Shown here: positions 1 to 48,611 of the stretch, piece by piece
Layout of the letters: every line of letters begins with the position of its first letter
Numbering within the stretch: position 1 is the first letter of the stretch
NCBI GenBank assembly: GCA_964526265.1
Contig: CAZGIL010000002.1
Span: 1-48,611, forward strand
From: Candidatus Woesearchaeota archaeon
GTDB lineage: Archaea > Nanobdellota > Nanobdellia > Pacearchaeales > GW2011-AR1
Length of the DNA: 48,611 bases
Direction: 5' to 3'
Notes under the pieces: generated by a model
The model's database searches: none
Told to the model about the DNA's origin: nothing
Seen by the model: only the letters and a program-made list of their open reading frames with translations
Translations under genes and position numbers: made by a program

Positions 1-51
1 TTGTTTGAGCAATTGCTCAAGTTTTTTAAGTAGCTTTACCTCTTTTTTCAT
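1..51 (-). CDS. 5' end of a gene running off the left edge (MKKEVKLLKKLEQLLKQ...)
   Basis: ATG at 51..49 on the minus strand, preceded by a GAGGTG RBS-like motif (complement of 60..65). Open to the window edge. Only 17 codons are visible. Confidence 0.25.
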   Translation of the reverse strand, partial: MKKEVKLLKKLEQLLKQ

Positions 52-168
52 ACTAATTTCACCTCGAAATTAGTAAGTTCTCAGGGTAGATTAACTTTGC
101 CCTGAGGACATTTTCAACAGAGCCTGTCTGGGAGTTAATTATTTATATTTGGTTTTTATGGTTTTTCT

Positions 169-1203
169 ATGGGTTTAAACATAAGGGAGATAATACCTCG
201 TAACGAGATTGAAATCTCGGATCTAAAGGGTAAAATGGTTTGTGTGGATGCATTCAATTCTCTCTACCAGTTTTTATCTACAATTCGACAACCCGATGGG
301 ACTCCTCTAATGGATGATGAGAAAAGAATTACAAGTCACCTCTCTGGGATTTTTTATAGAAACGTTTCTTTGCTTTCTGAAGGGATAAAGCTTGTCTATG
401 TATTTGATGGGAAAGCTCCCGCATTAAAAGTTAAAACTCATAAAATAAGAAAAGAGGGAAGAGATGTTGCAGAGGGAAGATACGAGACTGCTAAGAACGA
501 GGAGGATGTAGAAGGTATGAGAAGATATGCAAGTCAGTTAGTTAGACTTAATGATGAGATGATTTCTGAGAGTAAAGAGCTTTTGGAAGCAATGGGAATT
601 GCGGTTGTTCAGGCGCCTTCTGAGGGAGAAGCCGAAGCTGCGCATCTTTGTAGAGTAAAAAAAGAAGTTTTTGCTTCGGTAAGCCAGGATTATGATAGTT
701 TACTTTTTGGAACTCCCCTTTTGATTAGAAATTTAACTCTTGCAAGAAAAAGAAAATCGTTTGGGGGGTGGGTGGAAGTTAAGCCAGAAATTATTGAATT
801 GGAAAGGGTTTTGAATCTGCTTGAAATTGATTTGGATCAGCTTATCTGTTTAGGAATTTTAGTTGGTACGGATTACAATCCAAAAGGAATTCCCGGGATA
901 GGACAGAAGAAAGCTCACATCCTCGTTAAGAAATTTAAACAGCCAGTTTTAATCTTTAAGGAAGTTGAGGAGCAATTGATGAGCCTACCAGAAGAAGACC
1001 AATTTAATTGGCAAAAGATATTTGAAGAGTTTCATCGGCCGGATGTTTCTGATGTAAAAGAGTTTAAATTTGGTAAAGTTGATGAGGAAAAAATAAGAGA
1101 GATACTTATTAACCGTCATCAGTTCTCTGAAGATAGAGTTGAGAAACAATTAGAAAAGTTGAGGAAACTGGCAGAGCAGAAAAAACAGAGGACGCTGTTT
1201 TAG
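169..1203 (+). CDS. fen: Flap endonuclease 1 (FEN-1, XPG/Rad2 family)
   Basis: 344 aa. N-terminal MGLNIREI...VDAFNSLYQFL XPG-N region, acidic SEGEAEAA motif and H3TH-like GTDYNPKGIPGIG are typical of archaeal FEN-1. Confidence 0.9.
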   Translation: MGLNIREIIPRNEIEISDLKGKMVCVDAFNSLYQFLSTIRQPDGTPLMDDEKRITSHLSGIFYRNVSLLSEGIKLVYVFDGKAPALKVKTHKIRKEGRDVAEGRYETAKNEEDVEGMRRYASQLVRLNDEMISESKELLEAMGIAVVQAPSEGEAEAAHLCRVKKEVFASVSQDYDSLLFGTPLLIRNLTLARKRKSFGGWVEVKPEIIELERVLNLLEIDLDQLICLGILVGTDYNPKGIPGIGQKKAHILVKKFKQPVLIFKEVEEQLMSLPEEDQFNWQKIFEEFHRPDVSDVKEFKFGKVDEEKIREILINRHQFSEDRVEKQLEKLRKLAEQKKQRTLF

Positions 1204-1211
1204 AAATTAAT

Positions 1212-1487
1212 TTAGTGTCTTCTATATCCTACAATCGCATCTCCGTGGAAGATGGGAACTTCTTTTGGCATTTTTGGTTTTTGATTTTTAGCAACAAGTA
1301 TTGCTCCAACTGCAACGATAAAAATACTTCCAATGATTACATACAATTGAGGAATTTTTTCTATAATTGGAACTAGTGTTTTTAGTTGAGGAATTGTCGC
1401 GATGGCCATTCCGATTAGACCAATAACTGCAAGAACGTACCCAACTATTTTATTCACCTCTACCATGGTATTATATGTTTTTGGCAT
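1212..1487 (-). CDS. Small membrane protein (2 predicted TM helices), unknown function
   Basis: 91-aa ORF with two long hydrophobic segments. No recognisable domain. Confidence 0.4.
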   Translation of the reverse strand: MPKTYNTMVEVNKIVGYVLAVIGLIGMAIATIPQLKTLVPIIEKIPQLYVIIGSIFIVAVGAILVAKNQKPKMPKEVPIFHGDAIVGYRRH

Positions 1488-1610
1488 TTATATTCTTTAC
1501 TATACAAAACTGACTTCGCCAAATTTTTTACCGTACGGGATTATTATTAAATAAATAATTTTTATGTTGGGTGTACAAACAATTTTAAACTCGTCAGACT
1601 TTTTAATAAA

Positions 1611-2408
1611 ATGGTAAAAGAGAGTCATCGTTCGTATGTTGTTTTTGGAAATGTGGCTGTTGTAAACTTTCTTTATGGTTTTCCTTCCGCAGAGAAGAAG
1701 AAATTTGCAAAGAAAATTATGAAAGAGAATTCCGCGATAAAAACGGTTTTAGAAAAATCAGGGAGATTTAAAGGCAGATTAAGAAAAATGACAACAAAAT
1801 ATCTTGCTGGAGAAAAAAATAAAGAGGTTTTGTACAAGGAGAATGGTTGTGTTTTTAGATTTAATATAGATACTACCTATTTTTCTCCAAGATTAAGCAA
1901 CGAAAGGAAGGAAATTGCGGATTCAATAAGAAAAAATGAAGAGGTTTTAGTGATGTTTGCGGGTGTTGCTCCATTTTCAATTGTTATTGCTAAAAACTCT
2001 CGGGCTAAAAAGGTTATTTCAAACGAGATAAATCGGGAGGCAAATAAATATGCTCAATTAAACATACAACTTAACCATCTTAAAAATAAGGTTGAACTTG
2101 TTTCTGGAGATATTAAAAAACTATCCGAGAAGATGAAGAAACAAAAAAAGAAATTCGATGTTATTGTGATGCCACGTCCTAAATTGAGAGATAGCTTTTT
2201 GAAAGAGGCTTTTATGTTAAGCAAGAAAGGAACTCGAGTTTATTATTATGATTTTTGTAAAGTTGAGGATATTGAGAAGATTGTTGAGAAAGTTAGGATT
2301 GAAGCAAAAAAAGCTAAAAAGAAAATAAGAATTCTTAAGGTGAAACCGGCTGGGGAGACGGCTCCGTACAAGATTCGGCTAAGGGTTGATTTGAAGGTGT
2401 TGAGTTAA
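1611..2408 (+). CDS. trm5: tRNA (guanine37-N1)-methyltransferase Trm5/TYW2-like (Met-10+ family)
   Basis: FRFNIDTTYFSPRLSNER, SAM-binding VLVMFAGVAPFSI and VIVMPRP motifs in the order expected for Trm5-type class I methyltransferases. Confidence 0.7.
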   Translation: MVKESHRSYVVFGNVAVVNFLYGFPSAEKKKFAKKIMKENSAIKTVLEKSGRFKGRLRKMTTKYLAGEKNKEVLYKENGCVFRFNIDTTYFSPRLSNERKEIADSIRKNEEVLVMFAGVAPFSIVIAKNSRAKKVISNEINREANKYAQLNIQLNHLKNKVELVSGDIKKLSEKMKKQKKKFDVIVMPRPKLRDSFLKEAFMLSKKGTRVYYYDFCKVEDIEKIVEKVRIEAKKAKKKIRILKVKPAGETAPYKIRLRVDLKVLS

Positions 2409-2844
2409 TTCCGAGAAAATCATATGTGCTCCGGATTTCTTCTTCTGTTTCAGATACTTCTCCCCGGTGATTATGAATGTGTCTTGCGAGATTAAGTGTA
2501 TCCTTAAGATTTCTTCTTAGGAGGGGAGTATCTCTAAGATTATATTTTCCTCTGAGGAAGTTAATCTGTTCCTGGCTTAGTGTTATCTCCTCTGATTGAA
2601 TTGTTCCGTCTTCATATGCAGAGAGTCCAGTGGAATCTATTCCAAGCAATCCCACGATTTCTTCTTCCAGAGCAGAGATTCTTTCCTCTTCTAATACAAC
2701 CAGATTTTTGTGAAGGGTTCCCTGCCGTCTTCTACTTCGGGGGGGTCTTTTGTTCATTTCTATTCTTCCAACCACATCCGAGAAATCAAAAAATGCTTCG
2801 TCATATCCGAAGTGTCCTGAACCTCTCCAATAATCTCCTCGCAT
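2335..2844 (-). CDS. Hypothetical protein, co-directional and downstream of the HerA-like ATPase
   Basis: 169-aa ORF. Its 3' end overlaps the convergent trm5 3' end by 74 nt. No known motif recognised. An internal start (MNKRPP...) is possible. Confidence 0.35.
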   Translation of the reverse strand: MRGDYWRGSGHFGYDEAFFDFSDVVGRIEMNKRPPRSRRRQGTLHKNLVVLEEERISALEEEIVGLLGIDSTGLSAYEDGTIQSEEITLSQEQINFLRGKYNLRDTPLLRRNLKDTLNLARHIHNHRGEVSETEEEIRSTYDFLGINSTPSNQPLAESCTEPSPQPVSP

Positions 2845-2896
2845 TTTAATAATTCTTTTCTTCTCTTTTTAAATATTTCAGTTCTAGTAAATATAC

Positions 2897-4207
2897 TTAG
2901 AAATTTTCTTTTTCGCTTTTTACTGCGGTTGGAGCTTCTCCACCGTGCCAGGTAAATCTTGGACGGATACGCATAGGGTAAATTCTTTCGGAATTATCGT
3001 CAAGTATTATTGCTGAACCTTTCAAACTTGGAAGTTCGTCCATATATTGTTTTATGCTCTCTAAAAGATAGCTCTGCATTATTTGATTTAATGCCTCTAA
3101 ATCTGGAGCGGAGGTAACTCTGTGTGAAATTACAATATCTGATTGGGTCATAACATCTCTATGAATTTGTCCGGGTTGTTGCGTTGCTAAAACCAAAGAA
3201 ATTCCTGGCTGTCTTCCTTCTCTTAATAGTTGAATAAGTGCATCGGTTGCAATTGTCTTTTCATGCAAGGGAAGAAATTCGTGAGCTTCATCAATAAATA
3301 TCCAAACCAGAGGAGTTTCCCTTTTTTCTTCTGAGAAAAGTTTCATTGAGGAAGAAACAGCTTTGATTTCTTCTTCTTTTCTCGCACTCATTCTTTCATC
3401 AAAAAGTTTTCTTGAAACAAGACTTATCACTAGCGCTCTTACGTTAAAACTTCCTACCGAGTTGTAAACACTCAAATCTAAAACGGAAGTTGTTCCTGCG
3501 GTTATTAAATCTCTTATTTTTGTTGCTTCTTTGACGTTCTTTGAAAAAATTCCCCAGGTATTTGCGGCTTCGAATAAACTTGCAGCAGCGTTTTTTATCT
3601 CTCTGTCACTTTTATTATCTTTTTCTATCTTTGCAATAACTTCTTCTATATTGAAAGCGCCCTCTTCTTTTAACTTTGCGATTGTTCTTTCAATTAAAAC
3701 CGCAACCGGATTAATTATGTTTAGTCCGAAAGTTAAAATCCAGTCCTCGGCTTCCATTTCGCTTGGGTCAAGGGCGAACTTTTCGTCTGCAGGAATTCCT
3801 TTGCTGGTGTACTTTTCATAATGTCCTTCTGGGACGAAAATTTTTACGGGAAGGTTTTGAGATTTTAGGCCCCATTCTTCTAAGAGATTTTTATCTTTCC
3901 TGTTTTGAAATTTCATAGTCCAGTAAATTCCCATTGTATCAAAGATTAGGGAGGCAATATTCTGACTTGCTTCTTTTGGCAAATTAGAAATTTCTTCTGC
4001 TAAGACTCCAAGAGTATATGATTTACCCGAGCCTCTTTTTCCTGCAACGAGGACAACATGGCTTCTTGCGATGTCCATAAATATTTTATTGCTTAGGGAG
4101 GTGTACTGTCCCATCTTTACATATCCCCTTCCAAGATAAACCAATCCTTTTTTACCAAGCTCTTTTTTTTCGGCTTCACCTCTTCCCAATATAATGTCAT
4201 ATGGCAT
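2897..4207 (-). CDS. HerA/FtsK-like P-loop ATPase (DUF87-type)
   Basis: Walker A GKRGSGKS and Walker B IFIDEAHEF. Length and layout are typical of archaeal DUF87/HerA-like ATPases. Confidence 0.7.
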   Translation of the reverse strand: MPYDIILGRGEAEKKELGKKGLVYLGRGYVKMGQYTSLSNKIFMDIARSHVVLVAGKRGSGKSYTLGVLAEEISNLPKEASQNIASLIFDTMGIYWTMKFQNRKDKNLLEEWGLKSQNLPVKIFVPEGHYEKYTSKGIPADEKFALDPSEMEAEDWILTFGLNIINPVAVLIERTIAKLKEEGAFNIEEVIAKIEKDNKSDREIKNAAASLFEAANTWGIFSKNVKEATKIRDLITAGTTSVLDLSVYNSVGSFNVRALVISLVSRKLFDERMSARKEEEIKAVSSSMKLFSEEKRETPLVWIFIDEAHEFLPLHEKTIATDALIQLLREGRQPGISLVLATQQPGQIHRDVMTQSDIVISHRVTSAPDLEALNQIMQSYLLESIKQYMDELPSLKGSAIILDDNSERIYPMRIRPRFTWHGGEAPTAVKSEKENF

Positions 4208-4327
4208 AAATGGGATAAATTATCTAGATTTTTATAGTTATTGATGTTGCTGTTATTCAAATCGGATACGTAAAATTACAGCATCGTTTTTCATAAGATT
4301 TATAAAGCGCTATATTTTAAAATAAAA

Positions 4328-5392
4328 ATGGTAGACGAAGAGAAGAAAAAAGAGAATTCTCCAGAAGAACATTCTAAGAAAGAACATTCCGCAGAGGAGC
4401 ACTCGGAACATCACGAGCACCATGAGGAGAGAAAGAAATCTTTTAATATCGCCAAGATTATGAAATCTAATCCGTGGATGTTTGCTACAGTTGTTTTGGC
4501 CGTTTTATCTCTGGTTCTTCTGATAGTTGTTGTTGCAGGGGGTTCATCAATTTCTGAAAAGAGTGCCGGAACCAAAGCAGTTGGTTTCCTTAATAACTAT
4601 GTTGTAAGTGACGGGGGAGTGACTTTAGACTCTGTAAATAAAAGTGAGGGAGCTTACGTGGTTACGGTTAATTATGATGGGAATAAACCGTCAGTTTATA
4701 TTTCTCTAGATGGTAGGTATATGGACTTTGGTAACGGGATGGTGAGTGTTGAGGCGTTTGTAGATGCACAGGAGAATCCTACTCCTACTCCCCAACCCAC
4801 GCCTACAGAAGTTCCTAAGTCTGCTAAGCCTGTTGTCGAACTATTTGTTATGAGTTATTGTCCTTATGGAACTCAGGCAGAAAAAGGAATTCTTCCTGTT
4901 GTCGCTCTTCTTGGAGATAAGATTGACTTCAAGTTGAGAGCAGTTCATTACGTTCTTCATGGAGAGAAAGAAACTCTGGAGAATAATAGGGAGTTGTGTA
5001 TAAGAGAAGAGCAAGGACAGGACATACTTAACAAATATCTTGTTTGTATCCTAGATTCTGATGATCCTTACAGTCCTAAAGACCCTGCTGCTTGTGAGAA
5101 AGAGGCTGGAGTGAATAGCGCTAAATTAAAGACATGTATGGCTAACGGAAAGGCGGAGGAATATTTCGCATTTGATTCTCAATTAAGTCAGGCTTATGGG
5201 GTTCAGGGAAGTCCGACTTTGATAATTAACGGGGTTAAATCAAACGCAGGAAGAAGTTCACAGAGTTACCTTGAGGGTATCTGTGCTGCTTTCTCCAGTT
5301 CTCCTGCAGAGTGTTCTCAAACACTTTCGAGTGCATCTCCAAGTGCGGGATTTGGTTATAATGAAGGTACAGATACTGTTGCTCAGTGTTAA
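4328..5392 (+). CDS. Membrane-anchored thioredoxin-fold (DsbA/glutaredoxin-like) protein with His/Glu-rich N-terminus
   Basis: One TM helix, a PTPTPQPTPTE linker, then FVMSYCPYG (monothiol CPYG in place of CxxC) and a GSPTLIING cis-Pro-like loop. Confidence 0.45.
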   Translation: MVDEEKKKENSPEEHSKKEHSAEEHSEHHEHHEERKKSFNIAKIMKSNPWMFATVVLAVLSLVLLIVVVAGGSSISEKSAGTKAVGFLNNYVVSDGGVTLDSVNKSEGAYVVTVNYDGNKPSVYISLDGRYMDFGNGMVSVEAFVDAQENPTPTPQPTPTEVPKSAKPVVELFVMSYCPYGTQAEKGILPVVALLGDKIDFKLRAVHYVLHGEKETLENNRELCIREEQGQDILNKYLVCILDSDDPYSPKDPAACEKEAGVNSAKLKTCMANGKAEEYFAFDSQLSQAYGVQGSPTLIINGVKSNAGRSSQSYLEGICAAFSSSPAECSQTLSSASPSAGFGYNEGTDTVAQC

Positions 5393-5426
5393 TAAGATTT
5401 ATAACTTATTTATTCTATCTTAACTT

Positions 5427-6053
5427 ATGAAAAAAAAGGATTATCTAATTTATGGATTTGTTCTTCTTGCTTTATTTTTAATCTTATTAATTTTTGTTTC
5501 TTTTGGATTGGTTAATGGGCTTGATAATTCTGTTAATAATTTTGTTCCCGGAATTGTTAGCTCTTCTCTTACTTCTTTAATGATTTTCTTTACTAATCTT
5601 ATGGAAAATGAGGTTGTAATGGTCTTTGCTTTAATTCTTATTGCCGTTTTGTTTATTTTGAAGAGAAAAAAAGAAGTTCTTCTTGTCGTAGGGACTTTTG
5701 CTTTTGCTGAAATTGTTAAGGAGGGGTTTAAGATTTTAATTCAGAGAGCCCGGCCTTTGAACTCTTTAATAAACGAAACCGGATTTAGTTTTCCTTCTGG
5801 ACATTCTACTTTTGCGATACTTTTCTTTTTGATAATCATTTATTTATTTAAGGATAGTATTAAAGATAATGTTCTAAGGTATTCTTTTGTTATATTCAAT
5901 CTTGTTTTAATTCTCCTCGTTGGATTTAGCAGAATTTATCTTGGAGTGCACTGGATTACAGATGTTGTTGGAGGGTTCTTGCTTGGAGGATTTGTTTTTT
6001 GTATGGGAGTTTATATTTTTAAGAATTATACTACCACTGGCTTGTCTAGATAA
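5427..6053 (+). CDS. PAP2-family phosphatase (undecaprenyl/polyprenyl-diphosphate phosphatase-like)
   Basis: Three PAP2 motifs are present: KILIQRARP, SFPSGHS, SRIYLGVHWITDV. The protein is polytopic. Confidence 0.8.
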   Translation: MKKKDYLIYGFVLLALFLILLIFVSFGLVNGLDNSVNNFVPGIVSSSLTSLMIFFTNLMENEVVMVFALILIAVLFILKRKKEVLLVVGTFAFAEIVKEGFKILIQRARPLNSLINETGFSFPSGHSTFAILFFLIIIYLFKDSIKDNVLRYSFVIFNLVLILLVGFSRIYLGVHWITDVVGGFLLGGFVFCMGVYIFKNYTTTGLSR

Positions 6054-7210
6054 TCAACTTCTTCTTGTGTTAACTTTAACTCTTTTCTTATTAAATTATT
6101 CTTTAGAATTTGTTTTATGAACGGGAATTCTTTAAGGGCTCTCTTTGAACCGATATGAACATAATCTGCGTATTTTTCTGCGATTGTTTTCTTTTTTGCA
6201 ATTCGTTGGTTGTTTATCCATATTTTTAGTATCCTTGTAGGTTTTTTGTAGGAAGTATATCCTACCTTTGCTTCTTTTTTTGCTGCAGAAATCCCGTAAC
6301 TCAAAAGGAAATTTTCGTAAACTAGGAATCTCCAGTATTGCTGTTTGTAAATTCTTCCTTTGAATATATCTGCACGACTTAAACACTCTACCGCTTTTAC
6401 TAATTCCCTTCCTTTGTATTCGGCAGAGATATTTTCTTCCATCCATAACATTATTTCATCAAGATTCATCTTTACAGAATCAAAAATTCCAATCGTTTCT
6501 CTTGTTGGTTTTCCTTTCAGAATCATTTTTAGTGCACTGAAGATGTCTACTTCTTTGTTTCTTTCATCTAGTGTTAAAATTGATGGATCTCTCATTCTCG
6601 AAAGAGATTGTATGTCATTAATCGCTGCTCTTAAATCTCCTTTTGCTCTTACCGCAACGCTTGTAAGAAGATTGTTATTTATGAAGAGATTTTCTTTTCT
6701 TAGAATACTTATCATAACATCTTTTATTGTATGGTAATCTACTTCTTTTACCTGGACCATTTCTGAAACTCTTCTTAAAACGTTGAATCTCTTATCCCAG
6801 ATGTCATTTGCGGTTAAGATTATTGGATATGGGCTTGTTTCAATCAGAGTTAATAACTCTTGTAACCCTCCTCTGTCAACTGCAGAGATTCCGTCAACTT
6901 CATCCACAAGGATTATTTTTCCGGTATCTGCAAGAGATTGTTGTTCTAAAGCGGGTTTTAGAATTTCTTTAAGTCTGTTTTTGTCTCTGAAATCAGAGGC
7001 GTTTAATTCAAAGATTTCTGAGTTGGTTTCTCTTGCTGCAACATGTGCGAGAGTTGTCTTACCTGTTCCAGGAGGACCGTGAAGAATGAGTGCTTTTTTC
7101 TTGTTTCTTTTAAAATCCTTAATAAAATTTTCAACTTTGCAAACTGCATCGTCTTGTCCGCATATTTCTGAGAACTTTCTCGGGCGATAGCGCTCTGTCC
7201 ACGGGCTCAT
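6026..7210 (-). CDS. rfcL: Replication factor C large subunit
   Basis: WTERYRP, Walker A GPPGTGKTT, DEVD Walker B, AAA+ clamp-loader layout. Lies adjacent to rfcS. Confidence 0.85.
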   Translation of the reverse strand: MSPWTERYRPRKFSEICGQDDAVCKVENFIKDFKRNKKKALILHGPPGTGKTTLAHVAARETNSEIFELNASDFRDKNRLKEILKPALEQQSLADTGKIILVDEVDGISAVDRGGLQELLTLIETSPYPIILTANDIWDKRFNVLRRVSEMVQVKEVDYHTIKDVMISILRKENLFINNNLLTSVAVRAKGDLRAAINDIQSLSRMRDPSILTLDERNKEVDIFSALKMILKGKPTRETIGIFDSVKMNLDEIMLWMEENISAEYKGRELVKAVECLSRADIFKGRIYKQQYWRFLVYENFLLSYGISAAKKEAKVGYTSYKKPTRILKIWINNQRIAKKKTIAEKYADYVHIGSKRALKEFPFIKQILKNNLIRKELKLTQEEVDYLDKPVVV

Positions 7211-7246
7211 TCTAATCCTTTCCTAATCCCGCTATCCTTGCAGTTA

Positions 7247-8209
7247 TCATTCTTTTCCCAGTCCTGCAAGGACAAAACTTGCTAATAATGCCTGAAGTTG
7301 TATGAATGGATCGCTGCCTTCAACTATTCTAAATTCTACTTCACCCGTTTTTTCTGTAAGCTTGACTTTTATTTCTGGTTCAATGGGCAAACCCCAAATT
7401 TCTTTTTGAATTGCTTTGATTACGTCTTGTCCTGAAATTGATTCTTTTAACATTACATCTAAAAGCTTTTCTCTTGCGTTTTGGAAATCTCCCGCAAGTG
7501 CATAATCTAAAACAACTTTTATGTCCTTTGGTTTCGCGTTAGAAATTATTGTAGAAACCAGTTCGGGATTTATTGAAGGGGAGATAGATGCTGTTGCTTG
7601 TAAAATGTTTATCGCTCTTCTGCAATCTCCCTCGCTTCCTTCATAGATTACTTCCATCGCTTCTGGAACCATTGTAAGTTTTTCTTTTTCTGCGATAGTC
7701 ATTAATCTTTTTTTAATATCTTTCTTTTCTAGAAGCTTGAATCTGAAAATGGCGCATCTTGATTGAATTGGGTCAATAACTTTGCTTGAATAGTTGCAGG
7801 AGAGGATAAATCTGCAATTTGTAGAATAATTTTCCATGGTTCTTCTTAAAGCTTGTTGGGCTTCGGGAGTTAAAGCATCAGCTTCATCAAGGAAAATTAC
7901 TTTGAAAGGAACGTTACCAATAGATTTTGTCCTTGCGAAGTTTTTAACTTTCTCTCTTACGGTGTTAATTCCTCTCTCATCGGAGGCGTTTAATTCAAGA
8001 TAGTTATCTTTCCAAGCTTCTTTGAAGAGTTTTTTAACTATAATTAGAGCTAATGTTGATTTACCGGTTCCTGCCGGACCCGCAAAAAGTAAATGAGGAA
8101 TGTTTAACGAATTTGTAAGAGATTCCACCCTTTTTACTATGTTGTCTTGTCCGACAACTTCTAAGAATTCGGTTGGACGGTATTTCTCTGTCCATATTTC
8201 GCTCACCAT
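7247..8209 (-). CDS. rfcS: Replication factor C small subunit
   Basis: WTEKYRP, GPAGTGKST, FLDEADAL, SRC motif (QSRCAIFRF). Confidence 0.9.
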   Translation of the reverse strand: MVSEIWTEKYRPTEFLEVVGQDNIVKRVESLTNSLNIPHLLFAGPAGTGKSTLALIIVKKLFKEAWKDNYLELNASDERGINTVREKVKNFARTKSIGNVPFKVIFLDEADALTPEAQQALRRTMENYSTNCRFILSCNYSSKVIDPIQSRCAIFRFKLLEKKDIKKRLMTIAEKEKLTMVPEAMEVIYEGSEGDCRRAINILQATASISPSINPELVSTIISNAKPKDIKVVLDYALAGDFQNAREKLLDVMLKESISGQDVIKAIQKEIWGLPIEPEIKVKLTEKTGEVEFRIVEGSDPFIQLQALLASFVLAGLGKE

Positions 8210-8243
8210 AATAAATGGTTAATTGGTTCACTTATAAAGATTA

Positions 8244-8576
8244 TTATGCTTTGGGAGATAGTTGCAAACCTTTTATATTACTTCTAATTTTTTCCGGAAT
8301 GTTTTTATCTTTTTTAAAAACTTCTAGGAGGTCTTCAGGGATCTTTCCCTCTAATTCTCTTATATCTACAATTGTAGGGGAGCTGTTTCTCTGGAATTTT
8401 AGGAAAATGTCTTTTTTTAACCAGTCTTTCTGAAAAACCGTAAATAAAATTTCTTCGGTTCCTTCAATATACTCTTTATATACCACTTCTATTCCGTATA
8501 ATATTCCCGGGCTTTTCGCTTCGGGCTTGGCGTATCCCCAGCTTATCATTCTTGGCCTATCTTTATAAATATCCAT
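8244..8576 (-). CDS. Hypothetical protein
   Basis: 110-aa ORF directly downstream of rfcS. No recognised motif. Confidence 0.4.
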   Translation of the reverse strand: MDIYKDRPRMISWGYAKPEAKSPGILYGIEVVYKEYIEGTEEILFTVFQKDWLKKDIFLKFQRNSSPTIVDIRELEGKIPEDLLEVFKKDKNIPEKIRSNIKGLQLSPKA

Positions 8577-8619
8577 AAAAAAGTAGATTTTCTTTGTTTT
8601 TAAGAATTTATCCTCAGAA

Positions 8620-8736
8620 TTACTTGCTTCTTTCTCTTCTTACTTTTCTCTTTCTCTTTTCCTTTCTAAGTCTTTTACGTTGCCATTTCCATCTCATCTG
8701 GCGTTTCTTTTTCCATCTTCTTGAGCTTCTCTTCAT
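8620..8736 (-). CDS. rpl41e: Ribosomal protein L41e-like micro-ORF (38 aa, MKRSSRRWKKKRQMRWKWQRKRLRKEKRKRKVRRERSK)
   Basis: Hand-translated. Below the ORF-track size cutoff. The extremely Arg/Lys-rich 38-aa peptide has the composition and MKR..W.KKR pattern of archaeal and eukaryotic L41e. Confidence 0.55.
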   Translation of the reverse strand: MKRSSRRWKKKRQMRWKWQRKRLRKEKRKRKVRRERSK

Positions 8737-8774
8737 AATTAATCTGCCGTGAAATTGGTTTAAAAAGATTGCTG

Positions 8775-9080
8775 TTAGTTAAGAGAAGGATTTACCCTGT
8801 CAATTAAAAGTGTGGACATCTTTGATTTTCCTTTGTTTGTTTCAAGAATTATGTCAAATGACTGCCCTGCAAAAGATTCCAGCGTGGCATATTTTCCCCT
8901 TTTTATTTCTGCTTTATAATTTTCTCCTTTCACATCTCTTTTCCCCTTTCCTCGCGTGTGCATATCAATCATATTCCAAATTAAAATTTCTCTGTCTTCT
9001 TCATTTAGTGTTCCGTTTGGATTAAGATAGATGTATTCCCATACTTTTCCCTTGTATATTAACTTACATGTAATTGACAT
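8775..9080 (-). CDS. Hypothetical protein
   Basis: 101-aa ORF. No recognised motif. Confidence 0.4.
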   Translation of the reverse strand: MSITCKLIYKGKVWEYIYLNPNGTLNEEDREILIWNMIDMHTRGKGKRDVKGENYKAEIKRGKYATLESFAGQSFDIILETNKGKSKMSTLLIDRVNPSLN

Positions 9081-9110
9081 TAAATTCTTTTCAAGAATGA
9101 GTTTAAATAA

Positions 9111-9767
9111 TTATCGGCTTCTTTTAACACCAATTCTTGGGCAGTATTCTCTAATCGGGCATTTACTACAAAAAGGAGAAACTGGCTGACAAATTGTTCT
9201 CCCGAATAGAACAAAGATTCCATTAAATTCGCACCAGTATTTTTTTGGTAAAATCTTTTCTAATTCAGCTTCTGTTTTTTCTGGGGTTTTGGTTTTTACC
9301 CATTCTAATCTGTTTGGAATTCTGTGGCAGTGGGTATCAATTGGTAAAACACATTGATTGAACGCAAAACTCAAGACTATGTTAGCTGTTTTTGGGCCAA
9401 CTCCTTTTATTGAAAGGAGAGACTCTTTGTTGTTTGGGACTCTTCCTTCGAATCGCTCAAGAATTTCTTTTGAAACGCTCTTTAGAGTTCTTGCTTTGTT
9501 TTTGTAATAACCCGAGGAGTAAATTATTTTTTCGAGTTTCTTTATGGGAATTTTGATAATTTCTTTTGGGGTATCTGCAATTTTAAAAAGTCTAGCTGCA
9601 ACTTTATCTGTGTTTTCATCTCGCGCTCTTAAACTTAAAAGACAGGCAATTAAAATTCTAAAAGGATTTGGATTTTTTCTCATTACGTTGAGGGTTGTTC
9701 TTCCCGTTGAAGAAAAGTGCTTTTCTAGAATTTCCATAATCTTGCCTATCTCTTTTGTGTCCGTCAT
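9111..9767 (-). CDS. nth: Endonuclease III (HhH-GPD DNA glycosylase/AP lyase)
   Basis: HhH motif LLSIKGVGPKTANIVL and C-terminal 4Fe-4S ligand pattern Cx6Cx2Cx5C (CQPVSPFCSKCPIREYC). Confidence 0.85.
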   Translation of the reverse strand: MTDTKEIGKIMEILEKHFSSTGRTTLNVMRKNPNPFRILIACLLSLRARDENTDKVAARLFKIADTPKEIIKIPIKKLEKIIYSSGYYKNKARTLKSVSKEILERFEGRVPNNKESLLSIKGVGPKTANIVLSFAFNQCVLPIDTHCHRIPNRLEWVKTKTPEKTEAELEKILPKKYWCEFNGIFVLFGRTICQPVSPFCSKCPIREYCPRIGVKRSR

Positions 9768-9826
9768 GGGGGTATTAGATTAGTTATCTTTTTAAATTTG
9801 ATTTGTGATTGATTTGTAGTTATTAG

Positions 9827-9899
9827 AGCCCCATAGTACAGTGGTCAAGTATACGGCCCTCTGAAGGCTGTGACCCAGGTTCGAATCCTGGTGGGGCTA
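9827..9899 (+). tRNA. tRNA-Gln (anticodon CUG)
   Basis: Hand-folded cloverleaf: acceptor AGCCCCA/TGGGGCT, D arm GTAC/GTAT, anticodon arm CGGCC-CTCTGAA-GGCTG, T arm CCAGG-TTCGAAT-CCTGG, discriminator A. No encoded CCA. Confidence 0.8.
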
Positions 9900-9907
9900 T
9901 TTCTTCT

Positions 9908-10330
9908 CTATTGAGGATTATCTCTTTTTTTTATATAGAATGCGTGTGAGGCTCCTCTTATTTCTACGTCATCTCCTATTTTTAAACCAGCTTCTTGCAT
10001 TAGTTCTCTAGGAAGGGATATTACTCTTCCGTCTGTGGCATTTTGAACATTTTCCATATGAATCTTTCTGTAAGTTAATCTTTCATTCATTCTGGCTGCT
10101 GCTGCATAATTTCCTGGACTTCCTTTTAGAGGAGGATTTGGATGATTGGCTCTAGCTGCCATTTCCAAATTACTAAACCCCCAAACTGTTGTTATTTCTC
10201 CGCTTTGAAACGTAATTAGGTAATAGATGTTCGCACTAAAATTTGGGCTTAATCGGACTCTTCTTTCATGTGCTTCTATTTTCATATAATTGTCCCATAA
10301 ACAAGCTTTAAAAATGTGATTAAATATCAA
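9908..10330 (-). CDS. SpoVT/AbrB-like domain protein (start uncertain)
   Basis: C-terminal GRVISLPRELMQEAGLKIGDDVEI resembles the AbrB/SpoVT swapped-hairpin motif. The N-terminal part has no recognisable motif. An alternative start at 10285 (MKIEAHE) is likely. Confidence 0.4.
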   Translation of the reverse strand: MIFNHIFKACLWDNYMKIEAHERRVRLSPNFSANIYYLITFQSGEITTVWGFSNLEMAARANHPNPPLKGSPGNYAAAARMNERLTYRKIHMENVQNATDGRVISLPRELMQEAGLKIGDDVEIRGASHAFYIKKRDNPQ

Positions 10331-10343
10331 TAGTAAACAGGAA

Positions 10344-10580
10344 GCCCCTGTCGTATAGAGGCCAAGTACGCCACCCTCTCAAATTAGAAATTGGCATTTG
10401 GATTCAAATGCCCAGAGGAGAGGTGATCTAACTCGATGAGAGCGATGGTCTAGCATCTCAATGCAGCCACTCTTTTGAGTTGTAGTGCGGGAATTCGTAC
10501 TATTTAGGGAAAACCAAAACGCGGAGTAAATCCGCATTTAGGGAACGGTGGTAACCCGAGTTCAAATCTCGGCGGGGGCA
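10344..10580 (+). tRNA. tRNA-Glu (anticodon CUC) interrupted by a ~164-nt intron (about 10382..10545)
   Basis: Acceptor GCCCCTG/CGGGGGC, D arm GTAT-AGAGGCCAA-GTAC, 5' anticodon stem CCACC + CTCTCA at 10371..10381. The matching 3' stem GGTGG appears only at 10547..10551. T arm CCGAG-TTCAAAT-CTCGG. The intron position is assumed to be the canonical 37/38. Confidence 0.7.
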
Positions 10581-10629
10581 TAATACCTTTATGGCAGATT
10601 TCGTGGGCATCAATTTGCCCTTAAATTTA
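10570..10629 (+). repeat. att-type direct repeat copy 1 (tRNA-Glu 3' end plus ~50 nt downstream)
   Basis: 54/60 identical to 37502..37561 by hand alignment. The first 12-13 nt (cggcgggggcata) also recur at 33149 and 38628. Confidence 0.8.
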
Positions 10630-10722
10630 ACTTAGATGGGGCTAGTTCTTTAGATTTATAAATACCTCTACAAATTGATATAGACATCAAGGTATAGAAG
10701 TTAATTTGTCGATACATTTGTT

Positions 10723-10881
10723 TTATTCTTCCTTATCTTCGTATTCAGCCAAAAGCTCTTTTCCTTCTTCAGAATCAAAGTCCACAAAATCTATGCTTGG
10801 CTTTTCCCTATCAACTTTTCTGAATTGCTTAAGCCTTTTATCTATAGTGTATCCCTTGAACTCCGGCAATTTGTTAACCAT
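10723..10881 (-). CDS. Small acidic protein (52 aa), translationally coupled to the upstream RHH gene
   Basis: Hand-translated MVNKLPEFKGYTIDKRLKQF...AEYEDKEE. GGAGGT RBS 5-10 nt upstream of the ATG. Below the ORF-track cutoff. Confidence 0.35.
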   Translation of the reverse strand: MVNKLPEFKGYTIDKRLKQFRKVDREKPSIDFVDFDSEEGKELLAEYEDKEE

Positions 10882-10883
10882 TT

Positions 10884-11078
10884 TTACCTCCCGTAAGATT
10901 TATTTAAGATTGTCTGAATCTTCTCAAGAATATTCTCAATTCTTATTAGAGGAGGATTTTCTATCAATTTCTGCCTACAGAATTCACAAAGAGAAAGATT
11001 ATACTCTTTTGCTTCTTTTTCTAATCTTTCTTTAAGTTCTGTTTCCAGCCATAGATGTATTTGTGCATTCTTTTTCAT
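10884..11078 (-). CDS. Ribbon-helix-helix (CopG/MobC-like) DNA-binding protein
   Basis: 64 aa. IHLWLETELKERLEKEAKEYNLSLCEFCRQKL fits a beta-strand/helix/helix RHH pattern. Confidence 0.5.
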   Translation of the reverse strand: MKKNAQIHLWLETELKERLEKEAKEYNLSLCEFCRQKLIENPPLIRIENILEKIQTILNKSYGR

Positions 11079-11161
11079 TTTGTTTTGTTATGAGCATATC
11101 CAACTTTGCATTAATATTATTAATTATTATAATTATTCTTTCAAAAGTATCAGATTCTAAT

Positions 11162-12307
11162 TTAGTTTCCAATTTGAGAAATCCTCCTGTTGGCAATTTC
11201 AATATATTTTTTATTTAATTCAAAACCTAAGAAATTCATGCCTAATTTTTTAGCAACAATAGCAGTAGTGCCAGAACCCATGAAAGGATCAAGAACTAAT
11301 CCTGGCTCAAATCCTGCATTACAATTGCAGCTTAGAACAACTCTTTCTTTTACTTTTGAGCTATAGCCCCTTTCATTGTAATTTTTTATTTCTTTATCAG
11401 AAGCCTTTCTATCTATGCTTTTTAATCTGCCTTCTTTAACATCCCTGACTCTTAGATTAAATGAATAAGGGCTGTTTCTTTTTTCTATGATTAATCTAGG
11501 AACACCACATCTCTTACAAATTTTATCAGGACATCCAGCCTTAATACAGAATTCTGGCAATGTAGCTGGAAACATGGCATAATGCTCTTCTTTACTTGGT
11601 TCAAGAGGGAACATTATACAATTACCAGGATTTTTCCCCTTGGAGTTTGGAATATATAGTCTCTTTTCACCATAATTTCCCTTACCATCTCTTTGACGAA
11701 ATAGCTTATTTCTAGGCAATTCTTTGTAAGGTATTCTTATGTTATCCAAATTAAAATAATATTTTTTATTTTTTACGAATAGAAATAAAGATTCTGAATT
11801 TGTATTTAATCTATCTGAAACAGCAGAAGGCATTACAGCACCTAGAGAAAATTTAGTTTTAAAATTACATATCTGCTTAACCCATGTTATATCATTTCTT
11901 AAAATTAATCCCAAATCATCCTGACATTGCATAGCGATTCTAAAAGGAATTAATAGTCTTTGTTTCTCTTGAAGCCAGTTAGATTTTAAGTTTCCTTCAA
12001 TTTTTTGGTATTTCTTAATTAACTTGCCTTTAGTTCCACAAGTAATGTTTGTATAATAAGAATCTCCCAGATTAAGCCAAATAGTTCCTGTTGGCTTTAA
12101 TACTCGCTTGCATTCTCTCATAATATCAACTATTTTTCTTATATAACAAGCAGGATCTAACTCCAAGCCTATCTGACCTTCAATTCCATAATCCCTTAAT
12201 GCCCAGTAAGGCGGAGAAGTTACAATACAATCAACACTATTCTCTTTTAGTTCTCTTAATCCAGAAAGAATATCAACATGATAAATTTTGTTTTCTTGGA
12301 TTTGCAT
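11162..12307 (-). CDS. Beta-class DNA methyltransferase (N4-cytosine or N6-adenine), orphan
   Basis: Motif IV DCIVTSPPYW is N-terminal and motif I VLDPFMGSGTTA is C-terminal (beta permutation). There is a Cys-rich insertion (CPDKICKRCG ... CNCN). No adjacent restriction endonuclease was recognised. Confidence 0.85.
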   Translation of the reverse strand: MQIQENKIYHVDILSGLRELKENSVDCIVTSPPYWALRDYGIEGQIGLELDPACYIRKIVDIMRECKRVLKPTGTIWLNLGDSYYTNITCGTKGKLIKKYQKIEGNLKSNWLQEKQRLLIPFRIAMQCQDDLGLILRNDITWVKQICNFKTKFSLGAVMPSAVSDRLNTNSESLFLFVKNKKYYFNLDNIRIPYKELPRNKLFRQRDGKGNYGEKRLYIPNSKGKNPGNCIMFPLEPSKEEHYAMFPATLPEFCIKAGCPDKICKRCGVPRLIIEKRNSPYSFNLRVRDVKEGRLKSIDRKASDKEIKNYNERGYSSKVKERVVLSCNCNAGFEPGLVLDPFMGSGTTAIVAKKLGMNFLGFELNKKYIEIANRRISQIGN

Positions 12308-12431
12308 AAAATCTCTATCTGATTATTTCTTAAATATCCCCTCGTGAAATTTTTCATAGAAATTTACATAGAAACTTTTCTATGAATTTTTTCACGTAGT
12401 TCTATTTAAAAAACAGAGCAATGAAAAATTT

Positions 12432-12602
12432 ATGAAAAACGAAATTGACATTTGTATTTTTTGTAAAAAAGAGCTTGAGGAATTTGAGGAAGATGTTTGT
12501 GATTCCTGTAAGCAATTCATGAGGATAAAATATCCTACAACTAAATGTCTGGAGGAACAAATAAGATGCCACAAAAGAAACGCAAAAAAGCGAAAGCAAT
12601 AG
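12432..12602 (+). CDS. Small zinc-ribbon-like protein (56 aa, CxxC...CxxC)
   Basis: Hand-translated MKNEIDICIFCKKELEEFEEDVCDSCKQF... Overlaps the start of the pilin-like gene. Below the ORF-track cutoff. Confidence 0.3.
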   Translation: MKNEIDICIFCKKELEEFEEDVCDSCKQFMRIKYPTTKCLEEQIRCHKRNAKKRKQ

Positions 12603-12901
12603 TGTTGCCAATTGTATTGTGTTTGGCTATGTTTGCACTGCAACTTGTTTTAGTAAGTGCAGCAGCAAATCCAACATACGACCAAATTTTGCAGCCAATA
12701 CAAGCTGTTTACGACTTAGTGAAGTATGCTGTGACAATTATAGCAGGATTAGTCTTGCTATTTGCAGGCATTACATACGTTATGTCTGGCTCTGACCCTG
12801 GAAAGAGAGAGCAAGCCAAGAATATGATAATGTATGTGATAATTGGCTTAGCAGTAATTTGGGCAGCACCGCTTATCGTAAAACTGGTAATGGGGAGCTA
12901 G
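12566..12901 (+). CDS. VirB2/TrbC/CedA1-like pilin candidate
   Basis: Lys-rich N-terminus, signal-like hydrophobic segment ending in AAA, then two hydrophobic helices separated by a short charged loop (SGSDPGKREQAKN). GGAGG lies 8 nt upstream of the ATG at 12566 (the ORF track starts at 12545). First gene of the VirB4 cluster. Confidence 0.5.
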   Translation: MPQKKRKKAKAIVLPIVLCLAMFALQLVLVSAAANPTYDQILQPIQAVYDLVKYAVTIIAGLVLLFAGITYVMSGSDPGKREQAKNMIMYVIIGLAVIWAAPLIVKLVMGS

Positions 12902-12903
12902 AA

Positions 12904-14271
12904 ATGAAAAGCCAAATTGTTTTGTTTATAGCTTTAGCCCTGCTCCTACCCTCAGCTATTGCATTTAATTGCAATAGTTTGAGTGGTGGAGATTTAGAAG
13001 TCTGCAGTTCTATTCAAAATACTAATCTTAGTCAGACAGACAAGGATTTGTTAATTTCAGATATTTTTAATCCAAATAAAACAACTCCTGATTTTGATTT
13101 TGTTTATCAGTGGAATACTAATTTGAATATTGCAAACAGCCCAGATGGGAGAATTTATTCTTCAGGAACTATAAATAGTGCATGGATTAAAATTATTAGC
13201 TTAATGCCTTCAATAATTGAAAATAATACCCTTTATTCTTCAAATTCAGGAAAATTGTTGACTGCTTATAGTTATAATTATCAACTTCCATCTGGAACTA
13301 TCTCGGGAGATTGTAGAACTTATTATTCTTTATCAAGCAAAACCGAGCAATTGAATGTTTATGTGAATAACAATCTTATAGGGCATAACAAATTAACTGC
13401 GTTTAATAATTTAAATCAGGAAAATCTTAATCTTAAGTCTGAATTAGTAATTAATTTACAGTATAAGGTAGATCATTACATAAACAGAAGACATTGCAGC
13501 GAATATGATCGTGACGGAAACTGCATAAGGCATTATTACAGATGCGAATTCTCTTATACAGAGTATAGAACAGACAGCTTAACAATTAATGATCAATTAA
13601 ATGCAAAACTCTATCAAAATCAGCAAAAAAGTTTATTTAAGATAACTAATAAATATTATGGCGTAACTCAGGGAATTTTGCAAGCTGACAATTACACAAA
13701 TCTGATTTTAAGTTTTAACAATTCAGAATATAAGTATAGTAAGTATATTTACTCATTAGATTACTCCTTACCCTACTATGTTTTAACAATAAAAGCAGAG
13801 CCAGTAGAAATTATCAATTTTAATAACATTCATGTTGACAAGCAAAATTCCAGCTTTTACTTTACTGTTGCAGATAATTCAAAGTGCAAGATACAACTAA
13901 ATGACTTTTTTAGTTCAAAACTATTCCCTTGCGATTTAAGTTTTAATGAGATTAATTTTTCCATAAGAACAGACAAGACTAATTATTTTGATAATGATAC
14001 CATTAAAGTTTATATCTCTCCAGATAACCTTCTTGTAAGCTTAACTTATGCAAATAAAACTATAACTGCGAAGAATTATACAGAGTTTAAATCAATTCTT
14101 TATGAAAATAAAATCTCTGCAAAAGTAGGAGATAAAGAACAAGTAACTTTAATTAATATAAACAAAAGAGAAGATTTTGATACTCTCTATCAATTAGTCA
14201 GCTTATTTTTTGTAGGATATATCTGCTATAAGGCATCTAAGCAATATATTTCTAAATGGAGAGTAGCATGA
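12904..14271 (+). CDS. Secreted Asn/Tyr/Ser-rich protein with C-terminal TM anchor, unknown function
   Basis: Signal peptide MKSQIVLFIALALLLPSAIA, many NxS/T sequons, C-terminal hydrophobic anchor LVSLFFVGYICY. ATGA stop/start overlap with the next gene. Confidence 0.5.
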   Translation: MKSQIVLFIALALLLPSAIAFNCNSLSGGDLEVCSSIQNTNLSQTDKDLLISDIFNPNKTTPDFDFVYQWNTNLNIANSPDGRIYSSGTINSAWIKIISLMPSIIENNTLYSSNSGKLLTAYSYNYQLPSGTISGDCRTYYSLSSKTEQLNVYVNNNLIGHNKLTAFNNLNQENLNLKSELVINLQYKVDHYINRRHCSEYDRDGNCIRHYYRCEFSYTEYRTDSLTINDQLNAKLYQNQQKSLFKITNKYYGVTQGILQADNYTNLILSFNNSEYKYSKYIYSLDYSLPYYVLTIKAEPVEIINFNNIHVDKQNSSFYFTVADNSKCKIQLNDFFSSKLFPCDLSFNEINFSIRTDKTNYFDNDTIKVYISPDNLLVSLTYANKTITAKNYTEFKSILYENKISAKVGDKEQVTLININKREDFDTLYQLVSLFFVGYICYKASKQYISKWRVA

Positions 14272-15152
14272 AAAAGTATTTTTCTTTCTTGTTTTTATTA
14301 TTAATAATTCCTTTGGTTAGTGCAGATTGTGGAATAACTAACTTAGCTGGATGTATTGCAGAATCATTTTTTAATTTTCTGTTAAGCATCTTAAATGCCC
14401 CTCTTCAGCCATTACTAGACGCAGTTCGTTATTTATTAACTCAACCAGTAAACATAGACCTTTTTTCTAGTATCTGGGGAATTATTGTTTACATTCTTTC
14501 TCTATTTTATGGAATTCTCTTGATGTATGTGGGTTTTAAATTTATAATTTCGGGGCATTCAGTAGAAATGAGAGAAAAAGCAAAATCAGATTTGGCGAAT
14601 ATATTAATTATGATAGTTTTAGTCCAGGCTAGTTTTTATCTTTATTCATTAATTATTCAGATTGTTGCTTCTGTTTCAACAGTTACCTTAAACATGGTTG
14701 AGCCAAACTTTTTTCTTTTAACTGCTGATAATATCACAAATATAGGTTTAGAACTAATCTTGATTATTCCTTATCTTGTAAGCATTTTAGTTACTTTAAT
14801 TTTACTAACATTAAGGTATGTTGTTGTAAGTTCAGGAGTTATTTTGTTTGCAATCGGGATATTTATGTATTTTATTGGTCCTTTAAAGCATTATGGAAAA
14901 TTAATTATCAATTTTCTTATAGTAACAATATCAATAACATTCTTTTACTCAATAATTTTCCTAGCAAGCTCAATGTTATTAGATGTAGGAATTTTTGCAA
15001 ATTTTAAGATTCTTATAATGATAGGAGCATTTACACTAATAGATGTCTTGACAATTGTTATCACTTTATTTGTTATAATTAAATCTGCCCTGAAAGTTGC
15101 TGAGCCAGTTATGAAAGTTGTTTCAGTAGTTGGGGCAATCGCAGGAGCTTAA
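14268..15152 (+). CDS. Polytopic membrane protein, VirB6/TrbL/CedA-like by position and topology
   Basis: Signal peptide plus at least 6 hydrophobic helices. Lies immediately upstream of the VirB4-like ATPase. No sequence motif is diagnostic. Confidence 0.45.
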   Translation: MKKYFSFLFLLLIIPLVSADCGITNLAGCIAESFFNFLLSILNAPLQPLLDAVRYLLTQPVNIDLFSSIWGIIVYILSLFYGILLMYVGFKFIISGHSVEMREKAKSDLANILIMIVLVQASFYLYSLIIQIVASVSTVTLNMVEPNFFLLTADNITNIGLELILIIPYLVSILVTLILLTLRYVVVSSGVILFAIGIFMYFIGPLKHYGKLIINFLIVTISITFFYSIIFLASSMLLDVGIFANFKILIMIGAFTLIDVLTIVITLFVIIKSALKVAEPVMKVVSVVGAIAGA

Positions 15153-15153
15153 A

Positions 15154-18100
15154 ATGTATGAAATTCCACAACAATTAGAATATAAAGAAAAAATAGTATT
15201 TGGCTTAACATTTGGGCAATTAATGTACGCAATGATATTTCTGCCAATAGCAGTAATTTTCTTCAGATTAAATGTTTCTATGCCAATTAAAGTATTTTTA
15301 ATATTTATTCCAGTATCTTTGGCAGCAGGTTTTATGTTTTTTAATCTTCTTGATGTAATTAAAAACTGGAAAGCCTGGTTTAAGTACAGACTCTTAAACA
15401 CAAAAGAAAAAATTCAGATGTTCTTTAAAGTGAATAAGGAGAATATTAAAGATAATTTTATAATTATAAAAGATAAAAAACTGGCAGTTCTAAGAGTTGA
15501 GCCTTTAAACTTCGATATCAAGACAAATGAGGAAAAAGAAGCGATACTCTTCTCTTTCCAGAGATTTCTTAATTCTCTTGATTTCCCTATCCAGATTTTA
15601 ATGACTACTGAAACATTAAACTTAGATAGTTATCTTGATAGTTTGAAAGGCAGAATCAGTAATCTTAAAGATAAAAGGGCAGACGAGATTTTTGATAGCT
15701 ATCAAAATCATATGAAAAATGTTGTCAAGGAAAATAGTGCATTAAACAGAAACTTCTATCTTGTTATAAAAGAAACCTCTGACATAAACATTCAGATTAA
15801 AGTTTGTGAAGAAAGATTATGGGGGCTTAATCTAAGGACGCATAGATTAGATAATACTGAAATTACTAAACTTTTACTTAAAACTCTCTATTCCAAACAC
15901 ACTAAAGACAATATTCTACCCGATGTAATTAAGAACGATATTAATTATGTAAAACTTGTCAAGCAAGTCGAATCCAAAGAAGATTATAAGAAAAGAATAG
16001 AAGAGGAAACAAAGAAGAAAAAGAAAGATAAAAAATATAAGTTTGATAAAAGTCCTTTAGATTTAGATTATAAATTCCAGAGAATAATTTATGCTTATGG
16101 ATATCCAAGGGCTGTAGAAGCTGGTTTTCTTGATAAGATTATTAGTTCTTCAGGAAATTTTGATTTATCGATTCATATAGAACCTTGCCTTATTGAAACT
16201 TCTTTAATTAATTTAAATAAAGAATTACAAAAACAAAGAGCTGACTTATACGCAGCCAAGATAAAAGGGCAGTTAAATCCTAGCCTAGAAATAAAGTATA
16301 AAGATACAAGAAGTGTACTAGAAAGATTACAAAAAGGAGACGAAAGACTGTTCAATGTTTCATTATATATTAATTGCCAGGCAGATAGTTTAGCAGAACT
16401 TAATTTATTAACAAAAAAGATAGAATCTGAATTAAATTCCTTATTGATTATTCCTAAACAACCGACATTCAGAATGTTACAGGGGCTTAAATCCTGCCTG
16501 CCTTTAGTTGAAAATACACTTGGAATTAGAAGAAATGTTACAACTCCTGCTTTGTCTGCTTTCTTTCCTTTTACATCTTCATTCTTTAAATCAGATGATA
16601 CTGGAATATGGTTTGGTTTGAATAAGAATAATATTCCTATTGTAAGGGATATTTACAAGCTTTCAAATGCAAATGGAATGTGTCTGGCTACTTCTGGAGC
16701 TGGAAAAAGTTATATGGCTAAATTGTTTATCTCAAGATATCTTTTAAATGGAACAAGGGTTATTGTAATTGACCCACAAGCAGAATATAGAAATCTAGTA
16801 GAAAAGTTTAACGGGCAGAGAATTGACTTGTCCAGGACCTCTGGAACAATAATTAACCCTTTGGATTTAATGGGTCATGAGTATCCTGAGAAAAGGTTAG
16901 CTTTAATGGATTTAATGCCTATTATGCTTGGGGAGCTATCGGAACCTCAGAAATCGTTTATTGATAAGGCTATAACTATGGCTTATGAAACTAAGGGAAT
17001 TTATATGTTTAAGAAAAATGGGCAGTATGATGTTGAAAGCTGGGACGAAGAGCCACCAATTCTGAAAGATGTTCTTGATGCTCTAAATAAAATGGAAAAA
17101 AGAGTAACAACAATGGAGAAAATAACAATAAGAAGCCTGATTAACCGGCTTGATTTATATGTAACAGGAGTATTCTCTTTTCTTAACAGACATACTAATA
17201 TTGATTTTAATAATAGATTTGTTTGTTTTGATATAGGAAATATGCCTAAGCAAGTTAAACCCGCTATAATGTTCCTTGTTCTTGACTATGTTTATATGAA
17301 AATGAAAAGCAGTCTTGAAAGAAAGCTGTTAGTGATAGACGAAGCATGGAGTTTATTATCAAGAACAGAAGAAGCATCTTATATATTTGAAATAGTTAAA
17401 ACTTGCAGAAAATTTAATTTAGGATTATTCTTAATAAACCAAGAAGTAGAAGATATGCTTAATTCCAAGGCAGGGAGAAGTGTTTTAGCTAACTCGTCCT
17501 ATACCTTATTGTTAAGACAGAAGCCAGCTGTTATAAAAGACGTTCAGGCAACATTCCATTTAAGTGATTCTGAGAAGAATTTTTTATTAACTGCTTCAGT
17601 AGGAGAAGGCATTTTGCTTATGGAAAACGACCACTCTAAAATAAGAATTGTAGCTTCAGAAGAAGAACACAAACAAATAACAACTAATGCAGATGAAAGA
17701 CTTAAGAATAATGAAGAAATACCAAAAGAACTTGTTAAAATAAAACCAGTAATTAAAAAATCAAAGAATAAGCCAATAAAAATAACTGTTGATGAAAACT
17801 TGGGATTTTTTAAAGTAAAAGATATACCCACAAAACAGGATTACAATCATTTAGTTCTAAAAGGTTACAAAGAATATTCATTTAAAGGCATCACATCAAA
17901 TAAAAAAGAAAAATATCTTTTAAGACCACGAAATAAAGAAAGCCCTCAGCACTTTTTCCTGATTTTTGATATTGCAAACTATCTTAAAAAATTCACAGAT
18001 AAAATCTCTTTATTTCAATCTGTCAAGCCAGATATTGTTTTCGAGATAAATAATAAAAAATATGCTATTGAAATAGAAACAGGCAAAATGTTTACGCATA

Positions 18101-18267
18101 ATAAGAAAGGTTTGCTGGCAAAAGTCAAATTATTAAACAAGGACTACGGCAAAAACTGGCTTTTTGCTTTAACAAATAAAAAATTCACATCAAAATATAA
18201 TAAATTGGGTCAAACTTGCGATAATAGAACAATAATTAATAAGATTAATAGAATTGTTAGAAATTAA
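15154..18267 (+). CDS. VirB4/TraC/CedB-like conjugation ATPase with N-terminal 2-TM (VirB3/PrgI-like) segment and C-terminal PD-(D/E)xK-like extension
   Basis: N-terminal IVFGLTFGQLMY plus two TM helices. Walker A ATSGAGKSY and Walker B LLVIDEAWSLL. Size is ~1037 aa. The C-terminal ~190 aa beyond the ATPase core contains KPDIVFE...YAIEIETGK. Confidence 0.8.
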   Translation: MYEIPQQLEYKEKIVFGLTFGQLMYAMIFLPIAVIFFRLNVSMPIKVFLIFIPVSLAAGFMFFNLLDVIKNWKAWFKYRLLNTKEKIQMFFKVNKENIKDNFIIIKDKKLAVLRVEPLNFDIKTNEEKEAILFSFQRFLNSLDFPIQILMTTETLNLDSYLDSLKGRISNLKDKRADEIFDSYQNHMKNVVKENSALNRNFYLVIKETSDINIQIKVCEERLWGLNLRTHRLDNTEITKLLLKTLYSKHTKDNILPDVIKNDINYVKLVKQVESKEDYKKRIEEETKKKKKDKKYKFDKSPLDLDYKFQRIIYAYGYPRAVEAGFLDKIISSSGNFDLSIHIEPCLIETSLINLNKELQKQRADLYAAKIKGQLNPSLEIKYKDTRSVLERLQKGDERLFNVSLYINCQADSLAELNLLTKKIESELNSLLIIPKQPTFRMLQGLKSCLPLVENTLGIRRNVTTPALSAFFPFTSSFFKSDDTGIWFGLNKNNIPIVRDIYKLSNANGMCLATSGAGKSYMAKLFISRYLLNGTRVIVIDPQAEYRNLVEKFNGQRIDLSRTSGTIINPLDLMGHEYPEKRLALMDLMPIMLGELSEPQKSFIDKAITMAYETKGIYMFKKNGQYDVESWDEEPPILKDVLDALNKMEKRVTTMEKITIRSLINRLDLYVTGVFSFLNRHTNIDFNNRFVCFDIGNMPKQVKPAIMFLVLDYVYMKMKSSLERKLLVIDEAWSLLSRTEEASYIFEIVKTCRKFNLGLFLINQEVEDMLNSKAGRSVLANSSYTLLLRQKPAVIKDVQATFHLSDSEKNFLLTASVGEGILLMENDHSKIRIVASEEEHKQITTNADERLKNNEEIPKELVKIKPVIKKSKNKPIKITVDENLGFFKVKDIPTKQDYNHLVLKGYKEYSFKGITSNKKEKYLLRPRNKESPQHFFLIFDIANYLKKFTDKISLFQSVKPDIVFEINNKKYAIEIETGKMFTHNKKGLLAKVKLLNKDYGKNWLFALTNKKFTSKYNKLGQTCDNRTIINKINRIVRN

Positions 18268-18268
18268 A

Positions 18269-18299
18269 AGGTGGCATCTGGTGTGCCACCTGGATTTTT
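18269..18299 (+). terminator. Stem-loop plus T-run after the VirB4-like gene
   Basis: aggtggca-tctggtg-tgccacct is a perfect 8-bp stem (18269..18291), followed by ggattttta. Confidence 0.35.
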
Positions 18300-18456
18300 A
18301 GCTATTTCTAGGTGTATATAAGCATTTCACCGACGACAAAATTAAATCAAACTAGAAATCTGCCACCAAATGAATAAGTAATTCGCAGATATACTTATCC
18401 TATTTTTATTAAATAAACCAAAGTTTTTTATAGTTCCTATTTCTTCAAAAAGTATT

Positions 18457-19392
18457 ATGGAAAACGCAGGTGTTTTGGATATCTTACAAGAAATGGATTT
18501 AACTTCACTTAAAGAAGCCGGGAGATTACAAGGATTAGATTTAACTAATAAAAAAACTTGCGCTCCTTGTATTGCAGAATTAGAAAGAAAAGAATGGGAT
18601 GATCAAAAATTAAAACAGCTAGTTGATATTTTAAAGAAAAGGAGACAGGGGTATAACAGTTATTGTTCAGCACAGATTGTAAAGTCAGATGACTTGCCCA
18701 ATATTAGTAAAAATGAAATTATATCCAATCTTAAAAGTTCGCCACCAAAGAATACTCGGGAAGGTCTTGTTCCAGGATTTGATGATATTGAATCACCAAA
18801 CGGAGAGATAAAAGGTACTTTTATAGGATCTTCTTCAAGAATTGTGATAGTAGAAAGGAATGCACTTGTAGAAAAGAAAACAGTTTCTGTACCATTTTCA
18901 ATTTTTAGAGAAGAAGGATTTTGTCTAATTAAAACAAGCAATCCTAAAGAAGGAAGATTATGTAGAGAAGAATTGCAAGGTATACTCGATTTAAACAAAT
19001 TTTATTATGCAATTCCTGGAGGCATAAGAGATGAGGGAGCAATTGCAGAAGACTATAATGGAAGAGCAAGGGGGTTTATAACATCCCTAGATATTGAAGA
19101 AATAAACCGCGTTTTCCTGAAAATAGATGGGGAGACCAAAATTACAAACATTAATTATAAGGGTAATGGAGATATTCTTGAGGAATCGAAGATAAAAAAC
19201 GACATAAATAAAGGGGCATTAATGCATGGTGTTGGCGGTTTTATAAGGCATGGTGAGCTTTTATTAGATTTTTCTATCAAATGGGGATGGGTTCCGAGTA
19301 TAAAAATTAGTGGAGAAGAAATTTCTCAAGATATTCTGGACGAAGTTATAGCAAAGATTTATAGGGAATATGTAAGAAATATGTTAAGATAA
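18457..19392 (+). CDS. Hypothetical protein with N-terminal SAP/HeH-like motif
   Basis: 311 aa. LTSLKEAGRLQGLDLTNKKTCAPCIAEL resembles a SAP/HeH helix-extension-helix. The rest is unrecognised. Confidence 0.45.
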   Translation: MENAGVLDILQEMDLTSLKEAGRLQGLDLTNKKTCAPCIAELERKEWDDQKLKQLVDILKKRRQGYNSYCSAQIVKSDDLPNISKNEIISNLKSSPPKNTREGLVPGFDDIESPNGEIKGTFIGSSSRIVIVERNALVEKKTVSVPFSIFREEGFCLIKTSNPKEGRLCREELQGILDLNKFYYAIPGGIRDEGAIAEDYNGRARGFITSLDIEEINRVFLKIDGETKITNINYKGNGDILEESKIKNDINKGALMHGVGGFIRHGELLLDFSIKWGWVPSIKISGEEISQDILDEVIAKIYREYVRNMLR

Positions 19393-19393
19393 A

Positions 19394-20047
19394 ATGGTAA
19401 AAGATAAGTTTTACACTTTAATAATTACCCTTGTCTTGTTTGTTTTTACATTCTATTTTTCTCAGATAGGCAATTTAGATAAGATATTTTTGGTGAGTAT
19501 GCTTGTTTTATTATGGATCTTTGGAGCATTTTCCTTTAAAAAATCATTTTTAAATGAGATAAATTACTATAACATTGGATATTTTATAAGTTTGGCAATA
19601 TTCTTGATTTTTTCTGTTTACCTTATAATATTTAAATATCTTCCACCACACAATGAAAATTATATTACATTCCCTCTTGTGACATTATTTTTTATTATTT
19701 TTATATTCGGAGGTGCTTTACAGTATATAAAATATTCTGGGCTTAAAATAAATTCTCCAGAAAAGATCAGAGTACCTAAGGGTTTAATACAAATACTTAT
19801 TTTCCAGATATATAATAATAAACCCTTCGATTGTGTTGCAAAATTAAATTTAATTTTGCCTTCAAATGTTTCTTTTAGGAATGGTTCAAGAGAAATGTTA
19901 AAAGATGTTTCTATCAAAGCGAATCACATATTACCATTAAGAATAGGTTTAAAATCAATTGAAAATAAGCAAAGTAGATTTACATTTATTAAGGTAAAAG
20001 ATGATTCCGGAAAAGAAGTTAAGAAAAAAATAGAATTTCTAACTTAG
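19394..20047 (+). CDS. Membrane protein (about 4 TM) with C-terminal soluble domain, unknown function
   Basis: 217 aa. Starts 2 nt after the stop of the previous ORF, so it is operonic. Confidence 0.45.
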   Translation: MVKDKFYTLIITLVLFVFTFYFSQIGNLDKIFLVSMLVLLWIFGAFSFKKSFLNEINYYNIGYFISLAIFLIFSVYLIIFKYLPPHNENYITFPLVTLFFIIFIFGGALQYIKYSGLKINSPEKIRVPKGLIQILIFQIYNNKPFDCVAKLNLILPSNVSFRNGSREMLKDVSIKANHILPLRIGLKSIENKQSRFTFIKVKDDSGKEVKKKIEFLT

Positions 20048-20107
20048 ATATTATCGTTCTTTAATATAACCGCAATCTTTAAATACATAGTTACCTAATG
20101 GGTAACT

Positions 20108-20734
20108 ATGAAACCAACGATAATTAACGATGTAAGCGGGATTCCGACCTATGGCATAAGAGCGTATGCCTTATTCTTTTCAAGGCATGGGAATAGGGAG
20201 GAATTTGCTCAGAATGAATTGGATTGGATAGTTGGACAAAGCATGAAGAAAAAAATATTCTCTTTATTATTGAGATCTGGCTGGATAATAAAAAAATCAA
20301 AGAATACTTATATTTGCATTAGTCCTGCAGATGTTTTTAGAAAGATATTGGAATTCAAAGTTCCCCAGATAGTTCAGAAATCTGAAAGAGAATATGCTTT
20401 TACAGGATTGTCTGCAGTAGAAATATGGAGCGATTATGCTTATGTTCAAAGGGGCATAGAAAAGTCCCCTTATTTTATTAAAGTATTTAAGAAAGATTTG
20501 CAATACTGGAAAGACTTTTTTAACAAATATAAAATCCCTAATTATGTAAATTCCGGAACAACAATAGGGGAGTTTGTTATTTTAATTCCTACTGACAAGA
20601 TTAATTCAACAATCAAAAATGATTTAAAGGTAGAAACATTAAAAGAAACAACAAAAATAGCAAAAGAGAGCAGCTTTTATTTATATGCTTATAATTACAT
20701 AAAGGAGAAATATAATGGTAGAATTACAGCTTAG
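20108..20734 (+). CDS. Winged-helix protein, AbiEi-like antitoxin candidate
   Basis: The segment KKIFSLLLRSGWIIKKSKNTYICISP looks like a wHTH recognition helix plus wing. Overlaps the downstream nucleotidyltransferase gene by 20 nt. Confidence 0.4.
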   Translation: MKPTIINDVSGIPTYGIRAYALFFSRHGNREEFAQNELDWIVGQSMKKKIFSLLLRSGWIIKKSKNTYICISPADVFRKILEFKVPQIVQKSEREYAFTGLSAVEIWSDYAYVQRGIEKSPYFIKVFKKDLQYWKDFFNKYKIPNYVNSGTTIGEFVILIPTDKINSTIKNDLKVETLKETTKIAKESSFYLYAYNYIKEKYNGRITA

Positions 20735-21398
20735 AGAAAAAGAGATATTTGAAACCTTAAAAAAGATAAAGAAATTTGATTTTGTAGTTATCGGAGGATA
20801 TGCTGTAAACGCTTATACTCTCCCAAGATTTTCTGCTGATTGTGATATTGTTGTAAAAGATGAAGCAGAGTTGGGAAAAATAAAAAAGGAATTGGAAAAA
20901 TCAGGATATAAAGAAGTTAAAGCAAATGAAGAACTGCTATATCATGGGAATTTCAAAAGGTTTGAGAAGGAAATTCAATTAAATTTTAGTGTAAGTATAG
21001 ACATACTTATCCAAGAAGTTTTGGACAGGCAGACTAATTCTAGCTTTCTCGCTGATTGGATTTTCGAAAATTCCAAGTTAAGAAACTTAAGAGGAAAGAC
21101 CATTAATGAAGAATTAAAATTAAGAATAATAAATCCCGAAGCTTTATTTGTAATGAAAATGTTAAGTTGCAGGCAAACAGATATAAGAGACATCTTTTTA
21201 CTGGCAACTGAAATAAAAAATAATGAGTGGGTAAAAAAAGAAGTTGAAAGCAGGTATTCGTTTAAGGACAGGATTAAAAAAATAAAAAAAGAAATTAACT
21301 CTAATCAGTTTAAAGATGGTTTGCAGGGAGTTTTTGGTATTATTGATAAAAAGATATTTGAAAGAAATATAAAGTTAATTTCTAATTTGGATAAATAA
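20715..21398 (+). CDS. Nucleotidyltransferase-fold protein, AbiEii/DUF1814-like toxin candidate
   Basis: FDFVVIGGYAVNAYTLPRFSADCDIVV matches the GG..(n)..R.S.D.D minimal NTase pattern of AbiEii-type proteins. Confidence 0.5.
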   Translation: MVELQLREKEIFETLKKIKKFDFVVIGGYAVNAYTLPRFSADCDIVVKDEAELGKIKKELEKSGYKEVKANEELLYHGNFKRFEKEIQLNFSVSIDILIQEVLDRQTNSSFLADWIFENSKLRNLRGKTINEELKLRIINPEALFVMKMLSCRQTDIRDIFLLATEIKNNEWVKKEVESRYSFKDRIKKIKKEINSNQFKDGLQGVFGIIDKKIFERNIKLISNLDK

Positions 21399-21411
21399 AC
21401 TTGTCTATTTT

Positions 21412-21687
21412 CTAAATGGCTTCTCTCTCCTTATACAACCACATCATCACAGGCAAAGGAGTATCTTTCTGTTTCTTCAGTTCTTTTATTGCTTTCTCCA
21501 ACTCTTCAATATTTCTATAATAAGTTAATTGATATGAGAACTTAGATCTCTTTTCTTTTAGCTGAGGAAATTCTTTTACTAAATCTGCCTTTATTCTGAT
21601 TATACTCCAAGTTCCAGATTTTTCGTCATAATAAATACTTCCAAGAGTATCAATTGCATTTCGAGGTATTAGTGTTCTTCTTTCCAT
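21412..21687 (-). CDS. Hypothetical protein, downstream partner of an RHH gene
   Basis: 91-aa ORF, 8 nt downstream of the RHH ORF on the same strand. Confidence 0.4.
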   Translation of the reverse strand: MERRTLIPRNAIDTLGSIYYDEKSGTWSIIRIKADLVKEFPQLKEKRSKFSYQLTYYRNIEELEKAIKELKKQKDTPLPVMMWLYKEREAI

Positions 21688-21695
21688 AAAAAAGA

Positions 21696-21932
21696 TTATT
21701 CTCTCAAATACTTAAACTTTGTATTGCTGTCAGCACTACAACCATTTTTTACTTCTAGCTTCATAGTATTAAATAATCTTTTAAGATTCTTATCAAGAAA
21801 GACAATCTCTTCTTCTGCTATCTTTTTAATAAGCTCAGTCATATCTACACCTAGCTCTTCTGCCTTTTGCTTTAGCTTCTGCTTTGTTCCAAGTCCCATA
21901 CGGCATGAAAAGAACGCAGTTCTATCTACCAT
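21696..21932 (-). CDS. Ribbon-helix-helix (CopG-like) protein
   Basis: TAFFSCRMGLGTKQKLKQKAEELGVDMTELIKKIAEEE fits a strand-helix-helix pattern. Confidence 0.45.
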   Translation of the reverse strand: MVDRTAFFSCRMGLGTKQKLKQKAEELGVDMTELIKKIAEEEIVFLDKNLKRLFNTMKLEVKNGCSADSNTKFKYLRE

Positions 21933-22177
21933 TAAAACCGCCTTCTAATTTCATAGGAGATATAATCAACAGCCAGATGCAGTAACCATAAACAAAATTA
22001 TTATCTCCCCTTCGGGAGATCATGGAGATAGCACCCCCGCATCTCTATTGTTTGTTAAGCAACATACTCCAGAGTAGAAATGCCAAACTGATGTATGTTT
22101 TAGGGTGAATCTCATATTAACCTGCTATCACAGAACTCTTCTTACCTTTGCGGGTTAAGATTAGATTAGACACACAA

Positions 22178-22234
22178 ATATATAAATGTTTCTATTTACG
22201 TTAAGCGAAACAAATGTTTACATTAGAAACATTT
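22178..22234 (+). promoter_or_regulatory. TATA-like box plus inverted/direct AAATGTTT repeats (operator candidate) upstream of the RHH gene at 22261
   Basis: atatataaa at ~22178. aaatgtttcta (22184..22194) is inverted as tagaaacattt (22224..22234). A third direct aaatgttt lies at 22212. Confidence 0.3.
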
Positions 22235-22260
22235 AAAAAATAGCTCAAAGTATGTAAAAT

Positions 22261-22455
22261 ATGGGTAAAGAGTTAAAATACAATAAAACTGTAACAACAA
22301 GATTTCCAGATGAGGTTTACAGGGCTGTTGAGAAGCTGGTAGCTGAGAAAAGAAAGGACTTTCCTAGATATACAGAGGCAGATGCTATTCGTTCTGCAAT
22401 AGTTAATCATCTGAAAAAGAAGGGTTATTTGAATAAAGATAAGAATTTCTTATAA
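22261..22455 (+). CDS. Ribbon-helix-helix (CopG-like) regulator
   Basis: 64 aa. TVTTRFPDEVYRAVEKLVAEK...EADAIRSAIVNHL is a typical RHH layout. Confidence 0.5.
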   Translation: MGKELKYNKTVTTRFPDEVYRAVEKLVAEKRKDFPRYTEADAIRSAIVNHLKKKGYLNKDKNFL

Positions 22456-22541
22456 TCACAAAATCTTATAATAATCTCTCTAAAAATTTATTATAGAAAT
22501 AATTTAGTTTTTGCTTTTTTGAAGGCAAGACAAAAAATTAA

Positions 22542-23453
22542 TTAAGTTAAACTAAAATTATTCTTTCCTGTTTTCTTCAGAATTTTGTCTGGATTTACCT
22601 CAATTCCTTTCCCATCAATAATTTTCATTTCTACAATTTCCTTTTTGAAGCCAACACCTCTCATTTTTAAAATTTCAATTGCAGTGGTCCTCCTTCCTGA
22701 ATCATAAATAACATTATACAAAACAATGATTCCATCAGATAAAAATGAAACAGCTTCTCCCTGTTCTTGGAATGTAGTTCCTATATGTGAGGGAGAAGAA
22801 ACTTCTCTGATTAAAAAATTAGTTATTTTATTTTTTTCCAAGTACCTAAATAATTGTTCCATGTAAATCCTAAATCTGCTTTCTTCTCCTGAAAATGCAG
22901 ATGCAATGCTTGTCAGAGAATCAATAACTACAAAATCTGGCTTAAAATCATCTGGAAAAAGCATGGGCTCTACCTCAATTAAAAGTTCTTTTTTAGCAGC
23001 ACTTAATAATGCTTCAATGCTCCTTGAAACATCTATTGCATCAAATCTTGTTATCCTTAACAAGCCTTTTTTAACAAACTCTTTTGATTTCCATCCAAAA
23101 CCACCCATATGTTCAATTAATTGCTCTTCTGACTCTTCAAAACTCATATAAAGGCATTTTTTTCCTTTCTTGCATAATTCATTGACAGTAGCGAGGCAAA
23201 AAACAGTTTTTCCGCTTCCAGGACCTCCTTCAACTAAAACAGATACTCCATTTGGAATTCCCCTATCTTTTGCAAATAAAGAGTCAAAACCTTTAATGCC
23301 TGTTCTTAGAAATCTATCGTCGGTTTTAATCTTTTTTTTAAATTTTTCTCTTTTCAGTTTTTTTGCAGGGATTTCTTTTTTATTTTTCTTCCTGCCTAAA
23401 ATTTTTCCTGCTTTTCCTCGCCCTCTTTTTTTTGCCATCTTATTAAATAACAT
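22542..23453 (-). CDS. KaiC/RadA-like RecA-superfamily ATPase with Lys-rich N-terminal tail
   Basis: GIKGFDSLF...VLVEGGPGSGKT (Walker A) and FVVIDSL (Walker B). Single KaiC-like domain. The first ~50 aa are highly basic. Confidence 0.75.
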   Translation of the reverse strand: MLFNKMAKKRGRGKAGKILGRKKNKKEIPAKKLKREKFKKKIKTDDRFLRTGIKGFDSLFAKDRGIPNGVSVLVEGGPGSGKTVFCLATVNELCKKGKKCLYMSFEESEEQLIEHMGGFGWKSKEFVKKGLLRITRFDAIDVSRSIEALLSAAKKELLIEVEPMLFPDDFKPDFVVIDSLTSIASAFSGEESRFRIYMEQLFRYLEKNKITNFLIREVSSPSHIGTTFQEQGEAVSFLSDGIIVLYNVIYDSGRRTTAIEILKMRGVGFKKEIVEMKIIDGKGIEVNPDKILKKTGKNNFSLT

Positions 23454-23522
23454 AGGGAAGGGGGTTTTTAAGTTTTATTATGTCCGCTACCCCAAAAGAT
23501 AAGAGATAGCAATGCTTTTAAA

Positions 23523-23972
23523 ATGCAAAAACTTCTCATTTGCATGGAAACAAGAGAGGCAGTGCTTTATATAGTGACTATAATTTCGATTATGGGAGTG
23601 GGTTATATATTTTTGGGAGGTGTTTCAAAAAATTCAGGAATTTCTGGTAATACATTTGTGAGCTTGGCGGGAAACGCTGTTTTGGATTTGGAAGATAATT
23701 TTAAAATAGGAGATAACCTAACAGGAAATATAATTTTAAATGAAGAAGAATCAGATGCCTATGGGCTGATATTATTAACAAAAGATAACCAGCCAATTTT
23801 AACCGAAACTTTTAATTTAAAAGAAATTCCTAAAACTAAAATAAATTCTGAAAATTCAGTAAAAATTGAGGATTTGATTGATTACCAGTTTGAAGAAAAA
23901 GGCAATTATGAGTTCATGTTTTCTGTTTTGGATTTGGATATAAAAATCCAAAAGGAATTTGTTGTAAAGTAA
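23523..23972 (+). CDS. Membrane-anchored hypothetical protein upstream of the DGR target gene
   Basis: 149 aa, one N-terminal TM helix. No recognised domain. Confidence 0.4.
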   Translation: MQKLLICMETREAVLYIVTIISIMGVGYIFLGGVSKNSGISGNTFVSLAGNAVLDLEDNFKIGDNLTGNIILNEEESDAYGLILLTKDNQPILTETFNLKEIPKTKINSENSVKIEDLIDYQFEEKGNYEFMFSVLDLDIKIQKEFVVK

Positions 23973-24005
23973 AAAAAGAGAGCATAAACAAAAAGAGGAT
24001 GAAAA

Positions 24006-24998
24006 ATGTTAAAATTAAATAAGGGGGTGTTAGTTGCTATAATTGTATTTTCAATTATTTCTTTAGTTTTTGCTTTAACATTTATTGACAAATCTCAATC
24101 TGATTTTGATAAAGGAACTTATAATCAAACATTGTATAATTCAACAAACACTGCAGTTCAGCTCAATCTTTCTTATAATAACGGGACTTATACGAGCCAG
24201 ATTTTTTCAACAGGAAGCAATGTTTCCTTGAATAATTTAAGCTGGACATACCAGAGAATCCAATGCCCCGCAAACATGTCTTATATTAACAAGTTGAATG
24301 GATATTGCATTGACCAGTATGAAGCTTCAATGCCTTCTGCAAATTCAACAACAATAGGAAATTCAACTGATGTTGCAAGAATAAATAATCCTGGAACAAT
24401 GATGGCTGTTTCTCAAGGAGGTGTTATTCCCTGGGTTTCTGTATCTGCAAATTCAGCAAGAACTGCCTGCTCAAATGCAGGCAAGCGTTTATGCACAGAT
24501 GAAGAGTGGCTTGGTGCTGCAAACATTCAAGGAATTTATTATAATCTGCCATCAGACTTAGCAAGTTCTCCTTATTTCTGCGTTACTGGTTCAGGAACTT
24601 GGTGCGCGGGCAATTCATACTCTTCTGGCAATGCATGCGATACAGGAAGAAATAAAACAGACGGGATATCAAGCTGTGTCTCATCAGAAGGTGTTTATGA
24701 TATGACTGGAAATGTCTGGGAATGGACTAATGAAACAGTCAGTTATACTAAGCCATGCAATCCAACTGTATCTGGATATTGCTATTGGAATGGAACAAAT
24801 TGGGGAACTTCAACAATAGCCAAATATGGAAATGATGGAGTTTATTTTTTAGATAATTCAACTGCAAGAACAGGTTACGCGGTCAGACGTGGTGGCAGTT
24901 GGGATCCTGGGGCTGATGCTGGTCCCTTTTGCGCGCATTTGCGTCTTCTCCCCACTGATGCGGGCAGCAACATTGGCTTTCGCTGTTGCAGTAGTTAA
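24006..24998 (+). CDS. DGR target (variable) protein: signal-anchored, FGE-sulfatase/C-type-lectin-fold domain with C-terminal VR
   Basis: GVYDMTGNVWEWTNE and RGGSWD...GFRCC are hallmarks of the FGE/SUMF1-type CLec fold used by many DGR targets. The last 119 nt are the VR. Confidence 0.85.
   Translation: MLKLNKGVLVAIIVFSIISLVFALTFIDKSQSDFDKGTYNQTLYNSTNTAVQLNLSYNNGTYTSQIFSTGSNVSLNNLSWTYQRIQCPANMSYINKLNGYCIDQYEASMPSANSTTIGNSTDVARINNPGTMMAVSQGGVIPWVSVSANSARTACSNAGKRLCTDEEWLGAANIQGIYYNLPSDLASSPYFCVTGSGTWCAGNSYSSGNACDTGRNKTDGISSCVSSEGVYDMTGNVWEWTNETVSYTKPCNPTVSGYCYWNGTNWGTSTIAKYGNDGVYFLDNSTARTGYAVRRGGSWDPGADAGPFCAHLRLLPTDAGSNIGFRCCSS
24878..24996 (+). repeat. DGR variable repeat (VR)
   Basis: 105/119 identical to the TR at 26396..26514. 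All 14 differences correspond to adenines in the TR. Confidence 0.9.
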
Positions 24999-25076
24999 TC
25001 TGGGTTTTGGAATCTGGAAATCCAATCGTCGCAAAAAAATTTGGGAGAAAAGAGGAAAACAAAAAGAGGATGAAAA

Positions 25077-25934
25077 ATGAATGAAGAAAAGAATGAAACA
25101 CATATAGCTATATTCAATGGAAAAAAGATAAGGAGAAAACTTGTAAATGATAAATGGTTTTTTTCTGTTGTAGATGTAGTTGGAGTTTTGACTGAAAGTG
25201 AAGACCCTAGAAAATATTGGAATAAGTTAAGTCAAAGACTGCGAGAAGAGGGAAGTGAGGTGGTGACATTTTGTCACCAACTGAAATTAAAGGCCGGAGA
25301 TGGTAAGGAATATGAAACAGGCTGTGCGGATACAGAAGGCATTTTTAGAATAATCCAGTCTATTCCTTCTAAAAAAGCTGAGCCATTTAAGAGATGGCTG
25401 GCTAGAGTGGGCTACGAAAGGATACAAGAAATAGAAAATCCCGAGCTTGCTCAGGAAAGAATGAAAACACTTTATGAATTAAAAGGATATTCTAAGGAAT
25501 GGATAGACAAAAGATTAAGAGGTATTGCAGTGAGGCAGGATTTAACTGATGAGTGGAAAAACAGGGGGGTGGAAGAAGAGAAAGATTTTGCTATTTTAAC
25601 AGCAGAAATATCTAAAGCAACTTTTGGAATGTCTCCTGCTGAATATAAAAAGTTTAAAGGGCTGAAAAATGAAAATTTAAGAGACCACATGACTGATTTA
25701 GAATTAATATTTAATATGCTTGGAGAAGCTTCTACCTCAGAGATTGAAAAGGCTCAAAATCCAAATACTTTTGATGAACATTTAGAGGTTTCAAATAAGG
25801 GTGGAAATGTTGCAAAGATTGCAAGAATAAAACTAGAACAGGAAACAGGAGAGCCTGTTGCAAGCGAAGAAAACTATTTGGATGAACCTGAAAAACTGAA
25901 GAAAAAGAAAAAAATTTTAGAGGTTAATGCATAA
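25077..25934 (+). CDS. Bro-N domain / DinD-like (DNA-damage-inducible protein D-like) protein
   Basis: N-terminal IFNGKKIRRKLVNDKWFFSVVDVVGVLTES (Bro-N-like), then KRWLARVGYERIQEIENPELA...WIDKRLRGIAVRQDLTDEW, typical of DinD-family proteins. Confidence 0.65.
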   Translation: MNEEKNETHIAIFNGKKIRRKLVNDKWFFSVVDVVGVLTESEDPRKYWNKLSQRLREEGSEVVTFCHQLKLKAGDGKEYETGCADTEGIFRIIQSIPSKKAEPFKRWLARVGYERIQEIENPELAQERMKTLYELKGYSKEWIDKRLRGIAVRQDLTDEWKNRGVEEEKDFAILTAEISKATFGMSPAEYKKFKGLKNENLRDHMTDLELIFNMLGEASTSEIEKAQNPNTFDEHLEVSNKGGNVAKIARIKLEQETGEPVASEENYLDEPEKLKKKKKILEVNA

Positions 25935-26022
25935 AAATGATTAAAACAATCAGATACAGCCCAGCTTTTTCAGTGGGGGGGCGAAGCACTTTTGCGTTCC
26001 CTGCAAAAACGAGGCAATTACA

Positions 26023-26370
26023 ATGATAGAAGATATGAAGATTTTTCACAATACATACGAATTCATTAAATGGATTCATACATTATTAAATAAGTTTCCA
26101 AAATCAGAAAAATACACAATGGCTCAAAAAATAGAAAATACTTCATTAACTTTCTTGGAAAGCATTATACAATCAAATAATGATTTCGACAAAAAGCAAT
26201 CTTTGCAAAAAGCAATTATTGAATTAGACAAATTAAGAATTTTTTTCAGGCTTTCTAAAGACTTGCAATTTATCAGCTTTGAACAATATGAATATGGCTC
26301 TAAATTAATAGATGAAATAGGCAGAATGCTGGGAGGTTGGTACAAGAAATACTATAATATTCCTGTATAG
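26023..26370 (+). CDS. avd: DGR accessory variability determinant (Avd-like four-helix-bundle protein)
   Basis: 115 aa. FHNTYEFIKWIHTLLNKFPKSEKYTMAQKIENTSLTFLESI matches the S23-intervening-sequence/Avd family pattern. Lies immediately upstream of the TR. Confidence 0.7.
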   Translation: MIEDMKIFHNTYEFIKWIHTLLNKFPKSEKYTMAQKIENTSLTFLESIIQSNNDFDKKQSLQKAIIELDKLRIFFRLSKDLQFISFEQYEYGSKLIDEIGRMLGGWYKKYYNIPV

Positions 26371-26395
26371 GAATGGGTTGGATTGTGATTAACAG

Positions 26396-26514
26396 CGCGG
26401 TCAAACGTGGTGGCAATTGGGATAATGGGGCTGATGCTGGTCCCTTTTGCGCGAATTTGAATAATCTCCCCACTGATACGAACAACAACATTGGCTTTCG
26501 CTGTTGCAATAGTT
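26396..26514 (+). repeat. DGR template repeat (TR), transcribed as part of the DGR RNA
   Basis: Adenine-rich master copy of the VR (28 A). Lies between avd and the RT gene. Confidence 0.9.
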
Positions 26515-26628
26515 CCCAAAGCCAGATTCATATCTTCACGGAGATAATGAACAGTGCAAGAGAACTACATCAATTCAAATCCAAGCTGAAGAAGCTGAAT
26601 ATCAAAATTAAAACCGGCGGTTAGTAAG

Positions 26629-27708
26629 ATGAGGCAAATGCCGATTGAACCCTGCTGGTTTAATAATAAAAAACAAAAAATGAAAACACATAAAAATTTA
26701 TTTCAGGAAGTTTGTGAATTTGAAAACCTTTATAATGCTTACTTAAAAGCAAGAAGAGGCAAGAATAATTCTGCAGAAGTTCTTAAGTTTAATTATAATT
26801 TGGAAAATGAATTATTAAAACTGCAATGTGAATTAAGAAGCCAAACTTATAAAACAGGGAAATACAGGCATTTTATTATCTTGGAGCCAAAAGAGAGAAA
26901 AATTTCCGCTTTGCCTTTCAGAGACAGGGTTGTTCACCATGCTATTTGCACTGTTATTGAGATAATATTTGAAAAGAAATTTATTTATGATTCTTATGCC
27001 TGCAGAAAAGGAAAAGGCACTCATGCTGGAGCAGACAGAATTCAAAAGTTCATAAGAAAAGCCAATAATTACTATGTTTTAAAGTGCGATGTTTCAAAGT
27101 ATTTTCCAAGTGTAAATCATGAAATTCTAAAAAAACTCATAAGAGAAAAAATAGCAGACAAAAAACTCTTACAATTATTAGATAAAATAGTAGATAGTTC
27201 AGAAGAACAGAATATTCAAAGTTCTTTACAAAAAGGGATTCCTATCGGCAATTTAACCTCGCAGCTTTTTGCTAATATCTACCTTAATAAACTGGATGAA
27301 TATGTAAAATATGAGCTGAAAATAAACTACTACCTCCGTTATATGGATGATTTTGTCATAATGCATGAATCTAAAATATATTTGCATGAAGTAAAGGAAA
27401 AAATTATATTCTTCTTTGCTTCAATGAAATTAACACTTCACCCAAAAAAAGCAAATATTTTTCCTGTTGCATTAGGCATTGATTTTCTTGGTTATAGGAT
27501 TTTTAATAATCATAGATTAGTCAGAAAAAGCACTGTAAAAAGGTTTATAAAAAGTGTGAAAGGAAAAATAAAAAAATATAACCATCGCAATATTAATTTT
27601 GACAAGTTAATGGAGTCATTTAATTCATGGGAAGCTTATATGGACCAGGGAAATTCTTATAATTTAAAAAAAAGCTTGAACGAGGAGTATTTTAAAAATG
27701 TTATGTGA
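26629..27708 (+). CDS. DGR reverse transcriptase
   Basis: RT motifs include IGNLTSQLFAN (the DGR-specific I/LGxxxSQ) and YMDDFVIM (YxDD). The likely true start is the ATG at 26680 (MKTHKNLF). Confidence 0.9.
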   Translation: MRQMPIEPCWFNNKKQKMKTHKNLFQEVCEFENLYNAYLKARRGKNNSAEVLKFNYNLENELLKLQCELRSQTYKTGKYRHFIILEPKERKISALPFRDRVVHHAICTVIEIIFEKKFIYDSYACRKGKGTHAGADRIQKFIRKANNYYVLKCDVSKYFPSVNHEILKKLIREKIADKKLLQLLDKIVDSSEEQNIQSSLQKGIPIGNLTSQLFANIYLNKLDEYVKYELKINYYLRYMDDFVIMHESKIYLHEVKEKIIFFFASMKLTLHPKKANIFPVALGIDFLGYRIFNNHRLVRKSTVKRFIKSVKGKIKKYNHRNINFDKLMESFNSWEAYMDQGNSYNLKKSLNEEYFKNVM

Positions 27709-30700
27709 TTTATTAAAGAAGAGAGGATTACTGCTATTTTGTATTTTAATTTTTGTATTTAATTTAAGTCTGGTTTTTGCACTTGATTATTCTACTGGAA
27801 GTGCAGTATATGGTATCTTAGCTGACAGCGGGAATGCTAATATAACAGGAATTTTGAACTTGACCCTGCAGATGCGGGCTTGTTCTCTTGCAAATTGCTC
27901 TGGTGCAAACTGGTCTGCAGTTTACACTAATAATAGCTATACTTCTCTTATATCTTTAGGTAATGCAACTTATTTTCAGTATATGGCAACGTTTTTTACA
28001 GAAAACCAGAACTATACTCCCTACTTATTTAATGCAACAATAGATTATACTTATTTGGACATAACCAAGCCTTTGCTAAGTTTTGTAAGCCCTACACCCG
28101 AAAATAATTCAGGGGCTTCAGGAAGTTTTGTTGTAAATGTTTCAATAACTGAGGAGAATTTAAAAAATGTGACTTGGAACTGGAATGGGGCTTCAATATC
28201 CTTTAACTCAAGCAATGAAAGCTTAACTAATCTGGGCAGTGGAAACTGGATATTTACTTACACCCAATTAGGATTAGTAATTGGGCAAACTTATACTTAT
28301 AATGTATCTGTTTCAGATTATGCTGGAAATTCAAACTCAACAGAAACAAGAATTATAAAAGGAAATACTGCTCCAACATTTATTTCTGTTTCCAGTTCTC
28401 CAAATTCAACTGATTATGACAACTTAGACCCTGGTTTGGATGTTGTTGTAACCGTAAATGTTTCTGATACCGACAATAATTTTGATTCTGCAATCTTGCA
28501 GTGGAAAAATTCAACAGGAAGTTTTGGAGAAAATAATATAACTATGGAAAACACAACTGAAAAAGGTTATTATACTATTTTTAATGCAACTCTAACTCTT
28601 CCCTCTTATGAATCTAATATTACTTTTAGAATATTGGCAAATGATACTGCAGGCGATTCTGCTTATTCTTCTAATTATACTTTATCAAGCTTTTGGGACT
28701 GTACCTGGAGTGTTTCTCCTTCTTCATTAGAAGAAGTTGTTGGGTTTTACGAGGATAAGTTTGTAGGAGATATAATTTTGATTAATACTGGCGATTCTGC
28801 TTATTCCAATAATAATTGCACTATTAGTTTTACAACAGGATATACTGGATTTAGCTCTACTTATACAAATTTACTTGCAGATTCTGGTAATTGGGCAACA
28901 GGAAATAGAGCTTTTCAATACTCAAGCCCTACAACAGTAACAGCGTCTTCAAACCAAACAATTCAGATAAATGCCTCTTTTCCCTCTACAACATCTCCAT
29001 TCACAGAAACACCATCAATAAAAATAACCTCTTCAGTAAATGATAGCATAACAGGAACCAGAATTGCAAGTGTTTTATCTACTTTAATAACTGCTCCTCC
29101 AAATCCCCTGCTCTACCAGGAGATTTCAGATTATCCTTCCACTTATGTTTTTTTAACCCCTGGAAACTTTTCATTAAAGGCTTACGTAAGAAACTTGGGT
29201 TATGATAATTCTAATTCTGATAATACAACAGCTTATAATGTAAGCTTTAATTGGACATTGCCTTCTGCGATATCATCAAGAATTTCAGAAGGAGATGAAA
29301 CCAGCATTTACGAAATACTAAACACTTCAGCAAGGCAATACAATAATCTTACAATACTGTTCACTTCTGCGAACCTTGCTTCAATGTCAAAAGGAGCGTT
29401 TAATATTACAATATACTCGTATGGCTATAAGAATGAATCTGGAAATTTATCTCTAATAGAGAATTCAGGAGGCTATACTCTATTGAATGAAACAGTTGCA
29501 ATCCAATTTTTATGCTATGATACTTCTGATTCTGTCTGTGTTTCTGCCTGTGGCATTGGTGTTGACCCTGATTGCAAAGCTGCAGAAACTCCTGCTTCTT
29601 CAGGTGGCGGAGGTGGGGGCGGAGGCGGTGTTTCTCTAGGAGTGGCAGTAGCAACTTCAGCAGACTTTCAATTAGTAAGAGGAGAACAAAATGAGGTTAA
29701 GATTATATTTAAGAATAATGATGCAAATGAATCCTTGAAAGATTTGACTTTTTCTGTTTCTGGAAAAATCTCAAAGTATATTGAAATCAATCCTAAAACC
29801 CTCTCAGAATTGGGTCCCAAACAAGAAGCAACAATAATACTAACTATTACTTCCCCAACTTACATAGAATTGGGGAGGCAGGAATTAACAGTAACAATGA
29901 ATGGAAAAAAAGGCTCTTCTAGTTATACTGATTCTAAAAAAATAACTTTGGAAATACATGAGTTATCTATAAGTAAAGCCAGCCAAATGCTGAATGAATC
30001 AAGAGAATTAATTAATCAATTAAATGAAGCAAATCTATCTTATGATTATTTAAATGAATTATTAAATCAATCAGAAACTGAAATAAATAATTTTAATCTT
30101 GAAGTTGTAAGAGATAATTATAATACAATAAAAGAACAGGTTAACTACGCCTTGAATTCCAAGAAAATAATCACAGAATTAGAATCCTTGATTAAATCTG
30201 CTGAAGAAAAAGGAATTGATGTTTCTGAATCTGCAAGATTATTAGAACTTGCCCAGCTTTCAATGGAAAGGAGGGAATTTGCACAAGCTTATCAAAGAGT
30301 AAAAGATTCCCAGATGGCTTATGCACTTGGAGTTAAAGGAGAATTTGGAAAACTAAGCTACTATTTTAAAGAATATCCTGGAGAGATTTCTCTCGGGGCT
30401 ATTTTCTTAATTATTTTTTCATTTGGAGCTTATAATGTAAATAAATTAAGAATTGTGAAGAAAAGAATAAAGGAATTAAAGGAAGAGGAAAAGATTCTTA
30501 ATGAATTAATAAAAATTGTCCAAAACCAATGTTTCAAGGAAAAAAAGATGAGCATGGGGGAGTATGAAACAGCTATGAAGGAATACAATCAAAAGCTTTC
30601 AAATGTCATTGAAGAGCTGATTGAAATGGAAACAAAGAGGGCAAATATGCTGAGATTTACTTCAAAAACAAAAAGGCTTAAGATTGAAAAAGAAAAAATC

Positions 30701-30889
30701 ACAGATTTAATAAAAGAGCTTCAGGGGGACTACATGAAAAAGAAGAACCTTGAAACAAGAACTTATGAATTAAAGATGAACAGCTTTAATAGAAGATTAG
30801 CAGAGATTGAAGAAAAATTTGCAACTCTTGAAGCCAGGAAAGCTGTAAAAGGACTTGGAATATCTTTGAAAATTCCAAAAGGAGAGTAA
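27698..30889 (+). CDS. Large surface protein: signal peptide, NxS/T-rich ectodomain, Gly9 linker, coiled coil, C-proximal TM and basic coiled-coil tail
   Basis: 1063 aa. Hydrophobic N-terminus LLLFCILIFVFNLSLVFA, dozens of N-glycosylation sequons, GGGGGGGGG at 29603..29629, TM helix GAIFLIIFSFGAY. Confidence 0.6.
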   Translation: MLCDLLKKRGLLLFCILIFVFNLSLVFALDYSTGSAVYGILADSGNANITGILNLTLQMRACSLANCSGANWSAVYTNNSYTSLISLGNATYFQYMATFFTENQNYTPYLFNATIDYTYLDITKPLLSFVSPTPENNSGASGSFVVNVSITEENLKNVTWNWNGASISFNSSNESLTNLGSGNWIFTYTQLGLVIGQTYTYNVSVSDYAGNSNSTETRIIKGNTAPTFISVSSSPNSTDYDNLDPGLDVVVTVNVSDTDNNFDSAILQWKNSTGSFGENNITMENTTEKGYYTIFNATLTLPSYESNITFRILANDTAGDSAYSSNYTLSSFWDCTWSVSPSSLEEVVGFYEDKFVGDIILINTGDSAYSNNNCTISFTTGYTGFSSTYTNLLADSGNWATGNRAFQYSSPTTVTASSNQTIQINASFPSTTSPFTETPSIKITSSVNDSITGTRIASVLSTLITAPPNPLLYQEISDYPSTYVFLTPGNFSLKAYVRNLGYDNSNSDNTTAYNVSFNWTLPSAISSRISEGDETSIYEILNTSARQYNNLTILFTSANLASMSKGAFNITIYSYGYKNESGNLSLIENSGGYTLLNETVAIQFLCYDTSDSVCVSACGIGVDPDCKAAETPASSGGGGGGGGGVSLGVAVATSADFQLVRGEQNEVKIIFKNNDANESLKDLTFSVSGKISKYIEINPKTLSELGPKQEATIILTITSPTYIELGRQELTVTMNGKKGSSSYTDSKKITLEIHELSISKASQMLNESRELINQLNEANLSYDYLNELLNQSETEINNFNLEVVRDNYNTIKEQVNYALNSKKIITELESLIKSAEEKGIDVSESARLLELAQLSMERREFAQAYQRVKDSQMAYALGVKGEFGKLSYYFKEYPGEISLGAIFLIIFSFGAYNVNKLRIVKKRIKELKEEEKILNELIKIVQNQCFKEKKMSMGEYETAMKEYNQKLSNVIEELIEMETKRANMLRFTSKTKRLKIEKEKITDLIKELQGDYMKKKNLETRTYELKMNSFNRRLAEIEEKFATLEARKAVKGLGISLKIPKGE

Positions 30890-30890
30890 A

Positions 30891-31757
30891 ATGAAATTAA
30901 ACATAAATTATAAACTTGTAATTTTAACCATAATAATTGGGTTATTTTTAATTTCAGGTTCTTTCGCTTTAAATACAATAGCCAACAACGAGTCAATCCA
31001 AGCAAAAAGCACATTAAATCAGGCAGAAAAAGATATTTCTGAAATGATGTCTAAGAATATAAGTATTTTAAGAGTAAATGAAACTTATCAGGAAGCTGTT
31101 CAGCTTTATTCAGCACAACTGGCTTTAGAAGAAAAAAATGGTAGGGCAGATTATAAACTGGTAATTGAATATGCCTCAAAAATAAGTTCAATTAAAAAAA
31201 TAGCTCTTGAAGCTGACGACGAATTAATCGTTTTCAAGAAAAATTATGAAAATGCAGAAAAACAAGCTAATCTTTCCGGAATGCAGGAGGATTATAATCA
31301 AATTATTCTTTCCTTTAATGAAGAGAGATTTGAAGATACCCTTAATTTAATTAAAAAAGGGTATGATAGAATTTCTGAAATACAATCAAGCCAGACTGCA
31401 ATGAATTTGGTTTATTTAGCAACCTCAAGAACAATTAAGAATTTTTTTATAAAAAATGGACTAAAAATAGTAATTATTGGGGGTATTGCTTTATTTTTAT
31501 TGCTGATTTTCTGGAATACTTTGACTAGATTAAGAATGAGAATAAAACTAAATAATTTGATTATGCAAAAAAAGGCAATAAATGGGTTAATTAAAGAAAT
31601 GCAGGAGACTTATTTTAAAAGCAAGAAAATGTCTGAAACAGAATATAAAATAAAATTAAAAAATTATGAAGAATTTATAAGAGACATAGAAAGGCAGATA
31701 ATGGTTTTAAAAGAAGAAACGTTTAAAATAAATAAAAAGGCAAAAAATAGAAGGTGA
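30891..31757 (+). CDS. Membrane coiled-coil protein, paralogous to the C-terminal third of the preceding gene
   Basis: Shares the TM plus L-x-LIK..Q...FK.KKMS..EY....K.Y motif with residues ~900-1000 of the 1063-aa protein. Starts 2 nt after its stop. Confidence 0.5.
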   Translation: MKLNINYKLVILTIIIGLFLISGSFALNTIANNESIQAKSTLNQAEKDISEMMSKNISILRVNETYQEAVQLYSAQLALEEKNGRADYKLVIEYASKISSIKKIALEADDELIVFKKNYENAEKQANLSGMQEDYNQIILSFNEERFEDTLNLIKKGYDRISEIQSSQTAMNLVYLATSRTIKNFFIKNGLKIVIIGGIALFLLLIFWNTLTRLRMRIKLNNLIMQKKAINGLIKEMQETYFKSKKMSETEYKIKLKNYEEFIRDIERQIMVLKEETFKINKKAKNRR

Positions 31758-31901
31758 TGTAGAAGAAACTAATAATAGAGTAGAATTATTTCTTCCAAAT
31801 CAGCCACAAATTAATCCACTTTTGAAGCCTAGATTTTTTCTTAAGTTTTTCAATTTCTTCTTTTTGCTCTTTCACTTGTTGTTCTAAGTTTTGTTTTTCC
31901 A

Positions 31902-33062
31902 TTATGCGTGAACCATTCCAAATTTAGTATTAGTAATATTGAGTCTTCCAAGAACAATTTTTAATTCTTCTTCAACCCGATTTAGTCTTTCCTGTATGAT
32001 TTCTTTCTCTTTCTCGGATTTTGCAAGCTTCTGTTCAATTTCAGTTTTAGTAATATCAACTAGTAAATCATCTTCACTTATTGTGTCTTTCATGCCTAAT
32101 AACTCGGAATAATAATGAATCTTATCTGAATTTTTCCAACCAAATCTATATTTCAATGCAGATTCAGATTTATATCTAGGCAACCAATAACAACAAGCAT
32201 TATGCCTAAAATCATACATAGTTAGTTCAGAATACTTTTGTCCCGCGAGGCTTTCAATATCTCCAAAAAGTTTTCTTCCTAACCTTTTCAAATATCTGTT
32301 AACAACAACAGGAGATATTGGAAATAAGTAATCGTTTGAAGTCAAATTATTATCCTTGATATAATCTTTTAATAAATTAGTACAAAGAAGCAATTTTATT
32401 CTTCTGCCAAAAGTCTTGCTTATTTCATCTCTTATATTAAGTTCCTTACAATCTTGGGATAAATCTGCTACTCTGATATTAACCAACTCTGTAGGGGCTC
32501 TTATTCCAGTATCAAATAAGAACATCATCAATACTTTATAACCGTATTTTGCCTTTTCACATAGTTCCCTTATCTGTTCTTCTGTTAAATATACCCAGTC
32601 TGGCTTATTCCCAGAAGTATCCAAGTCAATTGTAATGTCTGGGATATCAATTCCTTTCTTTCTATTTACTTTTTGATACCAGTGCCAGAATGCCTTAAAA
32701 TTTTTAGCATAATCCTGGACTGATTTGTAGATTTTATTTTCTCTTGTCTTTATTTCTCCATTTCTCATAGCTGAAAATAAATCTAATAACTGTTCTTCTT
32801 TTAATTTGCTTGTATCTAATAATTGATATCTTCTTTCAACTTGAGACATTAAGAAAAATAATCTTGATTTTAGATTATTCAACCTCATACAACTTCTACT
32901 CCCTTTTACACTTGTACTGGATATATTGATTCCTTTCTCCATGTCAAATAAGTAGTTCAGAAGCAATCCTGAATTGATCTGGCTTATTCCAGGAATGCCT
33001 GACCTAAATTTCTCTTTCCAAGCTTGCCATCTTGCGTCATGTTTATATGGATCTATTTTCAT
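31902..33062 (-). CDS. int: Tyrosine recombinase / integrase
   Basis: FDTGIRAPTEL (box I Arg), YDFRHNACCYW (His-x-x-Arg region), GWKNSDKIHYY (catalytic Tyr region). Intact, with the att repeat 87 nt upstream of the start. Confidence 0.8.
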   Translation of the reverse strand: MKIDPYKHDARWQAWKEKFRSGIPGISQINSGLLLNYLFDMEKGINISSTSVKGSRSCMRLNNLKSRLFFLMSQVERRYQLLDTSKLKEEQLLDLFSAMRNGEIKTRENKIYKSVQDYAKNFKAFWHWYQKVNRKKGIDIPDITIDLDTSGNKPDWVYLTEEQIRELCEKAKYGYKVLMMFLFDTGIRAPTELVNIRVADLSQDCKELNIRDEISKTFGRRIKLLLCTNLLKDYIKDNNLTSNDYLFPISPVVVNRYLKRLGRKLFGDIESLAGQKYSELTMYDFRHNACCYWLPRYKSESALKYRFGWKNSDKIHYYSELLGMKDTISEDDLLVDITKTEIEQKLAKSEKEKEIIQERLNRVEEELKIVLGRLNITNTKFGMVHA

Positions 33063-33148
33063 GTTTTGTCGAGGGCAATTAACTTTTTATATGTCTGGTA
33101 TAAAGTTTATACCGATGCCCCTAAAATCTGCCAAGAAGGTTTCGATAT

Positions 33149-33161
33149 CGGCGGGGGCATA
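33149..33161 (+). repeat. att-type direct repeat copy 2 (cggcgggggcata)
   Basis: Identical to the tRNA-Glu 3' end at 10570..10582. The flanking gtttcgatat loosely resembles the tRNA T-arm. Confidence 0.6.
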
Positions 33162-33304
33162 CATACTCCATGGTCTTTTAGTGGGATCTCGGTAGGTTTT
33201 TGGATTATTTTGTCGAGATAGTCCAGTATCTCTTTAAGTTTTAGTAATATTTCTTCAGTATTCATAGATAGTTTAGAAAGAGGTTAATAATAAGTCACGA
33301 TAGG

Positions 33305-34057
33305 TTAGTTTTTTGCTTGTTTCCAAAGAAGATGAAAGTATTCCCTATAACTATCTGCATTTTCTTTATTTTTTATCATAAATGCAATAGGGTTCTTTAT
33401 CCATAGAGCAATAATAACCTTGTCTTTGTAAATATTAGCTGCAGATCTTGTAACTTGTGGAAGATATCTTACTTTTGTTAATGGTAATTTTTCCTCGTCT
33501 GCTCCGGTAGTCTCTCTTACATCTTCATTGAAAATTATCTTTGTCTTTATACCTTTCTTGAGTTTTTTCTTATTAAATTGTATAAAGAAATCTCGAGTCC
33601 ATGTAAGAGGTAATCCTCCTCTAGCCCCAAACACATAATATTCTTCTCCTTTCTCAAGTGTCCTTAGAATATCATCAAAAGCTGCTTTAATTCCCTTATA
33701 TCCTTCATAGATTTTTGCTTCAGTTTTATCTGTAGGAATTTTTCTTTTTTTGTAAAGCAGAGGGATTATATTCTTTATGTTTTTTGACTGATCTCTAAGT
33801 TTATCTTCTTTATCCTTAATGAAATCTATTAAGATGTCTGGCTCTGAAGCTTGGTAATATTTTTTATTTTCTCTTATAACATAAGATACCAAACCATGTC
33901 TTATAAGTAAGTCTAATGAATGATAGACTGTTGAACTTTGAAGACCTGTTTTTTTAATAATAATTCCTGTTGTTGAAGGCTCTAGCTCTAATAAAATTAG
34001 ATATACCTTTATCTCTGAATCTGTTAATCCAATATCTCTTAATGTTTGTTCTATCAT
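33305..34057 (-). CDS. TrmB-family transcriptional regulator
   Basis: N-terminal LGLTDSEIKVYLILLELEPSTTGIIIKKTGLQSSTVYHSLDLLIRHGLV is the TrmB wHTH signature. Confidence 0.75.
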   Translation of the reverse strand: MIEQTLRDIGLTDSEIKVYLILLELEPSTTGIIIKKTGLQSSTVYHSLDLLIRHGLVSYVIRENKKYYQASEPDILIDFIKDKEDKLRDQSKNIKNIIPLLYKKRKIPTDKTEAKIYEGYKGIKAAFDDILRTLEKGEEYYVFGARGGLPLTWTRDFFIQFNKKKLKKGIKTKIIFNEDVRETTGADEEKLPLTKVRYLPQVTRSAANIYKDKVIIALWIKNPIAFMIKNKENADSYREYFHLLWKQAKN

Positions 34058-34155
34058 TAATAATTTTAATCTTTTAGGGTTTAAAAATTTAACTATAACT
34101 CTCCAACTATTGGAAAGCAGTAGTTTATTAATATACTCTTTTCAAAGAAAATACA

Positions 34156-35244
34156 ATGAATTTGGAATACAGAATGGATGGGAAATTTAGAATGCCCTGC
34201 AAGTTGAGAGATGGAACTATGCAAGATAACTTTATTCTTCATCTCTTTAGTTTTCCGACAAATAATCCATTTTTGGCTCCAGAGGAACATTTTCATGTTA
34301 TTACCTTGGGAAATATTGAAAGAAAAAAAGATTTACTTATGAGAATAGAATCTGCGTGTACTTATGCCCATTTATATGGTTCTCAGTTATGTGATTGCCA
34401 GTATCAAAGAGACGAATCTTTACTAAGAATCTCGCAGGAAAATCGAGGGATGTATATTTATTGCCTTGATCAAAATGGAAGAGGTACTGGAATAGTTAAT
34501 CATATTAAAGCATATCAAACTGAACAAGATCTAGGTCTTGATACTGTTGAAGCCCATAAGCATCTGGGTTTCCCAGATGATGCAAGAGATTATGCTCCTA
34601 TAATAAAGATACTTAATCATTTTAGTATTTCTTCTGTTAGATTAATGACAAATAATCCTAAAAGATTAAAGGCATTGCAAGAAGCAGGTATTCAAGTTAA
34701 AAGAGTTCCATTGCAGGGACCACTTCATAAATATAATATTGGAGAATTAAAGACTAAACAACAAAAGTTGGGACATCTCTATGATTATGATTTTTCTTCG
34801 CAAGTTCCTATATTGGAGAAAGATGAAGAATGGATGAAGTTTGCTATTGAGCTAGCAAAAAGCAAGGGATTAGTTCAGGATAAACCTCTTGTGGGAGCTG
34901 TTGTAACCAATAATGGAAAATTTGTAAGTGATGGCTATGGAGTTCAAGGAACACATATGCATGCAGAAGTAATGGCTATTATGAATGCGGGGAAAAAAGC
35001 AAAAAATGGGACTTTGTATACAACTTTAGAACCTTGCATTGATGCATATACCTTTCCGTCCTGTTGCAGAAAAGCAATAGAATCTGGAATTTCTGAAGTT
35101 GTTTTTGGATCTATTGACCCTCATCCGATAGTTGATGGTAGGGGAATCAGAACATTAGAAAATGCTGGAATCAAAACAAGAAGTGTGTTAACAGAAGAAA
35201 CTGATAAATTAATTAGCGAATGGATTAAAAAATGGAGAAGTTAA
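34156..35244 (+). CDS. Fusion: GTP cyclohydrolase II (RibA) + pyrimidine deaminase domain of RibD (no reductase domain)
   Basis: RibA zinc triad ESACTYAHLYGSQLCDC, QNGRGTG, RLMTNNPKRL. Then HAEVMAI ... TLEPC...PSCC, the CDA-type zinc motif as in the RibD N-domain. Confidence 0.75.
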   Translation: MNLEYRMDGKFRMPCKLRDGTMQDNFILHLFSFPTNNPFLAPEEHFHVITLGNIERKKDLLMRIESACTYAHLYGSQLCDCQYQRDESLLRISQENRGMYIYCLDQNGRGTGIVNHIKAYQTEQDLGLDTVEAHKHLGFPDDARDYAPIIKILNHFSISSVRLMTNNPKRLKALQEAGIQVKRVPLQGPLHKYNIGELKTKQQKLGHLYDYDFSSQVPILEKDEEWMKFAIELAKSKGLVQDKPLVGAVVTNNGKFVSDGYGVQGTHMHAEVMAIMNAGKKAKNGTLYTTLEPCIDAYTFPSCCRKAIESGISEVVFGSIDPHPIVDGRGIRTLENAGIKTRSVLTEETDKLISEWIKKWRS

Positions 35245-35245
35245 T

Positions 35246-35803
35246 ATGAAAATAGGAGTATATGGTTCTGCATCTGGGAAAATTTCAGAGGTGGTTAGAA
35301 ATAAAGCAAGAATAATAGGACAACAAATAGCATTAAGAGGACATGATTTGATAACTGGGGCATGTTGTGGTTTGCCTTATGATGCAGTAGTTGCTGCTTG
35401 TCAAGTCCACAACAGAAAGGGAAAAATAATTGGTTACTCTCCGGCAATAAGTTTAGCAGAACATAAAAAATTTGAAATGCCTACAGATGGATTTGATATT
35501 ATTAATTTTATTGATGAAATTTATATTGATCTTCCAAAAAGTTCAAGATTCAAATTAAGAAATGTTCTATCTGTTAATGCCTGCGATACAGCAGTGTTTA
35601 TTGCTGGGGGAATAGGTACAACGAATGAGTTCACAGATGCTTATGATCTTGGAAAAAACATCGGAATTCTTCTAAACACTGGTGGGTTTTCTGATTTAGC
35701 TAAGGAAATTGTAGATGCTCTCGGGAGAGAAAAGAATCTAAGAGTCGTATATTCCACTAATCCCAAAAAATTGATTGGAACACTTGAAAATGAACACAAA
35801 TAA
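35246..35803 (+). CDS. LOG/TIGR00725-like Rossmann-fold protein (putative nucleotide N-ribohydrolase)
   Basis: MKIGVYGSAS start and AGGIGTTNEF, matching the LOG-family PGGxGTxxE motif. Confidence 0.55.
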   Translation: MKIGVYGSASGKISEVVRNKARIIGQQIALRGHDLITGACCGLPYDAVVAACQVHNRKGKIIGYSPAISLAEHKKFEMPTDGFDIINFIDEIYIDLPKSSRFKLRNVLSVNACDTAVFIAGGIGTTNEFTDAYDLGKNIGILLNTGGFSDLAKEIVDALGREKNLRVVYSTNPKKLIGTLENEHK

Positions 35804-35930
35804 ATTCACAATAACAAAGAAAATAGCCAAGCATGGCAATCAAGCTGTAATTTGCATTCCAAAATTACTTGAAGAACAACTTAAACCCGGAACTATTGCA
35901 GAAATAACTATTGAAGTTCTTGAGGAATAA
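35790..35930 (+). CDS. Small SpoVT/AbrB-like protein (46 aa)
   Basis: Hand-translated MNTNKFTITKKIAKHGNQAVICIPKLLEEQLKPGTIAEITIEVLEE. Below the ORF-track cutoff. Overlaps the end of the LOG-like gene. Confidence 0.3.
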   Translation: MNTNKFTITKKIAKHGNQAVICIPKLLEEQLKPGTIAEITIEVLEE

Positions 35931-35932
35931 TC

Positions 35933-37177
35933 TTATTCGGAAAGTTTCTCATTTATCTTTTTAAGATTAAAAAGAATTATCTTCTGCAAATTTTGATATA
36001 GCTTTATATCCTCTCTTTTCTTTGAGCCTTTTGTATAACTAAGATATTCATCAAGCAGGCCAAAAGGAATATCTAAAATAGGAATATCTCTTGATTGCAA
36101 TAAATGAAAAGTAATTAATCTCGTTGTTCTGCTGTTTCCATCTTCAAAAGGATGAATATGCTGAAATTCATTATGGAAGTAGACTGCAAATTTTAATGCT
36201 TCTTCTAATGAAACATTTTTTCTTTTGATAAATTCATTATATTTCTCAAATAACTTTTCAAGCTCTTCTTTTATTTTTTCAGGGAGGGTTGTTTTAAAAT
36301 GAGGATTGCCTTTAATGAAAACATTGATCTTTCTTATGCTTCCAGCAAAAGATGACTGGTGCCTCATTGCTATTTTATGATAATCTAAAATTAATTGAAG
36401 ACTTAGAGGCTTTCTTTCATTTGTATCTTTAAGCATCTGAATCATAGCTTCCTGGTAATTTTTTACTTCATCCACATCAGAAGTCCTTAGGTTTGCAGGG
36501 ATTAACTTATCTTTTAAAATCTTTATTGTATCTGGCAGGGTTATAGGATTGCCCTCTAAAGAAAGACTATGATAAATAAAAGGTATTTCAAATTCATTTA
36601 CTATTCGCTGATATCTTGCTTCATCTTTCTTTTTTAATCTTCTGTAAATATCTAGCTCTTTTTTTATTTCAGGAATGTAACTTTTTTGGCTTTCTGTTAT
36701 AACAGGATGACTATATTCAAAGTAAACCAAAAGGTTGTTAAGTAAAATGTTATAGAATACTTTCGCCCTTAATGGCTTTTCTGAAATAATAAGAATCATG
36801 CCATATTTATTAAGAATTTCAATATATTTCTTTACTGTCCTGGAATTAAGTTTTATAGTTTTAGAGTTAATTTCATCTTTTTGTAACGCTTTGCTAATAA
36901 ATTGCGCGAAGTTTCTATCTAAAATGGAGTTATAATTTATTCCATTCTTTATACAATAGAGAATTAAATTATAAAGTGACTCAGATTTTTTGGACATCTC
37001 TACTTGAAAACCTTCTTTCTTTTTTATTAATAATTTTTCTTTTGTAAGCTCTCTCAAGTATTTATGGATTACATGATATTCCTTCTCATCTTTGTTAAGC
37101 TTTTTAACAACCTCAATTGGCTTAAGCGAAGCCCTATTCTTATAAACAATTTCAAATACGTCATACTTTGTAACCAT
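35933..37177 (-). CDS. Fic-domain protein (AMPylase family) with N-terminal winged-helix region
   Basis: HPFEDGNSRTTRL matches the Fic motif HPFx(D/E)GNGRxxR. Confidence 0.8.
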   Translation of the reverse strand: MVTKYDVFEIVYKNRASLKPIEVVKKLNKDEKEYHVIHKYLRELTKEKLLIKKKEGFQVEMSKKSESLYNLILYCIKNGINYNSILDRNFAQFISKALQKDEINSKTIKLNSRTVKKYIEILNKYGMILIISEKPLRAKVFYNILLNNLLVYFEYSHPVITESQKSYIPEIKKELDIYRRLKKKDEARYQRIVNEFEIPFIYHSLSLEGNPITLPDTIKILKDKLIPANLRTSDVDEVKNYQEAMIQMLKDTNERKPLSLQLILDYHKIAMRHQSSFAGSIRKINVFIKGNPHFKTTLPEKIKEELEKLFEKYNEFIKRKNVSLEEALKFAVYFHNEFQHIHPFEDGNSRTTRLITFHLLQSRDIPILDIPFGLLDEYLSYTKGSKKREDIKLYQNLQKIILFNLKKINEKLSE

Positions 37178-37501
37178 AGGATATACACTTATTTACAGTT
37201 TATAAATCTTTCTATATTGTATAGAAAGTTACACTTTATGTAACTTTAAGTGCTATATATATTTGATTTATGCATTTATATCTATAAATTGTAGTATTTG
37301 TTACATATTTTGTAACTAATCGTACAAAATAGTTATATGTGTTTTTTTCTGTCACTTTCATGTCGTCGCCTGTTTTTATAAACTCTGCCAGCATCGGAGA
37401 ATTAGGAAAGTTAAACCTTTTCAAGAATACTAAAGGTTAAAGCCCGGCATGGGTTGTTGAGGTTGAAAAAACCCCAGCAGATACCATAATGGTAAGACAC
37501 A

Positions 37502-37561
37502 CGGCGGGGGCATTATACCTTTTTGACTGATTTCGTGGGCATCAATTTGCCCCTGAATTTA
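37502..37561 (+). repeat. att-type direct repeat copy 3 (long form)
   Basis: 54/60 identical to 10570..10629. Weaker similarity continues for ~70 more nt. Confidence 0.8.
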
Positions 37562-37661
37562 TTTATTCGAGCTAGATTCAAGGCTATTTAAAGAGCTCTA
37601 TAAATTGATATAATAATTAGAAAGTAGAAAGATTTATATTATTAAAGGATGATTCTAAAAT

Positions 37662-37893
37662 ATGGGAATACAACAAGGTGGCTATAATGAGAAGGATCTA
37701 GAGATGGGGGAATCTTGTGCTAAATATTTAGATAAGAGGAGTTGAGAGAAATGGATTACCTTATGATGGTATCGAACTTAAAGTCTTACAAGAATCTGCC
37801 CCTGTTTTTAGAGATGAGTTAAAAGAAGATTTAAAGGTAGTAAGATTATTATTTGAATTAAAACGTGATGTTTTTAGCCCTTCTGAAGAATAA
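37662..37893 (+). pseudogene. Possible frame-disrupted small ORF
   Basis: The ATG-initiated 27-codon ORF stops at 37743..37745. An open frame without a start continues from 37744 to the TAA at 37891..37893. Confidence 0.2.
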
Positions 37894-37923
37894 TTTGTTA
37901 AGCTTAGAAATTACAAAAATTAA

Positions 37924-38202
37924 TTATTTCTTATAAATCACATCATGATGGTCGAAATCTGTGAAGAAAATTAAGTCTGATGATTTTTCATACTTGAATA
38001 CAAGAACAAAACTGCCAACATGAACTCGCTTGTATTCTTTTAAATTATATCTTAAATTCTTATAATGCTCAATATCTGAAGAGTTTAATACCTCATTCAT
38101 TTTATTAAAAAGATTTTCATAGAGTTGTTTGTCTTTCTTTTGCAATTTATCTAGAATTCTATCAAAATTCTTGCTTGTCTTATATTGCCTTGACATCTTC
38201 AC
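37924..38202 (-). CDS. RelE/ParE-superfamily toxin
   Basis: 92 aa. FDRILDKLQKKDKQLYENL...LKEYKRVHVGSFVLVFKY...IFFTDFDHHDVIY is the typical RelE/ParE fold pattern. 4-nt overlap with the upstream small gene. Confidence 0.6.
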   Translation of the reverse strand: MKMSRQYKTSKNFDRILDKLQKKDKQLYENLFNKMNEVLNSSDIEHYKNLRYNLKEYKRVHVGSFVLVFKYEKSSDLIFFTDFDHHDVIYKK

Positions 38203-38444
38203 CTTTTTTCTATTCTTTTTCTTAATTCATCAATAGATTTAAAGGTTTTGCCATACCCTTCTTTTTCTATTCTCTTCAATTTCTCCAAGTATTCTGGTCT
38301 TAATTCAGGCTCTAGAATATTTTCCCCACATTCAATAACTATTTTAGCTATTGCTTCGCTCTTTGTTTTCAGATTATATCTAGCTTTCACTATGTTTAAG
38401 ATTTGGTTTGCTTCCTTAGGAATCTCAATCATCGCTTGTACCAT
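38199..38444 (-). CDS. Antitoxin candidate (small helical protein)
   Basis: 81 aa. Directly upstream of the RelE-like gene and overlapping it. Confidence 0.45.
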   Translation of the reverse strand: MVQAMIEIPKEANQILNIVKARYNLKTKSEAIAKIVIECGENILEPELRPEYLEKLKRIEKEGYGKTFKSIDELRKRIEKR

Positions 38445-38627
38445 TTTTCTTAGTGTATATTTAGTATAAATATCATATATATGTTGAGTATATAAGCTTT
38501 TCTATACTCTAATATCTATTTCTTGTAGTAGAGCTCTTTAAATATAGCAGATCCTATCGAATTCTAATAAATTAAATACAATTAAAAAAAATTAGTCCCC
38601 TTGATTATGCCAAAAGGGCTATTGTTT

Positions 38628-38640
38628 CGGCGGGGGCATA
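38628..38640 (+). repeat. att-type direct repeat copy 4 (cggcgggggcata), presumed outer island boundary
   Basis: Exact 13-nt match to the tRNA-Glu 3' end. Housekeeping-type genes resume to the right. Confidence 0.55.
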
Positions 38641-38655
38641 CTAAAACTTTGGTAT

Positions 38656-39180
38656 TTATCCGATGTTAATTTGAATCTTCTTTGAGATATCAATTCCAGA
38701 GATATCTAACCACGCGGTTACATACCATTTAACAGAGCTGATGTTTCCCGTTAGAATTTGAGCGGATTTAACTAGGCTTCCTATTGCTCCTGTTCCCATG
38801 CTCGATTGTGTTAAGATATCTTGTGGTATTTTTAATTGAAATTCCACAATTTTTTCACCTACAGGATAGTTTCCTTCTCCTGCAAGAGGTTTGCTGAAAT
38901 CAAATATTTTTCCGCTAGTTCGTTGAGTTCGATTGTTTCTATTCCCCCCATATTTAACATTGGACTTTTCTCCCATTAATCCAATATTAAGAGCTTTGGC
39001 TTGAACTGTTTTTTTTAGATTCAGAACCACCTTACCGGTTATTGTTTCCCCGGGAGAATATTCCATTTTATCAAGATTTATACTAATTTTTCCCTTAGAC
39101 CTAGATAGGATAAAAAGGACTATTGTGATAAGAATCGCTAATGCTACTACTGATAGAACAATTATCATCACCGTATCCAT
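38656..39180 (-). CDS. Membrane-anchored hypothetical protein (arrestin/Spo0M-like beta domain possible)
   Basis: N-terminal TM helix. ISINLDKMEYSPGETITGKVVLNL resembles arrestin-N-like starts. Confidence 0.4.
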   Translation of the reverse strand: MDTVMIIVLSVVALAILITIVLFILSRSKGKISINLDKMEYSPGETITGKVVLNLKKTVQAKALNIGLMGEKSNVKYGGNRNNRTQRTSGKIFDFSKPLAGEGNYPVGEKIVEFQLKIPQDILTQSSMGTGAIGSLVKSAQILTGNISSVKWYVTAWLDISGIDISKKIQINIG

Positions 39181-39264
39181 AAGGGGGGGAGGGTTCTTTA
39201 GTTTTTAAATTTTCTTAATCTCACTTTCCGAAATCTTTTTATAGTTCCTTTAATTTAATCCGTT

Positions 39265-39582
39265 ATGGCATGGGGTGTGGCTCTAGTTGTTGTAGGTATT
39301 TTAATCGCTGCAGTATGGGTTTTCATAGAAATTAAGAGATTGAGGCATAAGATGTTTGCAATATTCTTAATCGGATTGATTATTTTTGTTTATATAACCG
39401 CTTCAATGACTTTCAAAGGGAATGACGTCGATTTTGGAAGTGTCTCCGGAATAATGAGGGCGGGTTCTCTATACTTTTCCTGGTTGAAGGTTGCTATTTC
39501 AAATTTAGGGTCAATTACTTCTAATGCAATAAAGCTGGATTGGGGCGGAGATTCTGTTGTGATGAATAAGACGGGAAAATGA
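39265..39582 (+). CDS. Small membrane protein (AIKLDW motif family)
   Basis: 105 aa, 2 TM helices. C-terminal ...GSITSNAIKLDW is shared with the next ORF. Confidence 0.4.
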   Translation: MAWGVALVVVGILIAAVWVFIEIKRLRHKMFAIFLIGLIIFVYITASMTFKGNDVDFGSVSGIMRAGSLYFSWLKVAISNLGSITSNAIKLDWGGDSVVMNKTGK

Positions 39583-39776
39583 GAGTTTTAGTATTCTTGA
39601 TTATGTTTTTACTTCTTGGGGCACTTTTTATAATAAGTAATAATAATCTTGCTTTGGTAAAGAAAGAAAATACTCAAAAATTTTCTCAGATTTATTTAAA
39701 TTGGACGAATAATATTTATTCTAATTTTAAGAGTATAACCGGAGATGCAATAAAGCTGGATTGGTTCCCAGAGTAA
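39579..39776 (+). CDS. Small membrane protein (AIKLDW motif family)
   Basis: 65 aa, 1 TM helix. ...KSITGDAIKLDW. 4-nt overlap with the previous ORF. Confidence 0.4.
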   Translation: MRVLVFLIMFLLLGALFIISNNNLALVKKENTQKFSQIYLNWTNNIYSNFKSITGDAIKLDWFPE

Positions 39777-39809
39777 TATTTATAAATGCTTGTTGGTATA
39801 TAACTTAAG

Positions 39810-40115
39810 ATGGCTAAGAAAAAAAAAGGTGTGAAGAGAAGAGTTGTTCGGAAGAAGTCTTCTGTTACTAAGAGAAGGGTTCCTGTTAAAACTAAGCGAC
39901 TTGTTCGTTCTAGCGATAGAAAAATTAGGGTTGTTTTAAGGAATTTGGTTCTTTTCTTGATTTTGGCAATACTCTCTCTGGTGTTTTATTCAATTTCTAG
40001 TCAGGAAGTTTATGTGAGTTTATTTTCTCTTTTGGGGGCACTATTTTCTTTTGTTGTTCTAGCATTTTTGATTGTTCTGCTGGTTTTATTATTTTTAAAA
40101 GGACTTAAGAAATAA
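39810..40115 (+). CDS. Small basic membrane protein
   Basis: 101 aa. Lys/Arg-rich N-terminus followed by two hydrophobic helices. Confidence 0.4.
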   Translation: MAKKKKGVKRRVVRKKSSVTKRRVPVKTKRLVRSSDRKIRVVLRNLVLFLILAILSLVFYSISSQEVYVSLFSLLGALFSFVVLAFLIVLLVLLFLKGLKK

Positions 40116-40160
40116 TTTTTGGATAGCTTTTTATATGTTGTTTTCTGTAGATGAAATTAT

Positions 40161-40236
40161 GCCCTCGTAGCTCAGTTTTGGTTAGAGCGCAACATTGGTA
40201 ATGTTGAGGTCCTGAGTTCAACTCTCAGCGGGGGCT
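40161..40236 (+). tRNA. tRNA-Thr (anticodon GGU)
   Basis: Hand-folded: acceptor GCCCTCG/CGGGGGC, D arm GCTC/GAGC, anticodon arm CAACA-TTGGTAA-TGTTG, T arm CTGAG-TTCAACT-CTCAG. 76 nt, no intron. Confidence 0.85.
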
Positions 40237-40300
40237 TTCTAATACTTAAATTTATAAACGAGAGCAATAAACAAACAATATGGAAAAAGCAAATTAAAAT

Positions 40301-40816
40301 TTGCATGTTTTCAATAAAATACTAAAAATGGAAAAGGAAGAATCTGCCCTTGAATCCTTGAAAAAGAAATATTCTGAGGTTAGAGATAAATATGATCTGC
40401 CTTCTTTTGAAGAGATGAATCAAGATTTTTCTGTTGAGAAAATTTCTGAATCTGAGACGGATTTACTTATTCGTGAAATAAGAAAGTTTATCTCTGAAAA
40501 GTTTTCTAATTACCTGAGATTTATTGAGGCGCTTATACACCCCGTAAATTCTCCTCTTTTTGTATTTTCTATATTAAAAACGATGAGTAACTCTGATAAG
40601 GAGAGGCTTAATGAGATATATAAGGGACTTGCTAAAAGAGAAGTTGAACTTATTGAATTAGATATTGCTTACAACGAAGAGAAAGAGATAGAATTTATTC
40701 GAAGTGCTTTTGCGGAGTGGCAGAAGATAAAGGTAGAGATGATTGGAATTTTCGATGCTGTAAAGATGAATTGGGATAATAAGGGCGAAGGAAAAAATAA
40801 TGGATATTTCGGATAA
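40301..40816 (+). CDS. Hypothetical protein
   Basis: 171-aa ORF (likely start MEKEES at 40328). No recognised domain. Confidence 0.4.
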   Translation: MHVFNKILKMEKEESALESLKKKYSEVRDKYDLPSFEEMNQDFSVEKISESETDLLIREIRKFISEKFSNYLRFIEALIHPVNSPLFVFSILKTMSNSDKERLNEIYKGLAKREVELIELDIAYNEEKEIEFIRSAFAEWQKIKVEMIGIFDAVKMNWDNKGEGKNNGYFG

Positions 40817-40818
40817 TA

Positions 40819-42459
40819 TTAAATTAATTTTTCAAAAATCTTTTCCAGACTAATTTCTGCTAAAACAACTGGCATTTTTATTTTCCAATTTTTTAGTATT
40901 TTTGGATGAACTTCTCCTACGAATCCTATTTTCTCGTTTCCGAATAAAATCTCTGCTACTCTTCCATCTATTAGATGTCCTGGAATAGACGAAGGTTCTT
41001 CGAACCTTAATTCTAATTGCAACATCCTTGAGAGGTATTCTATAGCCTGTTTCAACTCTGTGAAATTGCCGGGAGTAATCGCTAAAGACAAATGTTCTTT
41101 TTCTGTTATTTTTTGATTTAATTCGAATACCCTTCCGATTTCAAATATCTTTTGGGGGTATTCTGAATCTACATTCTCGGAGATATTTTTAAGCGTGTAA
41201 TGAGAAAGGTTCTTTCTTAAGATTGTATAATCTGTTTTTGAGTTTTCCAATTCCACAAAATCTTTTTGGTCTTTTTCCTGTATGCCCATTTTGCTGAACT
41301 GATCGTCTTTTCTCGTGAGGTGCAAATTAGAGACTTCTAGCATTCCAAGCCCGGAGAGAATCTCTCCGATTTTCTTCTTTAGGGCTTCTTTTGGATTTGA
41401 TTCTCCAATTGTAGAAACTTGAGGAATCTCTGGAATGAATTTGTCGTATCCGTAGGCAATTGCAACGTCTTCTATGAAATCTACTTCGTGAAGAATGTCC
41501 ATTCTCCATGCTGGTACGCTTACTATACCTTTTTCATAAGAATATCCCATCCTTTTAAGGTACTTTTTAACTTCTTTTTCTGTAAGTTTTAATCCAAGAA
41601 GATTGTTTGTTTTTTCTAGTGAAAGTTTCATTTTTTCCATCTCCAGATTTGGAGTTATTTCTTTTTTCTTGTAAGATAGTTCCATCTGGTATATTTTTCC
41701 TCCCATATCTGCTAATGCTGTTACGAGGATGTTAAGGCATTTTTTTAAAACACCAAATTCAAATCCAGAACATTCTACAAAAATATCTTTTGTGTCTGCA
41801 GTAACTTTTCCGGTTAGTTGAGAGTTTATTATGGGAGGTAAACTAAGAACGGAATTGTTTGCGTCAACAAAAATTGGGAACTTCTCTTTTCCTGCCAGAA
41901 GATGAGCGTAATCCCTTCCAGTGGGGTGTCTTTGAAGTATTTCTAATCCGGACATTTCTCTTTCGGATTCAAGAGGAATGAATTTTATTTTGTCTGGTTC
42001 TAATGCTTTAAATGTTATCGGGAGCTTTATTTTTTCTAAAGGATAAATTCCTATTGCTAACTTTTTTCTTTTTCTTCCAATTGTAACATGAAGTTTTTCC
42101 TGTATCTCTATTAATTCTTTTATTTTTTCGTCATCAAATTTCAAATCTTTTATTATTGCACAAGCCGTGAATGGACGAACATCCTTTACGGAAGAATCTA
42201 TGATAACTTTATAATCGTTTTGGGGGGGATTTATTTTGTATGTTTTTGATTTTCCGGTTACAAATGTCTCAAGCGCTCTGATAAATCCCCTAGCCGAAAG
42301 CATATCTGGGCGGTTGGGAGTAATTTCAACATCTACTTTTTCTTCGGACATTTTTTCTATACCTACTCCAAAAAGACTTAGGTAGTTGTCTATCTTATCA
42401 TCGCTTAAATTTCCAATTGTCTTTTTTATTTCTTTTTTATTTACTGTTATTGTTGCCAT
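40819..42459 (-). CDS. pheT: Phenylalanine--tRNA ligase beta subunit (archaeal type)
   Basis: 546 aa. The N-terminal B3/4-B5 layout (EITPNRPDMLS) and the size are typical of the archaeal PheRS beta subunit. Clustered with pheS. Confidence 0.85.
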   Translation of the reverse strand: MATITVNKKEIKKTIGNLSDDKIDNYLSLFGVGIEKMSEEKVDVEITPNRPDMLSARGFIRALETFVTGKSKTYKINPPQNDYKVIIDSSVKDVRPFTACAIIKDLKFDDEKIKELIEIQEKLHVTIGRKRKKLAIGIYPLEKIKLPITFKALEPDKIKFIPLESEREMSGLEILQRHPTGRDYAHLLAGKEKFPIFVDANNSVLSLPPIINSQLTGKVTADTKDIFVECSGFEFGVLKKCLNILVTALADMGGKIYQMELSYKKKEITPNLEMEKMKLSLEKTNNLLGLKLTEKEVKKYLKRMGYSYEKGIVSVPAWRMDILHEVDFIEDVAIAYGYDKFIPEIPQVSTIGESNPKEALKKKIGEILSGLGMLEVSNLHLTRKDDQFSKMGIQEKDQKDFVELENSKTDYTILRKNLSHYTLKNISENVDSEYPQKIFEIGRVFELNQKITEKEHLSLAITPGNFTELKQAIEYLSRMLQLELRFEEPSSIPGHLIDGRVAEILFGNEKIGFVGEVHPKILKNWKIKMPVVLAEISLEKIFEKLI

Positions 42460-42761
42460 TTTATTTCAAATCTTTTTCTAATTTTTTCTAACTTATCTAT
42501 AAATGCATCTTCCATATCTATCTCATTATCACTCGCAATTATTAGCGTTCTACTAATTATGTCTGCTAGTTCCTCTCCGAGTTTTTCTTTACTAAACTCT
42601 CCTCGATAATTTTTTTGTTTTTTTGAAAGTTCTCTTGCTACTTCCCCAACCTCTTCTGTAAGACTTAAAAACATTCCATCCGGATCGTGTTTTATATTTA
42701 CTTTGTTGTTTACTCCCTCTAACATTTTTGCTGATAGTTCTTGTGCTTCTTTGATATTCAT
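42447..42761 (-). CDS. MazG-like nucleotide pyrophosphohydrolase
   Basis: LTEEVGEVARE ... LGEELADI is the EExxE...ExxD MazG motif pattern. 104 aa. Confidence 0.6.
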   Translation of the reverse strand: MNIKEAQELSAKMLEGVNNKVNIKHDPDGMFLSLTEEVGEVARELSKKQKNYRGEFSKEKLGEELADIISRTLIIASDNEIDMEDAFIDKLEKIRKRFEIKWQQ

Positions 42762-42762
42762 T

Positions 42763-44280
42763 TTAATTCTTCCCCCAAAATCTAATTTTTCTCAGCTGAG
42801 TTAAATTGTTTGAATGAAGTTCTCTGATATCTTGTATATTATATCCTTGCATAACTTGTCTGTCGAATCCCATTCCCCAAGCTAATACTGGAACGTATTC
42901 TCCCATAAGCGGAACTACAACTTCGGGACGGAAGATTCCCGCTCCGAGTATTTCAACCCATTTTTTATTTTTTTCATCATAGACATCTGCCTCTACACTT
43001 GGTTCTGTGTAGGGAAAGAAGTGGGGACGGAAACGAACTTTCTCAAATCCCATTTTATTTAGGAAAGCCTTCAAATATCCTAAGAGATGCTGGAAATTTG
43101 CGTCTTTATCAACAACAATTCCCTCTGTTTGATTAAATTCGAATCCGTGGTTTGGGTCTAGAGTTTCATTTCTAAATACTTTTCCAATCGCGAAGAATTT
43201 TCCTTTTTTCTCTTTTAAATTTGCGAGAGTTTGTGCTGAAAGACAGGTAGTATGTGTTCTCAAAACTAATTTCTTTGCCTCGTCTTCCTGCCAGGAATAG
43301 TTCCATCCCTTACTTCCGTTAATTCCTTCTTCATGCGCTCTTTTAACTTCTTTTACAATTTTTTTATCTGGTAATTCTCTCTTTTTATTTATGAAGAATG
43401 TATCTTGTAATTCTCTTGCTGGATGGTCTTGGGGAGTGAATAAACTATCAAATACCCAGAAAGAACTTTGAGTGAGAGTTCCATCCATTTCTTTAAATCC
43501 CATCTCTGTCCATATTTTTCTTCCGTAGTCGACTGCTTGGTTTACGAAATGGCGCTTTCCTCCGTTTATATCCGGAACGGGGGAGGTAACGTCGTATCTT
43601 CTAAATTTCTTCCCTTTCCAAAGTGATTCTTTCTTAAGCATCGCCGGAGTTATTTGTTCAATTAGATTATCTTTTTCAACCTTAGAACTAATTATTTTTT
43701 TCCCAAGCTCGGTTATTTCAATTATTATTTTCTTTTTTTCTTTTATCTCTACAATCTCTTTTCTTTTTTGAAGGGATTTAAGTGAAAATAATTGTTCGGG
43801 GGATAGAGACTCGTATTCAAGAGGTAGAGAGTCTATAAATAATTCATCGAGAGTCTTTCTTGTCACTTCTTCTTTTGTTGCATTTAGAATTATTTTACCA
43901 TTTTTTAGTTCAATCATCGCTTTTGATTTTAGCGCTCCGAGAGACGCCTTAAATTCATCTTCTGAAAGACTGTCATCTCTCTTTGCTTCGGCTAAGAGAA
44001 TCATCCTTTTCTCGTTTAGGAGATTAAGAAGGCGCCTTTCGGGAAGTCCCTTCTTCTTGTAAAGTGCCCCATTTACTCCTAGTTCGACAAAATTATTCTT
44101 TTTGTAAGAAAGAACAATTATTTTTTTGTTTTGTAAGTATTCGAGAGACCTTATTACAGAAACTCTGTCAAGATTGGATTTTTTACATATTTCGGAGATT
44201 AAAGGTTCCTCCAGATTTGGAAGTATTTTTCTCTCGTTTGGACTAAGAGATTCGACTATTTTGTTAATATCTGTCACCAT
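42763..44280 (-). CDS. pheS: Phenylalanine--tRNA ligase alpha subunit
   Basis: Class II core: FRPHFFPYTEPS, GAGIFRPEV, GMGFDR (motif 3), preceded by N-terminal winged-helix repeats. Confidence 0.9.
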   Translation of the reverse strand: MVTDINKIVESLSPNERKILPNLEEPLISEICKKSNLDRVSVIRSLEYLQNKKIIVLSYKKNNFVELGVNGALYKKKGLPERRLLNLLNEKRMILLAEAKRDDSLSEDEFKASLGALKSKAMIELKNGKIILNATKEEVTRKTLDELFIDSLPLEYESLSPEQLFSLKSLQKRKEIVEIKEKKKIIIEITELGKKIISSKVEKDNLIEQITPAMLKKESLWKGKKFRRYDVTSPVPDINGGKRHFVNQAVDYGRKIWTEMGFKEMDGTLTQSSFWVFDSLFTPQDHPARELQDTFFINKKRELPDKKIVKEVKRAHEEGINGSKGWNYSWQEDEAKKLVLRTHTTCLSAQTLANLKEKKGKFFAIGKVFRNETLDPNHGFEFNQTEGIVVDKDANFQHLLGYLKAFLNKMGFEKVRFRPHFFPYTEPSVEADVYDEKNKKWVEILGAGIFRPEVVVPLMGEYVPVLAWGMGFDRQVMQGYNIQDIRELHSNNLTQLRKIRFWGKN

Positions 44281-44347
44281 CTAACTAGTAGAGAAATGGG
44301 ATTAAAAAAGGTTTAGATTTTATATAAAGACTTATAAATCTGTTTTT

Positions 44348-45523
44348 ATGATTCTCTTTATGGTTGAAAAAGAGGAGGCACTAAAGTTTCATATTGATGC
44401 GAAAGGTAAAATAGAGGTTAAAAGTAAGGTTCCTCTTTCAAAAGAGACTCTTTCTTTAGCCTATACTCCTGGAGTTGCTTTTCCGTGTTTGGAGATTGCG
44501 GAGGATAAGTCCAGAGTTTACGAGTATACCAGTAAGTGGAATATGGTTGCGGTTGTTTCGGATGGAAGCGCTGTTTTGGGGTTGGGAAATATAGGAGCAG
44601 AGGCAAGTCTTCCGGTAATGGAAGGCAAAGCGATTTTATTCAAGGAGTTTGGGGGAATTGACGCTTTTCCAATCTGTCTAAAAACACAGGAAGTTGAGGA
44701 AATTGTGAATATTGTTAAGAATCTTGAGCCTGTTTTTGGAGGAATTAATTTAGAAGATATTTCTGCTCCGAGATGTTTTGAGGTTGAAGAGAGGTTAAAA
44801 AAGGAGATGAATATTCCCATTTTTCACGATGATCAGCACGGAACTGCAATAGTTGTTTTAGCGGGTTTAATCAATGCACTAAAAGTTGTTGGAAAGAAAA
44901 AGGAAGAGGTCAAGATTGTTATAAATGGTTCTGGGGCTGCGGGAATCGCGGTATGTAAACTTTTATTGAGTTATGGGTTTGAGAATATAATTTTATGTGA
45001 TAGCAGGGGGGCAATTTATTCTGGGAGAGGAGATTTGAATAAATACAAAGAAGAATTGGCTTTGGTTATAAATAAGGGTAAAATTAGTGGGGGGTTAAAA
45101 GAGTGTATGATTGATTCTGATGTGTTTATTGGGGTTTCTAAGGCTGGACTTGTTAACGAGGAAATGGTTAAATCAATGAATAAAGATGCAATTCTCTTTG
45201 CAATGGCTAATCCAAATCCAGAAATCATGCCGGATTTGGCTAAGAGTGCGGGAGCGAGAGTTGTTGCAACCGGAAGAAGTGATTTTCCAAATCAGGTTAA
45301 TAATGTGTTGGCTTTTCCAGGAGTTTTTAGAGGAACTTTAGATGCTAAAGCTAAGGAAATTAATGAAGAGATGAAACTGGCTGCTGCTTTAGCAATTGCG
45401 GGGTGTGTTAGTTCTCCAAATGAAGATAAAATAATCCCCGGAGCGTTTGATAAGGGAGTTTTTGAATCTGTGAGTAAGGCAGTTTATGATAAGGCAAAAG
45501 AGATGGGAATTTGTAGAGAATAA
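44348..45523 (+). CDS. NAD(P)-dependent malic enzyme
   Basis: LAYTPGVA, VVSDGSAVLGLGNIG, FHDDQHGTA, ANPNPEI motifs of the short prokaryotic malic enzymes. Probable start at 44360. Confidence 0.85.
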   Translation: MILFMVEKEEALKFHIDAKGKIEVKSKVPLSKETLSLAYTPGVAFPCLEIAEDKSRVYEYTSKWNMVAVVSDGSAVLGLGNIGAEASLPVMEGKAILFKEFGGIDAFPICLKTQEVEEIVNIVKNLEPVFGGINLEDISAPRCFEVEERLKKEMNIPIFHDDQHGTAIVVLAGLINALKVVGKKKEEVKIVINGSGAAGIAVCKLLLSYGFENIILCDSRGAIYSGRGDLNKYKEELALVINKGKISGGLKECMIDSDVFIGVSKAGLVNEEMVKSMNKDAILFAMANPNPEIMPDLAKSAGARVVATGRSDFPNQVNNVLAFPGVFRGTLDAKAKEINEEMKLAAALAIAGCVSSPNEDKIIPGAFDKGVFESVSKAVYDKAKEMGICRE

Positions 45524-45526
45524 AAA

Positions 45527-45967
45527 TTACAAATTTTTTGTCATCCAGGTTGGCATCCCAAGAGTTAATCCTAATGCTCTAAGTTCGTGTTTTTCTCTTT
45601 TGTATTTTTGAGAAAAGAATTCCATCTTAAGTTTCTTTTTTGAGGCAAGTTTAATATTTTGTTTAACTCTGGCTAAAATTTCTTTTTTATCTTTAGATTC
45701 TATTATTTCATCGAGATAAATTCCAATTGCAACGCTCTTCTTTTTTGCAAGTTCTGCAAGAACTTGATTAAATCCAGAATCACGCTGTTTCATTCTGTCT
45801 TTTTTGCCAGAAACTTTCAGAAGAAGGACATTAATTTTTTCGTTTTCTAGAACTTTTCTGTCAAGTTCATCATTTTCTCCTGAGAAGATAACCTTTTTTC
45901 CTTTGTTTTTTTGAATTGCGTTTCTTGCCTTCTCAAAAGTTTTTTCTTCGATAAGAATTTCTTCCAT
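45527..45967 (-). CDS. Hypothetical protein, weak resemblance to RNase P subunit Rpp30
   Basis: 146 aa. The NQVLAELAKKKSVAIGIYLDEII ... ELRALGLTLGM pattern is loosely Rpp30-like, but the protein is much shorter than typical. Confidence 0.25.
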   Translation of the reverse strand: MEEILIEEKTFEKARNAIQKNKGKKVIFSGENDELDRKVLENEKINVLLLKVSGKKDRMKQRDSGFNQVLAELAKKKSVAIGIYLDEIIESKDKKEILARVKQNIKLASKKKLKMEFFSQKYKREKHELRALGLTLGMPTWMTKNL

Positions 45968-46657
45968 TTATCCTCGTATTATCGTTCCCTTATATTTTTT
46001 TCCCCTTAGAAGATTGTCTAATTGTTTTGTTTCTTTTCCAATAATATATGTTATTATCTTTTCTTTTTTTATTATCTTTGAGGCTTTCTGGTCAAGAACA
46101 AAGTGCTGTCCTGGAGAGAATTTCATCTTGTTAGCCATTTTATCAAAAGCCTCCCAACTTATTTTAGGAATGTGTTTAGCATCTTTGTGGGTTAAGGGAT
46201 TTTTGTTGTGTAATCCTGGAACATTTGTAATGTTTATGAACTTAGCATTAAATTCTTCTGCTATTTGTGCTGCCGTGGAATCTGAGGTTTGGTTTGGGTG
46301 GTATTCCAAAGCCCCGCAGAAAACAATGTCCTTTTCCTTTAGATATTTGTGAAGAGTTTCCATTGTGCTTGGAATTCCGTATTCTTGGTCTGAGTCAAAG
46401 AAATAACTCATGAAACGGGCATTCATCCTTGTTGCTGAGATTCCGGCAAAACTCTGAAGAACTTCGTTCTTTCCCGTCTCTCTTAAGGCGTGAATATACT
46501 TTCTTGCGATGCTTCCTCCTCCACACACCACTATGAATTTGTACTTTTTTATGTGCTTTAGGATAACTTTTTTGAATTTTTCAAGATAAGATAGATTAAT
46601 CTCTTCAGGAATTATTAGACTTCCTCCTAGACTCAAAACGATTACCTCTCTTTTCAT
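45968..46657 (-). CDS. pyrH: UMP kinase (archaeal type, amino-acid kinase fold)
   Basis: VLSLGGSLI and FIVVCGGGSIAR motifs. 229 aa. Confidence 0.8.
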   Translation of the reverse strand: MKREVIVLSLGGSLIIPEEINLSYLEKFKKVILKHIKKYKFIVVCGGGSIARKYIHALRETGKNEVLQSFAGISATRMNARFMSYFFDSDQEYGIPSTMETLHKYLKEKDIVFCGALEYHPNQTSDSTAAQIAEEFNAKFINITNVPGLHNKNPLTHKDAKHIPKISWEAFDKMANKMKFSPGQHFVLDQKASKIIKKEKIITYIIGKETKQLDNLLRGKKYKGTIIRG

Positions 46658-46689
46658 TAAACTATTAAATAAAAATTAGTTTTTATATC

Positions 46690-46980
46690 TTACTTTATTG
46701 TAAAAAGTCGGTTGTCTTTTACATTGAAAATATCTAGCCTTACTCCAGAATCCAACCAACCATGTGCGTAGTTTAAAGCTGCAAATGCGTTTACATAATG
46801 TTCTTTACTCTCAAAGTGCTTCGCGTCCGACAGGTAATTCGAAACCATCTCAATTATTTCTTTTGCCTGTTTTTCCTTGCCTTTTATTATAGATTTCTTT
46901 GCTATTGCAAGTGCCTTTGAAGTTATTTCCTTGTATTTTTCAAGTCTTTTTGCACATATTAAATTTATTTTTTTGTTCAT
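46690..46980 (-). CDS. DUF357-like small protein
   Basis: 96 aa. ALNYAHGWLDSGVRL resembles the conserved DUF357 motif. Confidence 0.45.
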   Translation of the reverse strand: MNKKINLICAKRLEKYKEITSKALAIAKKSIIKGKEKQAKEIIEMVSNYLSDAKHFESKEHYVNAFAALNYAHGWLDSGVRLDIFNVKDNRLFTIK

Positions 46981-47103
46981 ATGGGTGAGTGTGATTATTA
47001 ACTTATAAATTTATTGAAATTTCTCCTGGATTATAATTTCACTATATTTTTAAAGAGTAAAATGCTTCTTTCTTAAGTTTTGCTTGTAGTGAAACTTTTA
47101 AAA

Positions 47104-48611
47104 GATGGTGTATAAGAAATATATAAAGAAAAATGGAAAGATTTTTGAGCCATATTACTGTCATAGTTATAGAGATAAGGAAGGAAAAGTAAAAACACGG
47201 ATGGTTTCACTACATAAATCGTACGAGTCTGTTCCTAAAAAACCTTTTATAAAACTTAATATGGTTCGTCCAGTAACTTTCTTGCTTATTTTTGGAATTT
47301 TTTTGGCTGTTTTATCTCTTATCCTTGTTATTGGCTATACTCAACCGAAAATTTCTGGTAATTCTATTTTAAATTCAGGACAAGGAAGTGGGAATATTTT
47401 CATGAATTTTGCTTCGATTGTTTATCGGACTGTTACCGCTTTTGTTGCTTCTGATGATTCTCCTCTTGAAGAGGGACGGAGTCAGGAAGGAGCCTTGGAC
47501 GAAGAAACTTTGGTACAGGAAGTTGATGTGCCTGAAGAAACCCTCCTCTCAGAAGAAATAACTGTTTCGGATAATGCGACAGAGGAGATTGTCGAAAAAG
47601 TAAATGAAACTTCAACTTTGGAGGAAAATGAAACAGAAGAATCTGTTGATAATGAAACTACTTTTAATGAAACCTCTGTTAATGATACTGATTTGGATGA
47701 TGAAGGTTCTTTGGGAGGGAGTACTCTTAATGAGACGATTCCATCAAATGAAACTACAACAAACGAAACAGAAGAGGTAATTAATGAAACTCTTGTTGTT
47801 AATAATACAAATGTCACAACCCAAACTAGCGTTAAACAATACGGGGCGGTTTTAGGAAAGCCTGTTAAATGGGAAAAGAGGGTAAAAGTTGAAACTTCAG
47901 AAGGTATCAATAATCTTTCTATTGAATTGCCCTCTCTTGCCGGAAATGTTTCTGTTAAGAAACTCGATGCTTCTTCTGGAAGCGAGGAGAGTTTAGATGT
48001 CAATATAAAAAATGAAAAGAAAATACAGGAAGTTGCTCCTATAGAAGTTGTTTCAGGGGGGCTTGTCAATTCTTTTTTAGGTATTTTTAAGAATATTTTT
48101 TCCCTAACCGGAAGAATAGTTGATTTAATTTCAGGAGATAATACTGTTACGATTGAGATTAGTGAGCAGATTGAGAATCATGATGAGGTTGTTGTTGAGT
48201 ATTATACGGATGCTCCTTATTCGGAAGAAAGGGTAATAAATGACACAAACAAAGAAATTAAAATTATTGGTCCGGAGGAGGTTCACTACGAGGATGTATT
48301 AGCATATAGTAATTTGGAGAGGGAGGTTAATTCCGCGGGGGAGATTAATCTTTATTGGGTTGTAGAGGGGTTAAGGGAACAAGTTGATTTTGATGCCTAC
48401 GATTTGGATGAAGATGGAAAAATGGATTATATTGAGTGGGTTGTTCCTTCTCTAAGCGAGCAAACTTACGAGTTGGTTATAATAAATATCACAAAAGCCG
48501 AGCATTTAGATTCTAGCAGGAATTTTATAGCAGATGTTTATGATTTGGTTAAGGAGCAGGATGGAATCTGGTTTGATAATATTTCTGACGGGGAATATTT
48601 GAGAGTTACAT
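47104..48611 (+). CDS. Large membrane-anchored, acidic, NxS/T-rich surface protein (partial, open at the right edge)
   Basis: Hand-translated with no stop from the ATG at 47104 to the window end (502 codons). One TM helix (VTFLLIFGIFLAVLSLILVI), then repeated NET/NxT sequons. Absent from the ORF track, presumably because no stop codon lies in the window. Confidence 0.6.

Follow-up and report, generated by a model that had tools for sequence, protein, structure and literature searches.

How did four direct copies of a tRNA 3′ end come to lie on one contig of a DPANN archaeon (Woesearchaeota/Pacearchaeota-like), and did the DNA between them arrive as one element or as several? To address this question, a window of 48,611 nucleotides was analyzed, in which the 28-kb island behind the tRNA gene divides into three modules, designated A, B, and C (Table 1). 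The reading that we regard as probable is that the 3′ end of tRNA-Glu(CUC) serves as the att site of a family of tyrosine integrases, and that the three modules form a head-to-tail array.

Attachment cores and the tRNA-Glu target

The 12-mer CGGCGGGGGCAT occurs in exactly four copies, starting at 10570, 33149, 37502, and 38628, all on the + strand. The preliminary description had reported four direct copies of the tRNA 3′ end, and the exact 12-mer search, together with ARAGORN run with introns, confirmed them. In shuffled sequence, 0.01 matches are expected, and four copies were reached in 0 of 100 shuffles. Allowing one mismatch gave no additional match; at up to three mismatches there were eight extra matches, of which the island and its edges hold only the tRNA's own 5′ acceptor strand.

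Default ARAGORN and Rfam called no tRNA at 10570, because the tRNA-Glu gene contains a 164-nt intron. When introns were allowed, ARAGORN returned an intron-bearing tRNA-Glu(CUC), whose pre-tRNA fold has z = -4.8; homologous tRNA-Glu(CUC) genes are present in 22 other DPANN genomes, with the intron at the same place in most. Thus, copy 1 is a genuine tRNA 3′ end, made up of 3 nt of the T-stem, 7 nt of the acceptor strand, the discriminator A, and 1 nt beyond. The tRNA gene itself remains intact, and direct repeats identical to its 3′ end bound the element.

Table 1. Features of the tRNA-Glu island and its right flank (positions in the window).
Feature	Position	Strand	Evidence or remark
tRNA-Glu(CUC), integration target, attB side of attL	10344..10580	+	exon 1 10344-10382, intron 10383-10546, exon 2 10547-10580; ARAGORN with introns
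Core copy 1 (attL), tRNA 3′ end + 1 nt	10570..10581	+	12-mer search, ARAGORN
Module A, 22.6-kb integrative element of conjugative type	10582..33148		GC 0.312; Pfam, composition, relatives
Left inverted-repeat arm of A, ACCTTTATGGCAGATTTCGTGGGCATC	10585..10611	+	23/27 vs reverse complement of 33114-33140; p about 0.001 against random 40-mers
NikA-like (64 aa), A	10884-11078	-	Pfam
N6/N4 methylase, A	11162-12307	-	Pfam
VirB2-like pilin, A	12545-12901	+	PF18895 + PF04956
VirB4/TraG-like ATPase (1045 aa), A	15130-18267	+	PF19044, PF12846, PF12666
KaiC-like ATPase, A	22542-23453	-	Pfam
DGR cargo, complete, A	24006..27708	+	Pfam; repeat family D1; VR/TR alignment
DGR target, FGE-sulfatase/C-type-lectin fold	24006-24998	+	VR 24878-24996 at C-terminus
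Bro-N protein, DGR region	25077-25934	+	Pfam
Avd, DGR	26023-26370	+	Pfam
TR, DGR	26396-26514	+	repeat family D1
DGR reverse transcriptase	26629-27708	+	Pfam
Tyrosine integrase (386 aa), start codon facing copy 2	31902..33062	-	PF00589 at 9.7e-11; PHROG 1 integrase
Right inverted-repeat arm of A, integrase-proximal	33114..33140	-	collinear with L031 tRNA-proximal arm as far as integrase ATG
Core copy 2, A/B junction, arms on both sides as in an attP site	33149..33160	+	12-mer search
Module B, 4.3 kb, integrase-less	33161..37501		GC 0.310; Pfam, PADLOC, arm statistics
TrmB/Csa3-like regulator, B	33305-34057	-	Pfam/PADLOC
GTP cyclohydrolase II-deaminase, B	34156-35244	+	Pfam/PADLOC
SLOG, B	35246-35803	+	Pfam/PADLOC
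Fic, B	35933-37177	-	Pfam/PADLOC
Core copy 3, B/C junction	37502..37513	+	12-mer search
Module C, 1.1 kb, integrase-less miniature	37514..38627		GC 0.285; repeat family I1; arm statistics
ParE-like toxin, C	37924-38202	-	Pfam
DUF2683, C	38199-38444	-	Pfam
Core copy 4 (attR), preceded by right-arm motif of C (38598-38618)	38628..38639	+	12-mer search
Right host flank, arrestin-like gene	38656-39180	-	host-like GC 0.346
Right host flank, 105-aa gene, synteny with relatives restarts	39265-39582	+	comparison with relatives

Inverted-repeat arms and the junctions

At a constant distance from every core copy lies an inverted-repeat arm motif. As measured by hand, the left-arm TGG lies 10-11 nt past the core in modules A, B, and C and in the related loci L031, L021, and L051, and the right-arm TGG lies 14-15 nt ahead of the core in A, B, C, and L051. 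The arms begin 3-9 nt inside the repeats, short of the element tips. In module C they are roughly 150 nt long (left, about 37514-37650; right, about 38480-38627) and homologous to those of A. Copies 1 and 3 share 54/60 positions, with collinear similarity out to about 130-145 nt, and the left arms of A and C match at z = 18 over a homology reaching about 10725, bearing out the earlier proposal that these arms are homologous; their identity is 78-90%. Against the reverse complement of the right arm of C, its left arm scores z = 6.4 and the left arm of A scores z = 5.5. The arms of module B are weak and not significant alone (left TGG at +10, right motif at 37472-37492), with a weak similarity to the left arm of A at +65 to +150.

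The order along the island is attL, two junctions armed on both sides, and attR, which matches the expectation for a tandem array. Cores and arms together support the three att-delimited modules behind one tRNA that had been proposed in the preliminary description. That description also offered a single 27-kb element as an alternative, and one composite element (A+B or A+B+C) might indeed move via the outermost cores, with copies 2 and 3 as internal relics: the longest repeats are copies 1 and 3, two strain variants retain the array in full, and ICE/CIME pairs are known to excise as composites after accretion (PMC5704250). However, the long part of repeat 3 follows the core, so that it belongs to the following module as its left arm and does not close a 27-kb element on the right. 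Moreover, copy 2 has the integrase-arm-core order that is the usual element boundary of the family and that abuts host genes in L051, and the identity between the left arms of A and C is that of diverged homologues, not of the ends of a single insertion. We therefore consider a composite element very unlikely.

Module A: integrase, T4SS-like genes, and DGR

The integrase of module A, whose start codon is separated from copy 2 by 87 nt, is encoded by the sole integrase gene within 10.5-38.6 kb, in agreement with the earlier claim that only A keeps an integrase, adjoining its right repeat. Residues R188, K216, Y283-x-x-R286, W309, and Y318 are invariant across 12 homologues, and the first His of the HxxR motif is replaced by Tyr in all 12. 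The gene sits at the tRNA-distal end of A with the core reversed relative to it, opposite to the arrangement in L031 and most relatives; integrases of L049 and L051 share the orientation found in the window. To arrive at this orientation, something further must have happened, for instance an inversion between the arms or the flipping of the attP core.

Module A carries the VirB4-class ATPase and pilus components required of an ICE. No relaxase or type IV coupling protein was matched by Pfam or PHROG in A beyond the 64-aa NikA-like accessory protein, and since neither a relaxase nor a clear coupling protein was found, the gene content alone does not establish conjugative transfer; divergent versions may reside among the unannotated ORFs of A. 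The DGR combines a reverse transcriptase, a TR/VR pair, and a VR at the C-terminus of its target, and within VR 24878-24996 all VR/TR mismatches fall at TR adenines. The preliminary description mentioned neither the T4SS-like set and DGR nor the tRNA-distal position of the integrase, the tRNA intron, the arms on every module, or the DPANN host.

Related integrases and their loci

Relatives of the integrase (35-67% identity) are located at tRNA-Asp, Glu, Cys, Ser, Leu, and Gln genes, with similar arms and with direct repeats of 11-13 nt, mostly 12 nt, wherever two copies were found. In a set of 35 homologues plus L031, ARAGORN called a tRNA just upstream of the integrase, and on its strand, in 12 cases; L031 uses the same tRNA as the window and has about 67% integrase identity. 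The direct repeats measure 12 nt in L052, L048, L049, and L066 and 13 nt in L051; their position on the tRNA matches by eye in L052, L048, L049, and L051, and inverted arms adjoin the cores in L052. Integrase, VirB4, pilin, methylase, and RT co-occur in relatives, VirB4 and the DGR RT often.

Arrays recur in this family. Cores lie at 1376, 10541, and 11755 in L052, where a 1.2-kb module without an integrase encodes ParE and MazE, and at 9757, 15952, and 16594 in L048, where a Fic gene follows the third core. L039 and L040 have arm-only units of 82-94 nt between the tRNA and the integrase element, and elements of L048, L041, and L050 contain TrmB and Fic homologues.

A repeat that stays near 12 nt from one tRNA to another (12 nt at four loci, 13 nt in L051), element ends that are inverted repeats, and insertions that run either way round with respect to the integrase gene would also suit target-site duplications, left by a transposase-like staggered-cut insertion of an element with terminal inverted repeats, in place of carried att cores. 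Yet the sole recombinase, a tyrosine integrase, retains its catalytic residues and always lies beside an arm, and Pfam scans of most island ORFs detected no Cas1 or DDE enzyme. In addition, the arms stop before the tips, and their asymmetric offset around the core (about 10 vs about 15 nt) fits a dyad-centered tyrosine-recombinase site, making such duplications highly improbable. Assignment to the casposons or to other elements with TIR and TSD was likewise rejected, given the outcome of the Pfam scans and the placement of the arms inside the repeats.

Modules B and C

Modules B and C are made up of intact ORFs, and a tblastn search of both for integrase fragments found none, even at E <= 10. 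The gene set of B is defence- and toxin-like. Given the intact ORFs, the absence of integrase fragments, and the recurrence of integrase-less toxin-antitoxin or Fic modules in relatives, the earlier view of B and C as progressively decayed is not supported. Module C is clearly within the bounds of a CIME in an accretion, having att sites related to those of A and no integrase or conjugation genes; module B has exact cores but weak arm similarity to A. Like cis-mobilizable elements (CIMEs), both may have lacked an integrase from the start.

A further step would be to regard B and C as natively integrase-less, att-flanked cassettes (CIME-like or miniature), captured and shuffled in trans by the family integrase in an integron-like, tRNA-anchored array. 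The intact ORFs and absent integrase remnants are consistent with this, as are the retention by C of both long arms with a toxin-antitoxin pair alone, the analogous ParE/MazE module of L052, the Fic gene of L048, the arm-only units of L039 and L040, and the fact that all internal junctions are double-armed, like a complete recombination site. On the other hand, recognition was limited to modules with both ends, an ascertainment bias; sequence look-ups showed no copy of B or C in a second context; the modules are multi-gene and in both orientations, unlike integron cassettes; and C is accounted for just as well by a deletion that spared its toxin-antitoxin pair. Native cassettes are thus a possible but rather unlikely explanation.

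Proposed mechanism of array formation

In the favored tandem-array reading, the att site of the circular element would comprise an inverted arm, 8-9 nt, the 12-nt core identical to the tRNA end, 3-4 nt, and a second inverted arm. Recombination at the core would insert the element and regenerate the tRNA, and later integrations into attL or attR would produce a head-to-tail array with arm-core-arm internal junctions and with attL and attR as outer junctions. The integrase is predicted to cut within the 12-mer, the arms are its putative binding sites, and B and C could be mobilized in trans by the integrase of A. Because integrations into attL and attR yield identical junction types, the order of arrival is not readable from the array. 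The suggestion that the newest element lies closest to the tRNA is accordingly not supported; in L039 and L040, tiny modules lie on the tRNA side of the integrase element.

It is conceivable, although we think it unlikely, that the arm-core-arm site of the family is nearly symmetrical and that its short core can flip relative to the rest of the element, permitting insertion with the integrase at either end, as in the window, L049, and L051 compared with most relatives. In this reading the same integrase would also maintain a tRNA-anchored array of small, natively integrase-less cassettes with toxin-antitoxin, Fic, or defence genes, amounting to archaeal integron-like gene capture on an undescribed, widespread family combining integrase, T4SS, and DGR. 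Classification as an integron proper was rejected: the modules are multi-gene and in both orientations, the integrase is not beside the array start, and the arm-core-arm unit is only loosely attC-like.

Host flanks, empty sites, and strain variants

The GC content of the island (0.285-0.312) is below that of its flanks (0.343-0.355), as obtained from the GC profile called for in the preliminary description. The comparison with related genomes, also called for there, identified empty sites in L026 and L035, so that the refutation proposed there did not materialize. In the L026 analogue, RFC and EndoIII genes are followed by tRNA-Glu(+), about 80 nt, and the 105-aa gene, and in L035 the tRNA is 167 nt from RFC. 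In L051, attR is directly followed by the 105-aa gene and a 65-aa gene. All three relatives are distant, with flank proteins about 37-84% identical. No empty site was found in the same species. Among contigs recovered by exact-protein look-up, no excised, circular, or alternative junctions were seen, all being collinear across copies 1-4; the A-B junction is retained in a 99.4%-identical strain.

Relation to known systems

Arrays of tyrosine-recombinase elements are already known from both archaea and bacteria (PMC6563490), as is bacterial accretion that involves cis-mobilizable elements (PMC5704250); the arrangement of the island is of a known kind, here in a little-studied element family. 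The closest parallels include the streptococcal ICESt1/ICESt3 and CIME arrays (PMC5704250; ICEberg 2.0, PMC6323972), where an integrase-bearing element of conjugative type likewise stands in tandem with integrase-less modules that have related att sites, the modules being parted by direct repeats of the target 3′ end. The window differs in its archaeal DPANN host, intron-containing tRNA-Glu, 12-nt core, prominent inverted arms, and lack of a detected relaxase, and its mobilization is predicted. Integrated elements and ICEs of Thaumarchaeota and other archaea (PMC6563490) share a tyrosine recombinase at tRNA 3′ ends, VirB4 and pilins in the ICEs, and arrays; in contrast, the family described here differs in integrase lineage and in host phylum, frequently has a DGR, and can have its integrase at either end. 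In Dehalococcoides (PMC3146451), several islands are similarly stacked at one small-RNA gene, ssrA, each delimited by 3′-end direct repeats, but these are bacterial, target a tmRNA, and carry other cargo.

The relaxase-poor, MPF-FATA-related T4SS of Patescibacteria (PMC12102498) resembles that of module A in its VirB4, its T4SS_pilin/VirB2-like pilin (PF18895, PF04956), and the absence of a detectable relaxase, although the archaeal genes lie in an att-bounded, integrase-bearing element and not in a stable chromosomal context. RT, Avd, adenine-specific TR/VR, and a C-terminal lectin-fold target are shared with the surveyed DGRs of DPANN and CPR (PMC5758913), whereas the DGR of the window is cargo of a tRNA-integrating, T4SS-encoding element, a combination for which no description was found in the literature searched.

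The tandem-array principle is established biology. DPANN mobile elements are barely characterized, and this locus and about 35 related loci outline a family with many tRNA targets, a mostly 12-nt core, a T4SS-like module, often a DGR, and arrays that include integrase-less toxin-antitoxin, Fic, and defence modules. The island also yields precise predicted junctions for which existing metagenome reads could be searched. For ultra-small symbiotic archaea, the family offers a concrete path by which genes may move and surface proteins diversify.

Core repeats, tRNA target, and host

The window contains exactly four copies of the 12-mer CGGCGGGGGCAT (at 10570, 33149, 37502, and 38628; copies 1 to 4), all of them on the plus strand, as noted in the preliminary description; with 0.01 matches expected in shuffled sequences, chance recurrence is ruled out. 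Allowing up to three mismatches gained nothing relevant inside the island formed by the three modules between these cores, or at its edges. Copy 1 had been taken for a genuine tRNA 3′ end. Neither ARAGORN with default settings nor Rfam calls a tRNA at 10570; with introns allowed, ARAGORN calls a tRNA-Glu(CUC) at 10344-10580, which bears out this assignment and defines the 12-mer as 3 nt of the T-stem, the 3′ strand of the acceptor, the discriminator, and a single additional base. Of the 22 tRNA-Glu(CUC) genes called by ARAGORN in DPANN loci, 14 contain an intron (14-225 nt) at this position. Judged by eye, some stretches of the intron seem conserved; Rfam gave no meaningful match in the intron region.

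The host is a DPANN archaeon. Flanking genes encode FEN1, Trm5/TYW2, both RFC subunits, endonuclease III, and an archaeal-type PheRS. A 25-mer spanning the T-arm and acceptor of the tRNA-Glu matches 26 GTDB genomes, all of them Woesearchaeota, Pacearchaeota, Nanoarchaeota, or unclassified archaeal MAGs with two exceptions, an Aenigmatarchaeota MAG and a MAG whose only label is 'bacterium'; ARAGORN called tRNA-Glu(CUC) in 22 of these 26 loci.

Features of the tRNA-Glu island and of a sister-contig insertion (window coordinates unless stated)
Feature	Position	Size	Details
tRNA-Glu(CUC) intron	10383-10546	164 nt	Strongly structured; pre-tRNA fold z = -4.8
Module A	10582-33148	22.6 kb	Integrase-bearing
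Tyrosine integrase of module A		386 aa	Minus strand; start codon 87 nt from copy 2
DGR in module A	24006-27708		Lectin/FGE-fold target, VR (24878-24996), Avd, TR (26396-26514), RT
Module B	33161-37501		TrmB/Csa3-like regulator, GTP cyclohydrolase II-deaminase fusion, SLOG protein, Fic protein
Module C	37514-38627		ParE-like toxin, DUF2683 protein
Insertion in sister contig L001	8772-8780; 10997-18668 in L001		IS240-family DDE transposase, Laminin_G_3 proteins, PRC-domain protein

Inverted arms and junction layout

Copies 1 and 3 extend as a 60-nt repeat with 90% identity, and collinear similarity between them reaches about 130-145 nt (z = 18), in agreement with the homology proposed for the left arms of modules A and C. 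The sequence ACCTTTATGGCAGATTTCGTGGGCATC that follows both copies is the reverse complement of the sequence preceding copy 2 (23/27), and its reverse complement also precedes copies 3 and 4 with a looser match; thus, every module has inverted-repeat arms beside its cores. The TGG of the arm motif is located 10-11 nt after the core in left arms and 14-15 nt before it in right arms, a constant spacing as measured by hand on printed sequences. Both ends of module A are clearly related to those of module C, whose arms are inverted repeats of roughly 150 nt; the arms of module B are weak (conserved spacing, left arm z about 3). A degenerate tRNA 5′ half upstream of copies 2-4 was also considered; its alignment to the spliced tRNA was unconvincing, and this pseudo-tRNA reading was dropped; the upstream motif matches the left-arm motif in reverse complement instead. 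Three ORFs of 52 aa close to the arms, examined as a possible shared small protein, are not homologous.

Copy 1 is a tRNA-core-arm junction (attL), copies 2 and 3 are arm-core-arm junctions, as in an attP site, and copy 4 is an arm-core-host junction (attR), which is the pattern expected of a head-to-tail array. The feature is real, and these results support the central proposal of the preliminary description, namely that three att-delimited modules form a tandem array at a single tRNA. Its alternative, a single 27-kb element bounded by the two long repeats with copy 2 as an internal pseudo-att, is disfavoured because the long part of repeat 3 follows the core and is therefore the left arm of the next module, and because copy 2 shows the integrase-arm-core boundary that is standard in the family.

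In the flank beyond copy 4 (38640-38665), a TGG is found at +10 from the core, the same distance as in left arms. It may be coincidental, a B′-type integrase site, or a vestige of a fourth remnant that takes in an arrestin-like gene, which is absent from relatives at this position. Two observations count against such a remnant: it would have no core to its right, and the arrestin-like segment has a host-like GC content (0.346).

Gene content and composition of the modules

Module A encodes a NikA-like protein, an N6/N4 DNA methylase, a VirB2-like pilin, a KaiC-like ATPase, a VirB4/TraG-like ATPase of 1045 aa with a PrgI-like segment at its N-terminus, and a complete diversity-generating retroelement (DGR), in which all VR/TR mismatches within the repeat fall on TR adenines. 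The integrase residues R188, K216, Y283-x-x-R286, W309, and Y318 are invariant among 12 homologues; the protein had no match among solved structures, and PHROGs and PADLOC provided no annotation for the large unknown proteins of the module. Its unannotated proteins include products of 470, 298, 311, 1063, and 288 aa. Neither a relaxase nor a clear coupling protein turned up in module A with Pfam or PHROGs, which falls short of what defines a canonical ICE, as is also the case for most T4SS loci of Patescibacteria (PMC12102498).

The cargo of module B at 34156-37177 looks like defence or conflict genes. The deaminase part of its fusion protein is of the cytidine/dCMP type, with a weak PADLOC dCTPase match; the SLOG protein belongs to SLOG-cluster-4, and the Fic protein matches PADLOC PDC-S04 and SoFic.

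The GC content of modules A, B, and C (0.312, 0.310, and 0.285, respectively) is below that of the flanks (0.355 and 0.343). A tblastn search with 12 family integrases (E <= 10) detected no integrase fragment in modules B and C, consistent with the earlier claim that only module A carries an integrase. The further claim that B and C are progressively decayed is not supported: their gene sets are intact and integrase remnants are absent. Nor is there support for the newest element being closest to the tRNA: integration into attL or attR yields identical junction types, and in some relatives very small modules separate the tRNA from the integrase element.

The integrase family and its two orientations

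A metagenome scan recovered 35 loci with integrases of this family (35-64% identity), and a Lac Pavin Pacearchaeota MAG (L031) encodes one about 67% identical to that of module A. Twelve of these 36 integrase genes are directly preceded, on their own strand, by a tRNA that ARAGORN called (Asp, Glu(TTC), Glu(CUC), Cys, or Ser), and several further loci have an uncalled tRNA-like 3′ end upstream. Where two copies of the direct repeat are present, it measures 12 nt (loci L052, L048, L049, and L066), 13 nt (L051), or 11 nt (L041), and by eye its position on the tRNA is the same as in the window in L052, L048, L049, and L051. Arrays also occur: L052, whose cores (1376, 10541, and 11755) are accompanied by inverted arms, includes an integrase-less 1.2-kb module encoding ParE and MazE, and L048 combines cores at 9757, 15952, and 16594 with a Fic gene after the last of them. 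Arm-only units of 82-94 nt are found in L039 and L040. Integrase-bearing relatives also carry VirB4 (55-65% identity) and a DGR reverse transcriptase (42-66%), as well as pilin, methylase, TrmB, and Fic genes; module A is thus part of a widespread DPANN integrase, T4SS-like, and DGR family. No description of such a family was found in the literature searched, and neither the core plus left-arm pattern nor the integrase had a match among the viral contigs scanned.

In L031 and most relatives, the integrase adjoins the tRNA and is directed away from it; the window has it at the tRNA-distal end, with a core that is reversed with respect to the integrase. The tRNA-proximal arm of L031 is collinear with the reverse complement of the right arm of module A down to the integrase ATG, indicating one arm-integrase unit joined to cores of opposite orientation. 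A distal integrase is also found in L051, a 6.1-kb element at tRNA-Gln whose attR abuts 105-aa and 65-aa homologues, and in L049, at tRNA-Leu. A rough NJ tree, without support values, suggests at least two independent switches between the proximal and distal arrangements. Arm spacing tracks the core, not the integrase. A short arm-core-arm segment or, equivalently, the element interior may invert between the inverted arms.

The tRNA-Glu locus in relatives

Relatives provide analogues of an empty tRNA-Glu site, a comparison proposed in the preliminary description. In L026, the order is RFC-large, RFC-small, EndoIII, tRNA-Glu (plus strand), about 80 nt, and a homologue of the window's 105-aa gene; in L035, 167 nt separate the tRNA 3′ end from RFC-small.

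Relative to the conserved flanking genes, which are EndoIII/RFC at one end and the 105-aa gene plus PheRS at the opposite end, roughly half of the related genomes have the tRNA-Glu in inverted orientation (L018, L022, L024, L028, L032, and L035), unlike the window, L011, and L026; in each case, the variable DNA is 3′ of the tRNA. A conserved motif of roughly GAACGAGGGGAACC-GATTCAAATC is located about 10-60 nt downstream of the tRNA-Glu in L011, L015, L025, L026, and L028, and is absent after every core in the window. Extra copies of the tRNA-Glu 3′ end occur downstream of the gene in L028 (three, 4414-4766) and L032 (two, 723 and 3873) without the arm motif of the module A family, which makes tRNA-Glu a hotspot for elements of several kinds, at least two.

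Strain variants

Exact-protein look-ups with seven window proteins recovered contigs, including a strain at 99.4% identity, that are all collinear with the window across the four cores; no excision, circular junction, or empty site was seen among them. In ERZ27248920 (L008, L085), the assembly breaks between a contig that ends at 37500 and one that begins at 37550, the gap (37501-37549) being exactly core 3 plus its arm; this break may reflect population heterogeneity or may simply be repeat-induced. A contig of ERZ27248961 (L073, 12424-12546) is identical to the window up to 9885, and diverges inside the 3′ end of tRNA-Gln (9827-9899), where the 15 nt ATCCTGGTGGGGCTA are retained, suggesting that part of the population carries another element inserted at tRNA-Gln, 0.7 kb upstream of the tRNA-Glu island. 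The ERZ27248937 sister contig (L001, 99.9 kb) is 100% identical apart from a 7.7-kb insertion.

Known analogues and significance

Among known systems, the island most closely resembles the ICE/CIME accretion arrays of streptococci (PMC5704250) and, in archaea, the arrays that tyrosine-recombinase elements are noted to form (PMC6563490). The main interest of the island lies in its DPANN host, an element family uniting a T4SS-like module and a DGR, a short core with inverted arms, and the occurrence of two possible orientations.

What the first reader, a model, noticed from the sequence alone, without database searches (positions are those of the whole stretch)
12432..18267. Minimal VirB2/VirB6/VirB4-type DNA-transfer (conjugation or Ced-like) cluster without relaxase or coupling protein
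Five tightly packed co-directional genes with ATGA or 1-4 nt junctions make up the cluster: a Zn-ribbon micro-ORF, a pilin-like protein with a signal peptide and two helices, a 456-aa secreted anchored protein, a polytopic membrane protein, and a 1037-aa ATPase combining a VirB3-like 2-TM segment with a VirB4 core. This is the minimal core shared by bacterial T4SS conjugation machines and archaeal Ced/Ted DNA-import systems. I could not recognise a relaxase, a VirD4-type coupling protein or a VirB11 anywhere on the element. The way DNA is processed is therefore unexplained. In an organism with DPANN-like features (possibly dependent on a host cell), such a machine could also mediate DNA exchange with a host.
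Basis: partly seen in the sequence, partly recalled or inferred. Interest (0 to 1): 0.75.

Follow-up and report, generated by a model that had tools for sequence, protein, structure and literature searches.

The report
Minimal conjugation machine with fused nuclease
A 22.6-kb mobile element inserted in a tRNA gene of a tiny DPANN archaeon carries a stripped-down DNA-transfer machine whose motor ATPase ends in a predicted DNA-cutting domain, a candidate answer to how archaeal conjugation works without the usual DNA-nicking enzyme.

Summary
Five tightly packed co-directional genes lie at 12432-18267: a Zn-ribbon micro-ORF, a VirB2-type pilin, a secreted anchored protein, a VirB6/CedA-like polytopic protein and a 1037-aa VirB3-VirB4 fusion.

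No relaxase, coupling protein or VirB11 was found on the element, and none is conserved in 72 related loci.

New findings:
- The cluster sits on an integrated element (10583-33147) in an intron-containing tRNA-Glu. A 14-nt att core occurs three times, the element ends carry 27-nt inverted arms, and a tyrosine integrase lies at one end.
- The same module order (integrase, methylase, NikA-like RHH, Zn-ribbon, pilin, secreted protein, VirB6-like, VirB4) recurs across Woese-/Pacearchaeota MAGs.
D960, E973 and E975 are invariant in 150 divergent representatives.
- This domain is fused in 117 of 120 homologs. Otherwise it is a separate two-TM protein, either just downstream of VirB4 or just downstream of the same integrase family in three T4SS-less loci.

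Best reading: an ICE-like element whose VirB4-tethered nuclease substitutes for the relaxase/coupling functions. Transfer and nuclease activity are inferred, not shown.

The parts
10344..10580 (+). tRNA-Glu(CTC) with a 164-nt intron; integration target (attL side)
   Evidence: ARAGORN with introns allowed. Missed by default ARAGORN and by Rfam.
10569..10582 (+). att core copy 1 (TCGGCGGGGGCATA), overlapping the tRNA 3' end
   Evidence: Exact 14-mer found three times in the window; alignment of the three sites.
10585..10611 (+). Left terminal inverted-repeat arm of the element (putative integrase core-type site)
   Evidence: 22 of 27 nt identical to the reverse complement of 33114-33140; 0 of 2000 shuffles reach the score. 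A similar motif follows the tRNA next to integrases in related loci.
10723..10881 (-). 52-aa ORF downstream of the RHH gene, function unknown
   Evidence: ORF. Homologs in L018, L080 and L081.
10884..11078 (-). NikA-like ribbon-helix-helix protein (candidate DNA-binding accessory factor or regulator)
   Evidence: Pfam NikA-like 28.1 bits against cutoff 27; weak PHROG Arc-like repressor hit. Conserved next to the methylase in 20 loci.
11162..12307 (-). N6/N4 DNA methyltransferase, conserved companion of the module
   Evidence: Pfam N6_N4_Mtase 3.4e-46. Found in 23 loci, divergent from the T4SS operon.
12432..12602 (+). Zn-ribbon micro-protein (56 aa) with a basic tail, first gene of the operon
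   Evidence: Two CxxC pairs; weak DZR_2 hit. Conserved in 42 loci, and part of ~350-aa ORFs in L062 and L079.
12545..12901 (+). VirB2/TrbC-type T4SS pilin (signal peptide plus two TM helices)
   Evidence: Pfam T4SS_pilin 1.4e-15 and TrbC 5.3e-10; alignment of 29 homologs.
12901..14271 (+). Secreted, C-terminally anchored T4SS accessory protein (possible adhesin or stalk component)
   Evidence: No family hit. A conserved N-terminal ~70 aa (signal peptide, 2 Cys) and a C-terminal anchor flank an optional ~340-aa insert. Fused to the polytopic protein in some loci.
14268..15152 (+). VirB6/CedA-like polytopic membrane protein with an N-terminal pilin-homologous hairpin
   Evidence: hhalign against the pilin 94.5%, E=8e-8. 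24 of 37 homologs hit T4SS_pilin. Weak TrbL_3 hit in the L080 homolog. AF2 pLDDT 80; top Foldseek hits are TrwI/VirB6, E 0.09-0.2.
15154..15408 (+). VirB3/PrgI-like two-TM segment fused to VirB4
   Evidence: PrgI E=8e-5 over residues 4-85; TM segments 23-41 and 45-63. Encoded as a separate ~100-aa ORF in L019, L020, L043, L057 and L067.
15445..17703 (+). VirB4 ATPase core (TraC-like N-domain plus P-loop; Walker A at residue 515, Walker B at 727)
   Evidence: NCBIfam and Pfam hits; plasmid tblastn; motifs.
17776..18264 (+). C-terminal PD-(D/E)xK nuclease-fold domain (residues 875-1037; E929, H933, D960, E973, E975, K990)
   Evidence: AF2 pLDDT 93.4. Foldseek hits in PDB and BFVD are almost all nucleases. 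Putative catalytic residues are invariant in 150 representatives. Fused in 117 of 120 homologs. Split forms lie next to VirB4 or next to the integrase.
21412..21687 (-). 91-aa protein of unknown function, recurrent in related elements
   Evidence: Homologs in 20 loci; no family hit.
31902..33062 (-). Tyrosine integrase of the element
   Evidence: Pfam Phage_integrase 9.7e-11. Close homologs (E about 1e-150 to 1e-200) lie next to tRNA genes in related loci.
33114..33140 (-). Right terminal inverted-repeat arm
33148..33161 (+). att core copy 2 (junction between the T4SS element and a second, integrase-less island)
38627..38640 (+). att core copy 3 (distal end of the tandem island)

Best explanation
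The cluster is the transfer module of an integrative, probably self-transmissible (ICE-like) element of a DPANN archaeon (Nanoarchaeota, Woese-/Pacearchaeota type). The element (10583-33147) is inserted by a tyrosine integrase into the 3' end of tRNA-Glu(CTC).

The module is a minimal monoderm-type (MPF_FATA-related) T4SS. It comprises a VirB2-like pilin, a VirB6/CedA-like channel protein, an accessory surface protein and a VirB3-VirB4 motor.

Instead of a relaxase and a VirD4 coupling protein, the VirB4 motor carries a C-terminal PD-(D/E)xK nuclease domain. I propose that after excision this membrane-tethered nuclease cuts or nicks the element DNA at the channel entrance and hands it to the VirB4/VirB6 translocon. 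The NikA-like RHH and the Zn-ribbon protein may help with site recognition or regulation.

Shown: the gene content, the homologies, the att structure, the predicted nuclease fold with invariant acidic residues, the fusion/fission pattern and the distribution.

Inferred: excision, cell-to-cell transfer, nuclease activity and its role in DNA processing.
For: - T4SS homologies.
- Element boundaries: a 14-nt core occurs three times, and the element-side arms are inverted repeats (22/27, 0 of 2000 shuffles). The integrase lies 85 nt from the core.
- In related loci the same integrase family sits 70-180 nt downstream of tRNA-Asp, -Glu, -Cys, -Gly or -Thr, followed by the same arm motif.
- Of 25 species with the same tRNA-Glu 3' half, only 2 show an arm-like motif downstream, one of them with an integrase in view. 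This is a presence/absence polymorphism.
- The module order is conserved in many Nanoarchaeota MAGs, with variable cargo such as type I R-M, the DGR here, and a putative TA pair. Some genomes carry two copies.
- Nuclease domain: pLDDT 93.4, and nuclease-only top hits in two structure libraries. D960, E973, E975 and G977 are 150/150, H933 149/149 and K990 146/150 across representatives clustered at 50% identity.
- Rosetta-stone pattern: where VirB4 lacks the domain, a two-TM protein carrying it is encoded immediately downstream (L061, L080 with a 4-nt overlap, L088).
- In three loci with no T4SS gene within the fetched flanks, the two-TM form directly follows the same integrase family (L082-L084). 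This mirrors the integrase-plus-relaxase core of bacterial mobilizable elements.
- No relaxase or T4CP family is found on the element or conserved in the family.
Against: - No excised circle or empty site was recovered.
- Foldseek E-values for the nuclease fold are modest (best 1.7e-3 in PDB, 4e-4 in BFVD), TM-scores are about 0.4, and there is no sequence-level match to any solved nuclease.
- The motif is D...ExE rather than the canonical D...ExK.
- The VirB6 assignment rests on weak structural hits.
- PD-(D/E)xK enzymes normally hydrolyse DNA and do not form the covalent 5' adduct that relaxases use to pilot and recircularise DNA, so the mechanism would have to differ.
- No DNA translocase of the VirD4/FtsK type is present, and VirB4 has not been shown to pump DNA.
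- The domain also occurs away from both VirB4 and integrases (L089).
Confidence: 0.55

Rival explanations
1. Ced/Ted-like DNA importer. The pilin, VirB6-like and VirB4 trio pulls DNA into the cell from a partner, possibly the host of this symbiont. The membrane-tethered nuclease degrades one strand or cuts incoming DNA during uptake, for recombination or as a nucleotide source. The element merely carries the system.
For: The component set is the same as in Ced/Ted, and neither has a relaxase or T4CP (PMC9905601). The pilin/VirB6 N-terminal homology parallels CedA1/CedA. One BFVD structural neighbour is named 'competence protein'. DPANN organisms depend on hosts (general knowledge).
Against: Ced and Ted are chromosomal and not linked to integrases, whereas this module is consistently linked to an integrase, att sites and variable cargo. 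The nuclease domain also pairs with the integrase alone in loci without a T4SS, which fits element propagation better than uptake. The VirB4 is closest to conjugative MPF_FATA-type VirB4s.
Confidence: 0.2
2. A T4SS repurposed for host-symbiont interaction, as proposed for Patescibacteria. The pilus and channel would mediate attachment to the host cell, or exchange of molecules with it, rather than DNA transfer.
For: Patescibacterial T4SSs are MPF_FATA-derived, have VirB2-like pilins, mostly lack relaxases and are needed for epibiotic growth. Some of their VirB4s cluster with archaeal ones (PMC12102498; PMC12857230). The element also encodes a 1063-aa sequon-rich surface protein and a DGR-diversified protein.
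Against: The system here is on a mobile element with patchy distribution and multiple copies per genome, not a conserved chromosomal locus. A conserved nuclease fused to the motor and a companion DNA methylase point to DNA as the substrate. No VirB8-, VirB1- or VirD4-like genes or pilin arrays were found.
Confidence: 0.12
3. The C-terminal domain is not a transfer nuclease. It could be an inactive DNA-binding or oligomerisation module, or it could serve another element function such as exclusion of incoming DNA, defence, or excision/resolution.
For: There is no biochemical evidence. Structural neighbours include Holliday-junction resolvases (Hjc, RecU) and restriction enzymes. Defence cargo (type I R-M) is common on these elements. 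The stand-alone form sits next to the integrase, which would also fit a resolvase or recombination-directionality role.
Against: Strict invariance of the acidic triad, H933 and K990 across divergent members argues for catalysis. Physical fusion to, or translational coupling with, VirB4, and a membrane anchor in the free form, are hard to explain for a cytoplasmic resolvase or restriction enzyme.
Confidence: 0.1

Closest known systems
Ced (Sulfolobales) and Ted (Thermoproteales) DNA-import systems
   Same: The component set is a VirB2-like pilin, a VirB6-like polytopic protein and a VirB4-like ATPase only, with no relaxase and no coupling protein. The N-terminus of the VirB6-like protein is homologous to the pilin (PMC9905601). 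The pilin has a cleavable-looking signal peptide, as TedC does.
   Different: Ced and Ted are chromosomal and, for Ced, UV-induced importers. The module here is on a tRNA-integrated element with an integrase, a methylase and an RHH protein. Here VirB4 carries a VirB3-like N-terminus and a nuclease-fold C-terminus. Sequence relationship to CedB/TedB was not tested.
MPF_FATA/FA conjugation systems of monoderm bacteria (CD1110-family VirB4 of Firmicutes plasmids and ICEs; Mycoplasma/Spiroplasma ICE VirB4 Mbov_0397)
   Same: These are the best HMM and BLAST relatives of the VirB4 core. They share the PrgI/VirB3-like segment, and the Mycoplasma ICE apparatus is similarly minimal (VirB4, VirB6-like, VirB3-like) (PMC12857230).
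   Different: The bacterial systems have a VirD4/TcpA coupling protein and a relaxase, and usually no VirB2 pilin. The score here falls just below the CD1110 equivalog cutoff (320.3 against 325). None of 72,556 plasmids has a BLAST-detectable copy of the C-terminal domain.
Patescibacteria (CPR) T4SS
   Same: Both occur in ultrasmall host-dependent monoderm organisms, are MPF_FATA-related, have VirB2-like pilins and generally lack a relaxase (PMC12102498).
   Different: The CPR system is a chromosomal, near-universal locus with VirB8/VirB1/VirD4-like genes and pilin arrays. This one is archaeal, borne on a mobile element, smaller, and has a nuclease fusion.
Archaeal conjugative plasmids (Sulfolobus pNOB8 family, Thermococcus pT33-3) and thaumarchaeal ICEs
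   Same: They are archaeal, VirB4-dependent and have no recognisable relaxase (PMC9905601, PMC12857230).
   Different: Those encode VirB4 plus a VirD4-like protein and no recognisable pilin. This element has a clear VirB2-family pilin, no VirD4-like protein, and a VirB4-nuclease fusion.
Bacterial integrative mobilizable elements (integrase plus relaxase) and CIME-type tandem accretion
   Same: Three T4SS-less loci carry only the integrase plus the two-TM nuclease-fold protein and cargo. The window shows a tandem integrase-less island sharing the att core.
   Different: The putative processing enzyme has a PD-(D/E)xK fold rather than an HUH or Rep_trans relaxase. Mobilisation has not been demonstrated.

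Membership tests
Type IV secretion / conjugation system (VirB4-based) | VirB4-family ATPase with intact Walker A and B motifs | tested here: met
   NCBIfam VirB4 CD1110 family 2.6e-95 (320.3 bits, cutoff 325), Mbov_0397 2.6e-92, TraC and VirB4_CagE hits. Pfam P-loop_TraG 7e-27. GAGKS at residue 515 and VIDEAW at 727. Plasmid VirB4 matches.
Type IV secretion / conjugation system (VirB4-based) | VirB2/TrbC-type pilin | tested here: met
   T4SS_pilin 57.6 bits and TrbC 39.8 bits, both above their cutoffs.
Type IV secretion / conjugation system (VirB4-based) | VirB6/TrbL-type polytopic channel protein | tested here: inconclusive
   No Pfam hit for the window protein. Supporting points: pilin-homologous N-terminus, weak TrbL_3 in one homolog, and top Foldseek hits to TrwI/VirB6 at E 0.09-0.2 with TM about 0.3.
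Type IV secretion / conjugation system (VirB4-based) | VirB3-like small membrane component | tested here: inconclusive
   PrgI E=8e-5, 23.5 bits against cutoff 27. PF12666 is on record for many homologs. The segment is a separate ORF in several loci.
Conjugative system (MPF plus DNA processing) | Type IV coupling protein (VirD4/TraG/TcpA) | tested here: not met
   No such Pfam or NCBIfam hit on any ORF of 90 aa or more in 9.9-33.1 kb. No conserved large family beyond those named in 72 loci.
Conjugative system (MPF plus DNA processing) | Relaxase (MOB family) and oriT | tested here: not met
   No relaxase family hit. Only a NikA-like RHH accessory-type protein was found. A search for a candidate oriT inverted repeat was uninformative in AT-rich DNA.
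Integrative and conjugative element (ICE) | Site-specific integrase and flanking att repeats at a defined target | tested here: met
   Tyrosine integrase. The 14-nt core occurs at the tRNA-Glu 3' end and again 85 nt from the integrase, with inverted arms. Family-wide linkage of tRNA and integrase.
Integrative and conjugative element (ICE) | Demonstrated excision and self-transfer | not testable with these tools
   Scans for an attP junction and an empty site found nothing. There is only indirect presence/absence among species.
Ced/Ted DNA-import systems | Pilin plus VirB6-like plus VirB4-like trio without relaxase or T4CP | tested here: met
Ced/Ted DNA-import systems | Orthology to CedA/CedB or TedA/TedB, a chromosomal non-mobile locus, and an import function | not tested
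   No Ced or Ted sequences were on hand. The locus here is on an integrase-bearing element, which differs from the published Ced/Ted contexts (PMC9905601). Direction of transfer cannot be tested in silico.
PD-(D/E)xK nuclease superfamily (C-terminal domain) | Alpha-beta-beta-beta-alpha-beta core fold | tested here: met
   AF2 pLDDT 93.4 with helix 57-70, strands 77-79, 87-91 and 94-101, helix 110-124 and strand 128-132. Foldseek neighbours include Cdn1, PspGI, EndoMS/NucS, YaeQ, Hjc, Can2, TnsA and RecU, and viral restriction enzymes and endonucleases. E-values are modest.
PD-(D/E)xK nuclease superfamily (C-terminal domain) | Catalytic motif E...(P)D...(D/E)xK | tested here: inconclusive
   E929, P959-D960 and E973-x-E975 are invariant or nearly so, and K990 lies on the following helix. 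The third motif is ExE rather than ExK. By my recollection this variant is known from BamHI, but I did not check that here.
PD-(D/E)xK nuclease superfamily (C-terminal domain) | Nuclease activity | not testable with these tools
   Requires biochemistry.
Patescibacteria-type T4SS | Conserved chromosomal locus with VirB8/VirB1/VirD4-like genes and pilin paralog arrays | tested here: not met
   The module is element-borne, has a single pilin gene and lacks those components.

The most novel reading that the evidence does not exclude
A membrane-tethered PD-(D/E)xK nuclease, fused to VirB4 or carrying its own two-TM anchor, is the long-sought functional substitute for the relaxase and coupling protein in a lineage of archaeal conjugative elements. 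If so, it defines a relaxase-independent conjugation mechanism. It would also define a two-tier mobilome in DPANN archaea: T4SS-bearing ICEs, plus 'integrase + nuclease' elements that hitch-hike on their T4SS.
Probability: 0.3. Interest if true: 0.85.

Novelty: new variant of a known kind. Interest (0 to 1): 0.7.

Why it matters
How archaea process DNA for conjugation is an open question. Reviews up to late 2025 state that no relaxase has been recognised on any archaeal conjugative plasmid (PMC9905601, PMC12857230). This element family offers a specific, testable candidate: a conserved nuclease-fold domain physically coupled to the T4SS motor.

It also extends VirB2-pilin-bearing T4SSs to DPANN archaea. 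There they ride on tRNA-integrating elements that carry defence systems and a diversity-generating retroelement. That makes them likely drivers of gene flow in a large, uncultivated, host-dependent radiation.

The family parallels the relaxase-poor T4SSs of the bacterial CPR, which raises the question of whether ultrasmall symbionts in both domains converged on similar machines.

Tried and rejected
- Profile searches of PDB sequences with the nuclease domain, the polytopic protein and the pilin gave nothing, or only spurious TM matches such as RNase kappa.
- PHROGs scans of ten element proteins gave nothing useful.
- tblastn of the C-terminal domain against 72,556 plasmids found no match.
- Two metagenome scans, one for the right flank and one for a predicted attP junction, found nothing. 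The collection evidently lacks this part of this organism, so the result is uninformative.
- An exact-protein look-up of the flanking TrmB to find an empty site returned only occupied contexts.
- My first boundary guess, that tRNA-Gln at 9827-9899 was the target, was rejected. No part of it is repeated near the integrase. The att core belongs to the intron-containing tRNA-Glu.
- I briefly considered that the att fragment near the integrase had the wrong orientation. This resolved once the element-side arms were seen to be inverted repeats, as expected for C-O-C' core sites.
- An inverted-repeat search for an oriT or operator in the divergent promoter region was uninformative in AT-rich DNA.
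- The KaiC-like ATPase (22542-23453) was considered as a coupling-protein substitute and rejected. It is not conserved in related elements.
- The FtsK/HerA alternative for the ATPase was rejected on HMM scores.

Full report
**1. Observation**

The five ORFs are present exactly as described. They are a 56-aa CxxC...CxxC protein (12432-12602), a 118-aa protein (12545-12901), a 456-aa protein (12901-14271), a 294/298-aa polytopic protein (14268/14256-15152) and a 1037-aa ATPase (15154-18267). Junctions are a 1-nt overlap, an ATGA overlap and a 1-nt gap. The Zn-ribbon ORF overlaps the pilin ORF by 58 nt.

All five recur in the same order in related loci, so they are genes and not chance ORFs.

**2. 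Host and element**

Flanking genes include the RFC small and large subunits and PheRS-beta, so the host is an archaeon. Every close homolog of the ATPase that carries a name comes from Nanoarchaeota, Woesearchaeota or Pacearchaeota MAGs.

ARAGORN with introns allowed finds a tRNA-Glu(CTC) with a 164-nt intron at 10344-10580. The default scans had missed it.

The att structure is as follows:
- The tRNA's last bases form a 14-nt core, TCGGCGGGGGCATA.
- The core occurs three times: at 10569-10582, at 33148-33161 and at 38627-38640.
- Just inside the first two copies lie inverted arms, 10585-10611 and 33114-33140. They match at 22 of 27 positions, and 0 of 2000 shuffles reach that score. This is the layout expected of C-O-C' core sites of a tyrosine recombinase.
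- The integrase gene (31902-33062, minus strand) starts 85 nt from the second core.

In related loci the same integrase family (E about 1e-150 to 1e-200) lies 70-180 nt downstream of tRNA-Asp, -Glu, -Cys, -Gly or -Thr. A similar arm motif follows the tRNA there. Among 25 species with the identical tRNA-Glu 3' half, only two show an arm-like motif downstream, and one of those has the integrase in view.

The window therefore holds a tandem array. In order: tRNA-Glu, then a 22.6-kb T4SS element (10583-33147), then a 5.5-kb integrase-less island (33162-38626), then the host chromosome.

**3. The T4SS module**

*Pilin.* T4SS_pilin scores 57.6 bits and TrbC/VirB2 39.8 bits, both above their cutoffs.

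*ATPase.* Residues 113-825 match the CD1110-family VirB4 model (2.6e-95; 320 bits against a cutoff of 325). Residues 5-842 match the Mycoplasma ICE VirB4 model (2.6e-92). The best plasmid matches are annotated VirB4 genes of Firmicutes and Spiroplasma, at 22-30% identity over more than 80% of the core. Walker A and B motifs are intact.

*VirB3-like N-terminus.* The two-TM N-terminus resembles PrgI/VirB3 (E=8e-5, below the Pfam cutoff). It is a separate ORF in several loci.

*Polytopic protein.* It has no direct Pfam hit, but several lines point to VirB6/CedA:
- Its residues 73-121 align with pilin residues 59-107 (hhalign 94.5%, E=8e-8).
- 24 of 37 homologs hit T4SS_pilin.
- One homolog has a weak TrbL_3 hit.
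- Its AF2 model (pLDDT 80) has TrwI/VirB6 of R388 as its four best PDB neighbours. These hits are weak, with E 0.09-0.2 and TM about 0.3.

A pilin-like N-terminus is what Beltran et al. reported for CedA versus CedA1 and for VirB6 versus VirB2 (PMC9905601).

*456-aa protein.* It has a conserved signal-peptide region with two cysteines and a C-terminal anchor. These flank an optional ~340-aa insert. In some loci it is fused to the VirB6-like protein.

**4. What is missing, and what replaces it**

No relaxase, VirD4/TcpA or VirB11 family hits any ORF of 90 aa or more on the element. Clustering all ORFs of 72 related loci reveals no further conserved large family.

The families that do recur are the N6/N4 methylase, a NikA-like RHH (28.1 bits against cutoff 27), the Zn-ribbon protein, a 91-aa protein and the integrase.

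- **Conservation within the VirB4 family.** The domain is present in 117 of 120 top homologs.
- **Structure.** It has no Pfam or PDB sequence match. It folds with pLDDT 93.4 into an alpha-beta-beta-beta-alpha-beta core. The best neighbours are almost all PD-(D/E)xK nucleases. In the PDB they include Cdn1, PspGI, EndoMS/NucS, YaeQ, Hjc, Can2, TnsA and RecU. In BFVD they include restriction enzymes, a CoiA-type competence protein, Vsr, endonucleases and RecU. E-values are modest, at 1.7e-3 and 4e-4 at best.
- **Active-site residues.** A profile search of 1.84 billion representatives finds 686 proteins with the domain. In the best 150, D960, E973, E975 and G977 are invariant. H933 is 149/149, K990 is 146/150 and E929 is 139/148.
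- **Architectures.** Of those 150, 69 have an unrelated N-terminal region of more than 60 residues. In the ones I read, it begins with two TM helices.

The contexts of this free form fall into three groups:
- Immediately downstream of a VirB4 that lacks the domain: L061, L080 (4-nt overlap) and L088.
- Immediately downstream of the same integrase family, beside a tRNA, with no T4SS in view: L082-L084.
- Neither: L089.

No plasmid in PLSDB carries a BLAST-detectable copy.

**5. Mechanism**

The most economical reading is an ICE-like element. The integrase excises it. The pilin, VirB6-like protein, accessory protein and VirB3-VirB4 build a minimal monoderm-type channel and pilus. The nuclease domain, held at the membrane by VirB4 or by its own anchor, generates the transferable DNA end.

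The 'integrase + anchored nuclease' elements would then be the counterparts of bacterial mobilizable elements that borrow a resident T4SS.

The shown steps are gene content, homologies, att structure, predicted fold, residue invariance, fusion/fission and distribution. The inferred steps are excision, transfer, nuclease activity and its role.

The rivals are:
- a Ced/Ted-like importer, in which the nuclease processes incoming DNA;
- a CPR-like host-interaction machine;
- a non-transfer role for the domain, such as resolution, exclusion or defence.

The consistent linkage to integrases and cargo favours element propagation, and so does the integrase-only pairing of the domain. None of the rivals is excluded.

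**6. Comparison and novelty**

The machine works like Ced/Ted in component set, and its VirB4 is most similar to MPF_FATA conjugative VirB4s. It fails the conjugative-system membership tests for a coupling protein and a relaxase. It is not a Patescibacteria-type locus.

Full-text searches found no description of DPANN T4SS elements or of a VirB4-nuclease fusion. A December 2025 review still lists only VirB4/VirD4 plasmids, with no known relaxase, under archaeal systems (PMC12857230). The searched library is incomplete, so prior description elsewhere cannot be excluded.

I rate it a new variant of a known kind, with interest 0.7. It turns the open question of DNA processing in archaeal conjugation into a specific biochemical test.

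Noticed in passing
window 10344-10580: tRNA-Glu(CTC) interrupted by a 164-nt intron. Default ARAGORN and the Rfam gathering-threshold scan both miss it. It is the integration target of the element.
   Followed up: partly
window 24006-27708: Complete diversity-generating retroelement. The target protein has an FGE-sulfatase/C-type-lectin-like C-terminus (VR 24878-24996), followed by a Bro-N protein, bAvd, the TR (26396-26514) and the reverse transcriptase. All 14 VR/TR mismatches fall at TR adenines. One related contig (L005) ends inside the VR, which probably reflects population variability breaking the assembly.
   Followed up: yes
window 33162-38626: A second, integrase-less island is bounded by the second and third copies of the att core and has its own arm-like motifs. 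It encodes TrmB, a GTP cyclohydrolase II-deaminase fusion, a SLOG/LOG-like protein, Fic and ParE. This looks like tandem accretion (CIME-like), mobilisable in trans by the neighbouring integrase.
   Followed up: partly
L082 6782-8870; L083 6809-8873; L084 3989-6137: Elements with the same integrase family, directly followed by a two-TM protein bearing the nuclease-fold domain, beside a tRNA. No T4SS is in view. Cargo includes a DGR RT, Fic and type I R-M. They are candidate mobilizable elements.
   Followed up: partly
window 27698-31757: A 1063-aa secreted protein rich in N-glycosylation sequons, with a poly-Gly linker, a C-terminal TM and a coiled coil. A 288-aa membrane coiled-coil protein follows it. 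Neither has a family hit. They may be surface or adhesion cargo.
   Followed up: no
window 20108-21398: Overlapping gene pair. The 208-aa protein is unknown and the 227-aa protein is a DUF6036 nucleotidyltransferase. The pair resembles an AbiEi/AbiEii-type toxin-antitoxin pair.
   Followed up: no
L016 and L064 (CAZNJU010000001.1); L019 and L067 (JAGVXH010000003.1); L015; L079: Some genomes carry two T4SS modules, either about 20-40 kb apart or as inverted neighbours on one contig. This suggests repeated integration or tandem elements.
   Followed up: no
L062 6060-7130; L079 2815-3903 and 6133-7182: The Zn-ribbon micro-protein appears as part of ~350-aa ORFs that cluster with the methyltransferase family. 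This suggests a DNA-related role for the Zn-ribbon.
   Followed up: no
L001 12973-22919 and 17 other loci: Type I restriction-modification genes (HsdM in 18 loci, HsdR in 15) are the most frequent cargo next to the T4SS module.
   Followed up: no
L081 10001-13167: A VirB4 that is 82% identical to the window's lacks the nuclease domain. A metallophosphoesterase-like ORF follows it, then Cdc6 and PolD genes. No integrase was annotated within 10 kb upstream. It may be a decayed, fixed copy of the element.
   Followed up: partly
window 12347-12391: Repeated CATAGAAA / TTTCTATG motifs lie in the divergent promoter region between the methylase/RHH genes and the T4SS operon, with a TATA-like TTTAAAAAA about 25 nt upstream of the first ATG. 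This is a possible operator or transfer-origin candidate. Comparison with related loci was uninformative.
   Followed up: partly
window 9908-10330: An AbrB/MazE-like ORF sits alone between tRNA-Gln and tRNA-Glu, just outside the element.
   Followed up: no
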